A stretch of DNA of 64,000 bases from an uncultured Chthonomonadaceae bacterium (GCA_963817895.1 CAWFQB010000004.1:256001-320000); one strand, 5' to 3'. Positions 1 to 64,000 are shown, numbered from the stretch's first letter. Translations and numbers: made by a program. The notes: generated by a model from the sequence alone, not told the origin.

Positions 1-325
1 CGCGGAGGAGGGGGAATCGGCATCTGAAGGGGAACTCGAAGCCGACAGTAACACGCAAACCGGGAAAACCGAATCGGATTTGCCGGAAGTGGATGGCACG
101 GTTCCCGTCACTTCTCCCCTGGTCGGAACCTTCAAGCCTGCCAAAAATCCGGTAGCGTTAGGCGCGCTCGTCGAGTCGGGGCAGGTTATCGGCATCATCG
201 AAGCCATGAAACTGCCCAACGAAGTGACGGCTCCCTGCGCGGGAAAAGTGGTGGAGGTGTTTGTGGAAGAGGGGCAATTCGTGGAGTACGGGCAGGAGTT
301 GTTCGCGCTGGAACCCCAAAATTAA
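1..325 (+). CDS. accB: Biotin carboxyl carrier protein, 5' end outside or uncertain
   Basis: SPLVGTF...IIEAMKLPNEV biotinylation motif; upstream of accC. Confidence 0.9.
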   Translation, partial: AEEGESASEGELEADSNTQTGKTESDLPEVDGTVPVTSPLVGTFKPAKNPVALGALVESGQVIGIIEAMKLPNEVTAPCAGKVVEVFVEEGQFVEYGQELFALEPQN

Positions 326-339
326 ACATTTTTAATTCA

Positions 340-377
340 GCCCTGTACGCCCGTTTGCGCCGTACAGGGCCTTTTTG
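340..377 (+). terminator. Rho-independent terminator
   Basis: gccctgtacg...cgtacagggc stem followed by a T tract. Confidence 0.65.
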
Positions 378-506
378 CGTCTGTTCGCCGGAACGTAGCG
401 CGTCAAAGCGTCCGATTGTGCTACTATGTTAGTACAACTTTTTCTAGTAACCGCAGAGTGTTCCCCGTTTTCGGATAGTTCAGACTGGAACGAGAAGGAG
501 ACTATT

Positions 507-902
507 ATGTTGCCTCAGAACAGATTACGTTTCTTCAAAACGAACAACGCGCAGGGTGGTTTCGCGCTGATCGAACTGCTGGTCGTGATGGCGCTGATCG
601 TGGTTTTGAGCGCGGGAATGTACAAGTTCTATCTTGGCAAAGGAACCGGCAAGCCCGGTGAAGCCAAAACTCCCATGACTGCCACCTATGACAGCGTATG
701 CCTGCAAAATCTGCGCAGCGTCCGTCAGTGCGTGGAAGCCGCGCATACCGGCGACACGGACACGAAATTCCCCGCCTCGCTCACGGAAATCAAAGAACTC
801 TCGTCTGACCTACGCGCCTGTCCTGAAGGCAAAGAACCCTACGCCTACAATGCCCAAACCGGGGAAGTGCATTGCATCCACCCCGGACATGAAAAATACT
901 AA
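507..902 (+). CDS. Prepilin-type N-terminal cleavage/methylation protein (pseudopilin)
   Basis: G|FALIELLVVM class III signal; SD aaggag before ATG 507; C-terminal Cys pair (CPEG...CIHPGH). Confidence 0.85.
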   Translation: MLPQNRLRFFKTNNAQGGFALIELLVVMALIVVLSAGMYKFYLGKGTGKPGEAKTPMTATYDSVCLQNLRSVRQCVEAAHTGDTDTKFPASLTEIKELSSDLRACPEGKEPYAYNAQTGEVHCIHPGHEKY

Positions 903-907
903 AATGC

Positions 908-1032
908 AGGTTGTTAGTTGTTAGGTTGTTAGGGAAATACCAGAACGTTATGGTTGCTATGTAGTACAGGAACAACCTGACTTACGCGCAAATCTAACAA
1001 CTAACAACCTAACAACTAACAACCTGACAACT
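908..1032. repeat. Inverted short tandem repeat pair (gttgtta / taacaac)
   Basis: Arrays at 908-933 and 994-1032 are reverse complements. Confidence 0.85.
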
Positions 1033-1043
1033 CCCTCCCAACC

Positions 1044-2405
1044 ATGTTTAAAAAAATTTTAATCGCCAATCGCGGCGAAATCGCGGTTCGGATTATCCGC
1101 GCCTGCAAAGAACTGAAAATAAAAACGGTCGCGGTTCATTCGACGGCGGACGAACACTCGCTGCACGTCCACCTTGCCGATGAAGCCGTGTGTATCGGAC
1201 CGCCGCCGCCCCGCGACAGTTATCTCAATGATGTCAATATCATCAGCGCGGCCTTAATTACGGGCGCGGAAGCCATTCATCCAGGCATCGGTTTTCTGTC
1301 CGAGCGGGCCAGTTTCGCGGAAGCCTGCGAAGCGCACGGCTTGAAGTTTATCGGCCCATCCGCTGCGGTGATGGAGCGGATGGGCGACAAATCCGTAGCG
1401 CGGGAAACTATGCGCGCGGCAGGCGTCCCCGTCGTGCCGGGTTCCAACGGCCCGCTGGAAACCGTAGAAGAGGCGCAGCAGTTCGCCCAAAAAATCGGCT
1501 TTCCGCTGCTCATCAAGGCGTCATTGGGCGGCGGCGGCAGGGGAATCCGGCTTGTGCAAAACGAGGACGAGCTGCCGCGCCAGTTTGATATGGCGCGGGC
1601 GGAAGCCGCTTCCTCGTTCGGCAAGCCCGACGTGTATATGGAAAAATTTGTCGAAGAGCCGCGCCACGTCGAGATACAAATATTGGCGGACGAACACGGG
1701 CATGTGGTACATTTAGGGGAGCGCGAATGTTCCATCCAGAATCTGCGCCATCAGAAGGTTATTGAAGAGTCTCCCTGGGAGAAAATGCCCACCAGCCTGC
1801 GAAATAAGATGGGCGACGCGGCGATTCGCGCCGCGAAAGCCATCAATTACGCGAACGCGGGAACCGTAGAGTTTCTCGTGGACGCCAACAATGACTTTTA
1901 TTTTATGGAGATGAACAAGCGGCTTCAGGTGGAACACTGCGTTACCGAACAGGTGACTGGGATTGATCTGGTGAAGCAGCAGTTGCGCATCGCGTCCGGG
2001 GAAAAACTGTCGTTCGGGCAGCGCGATATTAGGTGGGAAGGCCACGCTATCGAGTGCCGCATCAACGCCGAAGACCCCGATAGAAATTTTGCCCCAAGCG
2101 CGGGGCGTATCGAGCGCGTCGTCCTGCCAGGTGGCTACGGCGTCCGCGTGGATACGCACATCACGGCGGGCTACGATGTGCCGCCTTATTACGATCCCCT
2201 GCTGGCAAAAATCATCGTGTGGGACAAAGACCGCATGGGCGCGATTACCCGGATGCAGCGTTGCTTACAGGAAACCGAAATCGTCGGCGTGAAAACAAAC
2301 ATCGCCCTGCAACTCAAAATCCTCGCCAATGCGTTTTACCGGCGCGGCGAACTGTCCACAGACTTTTTACAACGCCGTATCATTGACGGCGGCACTGGTA
2401 AATAG
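1044..2405 (+). CDS. accC: Acetyl-CoA carboxylase biotin carboxylase
   Basis: MFKKILIANRGEIA, GGGGRG, ERECSIQ, RLQVEH motifs. Confidence 0.97.
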   Translation: MFKKILIANRGEIAVRIIRACKELKIKTVAVHSTADEHSLHVHLADEAVCIGPPPPRDSYLNDVNIISAALITGAEAIHPGIGFLSERASFAEACEAHGLKFIGPSAAVMERMGDKSVARETMRAAGVPVVPGSNGPLETVEEAQQFAQKIGFPLLIKASLGGGGRGIRLVQNEDELPRQFDMARAEAASSFGKPDVYMEKFVEEPRHVEIQILADEHGHVVHLGERECSIQNLRHQKVIEESPWEKMPTSLRNKMGDAAIRAAKAINYANAGTVEFLVDANNDFYFMEMNKRLQVEHCVTEQVTGIDLVKQQLRIASGEKLSFGQRDIRWEGHAIECRINAEDPDRNFAPSAGRIERVVLPGGYGVRVDTHITAGYDVPPYYDPLLAKIIVWDKDRMGAITRMQRCLQETEIVGVKTNIALQLKILANAFYRRGELSTDFLQRRIIDGGTGK

Positions 2406-2534
2406 TTTTTGCCGTTGCGCCTCTGGACACATTTTGCCGGGCATTGAAAATACCTGTCTGTGTGGCGTTCCGCCAGGCGTCCTTCGGACGCGATTCACTG
2501 CAAACAAAGGCTGGACACTGGAGAATAACAAGCA

Positions 2535-2735
2535 ATGACAATGCTGGAAACGGCTGAAGAAGTTGTCGGTAAACTGTCTCTTGATGAACTGACTCGTTTC
2601 CGCAAATGGTTTGCGGAGTTCGACGGCAAAGCGTGGGATGAACAGATCGAAGCCGATGCCAATGCGGGCAAACTGGACGCGCTCGCCGAAGAAGCCTTGA
2701 CAGAATATCGCGCAGGCAAGGCAAAAGAGATTTGA
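2535..2735 (+). CDS. Small putative antitoxin
   Basis: WFAEFD..WDEQIEADANAGKLD.LAEEAL pattern; overlaps the start of a downstream toxin-like gene. Confidence 0.7.
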   Translation: MTMLETAEEVVGKLSLDELTRFRKWFAEFDGKAWDEQIEADANAGKLDALAEEALTEYRAGKAKEI

Positions 2736-2994
2736 AGCACCTCGCTTCAGAGCGGTTCTGGCGCTGTTTTGATGCGTTGCCGGAACATATTCAGCAACTC
2801 GCTCGGCGTAACTATGCGCTGTTGCGGCAGAACTCCGCGCATCCCTCCTTGCAGTTCAAGACGGTCAAGGAAGGCAAATACTACAGTGCGCGCGTCGGCC
2901 TGCATTATCGCGCGCGCTCGGCGTAGCTGTGCCGGAAGGGATACTATGGTTCTGGATCGGCCCTCATGCGCAGTACGACCATCTGATTGCGTGA
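2732..2994 (+). CDS. ParE/RelE-like toxin, frameshift at the (cg)n run near 2910
   Basis: FWRCFDALP...HPSLQFK...SARVGLHYRA continues in another frame as LGVAVPEGILWFWIGPHAQYDHLIA*. Confidence 0.75.
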
Positions 2995-3051
2995 AGCAGT
3001 TCCGAAAGTATCGCGGCCTTTCTACGGGATTGGGAAGTTTGATTTTGGAAT

Positions 3052-5601
3052 ATGAATATTATTTCCAGACATTTGAAAACTTGTTATACCATTGGAGCGG
3101 TTATGACCGTAGGGCTGTTTTCCACTCTGGTTATTGCGGCAAGCTTGCCACCGTCTGCCAAAAGCATCGGTATTAAAGAGGATGGCGGGGAGGCGCAATT
3201 TCGTCAGGAGATTCAGCCGCTTCTCAAAAAGTATTGCTACGCCTGTCACGCGGGCGGGGCGAAATCCGGTAACGTGTCTTTTGATGAAGTCAAATCGTAT
3301 GCGGCGTTGCGGCAAAATCGCAAACTTTTCGAGCGGGTCTTGAAGAATTTGCGCAGCGGGCTGATGCCGCCGATGGGTATGGAACAGCCGCCGGAGACAG
3401 CAAAGCGCAGCATCGAGCAGTGGATTAAAACGCATGTTTACGAGATAAATCCCGCCAACCCCGATCCGGGGCGCGTCACCGTGCGCCGCCTAAATCGCGT
3501 CGAATACGGCAATACCGTTCACGATCTCATGGGCGTTAATTTCGATACGCAAACGGAGTTCCCCGCCGATGACGCGGGACACGGTTTCGACAACATCAGC
3601 GACGCTCTTACCCTGTCGCCTCTGCTGATGGAAAAATACCTCAACACCGCCCAAACCATCGTGTCGCAGGCGGTTCCCACAGCCTCAAAGGTGGTCGCGG
3701 AAACCGAGATTTCCGGCGGCAGTTTCGCGCGGGAGGGCGCAACGTCTGCAACGGATAAAGCCGGCGATTTCCGTTCGCTGTCCTACTACGAGCCGGCGAC
3801 GGTTGCCCATACCCTGCAAGTCGAACATCCCGGCAATTATCAGCTTGTTCTGGATATGTCCGCCAATGAGCGGTATGTTGACAATGTATTCGATTACAAC
3901 CGCTGCCGACTTATCATCAAATCCGATGGTCAGGAGTTGTTGCGCAGAGACTACAACCGCGAAGGCGGCAAGCGCCTGCATTTCGAATTCGATCAGAAAT
4001 GGCAGGCGGGTGGGCATAATCTTTCGTTTGAAGTTCAGCCGTTGACGCCGGGGACGGAGCAGGTTCGCGCGCTCACGTTGCGCATCAATAAAGTGACCCT
4101 GCGCGGCCCGATGAACGCGAAATACGAGGTGGAGCCGCGTAACTACCGCGCCTTCTTCCCCAAACCGGTTCCCGCTTCTGCCCCGGAACGCCGGGCCTAT
4201 GCGCGCGAACTGCTCAACAATTTTGCCCGCCGCGCGTTCCGCCGTCCTGTGGAGGCGAAAACGCTTGTCCGGCTTGTCGCGTTGGCGGAGGGCGTTTACA
4301 CCCAACCCGGCCAGACATTCGAGGGGGGCATTGCGCAGGCTATGGCCGCTGTTCTCGCTTCGCCCCGGTTCCTGTTCCGCGAAGAGGGCGTTGCAGTCGA
4401 AAAGAGTAACCATTCGTATGCTCTGATAGATGAGTACGCCCTTGCGTCGCGCCTCTCCTACTTTTTGTGGTCTTCCATGCCGGATGATGAACTGTTCCGG
4501 CTGGCCGGTCAGGGACAACTGCGAAAAAACATGGCCTCACAGGTGAAGCGCATGTTGCAGGACCATCGTTCAGAAGCCTTGATTCAGAACTTCAGCGGGC
4601 AATGGCTGCAAACGCGCGACATTGAGAAGGTCGCCATCAATCCCTTTGCCGTGCTGAACCGTGAGGCTGACCCGACTGCGAGTGGGCAGGGGAATAATGG
4701 GCGTCGTGGCGGCAACCGCCCCCGCGTTCGGTTCGACGATCCGTTGCGCAAAGATTTACGGCGCGAAGCGGACATGTACTTCGGGCATATCGTCCGCGAA
4801 GATCGCAGCGTTTGCGAACTGATTGACAGCGACTACACGTTCCTCAATGCGCGTCTGGCGCAGTATTACGGGATTGCGGATACGGGAATAACCGGTGATG
4901 ACTTCCGCAAGGTCACGCTTCCCGCCAACAGCCCACGCGGCGGAATGTTGACGATGGGCAGCGTTCTGGCGGTCACTTCCAACCCAACGCGCACATCGCC
5001 CGTCAAGCGCGGCCTGTTTATTCTAGACAACATTCTCGGCGCGCCCGCCCCGCCCCCGCCGCCGGATATTCCGCCGCTCGAAGCCGCCGCGACGGGTTTG
5101 AAAAACAGTAAGCCGACACTGCGCGAAATTTTAACGGCGCACCGCAGCAAGCCGGAGTGCGCGTCGTGCCATCAGCGTCTCGACCCGCCCGGACTGGCTC
5201 TGGAAAACTTCAACGCGCTCGGCTTATACCGCGACAAAGAGTTCGGCCAGCCGATTGAACCCGGCGGAACGCTGGTAACGGGCGAGTCCTTCAAAGACAT
5301 TCGCGAGTTGAAGCATATTCTGGTCAGTCGCCACAGCGCGGAGTTTTACCGCTGCCTGACCGAAAAACTGCTCACCTACGCTTTGGGACGCGGGCTGGAA
5401 GATTATGATGTAGAATCAGTAGACCGCATTGTAAAACGAATGGAACAGGACAAGGGACAATTCTCCACTCTCCTGACAGGCGTAATCGAATCCGCGCCCT
5501 TCCAAAAGTGCCGAAATACATCTGCGATAGCAGACATTAAGCCTTCAAAGCAGGAGTTGTCCTCGCAAAAATTGAAGGTGGCCGCAATAAAAATCAAGTA
5601 G
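3052..5601 (+). CDS. DUF1592/1588/1585/1587/1595 planctomycete-type cytochrome-like protein
   Basis: CYACH and CASCH motifs, RRLNRVEY, RTSPVKRG, LLTYALGR. Confidence 0.9.
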   Translation: MNIISRHLKTCYTIGAVMTVGLFSTLVIAASLPPSAKSIGIKEDGGEAQFRQEIQPLLKKYCYACHAGGAKSGNVSFDEVKSYAALRQNRKLFERVLKNLRSGLMPPMGMEQPPETAKRSIEQWIKTHVYEINPANPDPGRVTVRRLNRVEYGNTVHDLMGVNFDTQTEFPADDAGHGFDNISDALTLSPLLMEKYLNTAQTIVSQAVPTASKVVAETEISGGSFAREGATSATDKAGDFRSLSYYEPATVAHTLQVEHPGNYQLVLDMSANERYVDNVFDYNRCRLIIKSDGQELLRRDYNREGGKRLHFEFDQKWQAGGHNLSFEVQPLTPGTEQVRALTLRINKVTLRGPMNAKYEVEPRNYRAFFPKPVPASAPERRAYARELLNNFARRAFRRPVEAKTLVRLVALAEGVYTQPGQTFEGGIAQAMAAVLASPRFLFREEGVAVEKSNHSYALIDEYALASRLSYFLWSSMPDDELFRLAGQGQLRKNMASQVKRMLQDHRSEALIQNFSGQWLQTRDIEKVAINPFAVLNREADPTASGQGNNGRRGGNRPRVRFDDPLRKDLRREADMYFGHIVREDRSVCELIDSDYTFLNARLAQYYGIADTGITGDDFRKVTLPANSPRGGMLTMGSVLAVTSNPTRTSPVKRGLFILDNILGAPAPPPPPDIPPLEAAATGLKNSKPTLREILTAHRSKPECASCHQRLDPPGLALENFNALGLYRDKEFGQPIEPGGTLVTGESFKDIRELKHILVSRHSAEFYRCLTEKLLTYALGRGLEDYDVESVDRIVKRMEQDKGQFSTLLTGVIESAPFQKCRNTSAIADIKPSKQELSSQKLKVAAIKIK

Positions 5602-5629
5602 AGGGCCAGTTTGAAAGGAAGCCAAAGCC

Positions 5630-7042
5630 ATGAAAGAGGATCGCGCTATGCAGGCGGAGATTGCCGCGCGGCAACGGGATAGTTTCAGCAGACGCGCCTT
5701 TCTGCGCGGGGCCGGGGTGTGCCTCGCCCTGCCTGCTCTGGAATCGCTGCTGCCGGGGAATGCGCTTGCCGCCCTCACGGACGCAGGCGCGAAAACCGGC
5801 GGGTTGGCGACAACGGCAACCGGCGCGCCCCTGCGTACCGCGTATATTTATTTCCCAAATGGCGCGATTCAGTCCAACTGGTGGCCAGGCGGAACCGGGG
5901 CCAACTTCAAACTGAACGCCACGCTTCAGCCCCTTGAATCCCTTCGCCAGCATATTCGCGTGTTGGGAGGACTGGATCACGCCTGCGCGGTGGGCGGAGC
6001 CGATGGCGGGGGCGACCATGCCCGCGCAAACGCCGTTTTCCTGTCCGGCGTCCGTCCGAAAAAAAGCGCGACCGACATTCACCTCGGCGTGTCCATTGAC
6101 CAGATAATGGCGCGTCAGGTGGGGCATCTGACCCGCTTGCCGTCGCTGGAATTGACGTGCGATGACACCCGCAAATCTTCTGCCTGCGACTCGGATTACG
6201 CCTGCGCCTACCAGTACAACATTTCGTGGAGTTCGCCCACCACGCCGGTTGCGGCAGAGGCCAATCCGCGCCTTGCTTTCGAGCGTTTGTTTGGGACGGG
6301 TGCGCCCGGTGAGCGCGCGGAGAACACCAAACGCCGCCAACTCGCGCAAAAATCCGTGCTTGATTTTGTGATGGACGATGCCCGCAGTATGCAGCAGCGG
6401 TTGGGCGGGAATGACAAAGCCAAACTGGAGCAGTACCTGACCGGAGTGCGGGAAATCGAGGCGCGTATCCAGAAGGCGGAACGCTTTGGAACCGCGCATG
6501 ACCCGGCAGTAGAAACCCCGTCAGGCATACCTTCAGATCAGGCGGAGTACGTCGGCATCATGTACGACCTGATGGTCATGGCCTTTCAGACTGATTCCAC
6601 CCGCGTCGCCTCCTTCTGTCTGGCGCACGACGGCGATAACCGCTCGTTCAGCCACATCGGAATTCCCGAAGGTCACCACGACCTGTCCCATCATCAAAAT
6701 GACCCGGATCGCGTGGCGAAAGTGGCAAAGATAGACCTCTGGTACGTGCAGCAGTTCGCCGCCTTTTTGACGAAACTGCGCGACACGAAAGATATAGATG
6801 GCAACTCCCTGCTTCACAATTCCATGATCGTGTACGGCAGCGGCGACGCGGACGGCAATAGCCACACCCACAGTAATCTGCCGATTGTGCTTGCGGGCAG
6901 TGGCGGCGGCACTCTGTCCCCCTCCGGTTACACAAGTTACAAATCTACGCCCGCCTGCAACCTGTACCTGAGTCTGTCCGACCGCATGGGCCTGAAAAAT
7001 CTGGAACGGTTCGGGGACTCTACAGGAAGAATCAGCATCTAA
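5630..7042 (+). CDS. DUF1552 domain protein (Tat-like signal)
   Basis: SRRAFLRGAG.LALP.LE, YFPNG, SIDQ, DSTRV, HHDLSHH; usual partner of DUF1592. Confidence 0.9.
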   Translation: MKEDRAMQAEIAARQRDSFSRRAFLRGAGVCLALPALESLLPGNALAALTDAGAKTGGLATTATGAPLRTAYIYFPNGAIQSNWWPGGTGANFKLNATLQPLESLRQHIRVLGGLDHACAVGGADGGGDHARANAVFLSGVRPKKSATDIHLGVSIDQIMARQVGHLTRLPSLELTCDDTRKSSACDSDYACAYQYNISWSSPTTPVAAEANPRLAFERLFGTGAPGERAENTKRRQLAQKSVLDFVMDDARSMQQRLGGNDKAKLEQYLTGVREIEARIQKAERFGTAHDPAVETPSGIPSDQAEYVGIMYDLMVMAFQTDSTRVASFCLAHDGDNRSFSHIGIPEGHHDLSHHQNDPDRVAKVAKIDLWYVQQFAAFLTKLRDTKDIDGNSLLHNSMIVYGSGDADGNSHTHSNLPIVLAGSGGGTLSPSGYTSYKSTPACNLYLSLSDRMGLKNLERFGDSTGRISI

Positions 7043-7123
7043 ACCCAATACCGTTCAAATAAGAGTTCGTAGTGACACAACTTGTTGTGTCCTCCTCCAA
7101 TTTACGAGAAGGCGACAAAACCA

Positions 7124-8044
7124 ATGCGTATAAAACTTCTTATCGGTCTGGCCCTGCTTGCGCTTCCGCTTGCGCTCCCGATGCCGGGAACAGCGCAGGG
7201 AACTCCGCAGGCCGCAACTCAAAACGGTACTGCAAACGCGCATCCCGTCGTGTATCTGTGGCCCAACGGCGCGCCCGGTTTCGAGTCGCGCAAAGACATA
7301 CCCGAACAGGCGGCGAGTTACTGGGTGAAGGGCGTGAACAACCCGTCCCTTACCGTGTTTCTGCCTCCGAAAGAAAAGGCGACCGGGGCGGCGGTAATCC
7401 TGTGTCCCGGCGGCGGCTTTCGGGAACTCGGATTTATCCCCGAAGGGATTCAGGCGGCGGAGTATTTCAACAGCATCGGCGTGGCCGCCTTTGCCCTCAA
7501 ATACCGCCTGCCCCGCGAGCCGGGTTCCGTTTACAACATGACGCACCCCCGTCAGGACGGATTACGCGCTATGCGATTAGTGCGCAGTCGGGCGACGGAA
7601 TGGGGCATTGACCCGAACCGAATCGGCATGGTGGGCTTTTCGGCGGGCGGCGAAGTGGTTTCCATGACCGCGTTTAGCGACAATGCCGGAGATACGAGCG
7701 CCACCGATCCCATTGATAAACTCAGCGCGCGTCCTGATTTTATTGCGGAGATTTATCCGGGCGGCGCGGGAATTCCCCAATCCCTGCCTCCTAACGCGCC
7801 GACAGCGTTCCTGCTTGTAGCGAACGATGACGACCACACGGATTCTGTGTTAAAAATTTTTCGCCTGTACCGGGAAGCCAAACTTCCCGTCGAGGTTCAT
7901 GTTTTCACCAAAGGCCAGCACGCTTTCAACATGGGCAGCCGCTCGAAACTGAAAACGATCAAAAACTGGCCGCAGCGACTGGCGGATTGGATGGGCGACA
8001 ACAACCTGCTCGACCCCGCCGTACCCGCCAAAAATGCCAGATAA
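7124..8044 (+). CDS. Secreted alpha/beta hydrolase (esterase)
   Basis: Signal peptide, CPGGG, GFSAGG, C-terminal His. Confidence 0.85.
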   Translation: MRIKLLIGLALLALPLALPMPGTAQGTPQAATQNGTANAHPVVYLWPNGAPGFESRKDIPEQAASYWVKGVNNPSLTVFLPPKEKATGAAVILCPGGGFRELGFIPEGIQAAEYFNSIGVAAFALKYRLPREPGSVYNMTHPRQDGLRAMRLVRSRATEWGIDPNRIGMVGFSAGGEVVSMTAFSDNAGDTSATDPIDKLSARPDFIAEIYPGGAGIPQSLPPNAPTAFLLVANDDDHTDSVLKIFRLYREAKLPVEVHVFTKGQHAFNMGSRSKLKTIKNWPQRLADWMGDNNLLDPAVPAKNAR

Positions 8045-8074
8045 TCGGCATCATGCGCAAAACAGGGATATGGT

Positions 8075-8356
8075 ATGTTCGTTTACACGCAGGAAAACAT
8101 TCAAACGCGTTCGCAACTCAAGCAGATCGTCAACCTTGCGCAGTGCAGCCATATCACTATTTTGCTGTCGGACAAGCACTACATCATTGCGCATTTCGGC
8201 AAGGAAGAGCGTGTGCCGCTGGCAAAAGCCGATACCTTGCCGGAAGCGGAAGGGTTGCTGCGCCTGATCTTGCAGTCTATCGCCAATCAAGTTCCTACGC
8301 TGGACTTGACTGAACCCAACGTCGAAGGGATGCGTCGCTCACTGTCGCCGCGATAG
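8075..8356 (+). CDS. Hypothetical protein
   Basis: 93 aa ORF filling the gap between co-oriented genes. Confidence 0.55.
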   Translation: MFVYTQENIQTRSQLKQIVNLAQCSHITILLSDKHYIIAHFGKEERVPLAKADTLPEAEGLLRLILQSIANQVPTLDLTEPNVEGMRRSLSPR

Positions 8357-8396
8357 TCTCTACAATTCCAAATACCAAACGGGGAGAGTACAAATA

Positions 8397-9725
8397 ATGA
8401 AGTTTAACTCTATCGTGTGTGCCGGTCTACTCGCGGCAAGTTTGTCCGCTGTTGCGCCAATCGCGGCGCGGGCGGCGGAACCACGCGCCGCCCATGCGCC
8501 GCGCAAAGCCGCAACGTTCTTCCTCAAAGACAATGACCGCGTGGTGTTCTATGGCGACAGCATCACGGATCAGCGCCAGTACACCACGTATATCGAAAGC
8601 TACTGCGTCACCCGTTTTCCGAAAAAGAATCTTACGTTTGTTCATTCGGGATGGGGCGGGGATCGGGTCACGGGTGGCGGCGGCGGTCCGATTGATCTGC
8701 GCCTGCAACGCGACGTGCTGCCGTACAAGCCCACTGTGGTAACGATCTGTCTGGGCATGAACGACGGAAGTTACAAGGCTTTCGACCAGAACATTTTCAA
8801 CACCTACGTCAGCGGCTATCGCCATATCATCGAAACGCTGCAAAAGGAGTTGCCGGGTGTCCGCCTGACCCTGATTACCGCGTCCGCGTATGATGATGTG
8901 ACCAAAACGCCCGGATTTGCGGGGGGCTACAACAGCACGCTTGTGGCGTATGGCGAGGCTGTCCGAGAACTGGGACATGAGTACAACATTCCCGTCGCCG
9001 ATACCAACGCGCCCCTTGTCGCCGCCCTGAGCCGCGCCAATACGGTCAATCCGGCTGTGGCTTCCAAAATTATGCCGGATCGCGTTCATCCGCAGCATGG
9101 CGGGCATCTGATTATGGCGGCTGCCGTGCTGAAAGCCTGGAACGCGCCCGCCACTGTCGCCGACATTGAAATCAACGCGCAAAACGGGCAGGTGACGCGG
9201 GCGGAAAATACCAAAGTTTCCAGTGTATCCACGAGTGGCGACACGCTTGCCTTTACGGAACAGGACATCGCGCTTCCCTGGCCGCTCGACCGCGACCCGG
9301 AACGCGATCAGGATACGCAGTTGTCGCTTGGCGTGACGGAAATCGAGCAGGATTTAAACCGCTACATGCTGAAAGTAACGGGGCTGAAATCCGCCCGCTA
9401 TCAGATGTCAGTTGACGGCAAGGCTCTCGGAACCTTCGCGAGCGGCGACCTTGCCAACGGTATTGACCTTGCCGCCATCACCGCCCTTCCCTCCAACGAG
9501 CAGGCGCGATTGGTGCTGGGCGTAACACGCAAGCACAACGACCTGCATTTCCGCAAGTGGCGCGAAATCCAGTTGGGCAACAAGCGCAAGGGCATTGACG
9601 ATGTTCCCGCCGACGCGCGGACGCAAATGGACGCTCTGGACGCGCAGGAAGTGGATGCCGTCAAGGAGCAACGCGCCCTGGCGCAGCCCCGCCCGCACCG
9701 CGTCGAGTTGAAGCCGGAAGCGTAG
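8397..9725 (+). CDS. SGNH/GDSL hydrolase
   Basis: GDSIT, GMND, DRVHP; signal peptide. Confidence 0.9.
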   Translation: MKFNSIVCAGLLAASLSAVAPIAARAAEPRAAHAPRKAATFFLKDNDRVVFYGDSITDQRQYTTYIESYCVTRFPKKNLTFVHSGWGGDRVTGGGGGPIDLRLQRDVLPYKPTVVTICLGMNDGSYKAFDQNIFNTYVSGYRHIIETLQKELPGVRLTLITASAYDDVTKTPGFAGGYNSTLVAYGEAVRELGHEYNIPVADTNAPLVAALSRANTVNPAVASKIMPDRVHPQHGGHLIMAAAVLKAWNAPATVADIEINAQNGQVTRAENTKVSSVSTSGDTLAFTEQDIALPWPLDRDPERDQDTQLSLGVTEIEQDLNRYMLKVTGLKSARYQMSVDGKALGTFASGDLANGIDLAAITALPSNEQARLVLGVTRKHNDLHFRKWREIQLGNKRKGIDDVPADARTQMDALDAQEVDAVKEQRALAQPRPHRVELKPEA

Positions 9726-9728
9726 GAC

Positions 9729-9861
9729 AAAGGATGAAGGATGAAGGATGAAGGATGAAGACTGCTTGTTTCCCCACGTCGTAAATGATGCAGAACATGA
9801 TCCAGCAGACGTTGGCGATGCAGACGATTTTTCATCCTTCATCCTTCATCCTTCATCCTTT
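9729..9861. repeat. 31 bp perfect inverted repeat built from (aggatga)n
   Basis: 9729-9759 is the reverse complement of 9831-9861. Confidence 0.9.
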
Positions 9862-11169
9862 GCCGACATCCCTCATCCCTCATCCCTTGCCGAACTGGAC
9901 ACGGTTCTGCGCGTGATGTGCGCGGCGTTTGAGTTGCCGTATGAGGTGGCGCGTCCTATTTTCTATGCAGACCCGTATTTCGATGCGGCGAACAAGCGGG
10001 TGTGGCGCGTGAACGGGGAAATCGTGTCGTGCCTGACGCTGACTTCGGCGCAGTGCCGGGTTGGAAAAGCCGTGCTGTCTGTTGCGGGCATTGCGGGCGT
10101 GGCGACGCTGCCGGAACATCAGCGCAGGGGCTACGCCAGCCGGTTGATTATGGACGCCCTGCAAACCCTGCGAAAGCGCGGGCATGGCCTTGCCGGATTA
10201 TTCCCCTACGATTACGGCTATTATCGCCGCCTGGGATGGGAAACCGCCAGTACAGGCTGCAAGTATTCCATTGCGCCAATGTTGTTGCCCGCTTATTCCG
10301 AAACTGCGGCGGGTGACGGTGATTTGCGAAATGCGATGCTGCATCATATGGATGGAATGGCGAATGTGTACCGGCAGTGCGCGGACGGGCAGGCGCTATG
10401 GGCCGAACGGGACCGGAAACGCTGGCAGTACGTGATGGACAGAGTGGCGCATAAATACGTGGCTGTCAATTCCAATGAAACCGTCGAGGGGTATCTGCTG
10501 TATGATATACAGTCGGGCATTGTGCAAATCGGCGCGGCGCAACGGGAACAGCCGCCCGTTCTGCGTATACTGGAACTGTGCGCGGTCACAGGACAGGCAA
10601 AGCGCGGACTGATCGCGCATCTTTCCGCGCAACGACAGGTTGGCAGAATCGAGTACGTCACCACAGCGCGGCATCTGGAATTTACAGGCTTATTGCCCGG
10701 TCTGTGTCCCGTCCAAACGGAAGAACCCTTCGCGCGCATTGAACTTGCGCCTGACCTGATGCTTCGCATAGTGGATTTTCCGCGCCTGCTGCAAGTTTTG
10801 CGCGTGAATTGGGAGGACTTTGCGGGTGAAATCGTATTAAAACTGCGTGATGAGGTTTGTGAGCAATTTTCGGCAAGCGTCCGTGTTATCGGCAACGGTT
10901 CGGGTCTGCCGCAAGTTCTGGCAGTATCGGAATGGCCGACTGCGCATGACCAGAACGGGCGTAATTCGACGGGGATGGACTTGCCCCCGGAGTTAAACCG
11001 CGTAGAGGGGGATGTGCGCGCCTGGTCGCAGGTCGTTGTCGGACATTGTAGCGGCGAGGATGCCTGCGCGTATGGACGGCTGCATGCCTCCACGCCTGCC
11101 GCCGCGCATCTGATGGGACTGCTATTCCCCACCCGCGCGCCGTTTCTGCCCGCCCCGGACCATTTTTAG
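9748..11169 (+). CDS. Eis-like GNAT acetyltransferase; true start probably later
   Basis: GIAGVATLPEHQRRGYA, YYRRLGWE, C-terminal PDHF. Confidence 0.85.
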   Translation: MKDEDCLFPHVVNDAEHDPADVGDADDFSSFILHPSSFADIPHPSSLAELDTVLRVMCAAFELPYEVARPIFYADPYFDAANKRVWRVNGEIVSCLTLTSAQCRVGKAVLSVAGIAGVATLPEHQRRGYASRLIMDALQTLRKRGHGLAGLFPYDYGYYRRLGWETASTGCKYSIAPMLLPAYSETAAGDGDLRNAMLHHMDGMANVYRQCADGQALWAERDRKRWQYVMDRVAHKYVAVNSNETVEGYLLYDIQSGIVQIGAAQREQPPVLRILELCAVTGQAKRGLIAHLSAQRQVGRIEYVTTARHLEFTGLLPGLCPVQTEEPFARIELAPDLMLRIVDFPRLLQVLRVNWEDFAGEIVLKLRDEVCEQFSASVRVIGNGSGLPQVLAVSEWPTAHDQNGRNSTGMDLPPELNRVEGDVRAWSQVVVGHCSGEDACAYGRLHASTPAAAHLMGLLFPTRAPFLPAPDHF

Positions 11170-11251
11170 CGTTTGCCCGCCTGTCGGATAACCCGAAAGC
11201 GTTGCCCGCGTCTGTATTAGATGAAGTCGTTTTGGAAAGGAAACTTGAAAT

Positions 11252-13137
11252 ATGATTCGTGCCGCCTGTCTTCGCGCTTACGCGCTGCTTCTCCTGGCCG
11301 CTGCGAGCAGCGGGGGAACACGCGCGCAAGCGGAACAGCCGGAACCTGCTCACCAGAATAAGCAGGCCGATATGCAAATCGCTTCCGCGCCGCGTTCGCC
11401 ACAGACTGCTTCCGCGCCCGTTCCACAGTCGCCTGCCCCTCCCGTTGCTCCACAGGGAGGCGGTACCGGCGGGGCGCAATTGCCCAATGCCAACGCGCCC
11501 CTGCCAAACGCAGCCACTCTACAAACGCCCGCGCAACTGCAATACAACATTCCGCGTAACCCGCTTACCGGCGGTTTGGTTGACCTGAGTTTGAACAAGC
11601 CGCTTTCGCTGGATCGCGCTATTCGCATCGGCCTGCTGCGGCAAAACTCAATCGCCATTGCGCAAACGCAGATTGACGTGGCGCGTAACCGGCTGGTGCA
11701 GGCGCGTTCCAGTTACTTCCCGCAGGTGACGCCAACTTTTCAGTATCAATCTAACCTTTCCCCCGGCCAGCGAACCATTTTTACCACTCCCATTACGACG
11801 GGCGGCACAACGGGAACCACGACCGGCGGAATTACGCAGTCCGTCACAGGCCGACAAACCACCGGTGGCACCGGCACGGGAAGCGGCAGCAATCCGGGAA
11901 CCGGAAGCAGTACGGGCAGCGGCACGGGGACAGGAACGGGAACGGGGACAGGAACCGGGACAGGAAGTACGGGTACAGGAACCGGTACGGGAACAGGAAC
12001 CGGCACTGGCACAGGAGGGACAGGGACGGGAACCGGGCAAACCACTGTCTTCGGCTCCTTTGCTTCCGATTCGCGCACCGAACTGCTGACAGCCTCGCAA
12101 ACTCTTTACGACTCGGGCAAGCGCGAGGCCAATGTCGGGGCGGCGCGGCGCAATGTGTTTGCGGCTGAATTCGGCGTCGGCAATGACGCGTCAAGCCGTC
12201 GTGCTGAACGTCACGGAAAGCTACTATAATCTGCTTCGGTTTCGGGAACTGGTGCGCGTTCAGGAAGAGAGCGTTCGGCGCGCGCAGACGACATTGGAAG
12301 CGATTCAGGCGCAGGTACAGGCGGGAACAGCGGCGCAAAGCGACACATTGCAAGCGCAGTCCGACCTCGCCAACGCCCGCATCAATCAGCTTTCGGCGCA
12401 AAACGATGTGCGCAATGGGGAAGCAACCCTGAAAAACGCGATGGGCGTGATTACTTCGCAGCCTCTGGTACTGGCGGATGAGATCATACCGACGCCTGAC
12501 CCTACTCCCGACCCGACGACCGATAGACGCTTATACGCAGCTTGCGTTTGCCAACCGCTTTGATTTGCGGCAGCAGCAGGAGAACATCTACGCGCAGGGC
12601 TACAATGTCCGCATCGCCCGCATCAACAACGGCGTACAGGTGAATGCCAGCGTGAATGAGGGCTACCAACTGAACCCAGATCAGGGGGAAGTGCGTTCGT
12701 TTGTGGTCGCGCTCTCGTATCCTCTGTTCGACGCCGGGAATACGCGGGCGGCAGTGCGGGAAACGCAGGCGCAGTTGGAATCGCAGCGCCGCAGCCTCGA
12801 CCAGTTACAGCAGAACGTGCGCCTTGATCTGGAACAGGCGCTGAATACGCGCGAGTTGGCGCGTTTGCGGGTGGGCGCGGCAGATCTGGCGGTGCAGGCG
12901 GGGCAGGTGAACTACAACGCCGCGCTGGAAAAACAGCGCAACGGACTGGTCAACATTCTGGACGTTATCAACGCCGAAGTGCAGCTTGTCAATGCGCAGG
13001 TTTCGCAGGTGCAGGCGATTTATGACTTTTATGTCGCCGACGCCCGCCTGCGTCGCGATACTGGACAGAACGACCCGGACTTCATTCCCAACGTCCCCGG
13101 CAGCAAAGCTCCCCGCCGCGAATTTACCCGGAAGTAG
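11252..13137 (+). CDS. TolC family outer membrane protein with a Gly/Thr-rich insert, two frameshifts
   Basis: [24 protein letters not shown] across ORFs 11252/12132/12478. Confidence 0.8.
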
Positions 13138-13143
13138 CAACAA

Positions 13144-13269
13144 TAGCCCTCAACCCCCGGCCCCTTCTCCCAAAAAAGCCTGGGAGAAGGGGAGTTATAA
13201 ATAGCCCCTCTCCTGGCGAGGAACGAGCGGTCAGGAGAGGGTGTCCACAAGTGGACGCCCGGGGTGAGG
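13144..13269. repeat. REP-like palindromic element (ccccttctccc...gggagaagggg / cccctctcc...ggagaggg)
   Basis: Related copies at 33961-34008, 37155-37220, 45488-45532, 47581-47625, 51021-51085, 52471-52515. Confidence 0.8.
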
Positions 13270-13349
13270 TGATTGTGAAAGACGGTTCTAACTGGCCGGA
13301 GGAACCCCGGCGTTTAGCATAAGCGCGACGCGCAAAGGAGATTCAGCAG

Positions 13350-14156
13350 ATGCAGCGAACAACGCGGAAACACATTCAGACAGCGCATGTTACTGGCAGT
13401 TGTGGCGGCGATAGGGGCCGCATGGCGCACAGGCGCAGCCCCCGCCTCCCCCTGCGGGCGGACAGGGCGCTCCCGGCGGTATGCGTCCCGGTGGCCCCGG
13501 TGGCCCCGGCGGTCGCGGCATGGGACGGGGCTGGCCCTTTCGCGCAAATGGGGGGAAGAGCATAAAAACGTAATGGCGGTCAGCCGCAAACTGCGCCGTA
13601 TCGGGGAGATGAACAAAACCCCGGATATGAAGCTGAACAAACAGCAGTCCGCAAAATTGCTGGCAATCATCAATACCTGGAAAAGCAAGCCCTCCATGTC
13701 TGAAGATCAGGCCAAAAGCGTGGATGGCCAGATCACGGCGTTGTTGAATGACAAGCAGCGCAAGGAACTGGAGGCTCGCAGGCCGGGTGGCTTCGGCGGC
13801 GGGGGCGGCGGTATGCGTCCGGGCGGTGGCGGAATGCAGGGTGGCGGGCAAGGGTGTTGCCGGTGGTCCAGGCGGTATGCGTCCGGGTGGTCCGGGCGGC
13901 GCGGGAGCAAAGGGCGGACCGGGAGCGCCTGGTGGTCCCGGTGGCCCCGGCGGTATGCGTCCGGGCGGGCCGGGTGGGTCTCGGCGGCGGTGGTATGCGC
14001 CCCGGTGGTGGTCCCGGCGGTCCCGGCGGTGCGGGCTTCACCCTGCCGAAAACGATCAACCCCCTGAACCCGGCAACCATGCCTGCCATGATGCAGGAGC
14101 GAGCCAAAAAAAGCATGGAGGAGTTTACCGCTGATCTGCAAAAACAGGCGAAGTAG
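13350..14156 (+). CDS. Secreted Gly/Pro-rich protein (GGPGGMRPGG repeats), frameshifted
   Basis: SD aaaggag; helical core QSAKLLAII...KQRKELEA; repeats switch frames. Confidence 0.6.
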
Positions 14157-14281
14157 GTGATTGGTGGTTGATGGTTAGTGTCTGGTTATACTAACGGCGT
14201 GTGAAAAGTTCATGTTGTAGGGGCTTAATTCATTAAGCCCGCTTGTCACAGTCACCAACCACCAACCACCGGAGTTTCAAC

Positions 14282-15046
14282 ATGCCGGACACCATTATCG
14301 AAGTTGTCAACGCTTCCAAAGTCTACAAGATGGGCAAAATGGAGGTGCGGGCGTTGCGGGGCGTGTCCGTTTCCATTGCGCGCGGCGAGTTTGTGGCGAT
14401 CATGGGGCCGTCCGGGTCGGGCAAATCCACGTTTATGAATATGATCGGCTGTCTGGACAAGCCCACGCAAGGCTCGTACAAACTGGACGGCATCGAAGTC
14501 GCCGAACTCAACGACAATCAGCTTGCCGAAATCCGTAACCGCAAAATCGGGTTTGTTTTCCAGACGTTCAACCTGTTGCCGCGCACGACCGCGCTGCGAA
14601 ACGTGGAACTGCCCATGCTGTACAGCAACGCCCGCAACCGTGTACAGGTGGCAAAGCAGGCATTGGCAATCGTCGGACTGGAAGACCGGATGGATCACAA
14701 GCCCAACGAACTCTCCGGCGGACAGCAGCAGCGCGTTGCCATTGCCCGCGCCCTTGTCAACGATCCGCCCATCATTTTCGGGGACGAACCAACCGGAAAT
14801 CTGGACACGCGCACCAGTGAAGAGATCATGGCGATTTTCCAGCGGCTGCATGGCGAAGGTAAAACCGTCGTTATCGTCACTCACGAGCAGGACATTGCCG
14901 AACACGCCGAGCGCATCATCCGCTTCAAGGACGGCAAAGTAATCGCGGATGAGCGCGTCACAACGCGCTACAACGCCGCCGAGGAGATCATAAAACTGGA
15001 CGCGCAGCGGGAGGAGCAGGAAGAGGTGTCAGGTGTCAGGTTTTAG
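14282..15046 (+). CDS. ABC transporter ATP-binding protein (MacB/LolD-like)
   Basis: [31 protein letters not shown]. Confidence 0.95.
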
Positions 15047-15145
15047 GTGTCAGGGCCAGACCTTCTACTCGTTTCTTACTCTTCAAAATACACGCTGAAG
15101 CAACGATGCATTACCCTGACACCTGACACCTAAAACCTGACACCT
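15024..15145. repeat. Inverted tandem repeat pair (aggtgtc / gacacct)
   Basis: Arms 15024-15055 and 15114-15145. Confidence 0.85.
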
Positions 15146-15147
15146 TT

Positions 15148-15390
15148 TTAAATGCTTTCCGCCGTATTGACATCGAAGTGGTCGGTATGTTCTTTGGGGT
15201 CGAAAGTGGCGCAGTGGGCCATGCCGTTGACAAGCGCGACTTCGATGGAACCGGCGTAACAGCGACGCATTTTGTTAAAGCGGCAGACGGTGACGCCGCA
15301 CTCGCCCACATAAGAATCCGATTCCTGTTCCGTCTGATCGGTCTGTAGCGGTTCGTCGCCCGGTATGGCGGTTAAATCTGTATTTGACAT
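15148..15390 (-). CDS. Small Cys protein, DUF1540-like
   Basis: C-x3-C-x-FN-x4-C-x-A-x-SIEV...CATF. Confidence 0.7.
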   Translation of the reverse strand: MSNTDLTAIPGDEPLQTDQTEQESDSYVGECGVTVCRFNKMRRCYAGSIEVALVNGMAHCATFDPKEHTDHFDVNTAESI

Positions 15391-15514
15391 GCGAGTGGCC
15401 TCCGAAATGAATGGTTCTGTTCAGACAAAACACGCCGGAGGATTGTTCCGAGACATTGCGCCGAAGGGCAGGCAATAAAGAGTGTGGTGATAGAAGCGTA
15501 AAGAGAGGCAGGGG

Positions 15515-15727
15515 ATGCAGATGAATTGGGCAATGCGGTTGGGAAATCTTGCTCTGCGCCTGTCGGTAACGGCAGGATGCGCCGCGCTGCTGGTTGCCCT
15601 GCCCGACCCTGCGCCGGACGAAACCCTGCGCCTCAAAAACGCGATTGTGGTGCTTGTTGCTATCGTGGTGGCCGGCAAGCAGTTGTGCGATACGCTGTTT
15701 TATGACCGCTATTACGGCAGACTATAA
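15515..15727 (+). CDS. Small two-TM membrane protein
   Basis: Two hydrophobic segments, C-terminal DTLFYDRY. Confidence 0.55.
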   Translation: MQMNWAMRLGNLALRLSVTAGCAALLVALPDPAPDETLRLKNAIVVLVAIVVAGKQLCDTLFYDRYYGRL

Positions 15728-15731
15728 AGCG

Positions 15732-16214
15732 TCAGGCAAGCGCGGCAAGCAGTTTTGGCGGCAGAAGCCATTGCAGAACGCCCCGTCCCGGTTCCGCGCG
15801 ATCCGCTTCCACATACGCGAGGCAGGCCGTTTTCATTTCGCACACGCCCCCGGTAAGCCGCTCGACAACCTCGCTCAAATCCGGCTCGTGGCCCACAAAC
15901 AGCAGGGAAGCGTTTGCCCCATGTCCCGCCGTCAGGGTTTGCAGGTCGCCCATACCGAAATGCCCCGACGCCAGTTCCTCTGTTGCTTTCAAACGCGCCG
16001 ACAATCCCAATCCTTCCGCGACAATGGCAGCCGTTTCCGCCGCGCGAGGGTAGGGGCTTGTATAAATAGCGGTGAACGATACATTGAGGGCTTGAAGTTT
16101 CGCGGCAAGCGCGGCTGCATCCTCCACGCCTCGCTGCGTCAGACGCCGTTCTCGGTCGGATTTACTGACGGTATACTCTTCTGCCTTGCCGTGCCGCAGG
16201 AAATAAAGATGCAT
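15732..16214 (-). CDS. sixA: Phosphohistidine phosphatase SixA family
   Basis: LYFLRHGKA, TSPYPRA, VGHEP. Confidence 0.88.
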   Translation of the reverse strand: MHLYFLRHGKAEEYTVSKSDRERRLTQRGVEDAAALAAKLQALNVSFTAIYTSPYPRAAETAAIVAEGLGLSARLKATEELASGHFGMGDLQTLTAGHGANASLLFVGHEPDLSEVVERLTGGVCEMKTACLAYVEADRAEPGRGVLQWLLPPKLLAALA

Positions 16215-16486
16215 AACTCTGCCCTTCATAAATTTAGCCGCAAATAAACGCGAATGGACGCAAATTTGAAACCCGCATTCCAATTACATTAAAAGTTCGT
16301 ATGCGGTGGAGGGGCAAACCCCTGTGTTTGCCCCTCCTGTGTTTGCCCGAACCCCCATAAGCACAAAGAGCGATGCATCGGCGCATCGCTCTTTGAAGTA
16401 ACGGTTCAGACATAAACACATGGGAACAAGCAATACAGCCTCTTGTTCGTCACGCTTGCGGATTGTTATTGTTGAAGGAAACGGCT

Positions 16487-16807
16487 CTACTCTTCGATAA
16501 GCGGGTTCGGGATCGCGTTGAGATTTTCGAGGGCATGATGAAAATCGCGCATTTCGTCGAGGGTAATGCCCCCCAACTGGGCAAAGCGGGACTTTTCGCC
16601 TTCCACCACGTCACTGGTGTTTTCCCGCAACATACCGTCTTCCCACTCCTCCTGCTTGACAAAGTGTTCGCCCAATTTCTTACAGCGTGAGCAGCGATAC
16701 TTGACATAAACGTAACTCGGGCCGGCCTGCCGGACATACATCCCCTGCTGCATCACATCGCGACGCAATATGCGCTGACCACAATGGCACTTAAGGCTGG
16801 TCTTCAT
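16487..16807 (-). CDS. Small putative zinc-ribbon protein
   Basis: CHC...CSRC; SD ggaggtga upstream. Confidence 0.7.
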   Translation of the reverse strand: MKTSLKCHCGQRILRRDVMQQGMYVRQAGPSYVYVKYRCSRCKKLGEHFVKQEEWEDGMLRENTSDVVEGEKSRFAQLGGITLDEMRDFHHALENLNAIPNPLIEE

Positions 16808-17064
16808 GCCGTCTCACCTCCGTACCGCTGCACGTAACTCCGGTACTCGAAAGCTCGTGCTGCGCGGTCGCGCCACGCAACGTTATGGGCGTATTTTAAC
16901 TTCAAGCGGGCAGCGCTATGGTACTGTCCACTGCTTTATTATACCATAAGTAGGGGGTAGGGAGTAGAGAGTGGGCCGGTAGAAAACTTTACATGCCATA
17001 ATTTTACGTAAAGTATGTCTAAAGTTGCACAACCATCTACTGCCTACTCTTTACTCCCTACTCC

Positions 17065-18186
17065 CTACGCAAAATCGCTTGGCCTCATGCCACGCGGGAC
17101 GAAATGGCCCTGAAAGCGGGTGACGGCGTACCGGTCTGTCATGCCGGCGATAAAATCGCAAACGTACACGGCGCGTTCGGGCAGGGGCAGAGCGCACAGG
17201 GATTTGTTGCCGTTCATCAATTCCGGCTGTTCCATGTACAGGCGGAACAGGAAGCGAATGACGTGCTGCGACTTGCGCAAATCCTGATTGCCCGTTGCCG
17301 CGTTCCAGTACACCCGCTCGAACATGAACTCTTTCAGGCGGTCGGTCGCGTCTCCGATGGGCGGCGACATTTCCACGACGGGACGTTCCGCGCTGTAGTT
17401 CACAATATCAATCACCATGTTGGAAATGCGTTCCGAGTGGGAGTGTCCCAACGTTTCCAGTTCCTCGCGAGGCAAGTCCTGCGGCTTGATGACCCCGGCG
17501 CGGAGGGCATCGTCAATGTCATGGTTGATGTAGGCCACCCGGTCGGCAATACGCACGGCCTTGCCTTCCAGCGTTTGCGCCCGCTCCGCCGAAGTGTCCG
17601 CAAGGTCTTTGCGCCCCTTGCTATGGTGAGCAATGCCGTCGCGCACTTCCCACGTCAAGTTTAATCCGCGCTGAACGTGATGGGAAGCGGCGTCTGCATC
17701 CTGTGCAAACGTTTCCCCCGTGCCGTATTCCAGCAGTTCCACGACGCGCAGGCTCTGCTCGTAGTGGCGAAAGCCGGCTTCCGGCACGAACTCGCGCAGG
17801 GCGGCGTCGAGCGCTTCCTCCCCGGCGTGTCCAAACGGGGGATGTCCCAAATCGTGCGCGAGGGCAATGGCTTCGGTCAAGTCTTCGTTCAGGCGCAGGG
17901 CGCGGGCAATGGTTCGGGCGATCTGCGACACTTCCAGCGTGTGCGTCAGGCGCGTGCGGTAATGGTCCTCTTCGGGATCAATGAAGACCTGTGTTTTATG
18001 TTTCAGGCGGCGAAAGGCTTTGGAATGTAAAATCCGGTCGCGGTCGCGCTGAAAGGCCGTGCGGACCGGGTCGGGCGATTCGGGGCGTAACCGTCCCTGC
18101 GAAAGCGCGGATTTCGCCGCCCATTCCGCCAGACTGTTTATTTCCCACTGTTCCTGTCGTTCGCGAGGCGTCTGCATCTGGTTCAT
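17065..18186 (-). CDS. dgt: Deoxyguanosinetriphosphate triphosphohydrolase (HD domain)
   Basis: FQRDRDRI, RTRLTHTLEV, HDLGHPPFGH, DFIAGMTD. Confidence 0.95.
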   Translation of the reverse strand: MNQMQTPRERQEQWEINSLAEWAAKSALSQGRLRPESPDPVRTAFQRDRDRILHSKAFRRLKHKTQVFIDPEEDHYRTRLTHTLEVSQIARTIARALRLNEDLTEAIALAHDLGHPPFGHAGEEALDAALREFVPEAGFRHYEQSLRVVELLEYGTGETFAQDADAASHHVQRGLNLTWEVRDGIAHHSKGRKDLADTSAERAQTLEGKAVRIADRVAYINHDIDDALRAGVIKPQDLPREELETLGHSHSERISNMVIDIVNYSAERPVVEMSPPIGDATDRLKEFMFERVYWNAATGNQDLRKSQHVIRFLFRLYMEQPELMNGNKSLCALPLPERAVYVCDFIAGMTDRYAVTRFQGHFVPRGMRPSDFA

Positions 18187-18214
18187 AGCGCCTCCCGTCG
18201 CGCAAAATGAAGTT

Positions 18215-18463
18215 TCATCCGGCAAGCAATTCCACCCATGTTTCCACTTCAAACAAGCGTTCCAGCAGGTGTTCCAAACGTTCCAGACTGGTAGAGCTTT
18301 GTACAATGCTCAGAACTGTCGCATCCGGCTCACCCAGGCGTTTGCGTCCCAATCTCAGCAGCAATTTACGCGCTTCCTTTATCTCACCTTCGGCGTATCC
18401 TTGCGCGACAATAGCCTGATACGTGACGGAATCTTCCAGCCAGGAGGGGAATGATTTTGACAA
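18215..18463 (-). CDS. Stand-alone C-terminal module of an Rpn/DUF4351-like protein
   Basis: SD aaaggag plus TTG at 18463; LEDSVTYQ...LGRKR.GEPDA...LEVETW.ELL is paralogous to the upstream gene tail. Confidence 0.7.
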   Translation of the reverse strand: MSKSFPSWLEDSVTYQAIVAQGYAEGEIKEARKLLLRLGRKRLGEPDATVLSIVQSSTSLERLEHLLERLFEVETWVELLAG

Positions 18464-18498
18464 GGCTCTCGCTCCTTTGAGCAACTCTCCCACTTTTG

Positions 18499-19389
18499 TC
18501 AGGCAAGCAATTCCGACCACGTTTCTACTTCCAACAGGCGTCCGCCTAACTGTTCTAAACGCGCAAGTTCCGTAATCGTATCCAGCGCATTTAGGGTTGC
18601 CGCGTCGGGTTCTCCGAATCGCTTCCGGCCCAAAAGAAGAAGCCAGTTCCGCGCTTCTTCGGCCCGGCCTATGACTTCCCCTTCGGCGCGTCCTTCAACA
18701 CGTCCTTCGGCGCGTCCTTTGGCTTCGCCTTTGGCGATAATATCTTGATACGTGACGGAATCTTCCAAAGCGATCACTCCTTTCAGCAATACGGCTGCTT
18801 CATCTAGCGGGTAACGCACACCCATGAGTAGATACGTTGATGTCCACAAAAAATCTGCTTCGGAAGCCGTTGCTTCCTGCTGAATACGGCTTTCCATACT
18901 CCGAATCACGTCGGGCAGGCGGTCTGCGGCTTCATCGGTGAGCGGGGCCAGTGGCAAGGCTGCCAGCGCGCCGCTCAACAACTCGTCAAGAGACAATTCC
19001 CATACTCGGATGATGCGGTAACGGAACGAGAGCGAACCGTCTGGAGCCGTCGCGTAATCCACCCGGCTTGTCATGCGTGGGCCATCGGCTGAGGGACGCA
19101 TCAGGAAAATCACGCTTTGTACCGGCAGGCCGTATTCGTAGTACACAATAACGTTGTAGCGCAGAGTGCGATCCGGCAGGTCGGGCTTATATCGAGTCTG
19201 AAACTCCATGTGCGCAAGGTAAGGGTTAGCGCTTTTCACGCGCAATACTCTGTCAGCTTCGGTGCTGATAGTCGCAAGGTCCGTGCCGAGTAGTTCGGTT
19301 GGGCCAACGGGAAGACCAGCCAGACGTATAAACGCTTCGGGGTCAGCCTCTACAAGTTCTTTCGTTGTCACATCATACGGTTTCGACAA
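18499..19389 (-). CDS. Rpn family (PD-(D/E)xK) / DUF4351 protein
   Basis: YDVTTKEL, ADRVL, HMEFQ, LPLAPL, EGRAEG repeats. Confidence 0.85.
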   Translation of the reverse strand: MSKPYDVTTKELVEADPEAFIRLAGLPVGPTELLGTDLATISTEADRVLRVKSANPYLAHMEFQTRYKPDLPDRTLRYNVIVYYEYGLPVQSVIFLMRPSADGPRMTSRVDYATAPDGSLSFRYRIIRVWELSLDELLSGALAALPLAPLTDEAADRLPDVIRSMESRIQQEATASEADFLWTSTYLLMGVRYPLDEAAVLLKGVIALEDSVTYQDIIAKGEAKGRAEGRVEGRAEGEVIGRAEEARNWLLLLGRKRFGEPDAATLNALDTITELARLEQLGGRLLEVETWSELLA

Positions 19390-19451
19390 GGTTTCAGGTT
19401 TCCTGTTGAGTGGAATTTTCCGCAGCAGCGTGTTTGCAGCAAAACAAGGCG

Positions 19452-20189
19452 TCACAAACCAAAAGTATCGCGTAGATAGCGGCGGCTTGCCTGCATATCG
19501 GCCAGCGGGTCGGCAGACGGGTCTTGTTCCACAACGAGATACTCTAAGTTAGGCAGATGCGGCAACAGGGCAATTTGCGCCGCCAAATCTATGTCGCCCT
19601 GTCCGAGCGGAACCGACTGCGCCCCGTGAAAATCGCGCAGATGCAGAAAGTGAACGCGCTGCCCGTAATTGGCAAGAAATTCTGCCGCGTTTTGGCCTGC
19701 CCGTTCTGCCCAACCCGCATCAAAGCAGAGCGTCACCGCCTCCGGGTCAAGTTCCAAAAGCAGCAAATCCATCGCCGTTTGTTCGCCATCCACTTATGCA
19801 AACTCGAATTCGTGATTGTGGTAATGCAGGCGGATTCCGTGTTCGCGCAAACGACGGCCTTTAGCGTTGAGAAACGCCGCCGTTCGTCGGTAATCGTCTG
19901 CAGTTCGCGCGTTCCATTGCAGCGGGCCGGAACTGCAAACATGGCGGGCGGCAACTTCCTGAAGAAAATCAAGCAGGGGTTCCAGCGGTTCAAGGTTCTG
20001 CGGGGTTAGATGAGTCGCGCCATAAGCGATTCCGGCGGTTTGCAGCGTTGCGGCCTCGTGGGGCGCTTTGCCCATCATCCCCTCGACCGACTCGTACCCC
20101 GCTTCCGCCAACCCGCGCAGCAAGTCGGCAATTTGCCCATCCAGATCAGGCGTTTGAGTGAAAATCCACAACTGCGCTGCAATAACCAT
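19452..20189 (-). pseudogene. Sugar phosphate isomerase/epimerase (TIM barrel) with an in-frame TAA at 19794-19796
   Basis: YHNHEFEFA*VDG..., DAGW, LHLRD, VEQD. Confidence 0.75.
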
Positions 20190-20302
20190 TTTCCTGCCTT
20201 TAATATGTGTTCATTGTGGCAATAGCATACCACAGCAGGCCAAACTTCTTCAATGTTCGTTAGGGCGCGTTGCAAACTTAAGGCGCTCACATTGGCGCGG
20301 GT

Positions 20303-20424
20303 TGCCAGGGATTGAAAATCCCTGTCTGGAAAAAGCAAGCGTCCTGCGGACGCGCCTCTCTATGCAGATTCCCGCGTCTGAAAGACGCTTGCACTTTCCT
20401 GCCGGGTATTTTCAATCCCCGGCG
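20303..20424. repeat. REP-like palindrome cluster (cagggattgaaaatccctg type)
   Basis: Similar hairpins near 36295-36322 and 47631-47685. Confidence 0.6.
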
Positions 20425-20551
20425 CAGACAATGCCTTAAATTCGCAGCGCACACTGTTCGTTACAAGATGGAAAAGATGAAAACCTGAAAATAACTGCCC
20501 CGGCTTTGCCGTTTATTGCTTCGGGCGGGTAGTAATTGAGTAAAACTCGCC

Positions 20552-21427
20552 GTGTCCTCATTATCTACTGGGAGACAACCAACCATGATTGAAACTGCCA
20601 TACCCGCCGAACACACGCAGACTATTTTTGCCTTTATCAAACAAGGCGACACAGAAAGCATTGCCCGACTGCTGGACGCCGATGCGATGCTGGTTCATGC
20701 GCGACACGCCGACCCGAATCTGCATCACTGGACAACCCTGCAATTCGCCGCTTCGGAGGGGCAACTCGCCGCCTGTCGGTTGTTAGTCGAGCGCGGCGCG
20801 GAAGTCTACACGAACCCGATGAGTACGTACCCGCCTGTGATTCAGGCGGCATGGAAAAACCATCAGGACGTGGTAGATTATTTCCTCAAGGAGATACCGG
20901 ATAAGGCGGAGGGGACAAACGGGCTGGGCGTAGCGATCAACCTTGCAGGGCGGGAAGGGTGGATCGAGATTGTGCGCAGGCATATCGAGGCCGATCCTCT
21001 TAGCGTTCATCAGCGCGGCTGGATTGGCGACACGCCGCTGCATTGGCCGGCCCACAACGGCTACATTGCAATCGTCCGCCTGCTCCTGGAACACGGGGCC
21101 GACTCGACCGCCCATGAAATCAACTGGATGGGCGGAACGCCGCTGCACTGGGCCAGCGAACGGCATCCCCACATCGCGCAACTGCTCATAGACGCCGGGG
21201 CGGATGTGAACGCCCGCGTGGTTCGTCCCGGTTCGGATCATCTGGGCGGAACCCCGCTGCACTGGTGCGCCCGCCAGAAAGACGACTGCGCCGAAGTCAT
21301 CGCCGTCCTGCTCAAAAACGGCGGCGACCCAACCTTGACCGACGCTTTCGGCAAGACAGCCCTCCAATACGCCCAAGCCGCCGGACACGCCCGCGTTGCC
21401 GAAGCCCTCCGCTCGAATGCCGCATAA
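20552..21427 (+). CDS. Ankyrin repeat protein
   Basis: Repeated GxTPLHW motifs. Confidence 0.9.
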   Translation: MSSLSTGRQPTMIETAIPAEHTQTIFAFIKQGDTESIARLLDADAMLVHARHADPNLHHWTTLQFAASEGQLAACRLLVERGAEVYTNPMSTYPPVIQAAWKNHQDVVDYFLKEIPDKAEGTNGLGVAINLAGREGWIEIVRRHIEADPLSVHQRGWIGDTPLHWPAHNGYIAIVRLLLEHGADSTAHEINWMGGTPLHWASERHPHIAQLLIDAGADVNARVVRPGSDHLGGTPLHWCARQKDDCAEVIAVLLKNGGDPTLTDAFGKTALQYAQAAGHARVAEALRSNAA

Positions 21428-21682
21428 AGCGAACCGCAAGTTTATGGAGATAGAAGCGGACGAATATTGAAAACAATCGCGTGTATAAATGTCAGCACAT
21501 TGAGGTATAATATACATGCGAATCATTGTTGCATGGGGCAACTTTTAAGGTGAAGCTATTGATGCTAACAAGACTGCATGTGCTGCATTTACATCAATGT
21601 ATATTTCGTCAATAATTTGTGACTGAACACTATAACTTCGGCAAGCATGTTAAAGCTTGCCACGGCCATGAGGAGGGAATAA

Positions 21683-21964
21683 TTGTCAACTTTTGAAGAA
21701 TTTCTGGCTCTAACACCTGCACGGCAGGAACAAACGCTCAATAAGATACGCTTCAGATTCGCAAAAGAATACCAAGCTACTGCAAAGCCTGCAAGTCCAC
21801 CTATTGAAGCTGTAGCTGAAGCAGTTACAACAGTAAAACGGTTGAAAGCAACGTATGTGCGCTCTAACGCCATCACTAAATTAGCGCAAATCAAAAATCT
21901 TGAAGAAGCTAGATTTAGAGAGATTAAAGCGTTGCTAAACTGGGTTGATACGATCAGTCCGTGA
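21683..21964 (+). CDS. Hypothetical protein, low GC
   Basis: SD ggaggg, TTG start, 93 aa. Confidence 0.6.
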   Translation: MSTFEEFLALTPARQEQTLNKIRFRFAKEYQATAKPASPPIEAVAEAVTTVKRLKATYVRSNAITKLAQIKNLEEARFREIKALLNWVDTISP

Positions 21965-22016
21965 GCAACGACAAACTATGCCCTCATACAAACGCATTCA
22001 ATGGATCGGCTTCTAA

Positions 22017-22056
22017 CTAATGCGCCCCGGATCAGTAATGATCCGGGGCGCATTAG
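22017..22056. terminator. 18 bp perfect hairpin between convergent genes
   Basis: ctaatgcgccccggatca-gtaa-tgatccggggcgcattag. Confidence 0.65.
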
Positions 22057-22154
22057 GATTGGAAAATAAAATGTTTTCCAACATATTGTTTTGACGCTTC
22101 AATTTAACTTCAAGAGTAGAGAACAAGATTAAGTAGCAACCACCGGTAGGATAA

Positions 22155-22712
22155 TTACTCAGCATCTTTGGGAGCGTGGTGTTTAGGATTGAGGATTTCC
22201 CATGTTGGATTAAGTTTGTTAGCGTCAAGCTGCTTTTCACTAAAAAAGTATTTCATTGCACGAATGAGGCCCCAACCTATACCAGTTCCCGCAATGGGAA
22301 GTGCTGCCGCTACTGTAATTCCGGCAACCATACCTCCCCCGACAAGAGCGCCGAGAGCGGCTAATCCAGAAGATATACCCGCAGCAGAAAGCCCTGCAAC
22401 AGAACCCATTAGGCTAACTGCTGCCGTAACTGAGCCAAAGCCGACAACTCCTCCTCCCACAGTACCTATCTTCTCTGAGAGTTGCTTACGTTCAGCATGA
22501 GTTAGTTTAGAGTAACGGACAAAACCTAACTCGATCAAAACCGCACACTGTTTAAGCATCTCATCGGACGGTAATGTATAACCAACGAGAAGGCGGAGGA
22601 TTGTAGACTCAGAGCATGTTAGTGCTTTTGCAATGCGGCGGTAGGCAAGATTTTCCTTCTCCATAAATGCAGCCATTACTAATGCAAAGTTGTCACGGCT
22701 CATTGATTCCAT
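22155..22712 (-). CDS. HTH (XRE-like) fused to a glycine-zipper membrane region
   Basis: YRRIAKALTCSESTILRLL..TLPS then AGLSAAGISSGLAALG. Confidence 0.7.
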   Translation of the reverse strand: MESMSRDNFALVMAAFMEKENLAYRRIAKALTCSESTILRLLVGYTLPSDEMLKQCAVLIELGFVRYSKLTHAERKQLSEKIGTVGGGVVGFGSVTAAVSLMGSVAGLSAAGISSGLAALGALVGGGMVAGITVAAALPIAGTGIGWGLIRAMKYFFSEKQLDANKLNPTWEILNPKHHAPKDAE

Positions 22713-23155
22713 TATGTTTTCTCCAAGTTGGCAAGGTCAGAGTGCCAAAGGTAGCTAGCTGATCTCTATAAGGGCCAGCAGGATGAGGCGAACACTACAT
22801 GTTTATCTCTCACCTATAATTTATCCTGCTGGAAAAAGTGAAATATTGTACTTTTTCCAAAAATTTCACATGACGGCGACGGTGAATAACTTCCACATTT
22901 TACATAGGGTAAATCAATGTTGAATCAGGCAAGCAGTTCCGACCATATTTCCACTTCCAGCAATCGTTCGCCTACCTGTCCTAAACAACAGCATAGTCCA
23001 CCAAACCAGCAAAAAATTCAGAAAAAAAGAGCCGCACAACGCAAAAAACACGAAACCTTCGCTCGACTCCACATGTCAAATGCAGTACACAAAAATCTAC
23101 ATATCCGGCAGGTACTATACAGAAGCCAGACACACAGGAGGGGAGGTGCAAGAAG

Positions 23156-23182
23156 ATGCCTGTCCACTCCCGTGCGCCCTGA
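23156..23182 (+). CDS. 8-codon mini-ORF MPVHSRAP* (copy 1)
   Basis: GGAGGTG SD 7 nt upstream; paralog at 45659 differs mostly at silent sites. Confidence 0.7.
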   Translation: MPVHSRAP

Positions 23183-23188
23183 CGCTCA

Positions 23189-23294
23189 CGAGGTCACGAC
23201 GCCTCTACCTAAAAACTTGACACAACGAGACAGAGTGCTGAAAGCGCTGCATTGCCAATATTTCGACAACGTCTCTACATACTCTCCTTCTTTT
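23189..23294 (+). ncRNA. Conserved structured 3' RNA segment (copy 1)
   Basis: 41 nt identical to 45722-45762; flanking stems. Confidence 0.55.
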
Positions 23295-26200
23295 GCCTGC
23301 GTCGGAACGTGACGTACAGCAGAGGGACGAAAAACAGCGTAAATAGGGTGGAGAAACTCAGGCCGCCGATGACGGCGACGGCGAGCGGTTTCTGCATTTC
23401 CGCGCCTGCGCCCAAGCCGAGCGCGAGGGGAACGAGGCCGAGAATGGCCGTTAAGGTTGTCATCAGAATGGGGCGAAGGCGGACTTCAGCGGCGTGGACG
23501 ACCGCTTCTTCCAGTCCCATGCCGTTCTGTTCGCCCTTTTGCGCCTGATCCAGCAGCAGAATTCCGTTCTTTACCACGATGCCGACCAGCATGATCGCGC
23601 CCATGAACGAACTGACGTTGAGCGCGGTATGTGTTGTCCACAATCCGAGCGTGACGCCGAACAGGGACAGAGGCATGACGAGCAGAATCACGAGCGGCGC
23701 GGTGAAGTTGCGGAACTGGAACAGCATCACGGCGAACACGAGCAGAATCGCCAATGCCAGCACTTGCATCAGGTTGCGGAACGATTCGGTCTGGCTTTGC
23801 GCCTGCCCTGCCAGCAGGTACGTGACGCCGGCCGGAAGCGTGGTTTGTTTCATCAGCGCGGACACGTCTTTGCATCGCGCTGCCCAGATCGCGGTTTTCC
23901 AGATCGCCCCGATACGGATACCACGCGCCGCTGATCTTCGCGGTTGATTTCCGTTGTGCCGGGAACGGTTTCGATCTGCCCAAGCGAAATCAGGGGCAGA
24001 TTGAAACCGCCGGGTGTGCGAATCGGCAACAGGGCCATTTGCGTTTTGTCCGCGCGGAACGCGAGGGGATAGCGAACCCGAACGCCGATCTGCCGGTCGC
24101 CTTGCAGCAATTGCGTGACCGTATCGCCGAACATCGCCGCGTTCGCCTGATCCGCAACCGCGTTCGTCGTCAGGCCAACCCGCCCCGCTTTCAAAGGATC
24201 AATGCGCGTTACCAGTTCCGGCCCGGTTTCCACCACGCCGGATTTCACGTCCACCATGCCCTTCACTTTGCCCAGTTTGTCGGCAAGGCTTTTGGCAATC
24301 GCCATCAACTTTGCCTGGTCTTCCCCGAACAGTTTGATTTCGATCGGACTCGGCGCGCCGGACAGGTCGCCAATCAAGTCCTGCAAGATTTGAATGAAAT
24401 CCACGTCAATGCCCGCCACATCCGACTTGATCTTGCCCCGCACGTCGTCAATCACGGCATCAATGCTCTTTTTGCGATCCGCTTTCAGCACCACCGCAAA
24501 GTCGCCGGTATTCTGCTCGTGTATTTCAAAGCCCAATCCCGCTCCCGTGCGCCGAGAATAGCCGGACACTTCGGGCGTCTCGTGGAGAATGGTTTCGATC
24601 TGCTTCAGCACACGGTCGCTCTCCGCCAGACTCGTGCCGGGTGGCAGCACATAATCCAGCACGAACGCGCCCTCATCCATTTCCGGCATAAGCCCGGTTT
24701 GCAGATGCCCGCCCATCCAGACCGTCGCGCCGATAATGGCAATCGCGCCAATCGGCAGCAGCCACTTGTGATGCAGGGTGAAGCGCAGCGCTTTTTCGTA
24801 AACGCGCAAAAACCGCTCGAACAGACGGCCATGTTCCTGCGCCCCCGCCCGAGTCTTCAGAAACGCCGCGCACAGGGTAGGACTGACAAGCAGGGCAAGC
24901 GCAAGCGAGACAAGCAGCGCAATCGTGAGAGTGACGGCAAGGGCGGTGAAAAACGCGCCGTACACGCCCGCCACAAGCACAAGCGGCAGAAACACGACAA
25001 CCGTTGTCAGCGTGGAAGAGATCATCGGCACGGCGATCTCCTGCGCCGCCAGTTGAACCGCGTCCTCCCGGCTTGTTCCCGCCGCCAGATGCCGAAACAC
25101 GTTCTCCACTACCACAATCGCGTCGTCAATCACCAATCCGATACCAACCGCTAACGCTCCCAGTGTCATTAAATTCAGCGTCAGCCCGGACAGCCGCATC
25201 AGCAGAAACGTGATGAGAACCGTTGCCGGGATAATGGCGGCGGTGACAAGGGTTGCCCGCAAATCGCCCAAAAACAGCAGCAGCACCACGACCGCCAGAA
25301 CCGCGCCGATGAGAACCGCGTCACGGACACTGTTGATAGCGTCGTGAATCAACACGGACTGGTCATAAAACGTGCCAACCTGTGTACCCGAAGGGAGCGT
25401 TTTGCGCAGGCCGTTGATCTCCTGCCGAACCCCCTCGACAACCGTCACCGTATTGGCATCCGGCTGCCGCGAAATGTTGAGCAGAACGCTCTCCGCGCCG
25501 TCCGCCGTGATAACCGTTGTCGGGTCCTGCGTGGAGGGCGCAACCGTCGCCACCATATCTATGGTAATGGGAACGCCGCCCCGCTGCGTGATAACGATTT
25601 TATTGAGTTGGCTGGCATCTGTGATTTCGCCGGAAACGAGCGCCTGATACTGCTGATATTGCCGGTTGAGGACGCCGACGGAACGCACGACATTGGACTG
25701 CTGCAGCGCCTGTTCCACATCCAGCAGCGAAAGTTTATATGCGGCCAGTTTCTGCGGGTTGACCTGTACGGCCATTTCGGGGATGCGCCCGCCCTGCACA
25801 TTGACACGGGCCACGCCGGGTACGCGGGTCAATACAGGCTTGAGCGTGTACGTGGCGAAATTCCACAATTCGGTTTGCGACAGATGATTGGAACGCAGCG
25901 ACAGCCCCATAATCGGGAACACGGTCGGGTTCATGCGCTCGACGCGAACCTGCGTTTCCGGCGGCAGTTGCGAACGTACCTCATCCACTTTGCCGTTAAT
26001 AAGCTGCTGCGCGGTCAGCATGTCCGTTCCCCACGCCATGTCAACCGACATTTCGCTTGTGCCGCGCGTCGTATTGGAACGCAGGCGGGCCACGTTGGGA
26101 ACTGTAGAAATCGCCTCTTCCAGCGGGCGCGTGATACCGGCAACCATCATGCGGGCAGGCCGCTCGCCCGCATCCGCAATCAGCTTGACGCGGGGAAACG

Positions 26201-26321
26201 TCACATCGGGCAGAATGGAAACGGGAAACGAGCCGAGCAGCATCACGCCGATCAAGCACAAAACAACCGTGACAAACAGCACGGCCTTGATGTTATTGGT
26301 GGCGAAGCGGCTGAGGTTCAC
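23275..26321 (-). CDS. RND efflux permease (CzcA/AcrB family), frameshift near 23860-23900
   Basis: IGLVIDDAIVVVEN, RLRPILMTT, GIVVKNGI. Confidence 0.93.
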
Positions 26322-28072
26322 GGCTTGCCTCCTTTTGCGTCTGCCCCTGCGCTTTTGTCATCCGCTTTATCAGCGCTTTTACCCTTGTCATTGGCATCGC
26401 TCTTGTCCGCGCTTTTCTCGTCCGCTTTGTCCTCGGACTTTTTGCTTGCTGCGTCGGTTTTGTCGTCACCGCCCGTTTCCGCCGCTTTGGTTTTCGCGCC
26501 GTCCGTGAGTTCATAGTTGCCGACGCTGACGACCGGCTGACCGGCTTGCAGTCCACTGAGCAGGGCGACCATTTTGCCTCCGTTCACTTCGGGGCCAAGC
26601 GTGACCACATGAGCCTTTGCCGTGTCGTCTTTGGCAACCGTGTAAACAGTGGGCTTGCCGTCCTGCGTGACAACCGCGCTTTTGGGAACCACAATAGCGC
26701 GACTAATGCGGCGGAGGACAATATCCGCAGTGGCGAACGCGCCCACGCGCAGGCTACCGGGATTGGCGACCTCGATGCGAATGGATAACAAATTGGTTTG
26801 CGGGTCCACCTGCCCCACATTGAGAACGCGCCCCGCGAATGTTTTGCCGGGAACATCGGATGTAGCGACATGTGCCTCCATCCCCGCCTTCACCTTCAAG
26901 CCGTCCTCGGCAGGCAGATTGGCGACAAGATTCAGGCCGCGCGTGTTGGATATTTCTAAAATAGGCGTGGTCACATCCGCCATATCGCCCGCGTTGGCAT
27001 TGCGTTTGGTGATCGTGCCGTCAATGGGCGCGCGGATTTCGGCGTAACTGGCAGTTGCCTGCGCCGCCGCGTAATCGGCCTGCTTCTGGTTCACCATGTC
27101 CTGCATGGCCTGCGCGTCCGACTGCTTTACGCTCACGTTCAGGCGACTGCGCTCGGCCTGCTGCAAGGCGGCGCGCGCCTGCAAAATTCTGGCATCCCCA
27201 CTCTTTTGCGCCTGAACCAGCGCGTCACGGGCGGCGTCTACCCGTAATTGCGCGGCGCGTAGCTCTTCCGGTCGCGCTCCTGCCCGCACCAGACTGGACG
27301 CCTGCTGCGCGCTTGTCAGCCCGGAATTGGCGACGGCAAGCGCGGTTTGCGCGTCATCCAGTTGCCGTTTTGCCGAGATTCCCTTATCGAAGAGAAACTG
27401 TACCCGCGTCAATTCCGTTTGCGCCCGGTCACGGGTGGCCTGCGCCTGCGCAATCGTCTGCTCGGCCTGCGCGATTTCCTGCGGACGCGCCCCCGCCCGC
27501 GTTCGCGCCAGATCGGTTTGCGCCGATTCCAGCGCGTTTTGCGCCTGCCGAACGGTTGCTTCCCGGTCTAAATTGGCGGATTCCAGCGCAAGCCGCGCCG
27601 TTCGTACCGAGCCGGTTTGATCCACCTGCGCCGCGCCCGCCGCCAACCGCGCCGAACGCGCCTGCGCTGCCGAAGCGATGAGAGCGGCCTGTGCGCTCCG
27701 CGCCTGCGCCTGTTGTGGCCGGTTATCCACAACCGCCAATTTTTGCCCCATCGTCACATGCTGGCCTTCGCTGGCATACACCCCAAGCAGCCTTCCGGCA
27801 ACGGGGGCGGTCACGCGAACATTCGCGCCCTGTCCCGGCGAAAGCGTCCCCTGCGCTCCAACCGTGATTTCCACCGCTTGCACCGTAGGCGTCGCCATTT
27901 CAACCGTGACAGGCGCGGCGGTTTCGGCCTCCCCGCCCGCCGCTTCGCCACCCGCTGCCGCGTCTTTCTTGCCGCACCCGCTCAATACACAACCGCAGAG
28001 GACGCAGAAAAAAAGGAACCGCAAAGGACGCGAGGGAAGCAAAGTAGAGTTAAAAGAATTATATAAAATCAT
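26318..28072 (-). CDS. RND periplasmic adaptor (lipoprotein)
   Basis: LSGC lipobox, APVAG, long hairpin, IRAPIDG. Confidence 0.9.
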   Translation of the reverse strand: MILYNSFNSTLLPSRPLRFLFFCVLCGCVLSGCGKKDAAAGGEAAGGEAETAAPVTVEMATPTVQAVEITVGAQGTLSPGQGANVRVTAPVAGRLLGVYASEGQHVTMGQKLAVVDNRPQQAQARSAQAALIASAAQARSARLAAGAAQVDQTGSVRTARLALESANLDREATVRQAQNALESAQTDLARTRAGARPQEIAQAEQTIAQAQATRDRAQTELTRVQFLFDKGISAKRQLDDAQTALAVANSGLTSAQQASSLVRAGARPEELRAAQLRVDAARDALVQAQKSGDARILQARAALQQAERSRLNVSVKQSDAQAMQDMVNQKQADYAAAQATASYAEIRAPIDGTITKRNANAGDMADVTTPILEISNTRGLNLVANLPAEDGLKVKAGMEAHVATSDVPGKTFAGRVLNVGQVDPQTNLLSIRIEVANPGSLRVGAFATADIVLRRISRAIVVPKSAVVTQDGKPTVYTVAKDDTAKAHVVTLGPEVNGGKMVALLSGLQAGQPVVSVGNYELTDGAKTKAAETGGDDKTDAASKKSEDKADEKSADKSDANDKGKSADKADDKSAGADAKGGKP

Positions 28073-29475
28073 GGGAGTTGTCCACCTACGGCGCGTTGCA
28101 GCGCGGCGAGGGCAATGTTGTAATCCGCGAGGGCGCGGGTGTAATCGGTCTGTTCGGTACGATACACCTGCTGCGCGTCCAGAAGTTCCAGATAGGTCGT
28201 CGCGCCCTGATTGTAGCCGATTTGCGCCATGTTGAGCAGTTCGCGCGAGTTGTCCAATCGCCCGCCTCGAAATCCCTCTACTGTTAATCGCGCCTGCTGC
28301 AAATTGCGGTACGCGGTTTCTACTTCCAGAAGCGCGACGCGGCGGGCTTCGGCAATCACAGCCTCCTGCTCCGACACGGCGGCTTTGGCGCTGGCAGCGT
28401 CGGCGCGGTTGCGCCCGAAATCGTAAAGGGGGAACAGCAGGCCGGCGCGGAGAGTATTGCCGCCCTGCGTGGGATCAATGTTGCCATGCCGCGCTTCCAC
28501 AAACAAATCGGGCTGTGACGACGCCCGCGCCCCGTGCAGCAGGGCTTCGCGATTGGCGCGGGTTTGTAGCGCGGACTGCAAATCGGGGCGGCGGGCGAGG
28601 GCGAGTTGCTGCAAATCTTCCAGTTTATATGCGGCGGGAGTAAACGGCAGGGTGGGAGCAACCGCAAAATCCGAATTGCCCTCCATGCGGGTCAGGCTGC
28701 GGAGGGTGGCGAAACGGTTGGCGCGTTCGGTTTGGGCGGCGGCAACCGCTTGCTCCGCTCGACTCTGCTCGATGCGGCTGCGGACAACCTGTGTTCGGGC
28801 TACATCCCCGGCGGTAAACTGCAATTGCGCGGTTTCGGCAAATTTGCGGGCGTTGTCCAGCGCGTCCAGCGCGAGCTGCCGCGCCGCTTCGGAACGCTGC
28901 GCCTCATAATACGCGGACTGCACCGCAAACACAAGATCGTTCCGCGCCGCCTGCCGATCCAGCGTGACCGATTCGCGCTCCGCCCGCGCCGCAAGAACGC
29001 GCTGCCGCCGCTTATCGCCCAACTCGAACGATTGGGAAATCAGATAATCCTCGTCCGTGCCGCCCGTATTCTGTCCGACGTGCGCGGCGATACTCGCAAC
29101 CGGATTCAGCAGCCGACCCGCGCCCGTCAATCGCGCCCCCGCCCCGACCACGCGGGCATCGAACTGCTGCGTGGTGAAACTCCGTTGCTGCGCGAAGTTC
29201 AGCGCGTCCGTCAGCGCGAGCGTTTGGGTATTCGCAGACAGAGCAGGCGGTGTTTGACCCGTAGGAGTTTGCGCAGTCGGAGTGGCGGCAGGCGTTTGTA
29301 CGGGTGTTACTGGAGCGGGTTGAGGCGTGGTTTGCCCGAATACGGCTACACGCGACAAGCCACAGAACCCGATGATAGCGAATAAACAAGACGAACGCAC
29401 GATAGCGATTAGCCTTTCAGTCTTTTGTCTTGAACCATGATTAAGATGATTACCATGATTGAGGAGGCGAGTCAT
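28069..29475 (-). CDS. TolC/CzcC family outer membrane protein; start uncertain
   Basis: SQSFELGDKR, RPDLQ, LELLDAQ. Confidence 0.88.
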   Translation of the reverse strand: MTRLLNHGNHLNHGSRQKTERLIAIVRSSCLFAIIGFCGLSRVAVFGQTTPQPAPVTPVQTPAATPTAQTPTGQTPPALSANTQTLALTDALNFAQQRSFTTQQFDARVVGAGARLTGAGRLLNPVASIAAHVGQNTGGTDEDYLISQSFELGDKRRQRVLAARAERESVTLDRQAARNDLVFAVQSAYYEAQRSEAARQLALDALDNARKFAETAQLQFTAGDVARTQVVRSRIEQSRAEQAVAAAQTERANRFATLRSLTRMEGNSDFAVAPTLPFTPAAYKLEDLQQLALARRPDLQSALQTRANREALLHGARASSQPDLFVEARHGNIDPTQGGNTLRAGLLFPLYDFGRNRADAASAKAAVSEQEAVIAEARRVALLEVETAYRNLQQARLTVEGFRGGRLDNSRELLNMAQIGYNQGATTYLELLDAQQVYRTEQTDYTRALADYNIALAALQRAVGGQLP

Positions 29476-29561
29476 CGAAAACTCTTCTCATTAAAAAGAT
29501 CATTACTCAACAGGGGTCATGTTAATCATCGTAATCATGCCTAATCATGGTTCAAGACAAT
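29424..29561. repeat. Inverted 9-mer-type repeat pair (ttgtcttgaaccatgatt...aatcatggttcaagacaa)
   Basis: Second copy at 63409-63572. Confidence 0.8.
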
Positions 29562-29564
29562 CCG

Positions 29565-30632
29565 TTACTTCTTGCCCATACTCGGCTCAAATACCAGAAT
29601 TACGGCGGTGTTCGGTTCCATAGTGGGACGGCCCTGCTGACCGGCAGCCATCGGCTTGAATTTGGCGGTAATCAGGTAGATGCGGTGCGTTTTCGGGTCC
29701 AGAGTCATGGTGCGCGCGCCGGTTTGCGTGGGTACTGTGGCGGCAACCGAGAACTTGTTTTTGCTGTCCTCATGCACGAGGGTCATGGTTCCGTCCTGCC
29801 CGTTGGAACTGACGGCCAGCTTGAGCGTAGGATCGAACACGCTGGCATCCGGGCCGTTGCCAATAGCCGGCATGGCGACAACCTTGCCGCTGTCCGCGTC
29901 CACAACCGCCATTTTCTGATTGCCGCACACCGCGAACAGGCGGCGCGTGGCTTTGTCGAACGATAGGCCGGAAGGTTCTTCGCAGGGATCAATCTTCCAG
30001 TGCTGCATGGCCTTCATCTCTTTGGCGTCAATGGCGACGATCTCGTTTTTATCTTCGACATTGCAGTACACCATCCCTTTTTCATCGGTGACGGCGAATT
30101 CAGGCTTGCCGCCGACAGGAATGGTTGACAACACCTTGCCGGAACGGGCGTCCAGAACGGTCACATCGCTGCTGCTGCCGTTGAAAGTAAAGACGCGATG
30201 GGTGGCGGGATCGTACAGAATGGCGTCCGGGTTTTTGCCGACCGCAACGCGCTGCAATTCTTTGAGCGTCTTCAAATCGAAAATCGTGACGCTATTTTCG
30301 CGCCCGTTGCTGGTATAGCCCCGGTTGAGGGCGGGCGCGAGCGCGACGCCGTGAACGCCCGGAGTATTGGGAATATCGCCGACTACAGCGTCTTTTACGG
30401 TGTCAATCACCATAACATGCGTACCCCGCGTGACATAAAGACGATGCGCCGCGCTGTCTACGTTGAGATAGTCCCAGCCGCCCTCGCCGCCGATGGCGAT
30501 TTTGGAAATTTGATGGTAGGCGGGGGAGGCGGGTTCCGCCGCCTGCGAGGAGAGAGTGGAAAACCCTGTCAGCAACGCGGTAACGCCTGCGCTGCAAGCC
30601 AGAAGAGAAGCAAACCGTTGGAAACGTGACAT
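29565..30632 (-). CDS. YncE family beta-propeller, secreted
   Basis: GGEGGWDYL, GVHGVA, GARTMTLD. Confidence 0.9.
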   Translation of the reverse strand: MSRFQRFASLLACSAGVTALLTGFSTLSSQAAEPASPAYHQISKIAIGGEGGWDYLNVDSAAHRLYVTRGTHVMVIDTVKDAVVGDIPNTPGVHGVALAPALNRGYTSNGRENSVTIFDLKTLKELQRVAVGKNPDAILYDPATHRVFTFNGSSSDVTVLDARSGKVLSTIPVGGKPEFAVTDEKGMVYCNVEDKNEIVAIDAKEMKAMQHWKIDPCEEPSGLSFDKATRRLFAVCGNQKMAVVDADSGKVVAMPAIGNGPDASVFDPTLKLAVSSNGQDGTMTLVHEDSKNKFSVAATVPTQTGARTMTLDPKTHRIYLITAKFKPMAAGQQGRPTMEPNTAVILVFEPSMGKK

Positions 30633-30663
30633 AGAACAACCTTTCTTCAATACAAGGAGAAAT

Positions 30664-30697
30664 TTAGCCGCGAATACACGCGAATGAACGCGAATAA
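30664..30697. repeat. ttagccgcgaatacacgcgaatgaacgcgaata repeat
   Basis: Same at 43282-43313; variant at 16233-16265. Confidence 0.75.
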
Positions 30698-30707
30698 AGG
30701 ACATAGA

Positions 30708-32039
30708 TTATAAGACGGACATATCCGGCGGAAAAGAAACTGTTGCTGTTACCCACCCGGCGCTGCAAGCGAGAGACAACTGCCAGTCATTAGAAGCGGC
30801 GACGGCTTTGCAGATGGCTAACCCTAATCCGTTGCCGCCCGTTCGTAGATTGCGCGAAGCGTCCGGGCGGTAGAACGGCTCGAACCACTTTTCCGGCGTC
30901 CAATCTACGTTCGGGTCGCAGGAATTGGCGATTTCCAGCAGTGCCGCAGTGTCGTTCATCGTCAGTCGCAGATGAATTTGTCCGCCGAACGTGGCATACC
31001 GTACCGCATTTTCCAGCAGATTGCGAACCAAAATATCGGCATGGGTAGACGCGGCGGAAACAAGGGCCTCGTCCGCTATCTGAACATTGAATGTCAGGCC
31101 GTGCGCCTGCGCCTGTGACGCAAGCGCGCGCAGGGTTCGGGTACAGACTTCAGCCAGATCAACCGGCTCCTGAGTGGGCCGCGGATTGCCCTCCAACTGA
31201 TGCAGGCGCAACAGGTCGCGCGTCAGCGAGGTCAGCCGCCGGGTTTGGGTGTCCGCTTCCTGCACGACAGCATGGTACTCTTCGCGGGTACGTGGACGCT
31301 GCAGGGCCAATTCCAAATGCCCGGAAAGCGCCTGCAACGGGGTGCGAAGTTCGTGCGAGGCGGCGGCGTAAAAGCGTCCCCGCGATTGAATGGTTTCCTG
31401 TTGGCGCGTCAGCAGATCGTTCAGGGTTTGAACCAGTTCCCGCACTTCCGCGTCCTGCGAGGGCGACTTTAGTTGAATTTGCTCTTCACTCCCCACGATA
31501 ACTCGCGCCTGCTGCGACAGTTTGCCGATGGGCGACAGGGTTCTTCCCACCAGTACCCACGCTCCCAATGTGGCGAGCAGGCCGGTGGCAAAACTGAAAA
31601 TCGCCAGTGTCCGCGCCTGACGATCTAATGCGCGCTGCGTATGCGTCCACGGCAGGCCGATGACCACTTTATACGCGCCGGTGGGAACCGCCAGAGTACG
31701 CCACTCCGACGCCCGCGCGCTGCCCGGCAGGGCTTGCGCAAGTTGAGACGTTGAAGGCGAGACTTCCACCACACTGCCCTGCGGATTCAGCAACATCAGC
31801 GAAACATGATTGTCGCCCAAATCGCTTTCCACTTCGCGCAGTTCCACCAGATTGAGCGCGGGCGCGTCGGCGGGCAGTTCATGCCCCACCTGCGTGGCCG
31901 CATTACGCAAAAGCGCGTCCGCGCTGTTTTCCGTCTGCTGCTGCGCATAGCGAACCATCAGCAGGCACGACGCCAGCATCAGCGCGAAAATGCACAGCGC
32001 GAATTGCAATGTCAACCGGGCGCGAATGGAACCGAGCAT
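30708..32039 (-). CDS. Sensor histidine kinase
   Basis: ASHELRTPL, NLLENAVRY, GNGLGLAI; two TM segments. Confidence 0.93.
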   Translation of the reverse strand: MLGSIRARLTLQFALCIFALMLASCLLMVRYAQQQTENSADALLRNAATQVGHELPADAPALNLVELREVESDLGDNHVSLMLLNPQGSVVEVSPSTSQLAQALPGSARASEWRTLAVPTGAYKVVIGLPWTHTQRALDRQARTLAIFSFATGLLATLGAWVLVGRTLSPIGKLSQQARVIVGSEEQIQLKSPSQDAEVRELVQTLNDLLTRQQETIQSRGRFYAAASHELRTPLQALSGHLELALQRPRTREEYHAVVQEADTQTRRLTSLTRDLLRLHQLEGNPRPTQEPVDLAEVCTRTLRALASQAQAHGLTFNVQIADEALVSAASTHADILVRNLLENAVRYATFGGQIHLRLTMNDTAALLEIANSCDPNVDWTPEKWFEPFYRPDASRNLRTGGNGLGLAICKAVAASNDWQLSLACSAGWVTATVSFPPDMSVL

Positions 32040-32056
32040 GAGAAAATCCTGTGGGG

Positions 32057-32133
32057 AAGATACGAGATAGGAGATACGAGATACAAGGCACAAGCAATCC
32101 TACTCTTATCTCGTATCTCCTATCTCGTATCTT
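32057..32133. repeat. Inverted tandem repeat pair (agatacg / cgtatct)
   Basis: Overlaps the response regulator stop codon. Confidence 0.85.
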
Positions 32134-32821
32134 CCTCCAGCCGATACCCCGCGCCGCGCACGGTATGGATCAGCGGGTGAGGTTGGCCCTTATCAATTTT
32201 GCCGCGCAGGTAGCTGATATATACGTCCAGCACATTATCGTTGCCCTCGAAATCGTACTGCCAGACGTGTTCCAGAATCATGGCGCGGGTTAAAACGCGA
32301 CCCGTATTGCGCATCAGGTATTCCAGAAGCGTGTACTCCGTTGCGGAGAGCAGGATGGCCTTGCCGTCTCGAGTGGCTTTGCGAGAAGCCGGGTCCAGCG
32401 TTAAATCGCCCACTTGCAGCACAACAGGGGCAGGATGGGCGCGGCGGAGAAGAGCGCGGGTACGCGCCAGCAGTTCTCCGATCTGGAAGGGCTTGACAAT
32501 GTAATCGTCCGCGCCGCTGTCCAGTCCGGTGATTTTGTCTTGCAGCGCGTCGCGGGCCGTAATCAGCAGAATGGGCGTAAAAACGCGCTCGGCGCGAAGG
32601 CGGCGGCAAACCTCGAAGCCATCCATACGCGGAAGCATGATGTCCAATAAAATCAAATCGAAGTTCTGAACGCGCGCCAACTCATAAGCCGTCACGCCAT
32701 CTTCGGCCACTCGCGCAGCGTATCCGGCTTCCGTCAGCGCCTGTTTCAAAAACCGGGCTACGCTGTCATCATCTTCCACAATCAGCGCATTGACAGTCAC
32801 CAACGGTTGCTGCTTTCCCAC
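32120..32821 (-). CDS. OmpR family response regulator
   Basis: VEDD, LDIMLP, GADDYIVKPF, TVRGAGY. Confidence 0.95.
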   Translation of the reverse strand: MGKQQPLVTVNALIVEDDDSVARFLKQALTEAGYAARVAEDGVTAYELARVQNFDLILLDIMLPRMDGFEVCRRLRAERVFTPILLITARDALQDKITGLDSGADDYIVKPFQIGELLARTRALLRRAHPAPVVLQVGDLTLDPASRKATRDGKAILLSATEYTLLEYLMRNTGRVLTRAMILEHVWQYDFEGNDNVLDVYISYLRGKIDKGQPHPLIHTVRGAGYRLEEDTR

Positions 32822-33128
32822 GCTTCTCGCTCCGCGCCTGTTCCTTTGTACGAGTCGCCTGTTGTTTGTATGTACAGTATGCAGGAAGAATGTTAAATTT
32901 CCATAAAATTCTCCTGAGAGTTTGTTAAGGTTGAGAATGGCGGGGGCAGAAGGCGGAGTATGCAGTCAGTCGCGCCATATAGACGCGCTAAAGCCCGTAT
33001 GGATAACACAGAATCAAAGTAATGCAATGTCGTGATGATTCCTTCCCTGTATTTTAGCGGGATACCGCCGATGATAAAGGTATTATAACATTGGTTTTTG
33101 GCTGGAACGCGGGCGAAGGGGGTTAGTA

Positions 33129-33947
33129 ATGCGACGTTTGATGCGAACGGGGCAATGGGAACGTAGGGCAGGACGCTTGTTAACGTGGTCACTGGCGGCA
33201 ACTATTTTGAGCGGCTGTGGGGGCGGGAGTGGCAGTTCGCAGCCCGTACAAAGCGCGGCAATACCGCAGCAATCCGCTACGATTGTGGCAACTCCTGCTG
33301 CTATCCCGACGCCGAGCGCGTCAAGCGGGTGCAGCGTCAACAGTTTTATCCCCAACTTCGCGACGGAAACTGACCCGGCCACCAATCTGCCTAACCAACT
33401 TTTTCACTGGACGGCATTTCCTGCGCGCGTCTATTTTGCGCCCGGTTCCTATTTAACACCGGGTCTGAAAGCGCAAACGCTTGCCGGGTTTGATTGGTGG
33501 CAGCAGGCGACGGGTTCTGCCACGCAGTATCAGGAGGTGGCGACTGCCGCCGCCGCCAATATCGTGGTGCAGTATGAAGCGCGGGGCGATACCAATTACG
33601 GCGCGATTACCGAATATCACGCCAACGGCAAGCGGCAGTTGGCAGATGCGACCATTACGTTCAACATGACTTATCTGGTCAACGTGGACAACATCACGCC
33701 GGTTGCCGCGCATGAGTTCGGCCACGCGCTCGGAATTGGCGGACACAGCACGGATACCAGTGACGTGATGAGCAGTTCCCCGCAGGTGTATACCCGCGTC
33801 CTGCTCTCCGTTCGGGATGTGAATACGCTGAAAACCGCGTATTGCGGCCTGCCGGACAGTCTCGGTTCCCCGGACGGAGAGAGTTCCGGCAGTTCTAAAG
33901 GAACGGGGCCAACCATCGTCGTGCGCTGTGGGCTGGGCGTTCATTAA
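33129..33947 (+). CDS. Matrixin-like zinc metalloprotease lipoprotein
   Basis: LSGC lipobox, HEFGHALGIGGH, Met-turn DVM. Confidence 0.88.
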   Translation: MRRLMRTGQWERRAGRLLTWSLAATILSGCGGGSGSSQPVQSAAIPQQSATIVATPAAIPTPSASSGCSVNSFIPNFATETDPATNLPNQLFHWTAFPARVYFAPGSYLTPGLKAQTLAGFDWWQQATGSATQYQEVATAAAANIVVQYEARGDTNYGAITEYHANGKRQLADATITFNMTYLVNVDNITPVAAHEFGHALGIGGHSTDTSDVMSSSPQVYTRVLLSVRDVNTLKTAYCGLPDSLGSPDGESSGSSKGTGPTIVVRCGLGVH

Positions 33948-34094
33948 GCGGGTATACCAATAGCCCTCAACCCCTGACCCCTTCTCCCAACTTTCGGGAG
34001 AAGGGGAACTTGTCAGGACAGGCTTTGAGCGGGTAAGTTGGAAACGTCCGGCAGGAAATTTGACAGCGAGGGGCTTATCAATCTATAATCGCGT

Positions 34095-35243
34095 ATGCGA
34101 ATCGCTGTTTTCACAGAATGTTATGTTCCCGTCACGAACGGGGTAGTTACGTCGGTGGTCACGCTGCGCGAAACGCTGCAAGCGTGGGGGCATCGCGTAT
34201 TTGTGTTTGCGCCCGGTATGCCGCAGCCGGGTGAAGAGGATGTGTTTCGACTGCCGGCACTGGCGTTTCCCCGCTACCCGTTTCAGCCCGCCCGCCCGTT
34301 CCCGCGTATGCCCGTTGATTTCGCGTCCCTCAACGTAGATGTTATTCATTGCCAGCATCCTTTTACCGTCGGGCGTCTTGGCGCGGAAACCGCGCGCAAG
34401 CAGGGGCTGCCGATGGTCTACACCGCCCATTCCCTCTATGACCTGATGGCCTCCAATTCCAAACTGCGCGTGGTTCGGGCGGTCGGGCAACCGTATGCGC
34501 GGGGCGTCGTGCGCCGTTTTTGCGCCCGGGCGCAGGCTGTCATTGTACCCACGCAGCACACGCGCCAATCTCTGATCGCGGACGGGGTGAACGCTCGTTT
34601 CATTACTGTGCCGACCGGCGTTCCTCCCATTCTGCCCTCTCCAAACGGACGGGCGCGTATTCGGGAGTGCCTGAATATGGAGGAAGAAACGCCCCTGTTG
34701 CTTTATCTGGGCCGAGTCGCGCCCGAAAAGCGGCTGGATTTGTTGCTTGCCGTCTGCGTTGTCTTAAAAGGGCGAAATTTGCCACCCCCCCTGAACGATT
34801 TTCGACTGGCGATTGTGGGCGATGGACAGATACGCGCCGATGTGGAAGCGCAGGCGGAAGAGATGGGATTGGGCGGGCGCGTCGTGTTTACAGGCCGATT
34901 GCCGCATGAAGAAATCGCGGATTGGTACGCCGCTTCGGACGTGTTCACGCTGGCCTCCCCTTATGAAACGCAGGGATTGGCGCTTGTGGAAGCGATGCAG
35001 GCCGGGTTGCCGTGCGTGGCCGTAAATCGGGGCGGGCCAACCGAAGTGGTTCAAAACGGACGCACCGGGCGGCTTGTCTCCTTTGAAGTGGAAGCGTTCG
35101 CCGATGCCGTCGAGGAGTTGCTGCGCAACCCACGCCTGCGCCAAACGTGGGGACAAGCCGGACAAATCGCCGGAAAAGCGTTTACGCCCGAAGCGATGGC
35201 GCGGGGGGTGCTGGAAGTGTATGCAGAGGTAGTCAGTAGATGA
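34095..35243 (+). CDS. Glycosyltransferase family 4
   Basis: MRIAVFTECY.P..NGV, GRVAPEK, ETQGLALVEAM. Confidence 0.92.
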   Translation: MRIAVFTECYVPVTNGVVTSVVTLRETLQAWGHRVFVFAPGMPQPGEEDVFRLPALAFPRYPFQPARPFPRMPVDFASLNVDVIHCQHPFTVGRLGAETARKQGLPMVYTAHSLYDLMASNSKLRVVRAVGQPYARGVVRRFCARAQAVIVPTQHTRQSLIADGVNARFITVPTGVPPILPSPNGRARIRECLNMEEETPLLLYLGRVAPEKRLDLLLAVCVVLKGRNLPPPLNDFRLAIVGDGQIRADVEAQAEEMGLGGRVVFTGRLPHEEIADWYAASDVFTLASPYETQGLALVEAMQAGLPCVAVNRGGPTEVVQNGRTGRLVSFEVEAFADAVEELLRNPRLRQTWGQAGQIAGKAFTPEAMARGVLEVYAEVVSR

Positions 35244-35341
35244 GTAGATGGGTAGAAAAGCCCATTTTGAAAGTTGATACTGTCTTGTACAACTTTGAGT
35301 AGCGTGGTATTTCTACCATCTACCCATCTATTCATCTACCT
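35234..35341. repeat. Inverted tandem repeat pair (gtagatg / catctac)
   Basis: Between convergent genes; same family at 40565-40681. Confidence 0.8.
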
Positions 35342-36241
35342 CCTCAAAGGATGATTTTTCCCGCAAAACGTTTTCCACTTCCGTTTGCGCCAGTCGAGGG
35401 CGAGGGCGGCGTCTTCCTGAAGACCGGCCTGACAGAGCAGGGCGTGGATGCGCGGCCATGCTTCACCCACCGCCTGACGCGCCAGCCAGTAGGCCATCTC
35501 AAAGTCTACCACCTTGTCGGGTACGCGCTTATCGGCCAGCAGTCCGTGCAGGCGCAGAACGCGGGTTTGCGCGTACCAGTACGAGGGATACGCCTGCCGA
35601 CTTGTGGCGTGGAGCCATTCTACGGTAAACAGGGGCAGGCGCGGCGCATAAAGGGCGAGCCGGGTTGCGATACGGGCATATCGCGCCTGAATTTCGGTTT
35701 GGGTTCGGCGGTTGGGCGCGTTCAGAAACAGTTCCCATTGCGCGGTTTCCACGCCCTGCTGCGCGTTTTGCCGCGCAATCAGGTCGCCGCACCGGGATTG
35801 ATAGAAAGCGTCCCAATGCCGTTTGCGCCACTGCTCGGAGCGGACGTAGAGTTCCCCCAACCCGCGCTGTTCCAGTTCTTTGTCCACCACGCCGCCCCGG
35901 TGCGCGTGTTTGTAACGCTGTGGCAGTCCCGACCCGAAACCGTGCGCGTAGTGCGCCAGTTCATGCGCGAGGGTTCCATCCACGACGTAAACGGGAACGA
36001 ACGGATCGGCGTACAGACGATTGACCTGGATGAGCGCGGTGTTGTCGCGGGCGCAGATGCAGCCAAGCCGGTATTTGGCCCGCGTGGAAAACCGCGTGAC
36101 AATCGGATAGCCCTGCGGCACATCGGCAAAATGGTTTTCGCGCAACAGCCGTACTCGTTCGGTCAGCCACGCATCGTCACGGACGATTGCAGCAGTATCA
36201 TCTTCAACATCTTCAAATAGGTTGGAAAGAGGGTTTGTCAT
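35336..36241 (-). CDS. SprT/YgjP-like zinc-binding protein
   Basis: HELAHY...H motif; second degenerate domain. Confidence 0.65.
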   Translation of the reverse strand: MTNPLSNLFEDVEDDTAAIVRDDAWLTERVRLLRENHFADVPQGYPIVTRFSTRAKYRLGCICARDNTALIQVNRLYADPFVPVYVVDGTLAHELAHYAHGFGSGLPQRYKHAHRGGVVDKELEQRGLGELYVRSEQWRKRHWDAFYQSRCGDLIARQNAQQGVETAQWELFLNAPNRRTQTEIQARYARIATRLALYAPRLPLFTVEWLHATSRQAYPSYWYAQTRVLRLHGLLADKRVPDKVVDFEMAYWLARQAVGEAWPRIHALLCQAGLQEDAALALDWRKRKWKTFCGKNHPLRR

Positions 36242-36410
36242 AAGGGCAATAGCAATAGCGCAATTAGAAGTTTTGGTCCTACGATCAGGCGCAATTTCCG
36301 GGTGTTGAAAACACCCGGAATTCCAAACCGGATTTGCGTTGACCTGTAGTTGGTATGACGTTTCGACGCGCTACGGTTTGTATCCTTCTGGATTACCGCG
36401 AGAAAATTGT

Positions 36411-37217
36411 ATGAACGTTTCTGAGATCGAACAACAAGTAAATAGGGACGGTTTTGCCATTGTTAAAGATGTCGTTCCGGTGGAAACCGTTGCCGCGTTG
36501 CAAAGCGCGGTTGAAAAGGTGATTGACGAGAACGGCTTGCGCAGCGGCAGCGCCTACGGTACGCGCAGTCTGTTGGAAAAGGTGGCGGCGGTTCGTGAAC
36601 TTGCCTGTTCTGCATCCCTGCGCAAAATTGTGGAAACTATTCTGGGCAGGGATTGTTTTGCGGTTCGCGGAATATGGTTTGACAAAGTGGAGAGCGCGAA
36701 CTGGAAAGTGCCGTGGCATCAGGACTTGAGCATTGCGGTTCGCGAACGGCGGGACGTGGAGGGGTTTGGCGCGTGGACGCGCAAGGAGGGCGTCGTTCAT
36801 GCCCATGCGCCCACAGAACTGCTGGAACGTATGGTGACGCTGCGCCTGCATCTTGACGATTGCGACGAAACAAACGGCCCTGTGCGCGTTTTGCCCGGTA
36901 CGCACCATGTTGGAAAACTAACGGCGGAACAGATACAAACGCGCCGAACGGAAATTGCCGAAGTTGCCTGCGTCGTTCCCGCTGGTGGCGTCCTCGTCAT
37001 GCGCCCACTCCTGCTTCACGCCTCCTCGCCCGCGCAATCGCCCCGGCATCGCCGCGTAGTTCATCTTGAGTACACCGCCGATTGCTTACCGGACGGTTTG
37101 GAATGGCAATCGCAAGTTAAACCTGATGCAAATAGTCTATCTTTTAGATTGAAAAGCCCCTCTCCTGGCGCGTTGCGCGGCAAGGAGAGGGTGTCCACAA
37201 GTGGACGCCCGGAGTGA
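36411..37217 (+). CDS. Phytanoyl-CoA dioxygenase family
   Basis: WHQD, RLHLDD, LLHAS; C-terminus runs into a REP. Confidence 0.88.
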   Translation: MNVSEIEQQVNRDGFAIVKDVVPVETVAALQSAVEKVIDENGLRSGSAYGTRSLLEKVAAVRELACSASLRKIVETILGRDCFAVRGIWFDKVESANWKVPWHQDLSIAVRERRDVEGFGAWTRKEGVVHAHAPTELLERMVTLRLHLDDCDETNGPVRVLPGTHHVGKLTAEQIQTRRTEIAEVACVVPAGGVLVMRPLLLHASSPAQSPRHRRVVHLEYTADCLPDGLEWQSQVKPDANSLSFRLKSPSPGALRGKERVSTSGRPE

Positions 37218-37222
37218 GGTAA

Positions 37223-39850
37223 TTGACCACAACAAATTTCGATAAACAATCTTCGGCCCGTTGCTATACGGGGGAACAGTTGCGCGCGGTCGCTATGCCG
37301 CTTGGCGGCATTGGAACCGGAAGCGTAGCGCTGTGCGGCGACGGCAGTTTGCGGCAGTGGCAGCTCAATAACAACGTCAATCATCTGGCGTATGTGCCGC
37401 ACAGCTTCTTTGCGGTTCAGGCGCAGCGGGAGGGGCAGGCCGCTGTCAGTCGCGTTCTGCAATCCGGCGCGCTTTATAAGGAAGACTTTGCGCCGGTTCC
37501 ATCCGTCAACGATTACATCATTCCTGACGAGTGCAAACGTCTGCTGGAAACTCTTCCCGGCGTAGCGGCGACGGAGTTTCGGGGCGAGTATCCCCTTGCC
37601 AAAGTCACGTATCGGGATGCAGCGTTGCCCGTCGAGATTACCCTGACCGCGTATTCGCCGTTCTGCCCGCTGGATGCGGAAACGTCGGGACTGCCCGCCG
37701 TTGTCTTCCAATTTTCCGTCCACAATCCCGCCGAGCGTCCCGCAAACGCGCATATCGTCGCCACACTGCAAAACTTTGTCGGGTGGGACGGCATACAGAA
37801 CATTACGGGCGTGGAGTGCGCCAGCTATGGCGGCAACCTGAACCACGTCCTGCGGCTGCGGGGCCTGACGGCGATTGTGATGGAGAACCTGAAACTGCCG
37901 GCCAATCATCCGCAGAACGGTTCGCTGTGCCTTGTCGCGCTGAGTGAGACTGCCAACGCCTGCGCCGCGTGGAGCGATCCGCTAACGTTCTGGAACGATT
38001 TCACCCGCAACGCGCCCTCGCTGGCAAATGTCCCCACGTCCGCCCCTTCCCCGGATGGCAGAACCGTGAACGGCGGATTGTCCGTTCCCCTGCGGCTGGA
38101 ACCGGGCGAAACCAAAACCGTGACGTTTGTACTCTGCTGGCACTTCCCGAACCGCTATGTGAACTGGGGGCAGGGGTTCAGCGGCATCGAAGACCGCAAA
38201 AGCCTGTTCTGGCAGGGCAACGCCTACTGCAAGCGGTTCGGCGGGGCGGCAGCCGTTGCCGAGTACGTCCGCGACAACTTTGAACATCTGGACGCAATCA
38301 CGCGTCGTTTCCACGCTACCTTTTATGACAGCGCGCTGCCGTATGAGATTCTGGATGTAGTCGGTTCGCAAATGTCCATTATCCGTACTCCGACATGCCT
38401 GTGGACGGAAGACGGACGCTTTTTCGGGTTTGAAGGCTGCTGCGGCGCAAGCACAAACTGGCAGGCATCCGGCGGCTGCTGTCCTATGAATTGTACGCAC
38501 GTCTTCGCGTATGAGATGAGCTTGTCCGCGCTGTTTCCCGATCTGGAACGCGCCATGCGCGAAACGGAACTGTTCCACCAACTGCATCCGACCGGCTATC
38601 TGCCCCATCGCGTTACCCTGCCGCTGTACCTGCCGCGCCCGTGGGAACGGGTGATTGGCGGGCCGGAAAAGCCCGCGCTTGACGGCCTGTTGAGTCTGGT
38701 TTTGAAAACCTATCGGGAACATCGGCGCAATCCTGACCCGAAATGGCTGCTGCGCGCCTGGCCCAAAATCAAGCAGGCCATGCAGCATGTCATGACCGCC
38801 CATGATACCGAAGGCGACGGCGTGATACGCGGCGAACAGCCCAACACCTACGACATTTCCATTTTCGGCCCCAATACGTTTATCGGAACCCTGTATCTGG
38901 CCGCTCTGCGGGCTGCCGAAGCAATGGCAAAATTGCAGGGGGAGAACGAACTGGCGGAATCGTACCGCGAACGCTATGAAAAGGGCAGAACCGGATACGA
39001 CGACCTGCTGTGGAACGGCGAATACTGGATACAGATTTACGACCCGACTGCGAACCCGGAACAGAATTACGGCACAGGCTGCCACTCCGACCATTTGTTC
39101 GGGCAGTGGTGGGCGCACAATCTCGGATTAGGACACGTTTTACCACAGGAGCGGGTTCGGCAGGCCGCGCAAAGCATCGTCAAGTACAATTTCCGCGCGA
39201 ACTTTGTGGGGCATAAGCAGCAGCCCCGCGTGTACGCCTGCGACGATGAAGCCGGACTGCTGATCTGTTCATGGCCGCAGGGCGGACGCCCGCCCGTGCC
39301 GACGCTGTATTCCGATGAAATCTGGACGGGCATCGAGTACGAAGTGGCCGCCCTCTGTTTCTATGAGGGCATGACCGGGGAGGGATTGGCGATCTTACGC
39401 GCTGTCCGGCAACGCTACAACGGCGAACGGCGCAGTCCGTGGAACGATGTGGAGTGTGGCGACCACTACGCCCGCGCCCTGTCGAGTTGGGCATTGCTGG
39501 ACGCGGCCTGCGGTTATCAATATGACGCTTCGACAAACGCCCTGACTATTCAGCCGCGCATTATGGAAACTGAGTTCCGCGCGTTCTGCATCACGGCGAC
39601 AGGCTGGGGAACCGCTTCCATGAGCCGAACAGAAACAACACTGACCGCGCAATTGCGCGTCGCGTGGGGCGCAATGCAAATTGCCGTTTTGACTCTCCCC
39701 GCAACCAGCGCGACAGGCGTATCTGCGCAGCTAAATGGTTCAGCCGTTTTATGTGCCATTGCGCCGGATGGAGAGGGTACGCGATTGCAGTTCAATAGCG
39801 CTGTTGTCATTCCAACGGAGCAGGCATTGACGGTTGAATTGAGTTGGTGA
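37223..39850 (+). CDS. GH116 family glycoside hydrolase
   Basis: AMPLGGIGTG, GEYP, FEGC, QPNTYD, ECGDHYAR. Confidence 0.9.
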   Translation: MTTTNFDKQSSARCYTGEQLRAVAMPLGGIGTGSVALCGDGSLRQWQLNNNVNHLAYVPHSFFAVQAQREGQAAVSRVLQSGALYKEDFAPVPSVNDYIIPDECKRLLETLPGVAATEFRGEYPLAKVTYRDAALPVEITLTAYSPFCPLDAETSGLPAVVFQFSVHNPAERPANAHIVATLQNFVGWDGIQNITGVECASYGGNLNHVLRLRGLTAIVMENLKLPANHPQNGSLCLVALSETANACAAWSDPLTFWNDFTRNAPSLANVPTSAPSPDGRTVNGGLSVPLRLEPGETKTVTFVLCWHFPNRYVNWGQGFSGIEDRKSLFWQGNAYCKRFGGAAAVAEYVRDNFEHLDAITRRFHATFYDSALPYEILDVVGSQMSIIRTPTCLWTEDGRFFGFEGCCGASTNWQASGGCCPMNCTHVFAYEMSLSALFPDLERAMRETELFHQLHPTGYLPHRVTLPLYLPRPWERVIGGPEKPALDGLLSLVLKTYREHRRNPDPKWLLRAWPKIKQAMQHVMTAHDTEGDGVIRGEQPNTYDISIFGPNTFIGTLYLAALRAAEAMAKLQGENELAESYRERYEKGRTGYDDLLWNGEYWIQIYDPTANPEQNYGTGCHSDHLFGQWWAHNLGLGHVLPQERVRQAAQSIVKYNFRANFVGHKQQPRVYACDDEAGLLICSWPQGGRPPVPTLYSDEIWTGIEYEVAALCFYEGMTGEGLAILRAVRQRYNGERRSPWNDVECGDHYARALSSWALLDAACGYQYDASTNALTIQPRIMETEFRAFCITATGWGTASMSRTETTLTAQLRVAWGAMQIAVLTLPATSATGVSAQLNGSAVLCAIAPDGEGTRLQFNSAVVIPTEQALTVELSW

Positions 39851-40128
39851 CAATGCTCGCTTCGTAAGGACACAGGCCTGAGGCGTGTTCTCCTGATAAA
39901 ATTATGACGGATTAGTCCTAAAATGAGGAACCTTGCGCGGTATTCGGTGGTACTATATCATAGGCTTAGATAACTTTAGTGTGGTACGCGCAAGGCTGAA
40001 AGCGGCAGCGAAGAAAATCCACAGGCGGTGAAACAATGCGCGGCTGCGATGCGTATACCCTTCACTGCATTATGGATTCCTGTTGCGCGATCCCCGCATA
40101 GTGACAAGAGGGGAGGGTGGGACAAAGA

Positions 40129-40569
40129 ATGGCAAGACGAGAGTATAATCCGCTTGATGTGTTCCTGCTGCTGGATTCCGACATTGGCCGTATGCCGGTA
40201 AATGCGCAGCGGGCGGTGCAATTTCAGCCTGCGATTGACATGTACGAGACCGCAGCCGCCCTGGTCGTGGAGATGGAACTGGCGGGCATTGTGCCGGAGC
40301 GTCTGAGCATCACCCTGTCGGCGGATGATCGCATTCTCAGCGTCACGGGCGAACGGCGCGAACCGCAGGCCGAACAGCGGGAACGGACGCGCTGTTACCA
40401 TCTGGAAATTTTCTTCGGGCAGTTTGAACGGCAGATCGTCTTGCCCTCCACGGTCGCCTTCGACCGCGACAACATTACCGCCCATTACCGCGATGGCTTT
40501 CTCATCATCGCCCTGCCCAAACGCGCCGAACCCCGTCATGAGAAGCGGGTGATTGAGATACAGAAGTAG
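40129..40569 (+). CDS. Hsp20 small heat shock protein
   Basis: PAIDMYET, GQFERQI.LP, AHYRDGFL. Confidence 0.9.
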   Translation: MARREYNPLDVFLLLDSDIGRMPVNAQRAVQFQPAIDMYETAAALVVEMELAGIVPERLSITLSADDRILSVTGERREPQAEQRERTRCYHLEIFFGQFERQIVLPSTVAFDRDNITAHYRDGFLIIALPKRAEPRHEKRVIEIQK

Positions 40570-40693
40570 ATGGGTAGATAGGTAGATAGTAGATAGGTAG
40601 ACAATGCCGCATCTTAAAATCTTTTGCCTTATAGAAAGTAGTGAGTAGGATGGCTACCTGTCTACCATCTACCTATCTACCTCTGGAGCCAAC

Positions 40694-43273
40694 ATGGACC
40701 CGATAAATTTAGCGAACATATTAGACGAAATAGACAACCAATCGGATGCGCCGGACGCGATAGAGATAAACGGCGACAGCGATTCGGAAATGAAACAGAA
40801 CATTCCCGACGAAATCAATCTGCTTCCCCTGCGAGAAGTGGTGATGTTCCCGGTCGTGGTCGCGCCGCTTGGCGTGGGGCGGGAAAACAGCATCAAGCTG
40901 GTCAATGAGAGCGTGGTGGGCGGCAACCGCCTGATCGCCGTCGCCTGCATGAAAGACCCGCAGATCGAAAACCCGACGCTGGACGACGTGTATAAAATCG
41001 GCAGCGTGGTGGCGATACGCATGATGGCGCAGGTTCCCGAAGGGATTCGCCTGATTGTGCAGGGCATACAGCGGTTTGAAATTTTGGAAGCCGTACAGAC
41101 GACGCCCTATTTGCGCGTGAAAATTCGACCGATTGAGGAGCCGGAGATTGCGGAAGAGGATCGGCTGGAAATCGAGGCGTTGCGCCGACAGATCAGCCAG
41201 ATGTTCACCCGTATCGTACAGTTGTCGCCCGACCTGCCGGACGAGATGCAGAACGTGTCCAGCAATGTGCAGGACGCGGGTACGCTGACGGACATCATCG
41301 CGCAGCAGATGCCCCGCCTGACGTTTGAGGAGCGGCAGGAGATACTGGAACTTGTAGAGATCAAGCCTCGCATGACCCGCCTGATGGAACTGCTGGGACG
41401 CGAAGTACAGGTGCTGGAATTGGGCAACCGCTTGCAGTCCGAAGTGGCGCAGGAGTTGGGCAAAACGCAGCGCGACTACTATCTGCGCGAACAGATTCGC
41501 CAGATTCAGAAGGAATTGGGTGAGGGCGACGACCGGACGCAGGAGATTGACGAACTGCGCGAAAAGATCGCCGCAGCGGGCATGACCGAAGAGGCGCGCA
41601 AGGAAGCTGACCGCGAACTCGACCGGTTGGGCCGCATGAATCCCGCCGCGCCCGAATACAACGTCACGCGCACCTATCTGGACTGGATGGTGCAGATGCC
41701 CTGGACGACGGCCAGTGAGGACAATCTGGACATTGCCGCCGTCAAGGAGATTCTGGACGCCGACCACTACGGCCTGGAAAAGATCAAAGACCGTATTCTG
41801 GAATACCTGTCGGTGCGCAAGTTCAAGGCGGACGGTACGGCGCGGCAGCCCATTCTGTGCTTCTCCGGCCCTCCCGGCGTGGGCAAAACCAGTCTGGGCA
41901 AATCCGTCGCCAAAGCGATGGGGCGCAAGTTCGTGCGTATGTCGCTGGGCGGCGTTCGGGACGAGGCCGAAATTCGGGGACACCGGCGTACGTACATCGG
42001 CGCACTCCCCGGCCAGTTCATACAGGGAATCAAGCGGGCGGAAACCAATAACCCGGTCTTTCTGCTGGACGAGATTGACAAGGTGCAGGCCGATTTCCGG
42101 GGCGACCCATCGGGAGCCTTGCTGGAAGCCCTCGACCCGGAGCAGAACAACTCGTTCCGCGACCACTATCTGGACGTGCCGTTCGACCTGAGCAAAGTGC
42201 TGTTTATCACGACGGCGAACGTGCTGGATACCATTCTGCCGCCCCTGCGCGACCGCATGGAGATCATCGAACTGGCGGGCTATACGGAAGAGGAAAAAAT
42301 CGCCATTGCCGAAAAGCACCTGATACCCAAACAGGCGGCGGAACACGGCATTGAAGAGAGAATCACGTTCACGCCGCAGGCCGTGCAGTTGATAGTGCGC
42401 GGGTATACGAAAGAGGCGGGCGTTCGCAGTCTGGAACGGGAAATCGCGACCGTGTGCCGCAAAGCCACGCGAGCGTTCGCTGAAGGCAAGTTCGAGACGC
42501 TGGACGTGACGGATGCTGTTGTGCAGGAGTATCTGGGCGCGCCCCGCTTCGAGCAGGAGGAAGCCATTGAGCGCGTAGAGCATACGGGTGTGGCGACCGG
42601 ATTGGTGTGGACGCCGATGGGCGGCGACATCATCTTCATCGAAGCGACGGCTATGCCAAGCCCGTCCAATCGTCCGTCAAGCCTGACGATTACGGGGCAG
42701 TTGGGGGATGTGATGCGCGAGTCGGCGCAGGCCGCGCTCTCGTATGTCCGCGCCCACGCCGTGGAAATCGGCGCGCCCGCAGACTTCTACGAGAAGCACG
42801 ACATACACATCCATGTTCCGGCAGGCGCGATCCCGAAAGACGGGCCGAGCGCGGGCGTGACGATGACAACCGCGCTGGCATCTCTGTTCAGCGGGCGACA
42901 CGCCAAACCGTTGTTAGCCATGACGGGCGAAGTCACGCTATCGGGCAAAGTGCTGCCGATTGGCGGTGTGAAGGAGAAAGCATTGGGGGCGCGTCGGGCG
43001 GGCATCAAGACTATTCTTGTGCCGGAACGCAACCGCAAGGACGTGATGGAAGACCTGCCCGAAGAGGTGCGCAAGGATCTCGACATCCACTTCATGTCCG
43101 AAGTAAAAGACGTGCTGGCACTCGCGCTGGAGCCAAAAGCGGGCGCGGCAGTGGGCGAAAACCCGGAGGGCAGCAAGCCGCCCACTCCGCCGAAAAAAGG
43201 CAACACGCGCCGCGCCCCTGCCGTGCCAAAGGTAGTTCCCGAAATGCCCGGCGCAGGTTCGCCACTGCATTAG
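40694..43273 (+). CDS. lon: Lon protease
   Basis: GPPGVGKTS, HRRTYIGA, PKDGPSAG. Confidence 0.97.
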   Translation: MDPINLANILDEIDNQSDAPDAIEINGDSDSEMKQNIPDEINLLPLREVVMFPVVVAPLGVGRENSIKLVNESVVGGNRLIAVACMKDPQIENPTLDDVYKIGSVVAIRMMAQVPEGIRLIVQGIQRFEILEAVQTTPYLRVKIRPIEEPEIAEEDRLEIEALRRQISQMFTRIVQLSPDLPDEMQNVSSNVQDAGTLTDIIAQQMPRLTFEERQEILELVEIKPRMTRLMELLGREVQVLELGNRLQSEVAQELGKTQRDYYLREQIRQIQKELGEGDDRTQEIDELREKIAAAGMTEEARKEADRELDRLGRMNPAAPEYNVTRTYLDWMVQMPWTTASEDNLDIAAVKEILDADHYGLEKIKDRILEYLSVRKFKADGTARQPILCFSGPPGVGKTSLGKSVAKAMGRKFVRMSLGGVRDEAEIRGHRRTYIGALPGQFIQGIKRAETNNPVFLLDEIDKVQADFRGDPSGALLEALDPEQNNSFRDHYLDVPFDLSKVLFITTANVLDTILPPLRDRMEIIELAGYTEEEKIAIAEKHLIPKQAAEHGIEERITFTPQAVQLIVRGYTKEAGVRSLEREIATVCRKATRAFAEGKFETLDVTDAVVQEYLGAPRFEQEEAIERVEHTGVATGLVWTPMGGDIIFIEATAMPSPSNRPSSLTITGQLGDVMRESAQAALSYVRAHAVEIGAPADFYEKHDIHIHVPAGAIPKDGPSAGVTMTTALASLFSGRHAKPLLAMTGEVTLSGKVLPIGGVKEKALGARRAGIKTILVPERNRKDVMEDLPEEVRKDLDIHFMSEVKDVLALALEPKAGAAVGENPEGSKPPTPPKKGNTRRAPAVPKVVPEMPGAGSPLH

Positions 43274-43569
43274 GAGAGACGTTAGCCGCGAATACACGCG
43301 AATGAACGCGAATAGGCTGTCCGTTTTGCCCCTCTTTTCAACTTGGAAAAGAGGGGTTTTTCTCTTTGTGCGCTACGTTCCTGCATGAACGAGAAAAAGC
43401 ATCATTGTACGTGGGAAAGTGTATTGACGGGCTGCAACGTGTCGTGTTATACTAACTTCACCACCAACCGCTACACTCTGAAACTACAATATTCGCAGGC
43501 ATGTTGGTGTGTTCTATCGCATATTTACGACAGAATTCTACGTTGGGGTAGGTTCTAACGTGGTGGGTT

Positions 43570-43917
43570 TTGGAGGACACGATGGATGAAGCTATAAGAA
43601 AATTAGCCGCTATAGGTTTGCCCGCAGTTATATTGTTGATTGCTATGGCGACGACAGGGCTTGCTGGAGCGGCTGCGATAACAGCCGCACTAGCCATGCT
43701 CGGGCCTGGCGGAATGCTTGGGGGCATTCTCCTTCTCGGTATCATCGGTATAGCGGCTGATGTACTAGCAAAGTACGGAATTGACAAGGCTCTAACAATG
43801 ATTTACGAGACGCGCAAAGAAAAAGGAGAAGCAGTAGAAGCACTGTGCAAAGAGGTTAAAAAACTGCCTATTTCCACAGACCTCAAACGCAAACTTACGG
43901 ATGTGATTAAAGGTTAA
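43570..43917 (+). CDS. Small glycine-zipper membrane protein, low GC; ATG start likely 43582
   Basis: TGLAGAAAITAALAMLGPGGMLGG; SD ggagg. Confidence 0.7.
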   Translation: MEDTMDEAIRKLAAIGLPAVILLIAMATTGLAGAAAITAALAMLGPGGMLGGILLLGIIGIAADVLAKYGIDKALTMIYETRKEKGEAVEALCKEVKKLPISTDLKRKLTDVIKG

Positions 43918-44115
43918 TCCTCCTTTTATCGATCTGACTGAATCGAAATTATGCTAAAATATATCAAATGTAAATTTATATAATAATATTAAATTATATA
44001 AATAATTTTTTAAATAAATAGAACAACTGAATCCTAGTTCAACTAAGTACACTGGAGTTGTTGATGAATTCGAAGTCAAGTTACATTTTTACGAAACGTT
44101 GAGCGGTTAGACAAA

Positions 44116-44730
44116 ATGAATTTACTGAACAACCTAAGTACGGCTCAATGGTTGGTTGCGGCAAAAACTTTCGGCAACAACCATGCTACTCTCATTGGTC
44201 TTATGGTCAATTGGTGGATTACTGCCGCCTCTGAAACGCATTGGGTTTTAGAGAGTGGCCCCTCGTTTGGTTATCGGCCAAATGGTGAAGGCGGTGGACT
44301 TTGTGACGCTTTATTGTGTGAAGGCAACAGCGTACTTGGAGTGCTTGAGGTGGAAGGTACACGCGGCAAGTATACTGCTGAGAAGATTGGCTATTTTTTC
44401 GCGGCTGAACTAGAACACTATACAACACTAAAATTTGCTATACTTTTGTTATACTCCTACAGCCCGACAGGAAAAGGAGTAAGCAGAACTATGCAGCCTG
44501 CGCGTAACCCCGAAACATTCGATGAAGTATGTCGTGTGTCTGCGTTGTATCCAGAAAAGTCAATAGTCGTCATTACAATTGACAAAATTTATGAACGTCC
44601 TACCGAAGGCATCCGCAAGCGTAGTGAATACTATTTCAGTAAACCTAGTGTAATAACTGGTTACCTCTTCCAGCAAGGTCAAGAAGTGGACTCCCGTGTG
44701 CTATACGACATGCAAAGTAGAGCAGCCTAA
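44116..44730 (+). CDS. Hypothetical protein, possible PD-(D/E)xK-like fold
   Basis: 204 aa low-GC ORF; CDALL...LEVE. Confidence 0.6.
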   Translation: MNLLNNLSTAQWLVAAKTFGNNHATLIGLMVNWWITAASETHWVLESGPSFGYRPNGEGGGLCDALLCEGNSVLGVLEVEGTRGKYTAEKIGYFFAAELEHYTTLKFAILLLYSYSPTGKGVSRTMQPARNPETFDEVCRVSALYPEKSIVVITIDKIYERPTEGIRKRSEYYFSKPSVITGYLFQQGQEVDSRVLYDMQSRAA

Positions 44731-44817
44731 CCCTCATCTAGCACTTGGTATTCCATCAAGGTAGAATGGCAGGTACATAGTAAGGGTTCTGCTTACTGAA
44801 CGCTGCAAAGGAACGGT

Positions 44818-45219
44818 ATGACGACGCTTTCGATAAAGACAAAAGTGACGGTAGACGACTTTGTTGAGGCGGCGGAGCAACTCCCAAACGCCGAATTGGA
44901 ACAACTGGCCCACCGCCTGCTGCACATTCAGGCGCGTCGGAAAGCCCCGCATCTGTCTCAGCGAGAAGCGGAACTTCTTGAAGGGATTGCGCAATCCGGC
45001 ACATTTCCTAAACAGGCCAGATACCACTACCTGAACAAAGAGTTAGAACACCGTCTCCTGACATACGACGAGCAAAACGAATTGCGTGAACTTATCGTGC
45101 TGTCCGAATCCCATACTGCTCAACGTCTTGCCCTGCTTGTCGAACTCTCGCAACTACGCTAAGTTCCCCTTCCTTCCCTGATGAAACAACTCCAAATCAA
45201 GGCTCCCGGCGTTATATAA
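44818..45219 (+). pseudogene. Antitoxin-like helical protein with an in-frame TAA at 45160
   Basis: ARRKAPHLSQREAELL...RLALLVELSQLR*VPLPSLMKQLQI. Confidence 0.6.
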
Positions 45220-45658
45220 ATATGTGTCGAAGGACTCCGCTCTGGCTGGTATCTATTCTCTATGCTGTTAATGCTGTTCCGCTTTACAGTTGCTTCTCCC
45301 CGCAAGGGAGAAGGCTGATTTGCGCATCCGAACGCGTTGGTTATAGGTTCGCTTCAGGCGTAGGACTTGCTTGTTGATTCCTCCATTCCCTGTTCAATGG
45401 GCGGCTAAACAGGAAACAGAGGCAACCAATGGAAAATCTACACGCCTGAACAAACCCCATCATCAGCGCACTCAACTCCCAATTAAGCCTTCTCCCTAGC
45501 AGGGAGAAGGTGGGCGAAGCCCGGATGAGGGTAGAAACCCCCAATTATTTTCAAAAAACTTCTTGGAGATACTTCTAAAACAGTGGACCAATGTTAATAT
45601 ACAGGGTGCGTAAAAACTGAATACCGCCCCCAGTAACAAGGAAGGGAGGTGCAAAAAG

Positions 45659-45685
45659 ATGCCGGTTCACATCCGAGCGCCTTAA
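45659..45685 (+). CDS. 8-codon mini-ORF MPVHIRAP* (copy 2)
   Basis: GGAGGTG SD 7 nt upstream; paralog of 23156-23182. Confidence 0.7.
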   Translation: MPVHIRAP

Positions 45686-45692
45686 CCATTAC

Positions 45693-45800
45693 AGAGGCCA
45701 TGAACGTCTCTTCTTAAAAATTTGACACAACGAGACAGAGTGCTGAAAGCGCTGCATTGCCACTATTTCGACGCTGTCTCTACATATTGCCCTCTTTTTC
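45693..45800 (+). ncRNA. Conserved structured 3' RNA segment (copy 2)
   Basis: gagacag/ctgtctc stem, agtgct-gaa-agcgct hairpin. Confidence 0.55.
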
Positions 45801-45882
45801 CATTTAGAGGCGCTGGCCCTGTTGCAGGGTACACTAAAACATTGTGGTTGGGCACTGCTATGAAATCACGAAATGAGACGAT

Positions 45883-46379
45883 ATGAAAGCGTTATTGCGA
45901 GACGGAGAAGAGATTGAGATATGCAGTCGTGGGCATCATTGGCTCGTGTCATGGCATCCGCCCGACGTTGCGCCTGTTGGCAGGCCGGATGGGGCTGCCG
46001 GGATTTGTGTGAACCGGGACGGCGAAGTGGTCATTATCTCTACGGATGAAATCTTATGGGACTTTCCTGCCGGGCAGGCCCGAAGGCGACGAAGATTGGG
46101 AACAGACGTTGTGCCGGGAGATGCTTGAGGAGGCTTGCGCCATCGTTACTGAGGCGCGGCTGCTTGGCTATTGCGCGGGGACGCCGGGTGGAGGGCGCGG
46201 AAATCGGTGAACCTACTGTCCGCTCTATCTGGCTCGCGCAGGTCGAGGTACTGGAGTGGAACCCGCAGTTTGAGATACGCTTTCGCAGGGTAGTTCCCGC
46301 TTTGGAAGCGATCAAACTTGTGCTGCCGGAATATGAGTTGTTTTGGAAGCGGGCTTTTCACGAGGCAGGCATCGGCTAA
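45883..46379 (+). CDS. NUDIX hydrolase, frameshifted
   Basis: WDFPAG then RPEGDEDWEQTLCREMLEEA Nudix box in another frame. Confidence 0.75.
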
Positions 46380-46407
46380 CAACATCTCGCCCACGCGGGC
46401 GCAAGGA

Positions 46408-47560
46408 TTATACGGAGGGGCGGGGCAACAGGCGGTCGTGGTGGACAAGGGCGGCTTCGCGCTTGCGTCCGCTGCGCTCATACAGGCCGAGCAGGGCGCT
46501 ATACAGGCGGTCAGGCTGACGTCCGCGTTCGCCACAACACAGCGACAGCGCGTTCAGGTACTCGCGTTCGGCTCCCGGCCAGATCGCTTTGGGCCAGCAG
46601 CGCATCACCGAGGGCTTCGCGCACATCGGGGTCATACGGGTCGTCGTGGACAACCACGCGCCACAACGCCTGCGATTTCAAACTCGCGTCGGCGGCGTCG
46701 GCGAATTGCGCCAGCGCGTCTGCGGCAACCTCGTAAATGTCGGCTTCGGGATGGTCGGCTCCCAAATCCCACTCCCAGGTGCGCGTACACAGCGGCAATA
46801 GCGCCTGCGCCACCGTCCACCAGTTTTGGGTGGCCCGCGCGTAATTGCCCCGTTCCCGATGCACGTCCGCTATCAGGTAGGCGGGATCGCCGAACCAGGG
46901 CGCGGCCTCGCTTGCCCGGTAGAAAAAGTCCAGCGCGCGTTCCCCGTCCCCCCGCGCCCGCCGCGCGCAGCCCAGGTGACACAGGCTGGCGGCATCCTGC
47001 GGGTCCAGCAGCAGCAGGCGCTCATGCAGTTCCGTGTCGTTGCGGGGCGTGGTTCCGAACAGCAGTTCGGTGGGCAGATCGAAGGCGCGGGCGAATTCGC
47101 GCTGTTCATCCGTCTCCTGCCAATCCTCAGAAGAGACATCATTCGCGTCCGACTCGTCTTCGGTTTCGTATCGGCCCATCAGGACGCAATGGCGCAGAAA
47201 CGCGGGAAAGTCCGACGCAACGGGGCGAAGCGTCATTTCGTCCTCATCCCAGTACAAAACGGGCCATCTGCCGGACAGGGTTTCGGGCGTGACGTAAAAG
47301 CCATACGTGCCGCCATCCCCAACCCCGCGCCCGAACGGCAGGTATTGCGGCAGCAGCCCGAAATCACGCCCCGCGCCCTGCGCTATCGCATCCAGCGCGA
47401 AGAACTCGCACGGCGCGAGAAACGGGTGGGGCGCATGGGCGTACAGTTTGCGAAAGGCGGCGGGCGGACGCGCCTGCCAGAACCGCTCGACCGCGCGCAA
47501 GCCGTCCGCAACCTCTCCCTGCTGCTCATATTCGCTTTTTCCGTATTCACTCTGGCTCAT
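46408..47560 (-). CDS. SMI1/KNR4-like N-terminus plus TPR protein, frameshift near the 3' end
   Basis: LPFG..GDGGTYGFY...PVLYWDED...VASDF; TPR-like helices. Confidence 0.65.
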
Positions 47561-47773
47561 AAGGCTTCTACCCTGAAAATAGCCCTCAACCCCCTTACAC
47601 TCAACATTGTCTGGAGAAGGGGAGCCGCTTGCCAGGGGTTGAAAACCCCTGTCTTGATGGCCTGCGGCCAAGCGTCCTACGTACGCAAATGCTTATTTAA
47701 CAGATAGTGAAATCAAGGCTAATTTGTAATCCTGTTCATCCTGTTCATCCTGTCTAATTCCTCACGCTTCTTT

Positions 47774-48708
47774 TCAGGGAGCCGGGGCAGCCGGGGTTGG
47801 GCGGGGCGTTTTGTCAGGGTCATGCGTGGGCGCGTCCGGGGCTTCGCCCGCGTGAACATCGCATTGTCTGCGGCAGGTCGGGCTTGCCCGCTTCCAGCCA
47901 GGCCGAGTACCACAGCGACGCCAAATCCTGCCCGCTGGCTTCCAATCGCTGAACCGCAATGGAGCGCGTCTTGCTGCCGAACAGCGTGTAGTAGCTGTCG
48001 CCGTACGCGCTGTCCTGCGCCGCCGCCTCTTTGTCGGCGTCCAGAATGTTTTTCGTCACATGCAGGCTGTCATGCGCCCACTCGAAAGCCGCTTTGACGG
48101 GGCTGGCAATACGATGCGCCGTATGGGTTTTCAGGTCCTCGAACGTGATCTGCTTTTCCACCATCACGCTTTCAAACCGCGCATGAATGCCTTTCTGCCC
48201 GGTCAACTGCCCGTCGTAATTGGCGACCGCGTGGAACGGAACATGAACGTCGGCGGCGTAATGTCCCAGCCATGCGGACGGTTTCGATAATGGCGCGGGC
48301 GTCTTTGGCTTTGAAGGCCCGCACCAGTTTGCCGTAATACTGCTCGATGCGCCAGGGAACCAGCCCGTTTTTATCCACTTCGGCTTTGCCGTACAGGCCA
48401 CACGCCAGCCAGTAGTCCTGCGGATAGTGTTCGGCCACGTCCGCGCCCCACGTATCCATGTCAATGAAGTGGTTGGGGCCTTCCGCGCGATCCCCGTTGC
48501 GCCAGTTGTCAGGGTCAACGGAGTGCTGCACGATCCAGTCCCGATTGGCGGCGTACAGGGGCTGTAATTCGGCAGGCAGGTCAGCGACGGCAAGGCGATT
48601 GGCATAGCGGTGTCCGACAACGCCCCACGCAAGCGCGGCATGGGGCGCGGCCAAAGCCGCAAGCAGGGAAAGGCCAAGAGCAATACGGGTACGGTTAAAA
48701 CGCTTCAC
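47774..48708 (-). CDS. S1/P1 nuclease / zinc phospholipase C family, frameshifted
   Basis: ALAWGVVGH, HFIDMD, GHYAADVHVPFH, GIHARFE. Confidence 0.85.
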
Positions 48709-49002
48709 GAGACAACTTCCTATTCTAAAACTCCGGCAGAACAAAACGCCGGGTGGAAAATGCGCTACAGATTTCAGTTCAGGTAAGTTCAGTATACCCA
48801 CACGGCAGAAAGCAATACAAGCCAGAAGAGGGGTTAAATTTCCCGACACCCGGCAGGGCGATTTATCCCCGCGTCTGTGATTTTGTGTCATAATGAGGGT
48901 GACTTGTTCCCCTTTCTATCGAAACACCCACTGTCGCGTGTCTCACCGATTTTCATGGCGGCTCTGTTCTTTCCGGCATTGTGTAAACAGGAGGTACTAT
49001 TC

Positions 49003-50993
49003 ATGTTTCGACTATCTCGTGGCGCGGGCCTGTGCCTGCTCCTGCCGCTCGCGCTATTGCCCAATCTGGCGCTCGCGCAGCAAACCCCGGACACATCGGG
49101 CGATGTGATCGCGCGCATCAAAGACGAGGGGCTGAACCACTCGCAGGTGATGCAGACGCTCAGTTACTTGATCGGATGTGATCGGGCCGCGCCTGACCGG
49201 TTCGCCGAGCATGAAGCGGGCCAATGAGTGGACGCGCGACACGCTGACCGAGTGGGGTCTGCAAAACGCGCATCTGGAAGCGTGGGGGCCGTTCGGCAAG
49301 GGCTGGGAACTGGAACGGTTTTCCGCGCAGGTCACCTCCCCGCAAACCATTCCGCTGATCGCGTTCCCCAAAGCCTGGTCGCCCGGTATCAAAGGGGCGC
49401 ATGTCGCCGATGTGGTGTATCTGGACGCCAAAACCCCGGAAGATTTGGACAAGTACAAAGGCAAACTGAAAGGCGCGATTGTGCTTGTCGCGCCAATCCG
49501 CGACCTTCCGGCGCATTTCACCTCGCCCGGTTCGCGCTACACGGACGAAGAGCTTGCAAACGATGGAAAACGCGACGGCTGCTGCCGGTGGCCGACGCGC
49601 CAATGGGGGTGGGGGCGGTGGACAGGGTAGGGCGGGCGGCGCGGGCGGTGGCGTGGCTGGTCAGCCGCCTGCCGGTGGTACTCCCGCAGGTGGGCCCGCC
49701 CAATGGCGCTCCGAACCCGAATGGCGGCAGACCGGGCGCAGGCGGTTTCCCCGGCGGCTTGCCCCCGGCGGCGCGGCAGCAGGCCGCGCTTGCGTCGCGC
49801 CGACTGCAATTCTGTCTGGATGAGGGCGCGATTCTGCTGGTAGACCCCGGCACGCGGGGCGATGGCGGCACGCTGTTTGTGCAGCAGGCGACGGTTCCGC
49901 AGCCCATTCCGCCCACTCCACCGGCAACGCCGACAACTCCGCCCGCGGACGGCGCCGGTTCGCCGGCTCAACCCGGCGCGACGGCACGGTACGCCCGGCA
50001 GGCACGCCCGGAGCCGCGCGGGGGACAGGCGCGCGGCGGCGAACGGCAGCCGTGACTCGCGTATCCCCGTGGGACAAAGACGCGCCCCGCACCGTGCCGC
50101 AAATCGTGGTTGCGGCAGAACAGTACAACCGCATGGTACGCATGATTCAGCAGGGCGAAAAGCTGAAAATGGCCGTTGATCTGGACGTGAAGTTCTACGA
50201 CAAAGACCTGATGGCCTACAACACGGTTGCCGAAATTCCCGGTTCCGACCTCAAAGACCAACTCGTCATGCTCGGCGGACACATGGACTCGTGGCATAGC
50301 GGCACGGGCGCGACGGACAACGGCGCGGGCGTAGCCGTGTGCATGGAGGCCGTTCGCATTTTGAAAGCGCTCAAATTGCAGCCCCGCCGCACGATTCGCG
50401 TCGCGCTGTGGAGCGGCGAGGAGGAGGGCCTGTACGGTTCCACTGCCTACGTCAAGGAGCATTTCGCGTCTCGCGCCCGTCCCGCGAATGGGGCCGCCGG
50501 AGCGCCCGGAGCGTTCGGCGGCCCGGGCGGAGCCAATCTCGGCCCGCTGGAAACCAAACCGGAATACGATAAACTGTCCGGGTACTTCAATCTGGACAAC
50601 GGCACGGGCAAAATACGCGGAATTTACGCGCAGGGAAACGAGGCCATTCGCCCCCTCTTCCACGAGTGGCTGACGCCGTTTAAGGATATGGGCGCGTCCA
50701 CTGTGACCATTCGCAACACGGGCAGCACGGATCACGCCTCTTTTGACGGCGTGGGATTGCCGGGTTTCCAGTTTATTCAGGACACGGTTGAGTACGACAC
50801 GCGCACCCACCATTCCAATCAGGACGTGTACGACCGTATCCAGGCGGATGATATGAAGCAGGCTGCTGTCATCATGGCCGCGTTCGTGTACAACACGGCC
50901 ATGCGCGACGAAAAACTGCCCCGCAAGCCGCAGCCCACGCCGACACCGGCGGCAGGCGCGACAACGGCAGCGGCCACTCCCGCCGCGCGCTGA
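49003..50993 (+). CDS. M28 family peptidase, several frameshifts
   Basis: [32 protein letters not shown]. Confidence 0.88.
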
Positions 50994-51690
50994 TGTTCGC
51001 GCAGGCGCAAAAATCTGAAACACCCCTCAATTTTTCGCCCCTCTTTCACAGCCTGTTGGAAGAGGGGCGGAAGATTGAGGGGTGTTTTTACACCTCCACA
51101 AGTCTCTTAATTCGTTGGCTCCGAAGAAAGAGATAGAAAAAGTTTCCTCTTTCAGCCATCCCCTTAGCGGCTCCCGCAAACGTCTATATAGAACGCGCAG
51201 AAGAGACAGCATGGCTAAACTGCCGGTTTTTGAACTGTACTCTATTGTTTGGCACAAAACTTGCATCATAGACATAGACATACATCATAAACTAAGAGAA
51301 GCGCGCGGACGCTTGCCGCGCGCCCAATGAAAACTCCACACGTCAGGAAACACCATTATGCGTTTTATTTCAGGCGGTCTCTCATTTCCGCGCTCACGCC
51401 ATTGTATCTGCTGTTCTACGGCGTTTATTGCTCGACAAACGCGCGATTTGCACTGTTCGCCGGAATGTTGGAACCGCTGGAACCAACGCCTGCAAACTAT
51501 GCTACAGTTGTCGCCGCAGCAAAGGGACATGCGCAAAAACGACTTGCCCGCGCTCAGGCGCTATTCGCCGTCATTAACGTCTCTTTGGACAATTAAAATG
51601 GGCGGTTATAGAGACGAAGATTCGCTTTCGCTTTAGACTATCAGCGGCAAACGGACGCGGCACGAAAACCTAAAGGAAAGGCAGAGAAAA

Positions 51691-52254
51691 ATGCAAAGAA
51701 CAATATCACCGGCAGAGGCAAGCGTACTGTTTATTGCTGACAACTCCGTCTTCAGCAATATTGCTTCGCGTTGCGTTGCTGAAGCCTTTGGCAATGTTAC
51801 CACTGTCTTCTATGAACGCGGCGATTATCCTAAACCGGAACTCAACGGATGGGAGGGCGATTGGATCATCAGTTTCAAGTCGGATTTGATTTTGCCTAAG
51901 CGGATTTTGAAGCGGGCAACATGTGGCAGCATCAATATTCATCCCGCCCCGCCGAAATACCGGGGCGTCGGAGGCTATATATGGGCGCTGCGGAACCGTG
52001 ATGAGCGGTACGGCATTACCTGCCACCAGATGGTGGAAAGACTGGATGCCGGGTCTATCATTTGTGTCCGCTATTTTCCGATTTTGCCCTGCGAATGTTC
52101 TACCAGCCTGAAAATGCGGGCGGGAATTTACTGCCTGCAAGTGCTGAATGACCTGTTGCCCCTGCTGATCGCGAATCGCGAACTCCCGACATCCGATGAA
52201 GTTTGGAGCGAAAGGTTGTACACCTATCGCGACCTGGATCAAATCACCAACTGA
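51691..52254 (+). CDS. Formyltransferase family protein (N-terminal domain only)
   Basis: INIHPAPPKYRG, GITCH, LDAG.II. Confidence 0.8.
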   Translation: MQRTISPAEASVLFIADNSVFSNIASRCVAEAFGNVTTVFYERGDYPKPELNGWEGDWIISFKSDLILPKRILKRATCGSINIHPAPPKYRGVGGYIWALRNRDERYGITCHQMVERLDAGSIICVRYFPILPCECSTSLKMRAGIYCLQVLNDLLPLLIANRELPTSDEVWSERLYTYRDLDQITN

Positions 52255-52289
52255 AAGGGCGCGTAGAACGAAACTTACGCGCCCTTTCA
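52252..52289 (+). terminator. Hairpin at the formyltransferase stop
   Basis: tgaaagggcgcgta...tacgcgccctttca. Confidence 0.6.
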
Positions 52290-52458
52290 ATTAAGAGCAA
52301 TACCGTTCAATAAGCGTTTGTAGGGACACAACTTGTTGTGTCCGCATTGTCCGTCGTGTCCGCATTGCGCCATGACGGAGAAGGACACAACAAGTTGTGT
52401 CCCTACATGGTTTCTTTCGAGGTGAAAAACGCCTTATTTGAACGGTGCAATTAAGAGC
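52288..52458. mobile_element. MITE/REPIN-like element containing a GTAG-type REP doublet
   Basis: 11 bp direct repeat caattaagagc; IRs accgttcaataag / cttatttgaacggt; left half recurs at 7047-7093. Confidence 0.6.
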
Positions 52459-52530
52459 CTATCTCGATAGGTTCCCCTTCTCCCAAAGTTGGGAGAAGGG
52501 GTCAGGGTTGAGGGCCAATTGGGGTAGGCT

Positions 52531-53703
52531 CTAAGCCGGTTGAAGTAATGCCTGATTTTTGTTGGTGGCTCCGCCCAAAATGTCTGCTATCTTCGCCTGC
52601 TGACGGTGGAGTTCGTCCAGAAGTGGCGCGTAAACCGGGCGTCGTCCCTGATTATCCGCCTCGCCCCACAGTCCCATGAGCATCGGTTCGCCGCTCTGCC
52701 ACTCCGGGTAGTCCAGAATGGGATACAGCGTGATGCCTTCCACCTGTACGCCCGCCCGAATCGCGCGAACACACTCCTCCGTAATCTGCGCCAGCCAGGG
52801 CGCGCGCCGGTCTCCCGCTTCTGCGGTTTCGCTGACAAAGAGCGGCCGCTCATAACGCTCCCATACCTCCCGCAAGAGCGAAGCGAATGACCGACGGCGC
52901 GCATCGTCCCCGGCAAGCTCCGGGCCATCGAGAAGAAGCTGGTTGTTGGCGTAGTAGTTGACCCCGATGATGTCGAGAAGGTCGGGACTGCCGCCCAGTT
53001 CCGGTTCTGCGCGACCGGAAAGCATGTCCCATCCCTCATACACGCAAATGTTGCGCTTGCGGGTTTTCTCCTCCTCTTCCGGGCTGTTAGCGACGAGATA
53101 AATCAGAGGATCGGTATGCGCCAGGCGCGCCTGCGGGAGAACCTCGCGAATGGCGCGGCACATCGCCACCGCGCACCGGACAAGCTGCCGCTTGGCTTCG
53201 GGCGCGCGATCTCTGGCAAACGGGTTCATAAGACCCTTGTCGCCGCCCGCCCACGCAAAGTAGTTGATTTCGTTCGCCGGGGCAAGGAAGGGGCGTTCGA
53301 TCCCCGCATCGCGCAGGCAGCGGGCCACCGCCCCGGCATAAGCGCCCGCCCGTTCCACCATCTCTTCCGACCAGAAATCAAGGCCGTCCGGCCAGCCATA
53401 GTGAAACAGGTCCCATATACACGTAATGCCCGTTTCCGCAGCGGCCCGGACGGTGCGGAGCAGTTCCTGCGGCTCGTAGCGTCCGGGCGCAGGTTCAAAC
53501 AGATACCAGCGAACGTTCTCGCGCGCCACGAGCAGCCCCGCGTCGGCAAGGCGTTGGTAGTCCTGAAAAACAAACGTATCGTGCTGAGTGGCGGCAACGG
53601 AGTCTACGCGCTTTCCATCCGGTCTGTGATGATACGCGCTCTCGAAACCCGCCCCGAAAAACGATGGGAATAGCGCCTGTTCGCGCTGCTGTTGTCGTTC
53701 CAA
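52531..53703 (-). CDS. Clan GH-A glycoside hydrolase (beta-glucosidase-like)
   Basis: AGFESA, WDLFHYGWP, NEI, GVNYY, SET. Confidence 0.85.
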   Translation of the reverse strand: MERQQQREQALFPSFFGAGFESAYHHRPDGKRVDSVAATQHDTFVFQDYQRLADAGLLVARENVRWYLFEPAPGRYEPQELLRTVRAAAETGITCIWDLFHYGWPDGLDFWSEEMVERAGAYAGAVARCLRDAGIERPFLAPANEINYFAWAGGDKGLMNPFARDRAPEAKRQLVRCAVAMCRAIREVLPQARLAHTDPLIYLVANSPEEEEKTRKRNICVYEGWDMLSGRAEPELGGSPDLLDIIGVNYYANNQLLLDGPELAGDDARRRSFASLLREVWERYERPLFVSETAEAGDRRAPWLAQITEECVRAIRAGVQVEGITLYPILDYPEWQSGEPMLMGLWGEADNQGRRPVYAPLLDELHRQQAKIADILGGATNKNQALLQPA

Positions 53704-53775
53704 TGGCGCGTTTCCTTTCCATAACCGCTCTGCGCCGGAACGTTTCCGTAACCGCTTTGCGCCGGAACTCTCGCT

Positions 53776-55230
53776 TTACGCGACGAAATCAAGATAGCCC
53801 TTTTCCACATCCACGCCTGCCAGCCGGATGCTGATACGCTCTCCCACCTCCACCTTGCGCTTGCGGGAGCCGATCATGCCCTCCACAGGCGGATGCAGAA
53901 CGCGGGCGTACACGCCCTTCGGCGTCACGCTCGTTACAATCGCTTTAAACCACTCTCCCACGCGCCGTGAAAGCAGGACGGCGGCGGCGGTTCGCTGCAT
54001 CTGGCGTTCCACGCGATCCGCCATGTCCTCCTTCCAGGTGCAGTGCTGCGCCAGTTCCGCCAGTTCCGCTTCGGAATAGGGACATGGCCTGCCCTGCAAG
54101 ACCGCTTTGAGAATCCGCTGCGTAATCAGGTCGGGATAGCGGCGGTTGGGGGCGGTAGAGTGCGCGTAGTCGCGCGCGGCCAGTCCGAAGTGGCCTGCGG
54201 GCGGTTCCCCCGGCAGATGCAGGGCGTATTCTCCCGGCCCCATGAGTTTCACAACGAGCAGGGATAAATCAGGGAAACGCAGCGGGTCGGCTTGCCGCTG
54301 TTGGCGCAAAAAATCCGCGAGCGCGCGGGAATCCGGAACATTGGGAAGCGTCGCGCCGTGTTCCGCCGCCACTCGCATAATGCTGTCCCATCGCTGCGGA
54401 ATATGCACCACGCGCCGCAGGGTGGGAAACCCCTGCTGTTCCAGAAACTGCGCGGTTGCCCCGTTGACCGCGATCATCAGGTCTTCGATCAGTTCCTCGG
54501 CCCGGTTTTGCGGCTCATCTTTCAAATCCACGACCTGCCCGTTGCGCAGTACGGCTTTGGGCTGAACCGTGTCCAATTCCAGCGCGCCATGCTCCTGCCG
54601 CCGCGCCCGCAATCGCTGCGCGACATCATCCTGCAAGCGCAATTGTCCGGGTAGATCGGCAATGGAGTTCAGGGCTTCGGGCATGGGAACGCTCCCGTCC
54701 AGCCATGCCGTCACGCCCCCGTAGGTCAGTTTCGCCTTGTTGCGCGCAGTCGCTTGGAATATCTCCGCGTCTTCCAGCAACCCGGTGTCGTTGACGACAA
54801 AAGACACGACAACCGCAAGCCGATCCTGTTCCTCGCGCAACGAGGTAAGGTCGTGGGATAATCGTTCGGGCAGCATGGGGAAGATTTGCGATACCGTATA
54901 CACCGAGGTGGTATTGTAGCGGGCATGGAGATCGAGGGGAGAGTCTCTGGCGACGAAAGCGTCCACGTCCGCAATGGCGACATAAACGCGGGCGCGCCCG
55001 TTTCCCAGGTCTTCGGCAACGGAAATCTGGTCAATGTCCTGAGAAGTCTCGTTGTCTATAGAGAGCCAGTCCAGCCCGCGCAGGTCGCGCAACGGGGAAC
55101 TCTCCTCCAAAGGACTTTCCAGACCGGCGGCCTGCTCCAGCGCTTCGGGCGAAAACTCCGGCCTCAGATGTCTTTCCCACATCACGCGCTGCGCCATTTC
55201 CGACAGGTCTACACGGCTCTGCTGTCTCAT
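53776..55230 (-). CDS. RNB domain ribonuclease
   Basis: SIDNETSQDIDQ, VAIADV, HSTAPNRRYPDL, S1 tail. Confidence 0.92.
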   Translation of the reverse strand: MRQQSRVDLSEMAQRVMWERHLRPEFSPEALEQAAGLESPLEESSPLRDLRGLDWLSIDNETSQDIDQISVAEDLGNGRARVYVAIADVDAFVARDSPLDLHARYNTTSVYTVSQIFPMLPERLSHDLTSLREEQDRLAVVVSFVVNDTGLLEDAEIFQATARNKAKLTYGGVTAWLDGSVPMPEALNSIADLPGQLRLQDDVAQRLRARRQEHGALELDTVQPKAVLRNGQVVDLKDEPQNRAEELIEDLMIAVNGATAQFLEQQGFPTLRRVVHIPQRWDSIMRVAAEHGATLPNVPDSRALADFLRQQRQADPLRFPDLSLLVVKLMGPGEYALHLPGEPPAGHFGLAARDYAHSTAPNRRYPDLITQRILKAVLQGRPCPYSEAELAELAQHCTWKEDMADRVERQMQRTAAAVLLSRRVGEWFKAIVTSVTPKGVYARVLHPPVEGMIGSRKRKVEVGERISIRLAGVDVEKGYLDFVA

Positions 55231-55505
55231 AACCCCTCCCTTACACGTTCCTTTGTCTTCTCCCGCGTTTGACCGCGCCATTGCGACGCTTTGCGCCAAA
55301 CCATTGATTTACTTCTGGATAGGCAATGTCATATAAGAGCCTGTTTAAGGAAGGGAAAAAAGAAGGTCGTGATGGATTGGTTTTGGAGGTGAGGCCTCTG
55401 AAAGGAGAAATGAAATTCAAAGGGGGATGAAATGCAGTCGCATACGCGCGACACGTCCGGCGTATGATTTATCGGTCAGCGTGGGCGCGTATGCTGAGAC
55501 AGCGG

Positions 55506-56180
55506 CTACTTGATCAGGTCGTAGGTTTGGGAGAGGGAGCCAAGACGTGTTACGCGATTGTCCGGCCCGCACAAAAAGAAAGAGGGAGTAGCCTCTACCC
55601 CCAGCGCGTCGCCGTCGTTCATATCCTTCTCGACCTGCTTCTCCGCTTCTCGCCTGTGAACCTGCTTCAACTTTTCCAAATTGGGACGCGGCCCGGCGGA
55701 AAGCCGGGAGAGGAAGGCTTCTGACATCTCCTGTTGATGCGTATACAGGGAGTCGTGTACCGGCCAGAACTGCCCTTCGATACGCGCGGTTTCCGCGACA
55801 ATCGCCGCCTCATACGCGCGCGGATGCATGTCGCGCAGGGGGTAATTGCGAAAAGTAAACCGCAGTCGCCCCTTAAAGCGTGTCAGAAGAGGGCGGATCG
55901 CTTCATTGACGCGCGCGCATGGCGGACACTGGTAATCCGCAAATTCGACTAAGGTATAGGAGGCCGAGGGTGAACCTGAAAAAACGGCATGGCTGCCGAT
56001 AACTTTGTCCGGCAACGCCGCGATACGGGCGTAAGGCGTAACACGCGACCCGCTCAAATCCTGCAATCGCCGCGAATAAATATGGCTGCCGACCACAAGC
56101 ATAAGAGTCAGAACTCCGACAGCCACAAGCCATTCTCGACGAGAGGCGTTCTCTTGCGGAGGGTTATCTTTGATGGACAT
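55506..56180 (-). CDS. Membrane-anchored DsbA-like thioredoxin
   Basis: VEFADYQCPPC, FRNYPL, GVEATPSFF. Confidence 0.9.
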   Translation of the reverse strand: MSIKDNPPQENASRREWLVAVGVLTLMLVVGSHIYSRRLQDLSGSRVTPYARIAALPDKVIGSHAVFSGSPSASYTLVEFADYQCPPCARVNEAIRPLLTRFKGRLRFTFRNYPLRDMHPRAYEAAIVAETARIEGQFWPVHDSLYTHQQEMSEAFLSRLSAGPRPNLEKLKQVHRREAEKQVEKDMNDGDALGVEATPSFFLCGPDNRVTRLGSLSQTYDLIK

Positions 56181-56787
56181 CAGCAGGCTCCCACTCCGTG
56201 CCAAGAAGATAGCCAAAGTCAACGTCTTTTACATGGTAATCCGCAAACATCTCATTGCACCGCGCATCAAGGAAATCTGATCCGCCATGCCATCCGGGAG
56301 AGTAGTCAGACATCAACAGGGCCGCCGATGAGTTTTCAAAGGATGTTTCCGTCCATCCCAGCAACGGCGGATACCTCGCGTACTCATAACTGCACCCGTA
56401 GGTATCGGAAAGGTTCTCGACAATACCACTGTCCGCAAAATGATGCTCGGAGGGGCAACGGTAGACAGCGCGCGAACGAACGTACGGGTTCAGTATCTGA
56501 GGAAGAACAGGCATCGTTCGGGCCGTTGTCAAATAGGGGTCGGGATACACATCGTCCATGATGCTTCGCGTGTACGGGTCTAACGCAAAGGGCAGACGGT
56601 CGTCGTAATCGCTTACGTATATGGCAATGGCGCTGCCAATCTGGTGAAGGTTGGACAGGCAGGCGGCGCGTCGGGCGTTTTCCCGCGCTATTGCCAGAAC
56701 CGGGAACAGAAGCGCGGCAAGGATGCCTGTGATGCCCATCGCCACAAGCAACTCCAGGAGAGTAAAAGCAAGCCGGTAAGGTTTCAT
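56164..56787 (-). CDS. Prepilin-type / DUF1559-like protein
   Basis: AFTLLELLV...LFPV.A.ARENARRAACLSN, YRCPS, N..F.DYHVK. Confidence 0.9.
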   Translation of the reverse strand: MKPYRLAFTLLELLVAMGITGILAALLFPVLAIARENARRAACLSNLHQIGSAIAIYVSDYDDRLPFALDPYTRSIMDDVYPDPYLTTARTMPVLPQILNPYVRSRAVYRCPSEHHFADSGIVENLSDTYGCSYEYARYPPLLGWTETSFENSSAALLMSDYSPGWHGGSDFLDARCNEMFADYHVKDVDFGYLLGTEWEPADVHQR

Positions 56788-56811
56788 CTCTGCTCGAAAT
56801 CTCCTTTGGCG

Positions 56812-57310
56812 TTACATGCGGGCCTTGTCGGACAAGTTCGCAATAACATTTTTCGCTTCTGTGCGCACTGTCAAATTCTCATCGTGCAGCAGGAGTTCGG
56901 CGCTTGAGCGGACATCAGGCGCTTTCAACTTGTCTAACGCCTTTAACGCTCTTTGCCGCACCACCCACTCAGGATCAGACAGGCAGGCGCGAGCAATCCG
57001 CGGCTTCGCATGCGTGAGCCGAATCCGTCAGGTGGCTTAACGCGGAAAGGACACGCACGCGTATTTGCCAGCTGCTGTTCTGGCTTAATACTCTCATGCG
57101 CGCGATTTCATCCAGGGAAAGATTGTTTTCGTTTTGCGCTTTTCGTTGAAGGGAGCGGGCATCAATATAACTGCGCGGGTCTGCGCCGATAAGCGCGGCC
57201 TCACGCGCCTCCGGGCTAAGGCGCGTGGGATAAAGCGCAAGGAAGCCGCTGAAGGTTAGCAATGCGCCGATTGAAAATCCCACTATCCATTAAATCCATA
57301 AGCGTTTCAT
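56812..57310 (-). CDS. Membrane-anchored HEAT-repeat protein, interrupted (TAA at codon 7, frameshift near 57000)
   Basis: SD ggag + ATG; SWQIRVRVLSAL; CLSDPEWVVRQRALKAL; LHDENLTVRTEA. Confidence 0.7.
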
Positions 57311-57410
57311 CTTTGTCTCCTGCATTATCACGCTTGCGCAAGGTCCGCCTGCCGTTGCCTTCTAACTTACTGTGGCCGAAGTTAAGGGACAGGCGGACGA
57401 CAGTCAGGGA

Positions 57411-57635
57411 TTAGCCCGGACACGCCGAAGAGCAATTTGTCTGATCCGCTTTCGAGGCCTTCGCGCAGGCGGTGGTACAGCAGGTCTGACAGGCATCGCC
57501 CTCCGTTTTCTTGTTGCACCCGCCTTTTTTGGCGCAATCAGGCCATGTGGTGTCCGTAATACTATTTGCCAGCGCCGCAGAGGAGACGACGAGGCCGAGA
57601 AGGACAGGGAACAGGTAAGCCTTGACAATTCGCAT
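57411..57635 (-). CDS. Secreted 8-Cys peptide (74 aa precursor)
   Basis: SD aaagg; signal peptide ending ALA; 8 Cys in a ~51 aa mature region. Confidence 0.75.
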   Translation of the reverse strand: MRIVKAYLFPVLLGLVVSSAALANSITDTTWPDCAKKGGCNKKTEGDACQTCCTTACAKASKADQTNCSSACPG

Positions 57636-58106
57636 TGCGTGAACCTTTCTTGATGATGGAAATAGCCGTTCCTCATGGCAAAGCAGAGAGCGGCGCGCAG
57701 ATTGCAGCCTGCGCGCGTTCGGGCCATCATAACATTCCCGAAGCGCTGATGATTGTTGCGCGCATCGTGGTTTCGGTAACAAAAATGTTCCGAGCAAAAA
57801 GCGCGCTAACCATGTGTGTTTTGAAGGCTGCCCACCCATAAATATGAAAAAGCAGGCTTAAATTAATCTATTATTCATTATGATGAATTAATCCTTCTAT
57901 TTGAGCATGTAAATTTGAAATTTAGCAAAATTGTACAATAATATTTATTTTGGAGTAGATAATTGGTTGTAAATTTACTTATATAGGGTTGTGACGGGCA
58001 GAGCATGTGAACAATCGCCTATTTTGCGCGTCACAACATTTATGATAAATCGTTTCCCACCGTGAGTCCGTGCCATAATTTTCGCATCTTTTCAGGAGCG
58101 CCTGAC

Positions 58107-60008
58107 ATGCCGCGTACTATTCTGTGTCTCGTCCTGCTGATGGGAGCGCTGTCGCCCCTGGCCGCGCAGACCCCTGCCATTCCCACACTCGCCGCATCCC
58201 CGTCCACATCCGACACGATGCTGACGCTCGGCTCCGATGTGCTGACTTTCCCTGAAATCGCGCGAAAATTGTCGGTTGGCGGGCATAAGGTGATGTGCGC
58301 GCCCGCTCTGGAACAGTTTGCCGCGTATGTGTCTCTGAAAAACCGCTCGTGGGAAAAAACAAGCCGCCTGCTGGAGCAGGGCTTGCAGATACAACTGTTT
58401 CCGGGCAAAGACGACCCCACTCGTTTCTCAATGGAGTGGGATCGGGACACCCGCAGGCGCGAACGCGCCTGGCTCAGTCGCTTTGCCGGCAATCTGCTTC
58501 AGTTACCTACAGGAGAAAATGGCGGTTCGCGCCGATTATTTCAAACAGCCCCCGGACGCGCTCAAACAGCAGTATGACAGCGCGAACACCGAAGTGGAAG
58601 CGTTCTACAAGCAGAATGATTTCTCCAAAAGCACACCTTATATCCGTCAGCAAATCAAGCTGTGCCGGGATATGTATCCTGTTATCAGCAACGCGGACGA
58701 GAATCATCTTGGGCTGCTGTGGGCGCAAAATAACATGCCGACGCAGGGACAGATAACGCAGGCGGTTCGGCAGGGGGTTGTGTATCGCGTTCAGGAAACC
58801 GGCCAGATGCCGCCGGATTTGATGAATGCGATTGCGGCGCGAAACCCCCTGCTGTCCAAGAGGAGAAAAAGCCGCTGTTTCGCTATCTTGCCGAATCTTG
58901 GAAGTTGGGCAGTTCCTCCACCATACTGGGATTCTCGTCGCCGGCGCGGATGATGTCGCTGAATGAGTTCGGCTTCTCCCTACAGATGGGACTGGACGCG
59001 CAGTTGCCGCCGCTGCTTCAGGATCAGGAGCCGTCCCTGATTTAATGGGTGTTCGCGGGAGTGCCGGAGGGGGATCAGCACCGTTTCATCGGACTGGGCA
59101 GGGCGGCCATGCAGTGGCTGCAAGCAGAGCAACAGCATACCCGCGCCGCGCTGACCAAAGCGCGTACTCTGGATAGGGATGTGTTCAATCCCAATGACGG
59201 GGCTGGCGACCAATCACGGCGGCTGGAAGCGTGGAGTTGGCGGAGGGATGTGGAAGCCATGAGCGTGGTGTGGCCGTTGCGGGAAATCTGCCAGGGGCGT
59301 ACGGGGAAAGCCGCATACGGACACGCCGCAAGATGCTGATGCGGACGCGCCGACCCTTCAGCAATGGGCGATGGAAGAAACGGACGGGGTATGGCGCGTT
59401 CAGAGCCTGATGGCGTTTATGGACCGCGAACGTATGCTGCCCATCGCCGCGCTGATTGAATTCAGGCGTCCTGAACACGTCACGCAGGAATCGAAAACGC
59501 CCGCGAACCCGGAACAGGCAGTGGGATCCGCGTGGAACTATGAAAAACTGCGCCGCTTATTGCGAATCCGATGAAAACGCGCCCCTCCCTTTCTGGCGGT
59601 ATCCTATGGGGCTGGCAGGTTATCGGGGCGTCAGCACGTCCTCACTGGATGAGAGTGTCGGCGCGATGTTTTTGTGGGAACGCCTGTCCCCGAAAGAACG
59701 CGCCACGATATGGGAACAGGGGCGCAAAGCCTATGCCACCAACTTCGACAGCGCCGCCGTGCCTCTCACGCGATTCAATCCGCGCGACCTCGCCGAAATT
59801 CGCCCGGATTATGCAAGGGTGGGGCATGGAGTATATGCAAGCAAATCTGCCCGGTTTTGCCGACGCGCTGAGTGGCTGTATGCTTTACGTCCGCGTGGAA
59901 ACCCAGCCCGCCAACAGGCCGTCTCGCGTCCCCCTGAGTGTGCGCGGCCCCGAAGGTTCCGGTTTCGATGTGCGCTGCTGCGACGCGCAATTTTTCTGGA
60001 TGCCCTGA
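58107..60008 (+). CDS. Large secreted hypothetical protein, multiply frameshifted; end uncertain
   Basis: SD aggag, signal peptide, consecutive overlapping ORF fragments. Confidence 0.5.
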
Positions 60009-60148
60009 ACGCGCGCCGCTTGCGTAAATCGCCATTTCGTAGGATAATAAGAGTATGGTGGCGTAACTTCCGCTTACGTCAAACGTCTTTAGCGTATACC
60101 CATTTTGTTTGGCTGTTTTCGCCCGTGTGGCTGAAGGAGTTTTTTCGC

Positions 60149-62182
60149 ATGTCCTATCGTCGGCGTCGCCCTGCTGCAACCCTGCCGTCCGCGCTTGCGC
60201 TCACCGCGCTGGCTGCCCTGAGTCTTGCCGCCACTTCAGTCCATGCCGCGCCGCAAAACGGCAAAAGCAAGCCTGTCTCGGCCAAAATACCCTTTAGCGG
60301 CCCTGCGAAAAAAGCGCTTGATCCTGTTTTGCTCGACGCCATCAAGAACGCGCCCCCGGCAACCCAGTATCCGAACAGCAGTTACGCGCGTTTGCTGGAT
60401 TTGGGAACGGTTGCAGTGAAGTCGGACGGCACGACCGTTGCCGAGTACCGCGTCACCTACAAACTTTATAAAAACAACGCCATTTCGCAGCGGCTTGCCG
60501 AAGTGGTGCTTCCATATAACGCCAGTTATCAGGATTTGCGCGTCCTGAGCGCGCGCACGATTAAAAAAGACGGCACGGTTCTGGACGTGAAGCGCGAAGA
60601 TATGCGCGACGGCGGCATTGCGGGCGATTATCTGATGTACGACGACGCGCACGGCATCAACTTTTCCATGCCCGGAATTGAAGACGAGTGCGTTATTGAT
60701 TACACCTTCCAGATGATTACGCATCCGATGTTTCTGCCCGGACAATTTACGACTTACTGGGGCTTTTCCGGCTTTGAACCCGTCGGCGTCAGCCGCCTGA
60801 CCCTGAAAACGCCCGCCGACAAGCCGATGAAGTTCAAGATGTACAACGACAAGCTGGAACCGGTTGTCACGACATCGGTGGACGGCCACACCAAAACCTA
60901 CGTGTGGGAAAAGAAGAATCTGGCCCCGTTGGAGTTTGAGCCGAGTATGCCAAAAGCCGATGACGTGAAAATCTGGATGGAAGCCTCGTCGCTTGACGGC
61001 TGGCAGGACATCGCGGGCTGGTTCTGGGGCTTGCAGCAGCCGCAGGCCAAATCCACGGACGCCATTCGCAAAACCGTCGCATCGGTTACGGCGGGCAAAA
61101 CAACGGACGCGGACAAGTGCCGCGCCATTTATGATTGGGTTGCCAACCGGACGCGCTATGTCGGCATCGAGTTCGGCATTTCGGCTTATAAGCCGCACCC
61201 GGCTTCCGATGTTCACGACAAGATGTACGGCGACTGCAAGGACAAAGCCAACCTGCTGATTACCATGCTCAATCTCGCCAACATCAAGGCGCACCCGGTT
61301 CTGCTTCATGCGGGAGAGCGGCGCATGGTTGGGGACGGCCTGCCCACGCTGAACGCTTTTAACCACTGCATCGCGGTTGCCGATGTGGACGGCAAGGAAG
61401 TCTGGCTGGACGCCACTGCGGAAACCTGCGCGTATGGCGACATTCCCGATGGCGACCGGGGCGTTCAGGCGCTTGTGGTTCGGGACGGCAAGGGCAAGTT
61501 CGAGACGATTCCCATGTACAACCCGACCGAAAACAGCATGGACGTGAAGACCACTATCAAAATGCTGGCGGACGGCAGCGCGCAGACTCAATCGCAGGCC
61601 AACATGAGCGGCGAGTTCGGGCAATCCATGCGCTATTCGGTTCGGCTCATCACGCCCGACAAGCGCAAGGACGTGATGCAAAGCATGGCGGGCAAACTGG
61701 GACTATCAGGCAAGGTGAAAGAGTTCGGCCTGCCGGACGGACAGGACAAGACCGGCCCGTTCACGATGAACATGACGCTGGACTCGGCGCATTACGGCAA
61801 GCCAACCGGCAAAAGCCTGCTGATTCTGCCGCTTGTGAGCAGCATAAACGGTTTCAAGGAAAACCCGTACAAAGCCGAAAAGCGCATCTGGCCGATTGTG
61901 GAAGAGGATACGTCCTCCATTCGCAGCGAAACGGTTTTGACAATTCCCGACGGCTTTGAGATTGATGACTTGCCCGGAAACGTGGATTTGACCTGCCCGA
62001 TTCAGGAGTACCATCGCGCCATCACCAAATCTGCTGACGGTAAAACGGTGACGATTACGGACTCGTTCGTATCCAAACCCGGAACCGTTCCCGCCGCCGA
62101 TTACGCAAAAGTGCGCGGCTTCTACGACGAAATGCTGAAAGCGTCCGATGACCAGATCGTTCTGAAAAAATCCGGCCATTAG
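60149..62182 (+). CDS. DUF3857 + transglutaminase-like protein
   Basis: RYVGIEFG, YGDCKDKA, FNHCI, WLDAT. Confidence 0.9.
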   Translation: MSYRRRRPAATLPSALALTALAALSLAATSVHAAPQNGKSKPVSAKIPFSGPAKKALDPVLLDAIKNAPPATQYPNSSYARLLDLGTVAVKSDGTTVAEYRVTYKLYKNNAISQRLAEVVLPYNASYQDLRVLSARTIKKDGTVLDVKREDMRDGGIAGDYLMYDDAHGINFSMPGIEDECVIDYTFQMITHPMFLPGQFTTYWGFSGFEPVGVSRLTLKTPADKPMKFKMYNDKLEPVVTTSVDGHTKTYVWEKKNLAPLEFEPSMPKADDVKIWMEASSLDGWQDIAGWFWGLQQPQAKSTDAIRKTVASVTAGKTTDADKCRAIYDWVANRTRYVGIEFGISAYKPHPASDVHDKMYGDCKDKANLLITMLNLANIKAHPVLLHAGERRMVGDGLPTLNAFNHCIAVADVDGKEVWLDATAETCAYGDIPDGDRGVQALVVRDGKGKFETIPMYNPTENSMDVKTTIKMLADGSAQTQSQANMSGEFGQSMRYSVRLITPDKRKDVMQSMAGKLGLSGKVKEFGLPDGQDKTGPFTMNMTLDSAHYGKPTGKSLLILPLVSSINGFKENPYKAEKRIWPIVEEDTSSIRSETVLTIPDGFEIDDLPGNVDLTCPIQEYHRAITKSADGKTVTITDSFVSKPGTVPAADYAKVRGFYDEMLKASDDQIVLKKSGH

Positions 62183-62319
62183 CAACCTTTAAGACGTTAT
62201 CCACCAATTTACACGGACTATTGCGAAAACCTATTTTCGCAGCAGATCGGCGTGAGTTCGTGGATAACGTCTTTTTACGTCTTTATTTTGTGCATACTAT
62301 ATTAAGGAGGGTTAGCGTT

Positions 62320-63406
62320 GTGTCACTCGCACAGGCGAAAAGTAAATTGGATGAGATTGAGGCCCGCTACGATGAACTGATTGCGGCAGATGAACGATCC
62401 CGAAGTGAGCAGCGACTATCAGCGCTATACGCAGGCGGCAAAAGGCAAAACCGAAATTGAAGACGTGGCGACCGCGTACAAAGCGTATAAGAGTACGCTG
62501 GAAGATATTCCCGTCGCGGAAGAGATGCTCGGCATGGCGGATGGCGACGAGCGCGTGTATTATCAGGAGGAGCTGGAAAACGCCAAGCGCAAAGCCGACG
62601 AATTGGAACTGCATATCCGGCTGCTGCTGATGCCCAAAGACCCCAAAGACGATCGCAACGTGATTATTGAAATCCGAGCGGCGGCGGGCGGCGAAGAGGC
62701 CAAACTGTTCGCGTTCGAACTGTTCCGCATGTACACGCGCTACGCGGAACGCCGCAAGTGGAAAACCGACATTATCAACTTGCAGGAAACCGGCATCGGC
62801 GGACTGCACGAAGCGACGTTTGAAATCGAAGGCAAGGGCGCGTACAGTCAGTTGAAATTCGAGGGCGGCGTTCATCGGGTTCAGCGCGTACCCGTCACCG
62901 AGTCGAGCGGGCGCATGCAAACGTCTACCGCTACCGTTGCGGTAATGCCGGTCGTGGAAGACGTGGAAGTGGAACTTAACGAGGCCGACATCAAGGAAGA
63001 AATTTATCATTCGGCGGGCGCGGGCGGCCAGAACGTGCAGAAAGTGGCGACGGCCATCCGGCTTATCCACAAACCGACCGGCCTTGTCGTCACCTGTCAG
63101 GACGAGCGCAGCCAACTGCAAAACAAGATCAAGGCGCGGGCGGTTCTGCGGTCGCGTTTGTACGAGATGCAGCTACAGGAGGCCAACGCGGAGCAGGCGG
63201 GTACGCGCCGTTCGCAGGTGGGAACCGGGGAACGCTCGGAAAAAATTCGCACCTATCACTTTCAGGATGGCCGCGTCACCGATCACCGCATCGGCCTGAC
63301 CATTCACAACATCCCCGCCGTGATGGATGGCGACATTCAGGCGTTTATCGACTCGCTGATAACGGCGGATCAGGCGGAAAAAATGCGGGCAAGCAGCGAG
63401 GCTTAA
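62320..63406 (+). CDS. prfA: Peptide chain release factor 1, frameshift near 62385
   Basis: PVT motif (RVPVTES), GGQ, RSEKIRTY; followed by prmC. Confidence 0.95.
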
Positions 63407-63550
63407 CGATTGTCTTGAACCATGATTAGGCATGATTTTGATGATTACCATGATTGAATTTGGTCTTCATCATGGTCGCAGCCAAAATTTTCAGAATTCT
63501 GGTTCAAGATCAAAAGAGCGCCTCCTGACATCATGGTAATCATCAAAATC

Positions 63551-64000
63551 ATGGAAAATCATGGTTCAGACAGAGACGAATGGAATCCTGTCTCTGATTC
63601 TGTAAATTGGGCGACGCGGCAGTTGGCGCAGGCGGGCGTGGAGAACGCCCGGTTTGAGGCGCAACTGCTGCTCGGTCTTGCGCTGAATGTATCGCGGACG
63701 GCGGTTGTGGCGCAAACGTATCCTGCGCTCACGGACGTTCAGCAGCAACGGTTTATCGAACTGGTGACGCGGCGTAGTCAGCGGGTTCCATTCGCGTATT
63801 TGCGGGGAACGCAGGAGTTTTACGGACTGGAATTCGTTGTTACGCCCGATGTGCTGATTCCGCGACCGGAAACCGAAACTTTGGTGGAACTGGCATTGGC
63901 GTGGGCGGCTGAACTGCTGCAAACGCAATCAACTGTAACACTTGCCGATGTGGGAACCGGAAGCGGGTGTATTCCGGTAGCGATACTCAAGAATCAGGCG
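63551..64000 (+). CDS. prmC: Release factor glutamine methyltransferase, partial
   Basis: RRSQRVPFAYLRG, VLIPRPETE, DVGTGSG. Confidence 0.92.
   Translation, partial: MENHGSDRDEWNPVSDSVNWATRQLAQAGVENARFEAQLLLGLALNVSRTAVVAQTYPALTDVQQQRFIELVTRRSQRVPFAYLRGTQEFYGLEFVVTPDVLIPRPETETLVELALAWAAELLQTQSTVTLADVGTGSGCIPVAILKNQA

What the first reader, a model, noticed from the sequence alone, without database searches (positions are those of the whole stretch)
23113..45800. Two-copy minigene MPVH(S/I)RAP-stop under coding constraint: candidate stand-alone arrest-peptide system
Seen in sequence: 23156-23182 reads atg cct gtc cac tcc cgt gcg ccc tga and 45659-45685 reads atg ccg gtt cac atc cga gcg cct taa. 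Four codons differ silently (Pro, Val, Arg, Pro), the stop swaps TGA/TAA, and only one residue changes. That pattern indicates selection on the peptide. Both copies have GGAGGTG exactly 7 nt before the ATG and an upstream TA(C/A)TAT-ACAG -10-like box (23113, 45595). Established: SecM (RAGP) and ApdA/ApdP (RAPP) stall ribosomes, and TnaC stalls at Pro-stop. Inference: RAP-stop is a termination-stalling motif. Copy 1 has no downstream sense gene and runs into the convergent RND 3' end, so it is not an ordinary leader. It may be a small translated RNA that traps ribosomes, senses release factor or stress, or gates folding of its own 3' domain.
Basis: partly seen in the sequence, partly recalled or inferred. 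Interest (0 to 1): 0.88.

Follow-up and report, generated by a model that had tools for sequence, protein, structure and literature searches.

The report
Dispersed Pro-stop mini-gene RNA family
The two look-alike tiny genes are two of about fifty scattered copies of a compact, so far undescribed unit (stress-type promoter, very strong ribosome site, an 8-9 codon reading frame that always ends in proline-stop, and a conserved RNA stem-loop) found only in one genus of uncultured soil Armatimonadota, and its function is untested.

Summary
The sequence is exactly as described, but it is not a two-copy system. The window holds 2 of 47-50 copies in this Chthonomonadaceae genome. A sister species has at least 80 copies and a third species has 13. 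None was found in 39 other genomes of the family or 150 of the phylum.

Across 114 distinct copies the unit keeps:
- a GGAGG ribosome site;
- an ATG in frame with a Pro-stop (98 of 101 scorable copies, five length classes);
- a clear three-base periodicity at the last codons;
- a stop that is TGA or TAA in 102 of 103, mostly followed by C;
- a 7-nt spacer (99 of 103);
- a hairpin, then a stem-loop with compensatory changes and an invariant loop of about 17 nt.

The shared peptide feature is x-Pro-stop (RSP, RPP, RAP, or LPP in an older subfamily), not RAP specifically. Most copies carry an ECF/sigma-E-like promoter box. About 30% show ISAs1-type inverted repeats, and one precise empty site shows a 437-bp MITE form.

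Downstream genes are heterogeneous and randomly oriented, so this is not a leader. My best reading is a stress-induced small RNA whose slowly terminating mini-ORF is coupled to its 3' domain. Stalling, transcription and function are all untested. The scan noted analogous Pro-stop mini-ORFs beside RNAs on other DNA.

The parts
23010..23051 (+). Copy 1: A-rich stretch upstream of the promoter-like box, resembling an UP element
   Evidence: Read. Similar A-tracts ending in ...GCGAAAAAAC precede the box in many copies. This is inference.
23052..23081 (+). Copy 1: ECF/sigma-E-like promoter box, GAAACCTT-N15-GTCAAAT
   Evidence: Strict pattern GAA[AC]C[CTA][TC]-N13-17-[CT]GTCTA: 32 matches genome-wide, 16 of them less than 400 nt upstream of a family copy. 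Copy 1 itself (GTCAAA) matches the looser pattern, which is found in 29 of 50 copies. A similar pattern is found in 61 of 70 G002 loci. The E. coli and Neisseria sigma-E consensus was read in PMC2893595. No sigma-70 promoter was found. The transcription start is not mapped.
23113..23122 (+). It is probably part of the 5' UTR (GTCTAC-TATACAG motif).
   Evidence: The motif follows the ECF-like -10 box in the G001 copies.
23142..23148 (+). Copy 1: Shine-Dalgarno GGAGGTG, 7 nt before the ATG
   Evidence: It is 7/7 identical in the G002 ortholog.
23156..23182 (+). Copy 1: mini-ORF MPVHSRAP-stop (TGA, followed by C)
23190..23205 (+). Copy 1: hairpin GAGGT-CACGAC-GCCTC, 7 nt after the stop codon
   Evidence: The spacer is 7 nt in 99 of 103 copies. 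There are compensatory variants GTGG/CCAC and TCGGC/GCCGA.
23227..23275 (+). Copy 1: 3' stem-loop. P1 is 23227-31 with 23271-75, P2 is 23237-43 with 23261-67, and the invariant loop GCGCTGCATTGCCAATA is 23244-60.
   Evidence: Covariation measured. The loop is invariant in three species.
23276..23296 (+). Copy 1: TACATAC plus a pyrimidine-rich tail. It overlaps the last codons of the convergent RND gene (whose ORF ends at 23275).
   Evidence: The tail is poorly conserved in the ortholog (10 of 41 columns).
45573..45600 (+). Copy 2: promoter-like region of subfamily A (TTCTAAA at 45573-79, TGTTAATAT at 45592-45600)
   Evidence: The scanner found no sigma-70 promoter here, so this is inference only.
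45645..45651 (+). Copy 2: Shine-Dalgarno GGAGGTG, 7 nt before the ATG
45659..45685 (+). Copy 2: mini-ORF MPVHIRAP-stop (TAA, followed by C)
45694..45710 (+). Copy 2: hairpin GAGGC-CATGAAC-GTCTC, 8 nt after the stop codon
45732..45780 (+). Copy 2: 3' stem-loop. P1 is GAGACAG/CTGTCTC, P2 is GCTGAAA/TTTCGAC, and the loop is 45749-45765.
45802..45821 (+). Copy 2: right terminal inverted repeat of the ISAs1-type MITE (ATTTAGAGGCGCTGGCCCTG). No left repeat was found.
   Evidence: The same ends bound an ISAs1-family IS elsewhere in the genome.

Best explanation
Each copy is a self-contained small transcription unit, and the family is specific to one genus.

Layout of the unit, 5' to 3':
- an ECF (sigma-E-like) promoter box;
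- a very strong ribosome site;
- an 8-9 codon ORF (up to 16 codons in a sister species). Its first residues are free to vary, but its end is fixed as (R/L)-x-Pro-stop, with a TGA or TAA stop and mostly C next;
- exactly 7 nt later, a small hairpin;
- about 20 nt further on, a two-helix stem that displays an invariant loop of about 17 nt (AGCGCUGYAUUGCCA).

Proposed mechanism (inferred, not shown):
- The mini-ORF is translated and terminates slowly, so a ribosome sits at the stop abutting the hairpin.
- This pause couples translation to the making, folding or survival of the 3' stem-loop. It could work by releasing a paused polymerase or by shielding the C-rich, G-poor linker from Rho or nucleases, as in leader-peptide attenuators and the tna operon.
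- The invariant loop then acts in trans on an RNA or protein partner.
- Because dozens of copies share one stress-type promoter, the family would be switched on together.

The copy number was raised partly because the whole unit was captured between ISAs1-type inverted repeats, giving a 437-bp MITE.
For: SHOWN

Family size and range:
- 47-50 copies in G000, at least 80 in G002 and 13 in G001.

Reading frame:
- 98 of 101 first ATGs after the SD are in frame with the Pro-stop. Sense lengths are 24, 27, 30, 33 and 48 nt.
- Entropy in bits at codon positions 1/2/3: Arg 0.22/0.28/1.23; Pro 0.16/0/1.29.
- Peptide ends: RSP 65, RPP 23, RAP 6 of 103. Stops: TGA 77, TAA 25, TAG 1. Spacer of 7 nt in 99 of 103. 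+4 C in 87 of 100.
- Genome background: C-terminal Pro 7.9%, RxP-stop 0.8%, TAG 25% of stops.
- The divergent G001 subfamily keeps a 9-codon ORF ending LPP-stop, with synonymous Leu and Pro changes.

Ortholog pair:
- Conserved: SD 7/7, codons 5-8 plus stop 14/15, hairpin 14/16, stem-loop 41/49.
- Diverged: codons 2-4 4/9, 5' UTR 24/60, tail 10/41.

RNA structure:
- 88% of cells are paired.
- Covariation score is 0.231 against 0.157 +/- 0.011 in shuffles (0 of 500 reach it).
- 26 cells changed on both sides, against 9.9 in shuffles.
- Slid controls score at most 0.112.

Promoter box:
- 16 of 32 genome-wide matches lie upstream of copies.
- The box is present in 61 of 70 G002 loci.

Mobility:
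- A 437-bp insertion in G002 faces a precise empty site in G000.
- Its ends are those of an ISAs1-family IS (NF033564, 402 bits).

FROM PAPERS (passages read)
- Arg23 of TnaC, next to Pro24, helps block RF2. Overexpressed tnaC depletes tRNA-Pro (PMC11890864).
- The Arg of R-A-P docks in the peptidyl-transferase centre, and a minimal RxPP is sufficient to arrest (PMC10951233).
- Sigma-E promoters: GGAACTT / TCAAA in E. coli, CGTCTAAH in Neisseria (PMC2893595).
Against: - No transcript, transcription start, ribosome footprint or stalling assay exists. No RNA run was listed.
- A peptide of 8-9 residues is far shorter than known termination-arrest peptides, and the Arg is replaced by Leu in one subfamily. 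Sequence-specific arrest is therefore not assured, and only a generic slow Pro-stop may apply.
- TAA (25 of 103) can also be read by RF1.
- No canonical terminator follows the unit.
- In-silico folding predicts the SD paired (mean probability 0.91), but with a different partner from copy to copy, so no conserved switch is seen.
- The covariation rests on related paralogs from three genomes, so the shuffle test overstates its significance.
- The sigma factor is unidentified. One ECF sigma gene with the box 278 nt upstream is weak evidence.
- No target of the invariant loop was found.
Confidence: 0.45

Rival explanations
1. Translation brake or sensor. When the shared stress promoter fires, dozens of strongly initiating mini-ORFs with slow Pro-stop termination trap ribosomes, RF2 or peptidyl-tRNA-Pro and slow growth, or they report RF2/EF-P capacity. 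On this reading the 3' domain only stabilises the RNA.
For: - The SD is strong and its spacing is near-optimal.
- The ORF ends in Pro-stop, with TGA or TAA and +4 C.
- There are 50 to more than 80 copies, and most share one promoter box.
- Overexpressed tnaC inhibits growth by depleting tRNA-Pro (passage in PMC11890864).
Against: - It does not explain the invariant 17-nt loop or the helices that keep compensatory changes.
- There are no expression data.
- Generic Pro-stop pauses are short.
Confidence: 0.15
2. Ordinary trans-acting stress small RNA, of the kind made from sigma-E promoters. The invariant loop is the seed and the mini-ORF is incidental or merely stabilising.
For: - ECF-like promoter box.
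- A stem presenting an invariant loop.
- The loop contains CAU, and predicted duplexes with start regions are stronger than for 5 shuffled loops. The control is weak.
Against: - The frame, the Pro-stop and the fixed 7-nt spacing to the hairpin are maintained as tightly as the loop.
- There is no terminator hairpin with a U-tail.
- No Rfam family matches.
- No complement of 13 nt or more exists elsewhere in the genome.
Confidence: 0.15
3. Selfish repeat without host function. The similarity among copies reflects recent MITE bursts, not selection.
For: - One precise empty site.
- ISAs1-type repeats at 15 of 50 copies.
- A matching IS in the genome.
Against: - 35 of 50 copies have no recognisable repeat, yet they keep the ORF and the RNA parts.
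- The unit predates the split of three species.
- An orthologous copy shows patchy conservation that follows the functional parts.
- Changes are codon-periodic and compensatory.
Confidence: 0.1
4. Cis-acting element for neighbouring genes: a leader or attenuator, or an outward-reading promoter carried by the repeat.
For: - MITEs with promoters are known (review PMC10969869, passages read).
- 26 of 50 copies have a same-strand gene downstream.
Against: - 24 of 50 copies face a convergent gene, as copy 1 does.
- The downstream genes are unrelated.
- No sigma-70-type promoter was found in the 3' part.
Confidence: 0.07
5. The product is a protein. Either the 8-9 residue peptide is itself a signal or precursor, or a longer protein is made by +1 frameshifting or readthrough at CCC-TGA-C.
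For: - The +1 frame is open through the 3' domain in 69 of 101 copies.
- In copy 1 it is part of a 131-codon ORF, 22917-23312.
Against: - That ORF has no Pfam family.
- The linker carries indels that are not multiples of three.
- 32 of 101 copies close the +1 frame.
- The invariant loop shows no third-position variation, unlike the mini-ORF.
- The N-terminal residues of the peptide are unconstrained.
Confidence: 0.04

Closest known systems
TnaC leader peptide of the tna operon (termination arrest at Arg-Pro-UGA, which blocks Rho)
   Same: - A short upstream ORF ending in Pro-stop with an Arg close to the end.
- A stop that RF2 can read.
- A C-rich, G-poor stretch directly after the stop.
- The idea that a ribosome held at the stop decides the fate of the downstream transcript.
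   Different: - The ORF has 8-9 codons, not 24.
- It has no Trp12/Asp16-type tunnel contacts and no known ligand.
- The motif is R-x-P rather than R-P, and L-P-P in one subfamily.
- What lies downstream is a conserved RNA stem-loop, not an enzyme gene.
- There are about 50 dispersed copies.
RAPP/RAGP arrest peptides (ApdA, ApdP, SecM)
   Same: [quoted passage not shown] The Arg and Pro codons are the constrained ones.
   Different: [quoted passage not shown] Here a stop codon follows.
- They are long exported proteins upstream of Sec/YidC genes. These are 8-9 residue peptides with no fixed neighbour.
Minigenes (phage lambda bar; recalled from memory)
   Same: A very short ORF behind a strong ribosome site. 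It could tie up peptidyl-tRNA or ribosomes if highly expressed.
   Different: - bar minigenes have 2-3 codons and act through peptidyl-tRNA drop-off in Pth-deficient hosts.
- Here there is a conserved peptide end, a fixed downstream hairpin and an RNA domain.
Sigma-E-dependent small RNAs (MicA, RybB, MicL; names recalled) and dual-function small RNAs with small ORFs
   Same: - A stress-sigma promoter box in front of a short non-coding unit.
- A conserved single-stranded loop that could serve as a seed.
- For dual-function RNAs, a translated small ORF on the same molecule.
   Different: - No Rfam match.
- No terminator hairpin with a U-tail.
- The unit is multi-copy.
- The ORF is much shorter, and only its last residues are constrained.
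MITEs that carry promoters or give rise to small RNAs (Correia, Coxiella QMITE; review PMC10969869), and the ISPpu9-borne Ssr9 RNA (PMC12288879, abstract only)
   Same: A non-autonomous element with the ends of a resident IS carries a transcribed cargo and multiplies it.
   Different: - The cargo here is a complete promoter, mini-ORF and RNA gene under purifying selection.
- It also exists outside the repeats, in 35 of 50 copies and in a sister species.

Membership tests
RAPP/RAGP arrest peptides (ApdA/ApdP/SecM) | R-A-P-P or R-A-G-P, with the last Pro decoded in the A site (elongation arrest) | tested here: not met
   A stop codon follows R-x-P in 95 of 103 copies. No copy has R-x-P-P.
RAPP/RAGP arrest peptides (ApdA/ApdP/SecM) | Encoded upstream of a Sec/YidC-pathway gene, on a longer exported or membrane protein | tested here: not met
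   The ORFs have 8-16 codons. The downstream genes are heterogeneous, and 24 of 50 are convergent.
TnaC-type termination arrest | Pro in the P site at a stop read by RF2, with an Arg before it | tested here: inconclusive
   Pro-stop is present in nearly all copies, and TGA or TAA in 102 of 103. However, the Arg sits at -3, not -2, and is Leu in one subfamily. TAA is also read by RF1.
TnaC-type termination arrest | A peptide of about 24 residues with conserved tunnel residues and a ligand-binding site | tested here: not met
   The peptide has 8-9 residues, and its N-terminal residues are unconstrained.
TnaC-type termination arrest | Actual inhibition of peptide release, and Rho-dependent attenuation | not testable with these tools
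   This needs toeprinting and termination assays.
MITE derived from an ISAs1-family IS | Terminal inverted repeats matching the ends of a resident IS that has a transposase | tested here: met
   This is met for a subset of copies. Both repeats are present in 3 of 50, one repeat in 12 of 50, and none in 35 of 50. The IS has the same ends and an NF033564 transposase.
MITE derived from an ISAs1-family IS | Presence/absence at an orthologous site, with a target duplication | tested here: met
   There is one case: a 437-bp insertion in G002 (L123) against an empty site at G000 C5:~675051, with flanking AAAGT on both sides. Two other polymorphic loci have no repeats.
Any Rfam RNA family | A match at the gathering score | tested here: not met
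   There were 0 matches in the window. Around copy 1 only chance-level hits appeared.
Sigma-E/ECF-dependent small RNA | An ECF-type promoter (GGAAC-like -35, spacer of about 16, TCTAA/TCAAA-like -10) | tested here: inconclusive
   The motif is present and strongly enriched and resembles the published consensus (PMC2893595). No transcription start or sigma factor has been shown.
Sigma-E/ECF-dependent small RNA | An intrinsic terminator hairpin with a U-tail at the 3' end | tested here: not met
   No terminator-like site was found at either window copy.

The most novel reading that the evidence does not exclude
A bacterial genus has built a stress regulon made largely of one repeated gene. When an ECF sigma factor fires, 50 to more than 100 dispersed 'slow-stop' mini-genes are transcribed together. 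Each loads a ribosome that stalls on (R/L)-x-Pro-UGA-C against a hairpin. Collectively they act as a translational brake or as a meter of RF2/EF-P/tRNA-Pro capacity, and the stall licenses an invariant RNA loop to act in trans. This would be a stand-alone arrest-peptide system that regulates no downstream gene and was amplified by a transposon.
Probability: 0.15. Interest if true: 0.85.

Novelty: new variant of a known kind. Interest (0 to 1): 0.66.

Why it matters
Known arrest or pausing peptides are single leaders tied to one downstream gene. Here the same design sits on a stand-alone RNA gene: a strong ribosome site and a tiny ORF whose only constrained residues are the last ones before a weak stop. 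That gene is conserved as a unit in three species, is repeated 13 to more than 80 times, and partly rides on a transposable element.

If the pause is real, it would show that ribosome stalling can be used to control or arm a non-coding RNA, or to throttle translation globally. It would also give a minimal 8-residue model for termination pausing. In addition, it is a clean case of a MITE multiplying a complete functional gene.

The limit is that the hosts are known only from metagenome-assembled genomes and no expression data exist.

Tried and rejected
- **Rfam.** No family matched.
- **RNA evidence.** No RNA holder was listed among public runs, and read laying was not used.
- **Wider distribution.**
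  - The covariance model found nothing in 39 other genomes of the family or in 150 other genomes of the phylum.
  - blastn found nothing in 38 of 40 relatives.
  - Pattern scans of JGI metagenome contigs and viral contigs found nothing.
- **Leader of a fixed gene.** Rejected on gene orientation and content.
- **Sigma-70 promoter and intrinsic terminator scans.** Nothing was found at either copy.
- **SD/anti-SD switch.** The SD is predicted to be paired, but with inconsistent partners: the ORF, the 3' arm of the hairpin, the 3' domain or the tail. In addition, the 5' arm of the hairpin is not SD-like in two G001 copies. No conserved switch can be claimed.
- **Target of the invariant loop.**
  - No complement of 13 nt or more exists elsewhere, and 12-mers occur at chance level.
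  - A duplex scan over 6776 putative start regions gave more strong hits than 5 shuffled loops. The control does not correct for codon composition or for the CAU/AUG match, so I draw no conclusion.
- **Hidden long ORF, frameshift or readthrough.** Rejected (no Pfam family for 22917-23312).
- **First RNAalifold runs on closely related copies.** These gave weak structures without covariation. Support came only after the divergent G001 copies were added.
- **SECIS-like reading of UGA plus hairpin.** Rejected, because 25 of 103 stops are TAA and nothing coding follows.
- **Literature.**
  - A search for 'Chthonomonas' plus 'small RNA' gave one unrelated paper.
  - No search of mine found this family in print. 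These searches do not cover subscription journals.

Full report
**1. The observation**

- Four codons differ silently, one residue changes, and the stop swaps TGA/TAA.
- GGAGGTG sits 7 nt before each ATG.
- A TA(C/A)TATACAG box lies upstream of each, and a 41-nt stretch downstream is identical in the two copies.
- The gene converging on copy 1 is an AcrB-type RND pump.

The claim of 'two copies' is wrong.
- blastn against the window's own genome (7.48 Mb, 14 contigs) finds 47 places.
- A regex for the 3' motif finds 50.
- A covariance model finds 47.
- The window simply contains two of them.

**2. Organism and range**

- All but one locus came from two Chthonomonadaceae (Armatimonadota) metagenome-assembled genomes.
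- The remaining locus is in a contig binned as Solirubrobacteraceae. Its flanks match none of the three genomes, so that copy is unresolved.

Copy numbers from the covariance model:

| Genomes searched | Matches |
|---|---|
| G000 (own genome) | 47 |
| G002 (sister species) | at least 80 (scoring cap) |
| G001 (third species) | 13 |
| 39 other genomes of the family | 0 |
| 150 other genomes of the phylum | 0 |

JGI metagenome contigs and viral contigs gave nothing. Rfam has no matching family.

**3. Anatomy**

All copies share an ordered set of parts:
- GGAGG(T/C)G;
- about 7 nt, then ATG;
- a short ORF;
- 7 nt (99 of 103 copies);
- a 5-bp hairpin, GAGGT-CACGAC-GCCTC;
- an A/C-rich linker of about 20 nt;
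- a two-helix stem (P1 GAGACA/TGTCTC, P2 GCTGGAA/TTTCGAC) closing a loop of about 17 nt, AGCGCTG(C/T)ATTGCCA..., which is invariant in three species;
- TACATA and a pyrimidine-rich tail.

**4. Is the ORF read?**

*Frame maintenance.*
- Of 114 distinct copies, 101 have an SD, an ATG, a Pro-stop and the hairpin.
- In 98 of those 101, the first ATG after the SD is in frame with the Pro-stop, although the sense length varies (24 nt in 53 copies, 27 in 41, 30 in 1, 33 in 2, 48 in 1).
- The 13 copies set aside were 5 without a nearby ATG, 4 without a regex-matching hairpin, 2 without a Pro-stop and 2 without an SD word.

*Codon periodicity over 100 copies.*

| Codon | Entropy at positions 1 / 2 / 3 (bits) |
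|---|---|
| Arg | 0.22 / 0.28 / 1.23 |
| Middle codon, [T/C/G]CG | 1.14 / 0 / 0.33 |
| Pro | 0.16 / 0 / 1.29 |

*Peptide end and stop.* The peptide ends are RSP 65, RPP 23, RAP 6, RQP 1, LPP 2, HPP 2 and others 4 of 103. The stops are TGA 77, TAA 25 and TAG 1. The next base is C in 87 of 100.

*Genome background.* Among 5392 long ORFs of the genome, 7.9% end in Pro, 0.8% end in RxP-stop and 25% use TAG.

*Divergent subfamily.* G001 holds a divergent subfamily with a 9-codon ORF, M-x-x-L-(L/I)-(P/T)-L-P-P-stop, which shows synonymous Leu and Pro changes. The universal feature is therefore x-Pro-stop, not RAP.

*Orthologous pair.* Copy 1 has an ortholog next to the same RND gene in G002.
- Conserved: SD 7/7, ATG 3/3, codons 5-8 plus stop 14/15, hairpin 14/16, stem-loop 41/49.
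- Diverged: codons 2-4 4/9 without any indel, 5' UTR 24/60, tail 10/41.

I take translation of the mini-ORF as well supported by comparison. It is not shown directly.

**5. Is the 3' part an RNA?**

Among close copies there is almost no variation, and RNAalifold finds little. The divergent G001 copies change that.
- The hairpin becomes GTGG/CCAC or TCGGC/GCCGA.
- P1 becomes GAGAAG/CTTCTC, GAGAACG/CGTTCTC or GAGAAAC/GTTTCTC.
- P2 becomes GGCGGGA/TTCCGCC.

I counted pairs on a 28-sequence MAFFT alignment.
- 88% of cells pair.
- The covariation score is 0.231 against 0.157 +/- 0.011 in shuffles (0 of 500 reach it).
- 26 cells changed on both sides, against 9.9 in shuffles.
- Slid controls score at most 0.112.

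One caveat applies: the rows are related paralogs, so the shuffle test overstates the case.

The loop shows no third-position-type variation at all. Together with the non-3 indels in the linker, this argues against a longer protein. The +1 frame is open in only 69 of 101 copies, and the 131-codon ORF over copy 1 has no Pfam family.

**6. Context**

- The nearest downstream gene is on the same strand in 26 copies and convergent in 24. The genes are unrelated. The unit is therefore a stand-alone gene, not a leader.
- No sigma-70 promoter or canonical terminator is detected at the two window copies.
- Upstream, most copies carry an A-rich stretch followed by GAA(A/C)C(C/T)T-N13-17-(C/T)GTCTA.
  - The strict pattern occurs 32 times in the genome, and 16 of those lie less than 400 nt upstream of a copy.
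  - A looser form is present in 29 of 50 G000 copies. A similar pattern is present in 61 of 70 G002 loci and 7 of 18 fetched G001 loci, five of which were fetched twice.
  - Copy 1 has GAAACCTT-N15-GTCAAAT at 23052-23081.
- This resembles sigma-E/ECF promoters: E. coli GGAACTT and TCAAA, Neisseria CGTCTAAH, with an AT-rich upstream element (passage in PMC2893595).
- One of the 16 non-family matches lies 278 nt upstream of an ECF sigma gene (Sigma70_r2 plus r4_2). That is only a weak lead.
- Copy 2 belongs to a subfamily with a different upstream region (TTCTAAA ... TGTTAATAT).

**7. Mobility**

- A G002 locus carries a 437-bp insertion where G000 has a precise empty site. Its ends are CAGAGCCGGCACATCTAAAATG ... 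TTTTTAGACCGCCTCTGCCCTG, and AAAGT flanks it on both sides.
- The same ends bound a 1.27-kb IS in G000 whose transposase is ISAs1 family (Pfam DDE_Tnp_1_assoc plus DDE_Tnp_1; NF033564 at 402 bits).
- In G000 only 3 of 50 copies have both repeats, 12 have one repeat and 35 have none. Copy 2 has the right repeat (45802-45821) and copy 1 has none.
- Two other G002/G000 presence/absence loci have no repeats.
- The complete unit, promoter included, is the cargo of the MITE form. It also exists outside the MITE and in G001.
- I therefore read the MITE as an amplifier of a pre-existing gene. MITEs with promoters and MITE-derived small RNAs are on record (review PMC10969869, passages).

**8. How it most likely works (inference)**

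- The mini-ORF combines features associated with slow termination: a C-terminal Pro, a penultimate Pro or Ser, an Arg at -3 in most copies, a TGA or TAA stop, and C after the stop. That UGA-C is a weak stop signal is recalled knowledge, not from a call.
- Passages I read say three things.
  - Arg23 of TnaC, next to Pro24, helps block RF2 accommodation, and tnaC overexpression depletes tRNA-Pro (PMC11890864).
  - The Arg of R-A-P docks in the peptidyl-transferase centre, Ala-to-Ser is tolerated, and a minimal RxPP arrests (PMC10951233).
  - The reference list of PMC11890864 cites Hayes et al. 2002 on C-terminal Pro and SsrA tagging. I saw the title only.
- With the stop in the A site, a hairpin starting 7 nt later lies at about +13 from the first P-site base, near the mRNA entrance of the ribosome. 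This geometry is recalled, not tested.
- I therefore propose that a ribosome pausing at the stop abuts the hairpin and governs what happens to the nascent or finished 3' domain. It may release a paused polymerase or shield the G-poor linker from Rho or nucleases, as in the tna operon. The invariant loop would then act in trans.
- Folding predicts the SD paired (mean 0.91) but with inconsistent partners, so I claim no specific switch.
- No target of the loop could be named.

**9. Comparison and novelty**

- The unit fails the defining features of RAPP/RAGP peptides and of TnaC, matches no Rfam family, and lacks the terminator of classical sigma-E small RNAs.
- It meets the MITE criteria only for a subset of copies.
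- It works most like a leader-peptide attenuator fused to a trans-acting RNA, or like a battery of minigenes.
- I rate it a new variant of known kinds, not a member of any of them.
- My literature searches found no description of it.
- Two earlier notes of this scan describe Pro-stop mini-ORFs next to structured RNAs in megaphages and in a CPR bacterium. They are unchecked here, but they suggest the design may recur.

**10. Verdict**

'Two-copy' and 'RAP' need correcting.
- That the unit is a stand-alone, translated, structured small gene is well supported.
- Stalling, expression and function remain untested. No RNA run was listed.

Noticed in passing
window 23275-26321 (minus strand): The AcrB-type RND gene is split into two overlapping ORFs: 822 aa matching profile positions 4-820 and 196 aa matching 834-1021. 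They join near 23853-23865. This is either a frameshift or an assembly error in the MAG.
   Followed up: partly
window 45486-45537: A second repeat family, CCTTCTCCCTAGCAGGGAGAAGG...GGATGAGGGTAGAAAC (a hairpin plus a tail), lies about 110 nt upstream of copy 2. It recurs at the same distance before several other subfamily-A copies of the mini-gene unit.
   Followed up: no
G000 contig C4 near 226770 (minus strand) and contig C9 near 136907 (plus strand), outside the window: Two copies of a 1.27-kb ISAs1-family insertion sequence whose ends match the MITE form. The C9 copy has a diverged, apparently frameshifted C-terminal half. A third locus (C9 near 64764) holds only the two IS ends about 120 bp apart.
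   Followed up: partly
L080 (contig CAVQNP010000007.1, binned as Solirubrobacteraceae): A single copy of the unit (MLCLLPLPP-stop type, with no SD) abuts the start of a penicillin-binding-protein-like reading frame on the other strand; that identification is from reading the translation by eye, with no family search run. The flanks match none of the three Chthonomonadaceae genomes. This could be mis-binning, a fourth lineage or a transfer.
   Followed up: partly
G000 contig C1, minus-strand position 125781: An ECF sigma gene (Sigma70_r2 plus r4_2) has the same promoter-like box 278 nt upstream. It is a possible autoregulated sigma factor for the family.
   Followed up: partly
5' UTRs of several copies, e.g. 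L032 and G000 C6 anchor 424677: The heptamer CAACTAT is repeated in tandem a variable number of times just upstream of the SD, and GTTGAGAG...CTCTCAAC forms a hairpin. These are subfamily-specific 5' UTR features of unknown meaning.
   Followed up: no
window 22917-23312 (plus strand): A 131-codon ORF spans copy 1 in the +1 frame. It has no Pfam family and is most likely spurious.
   Followed up: yes
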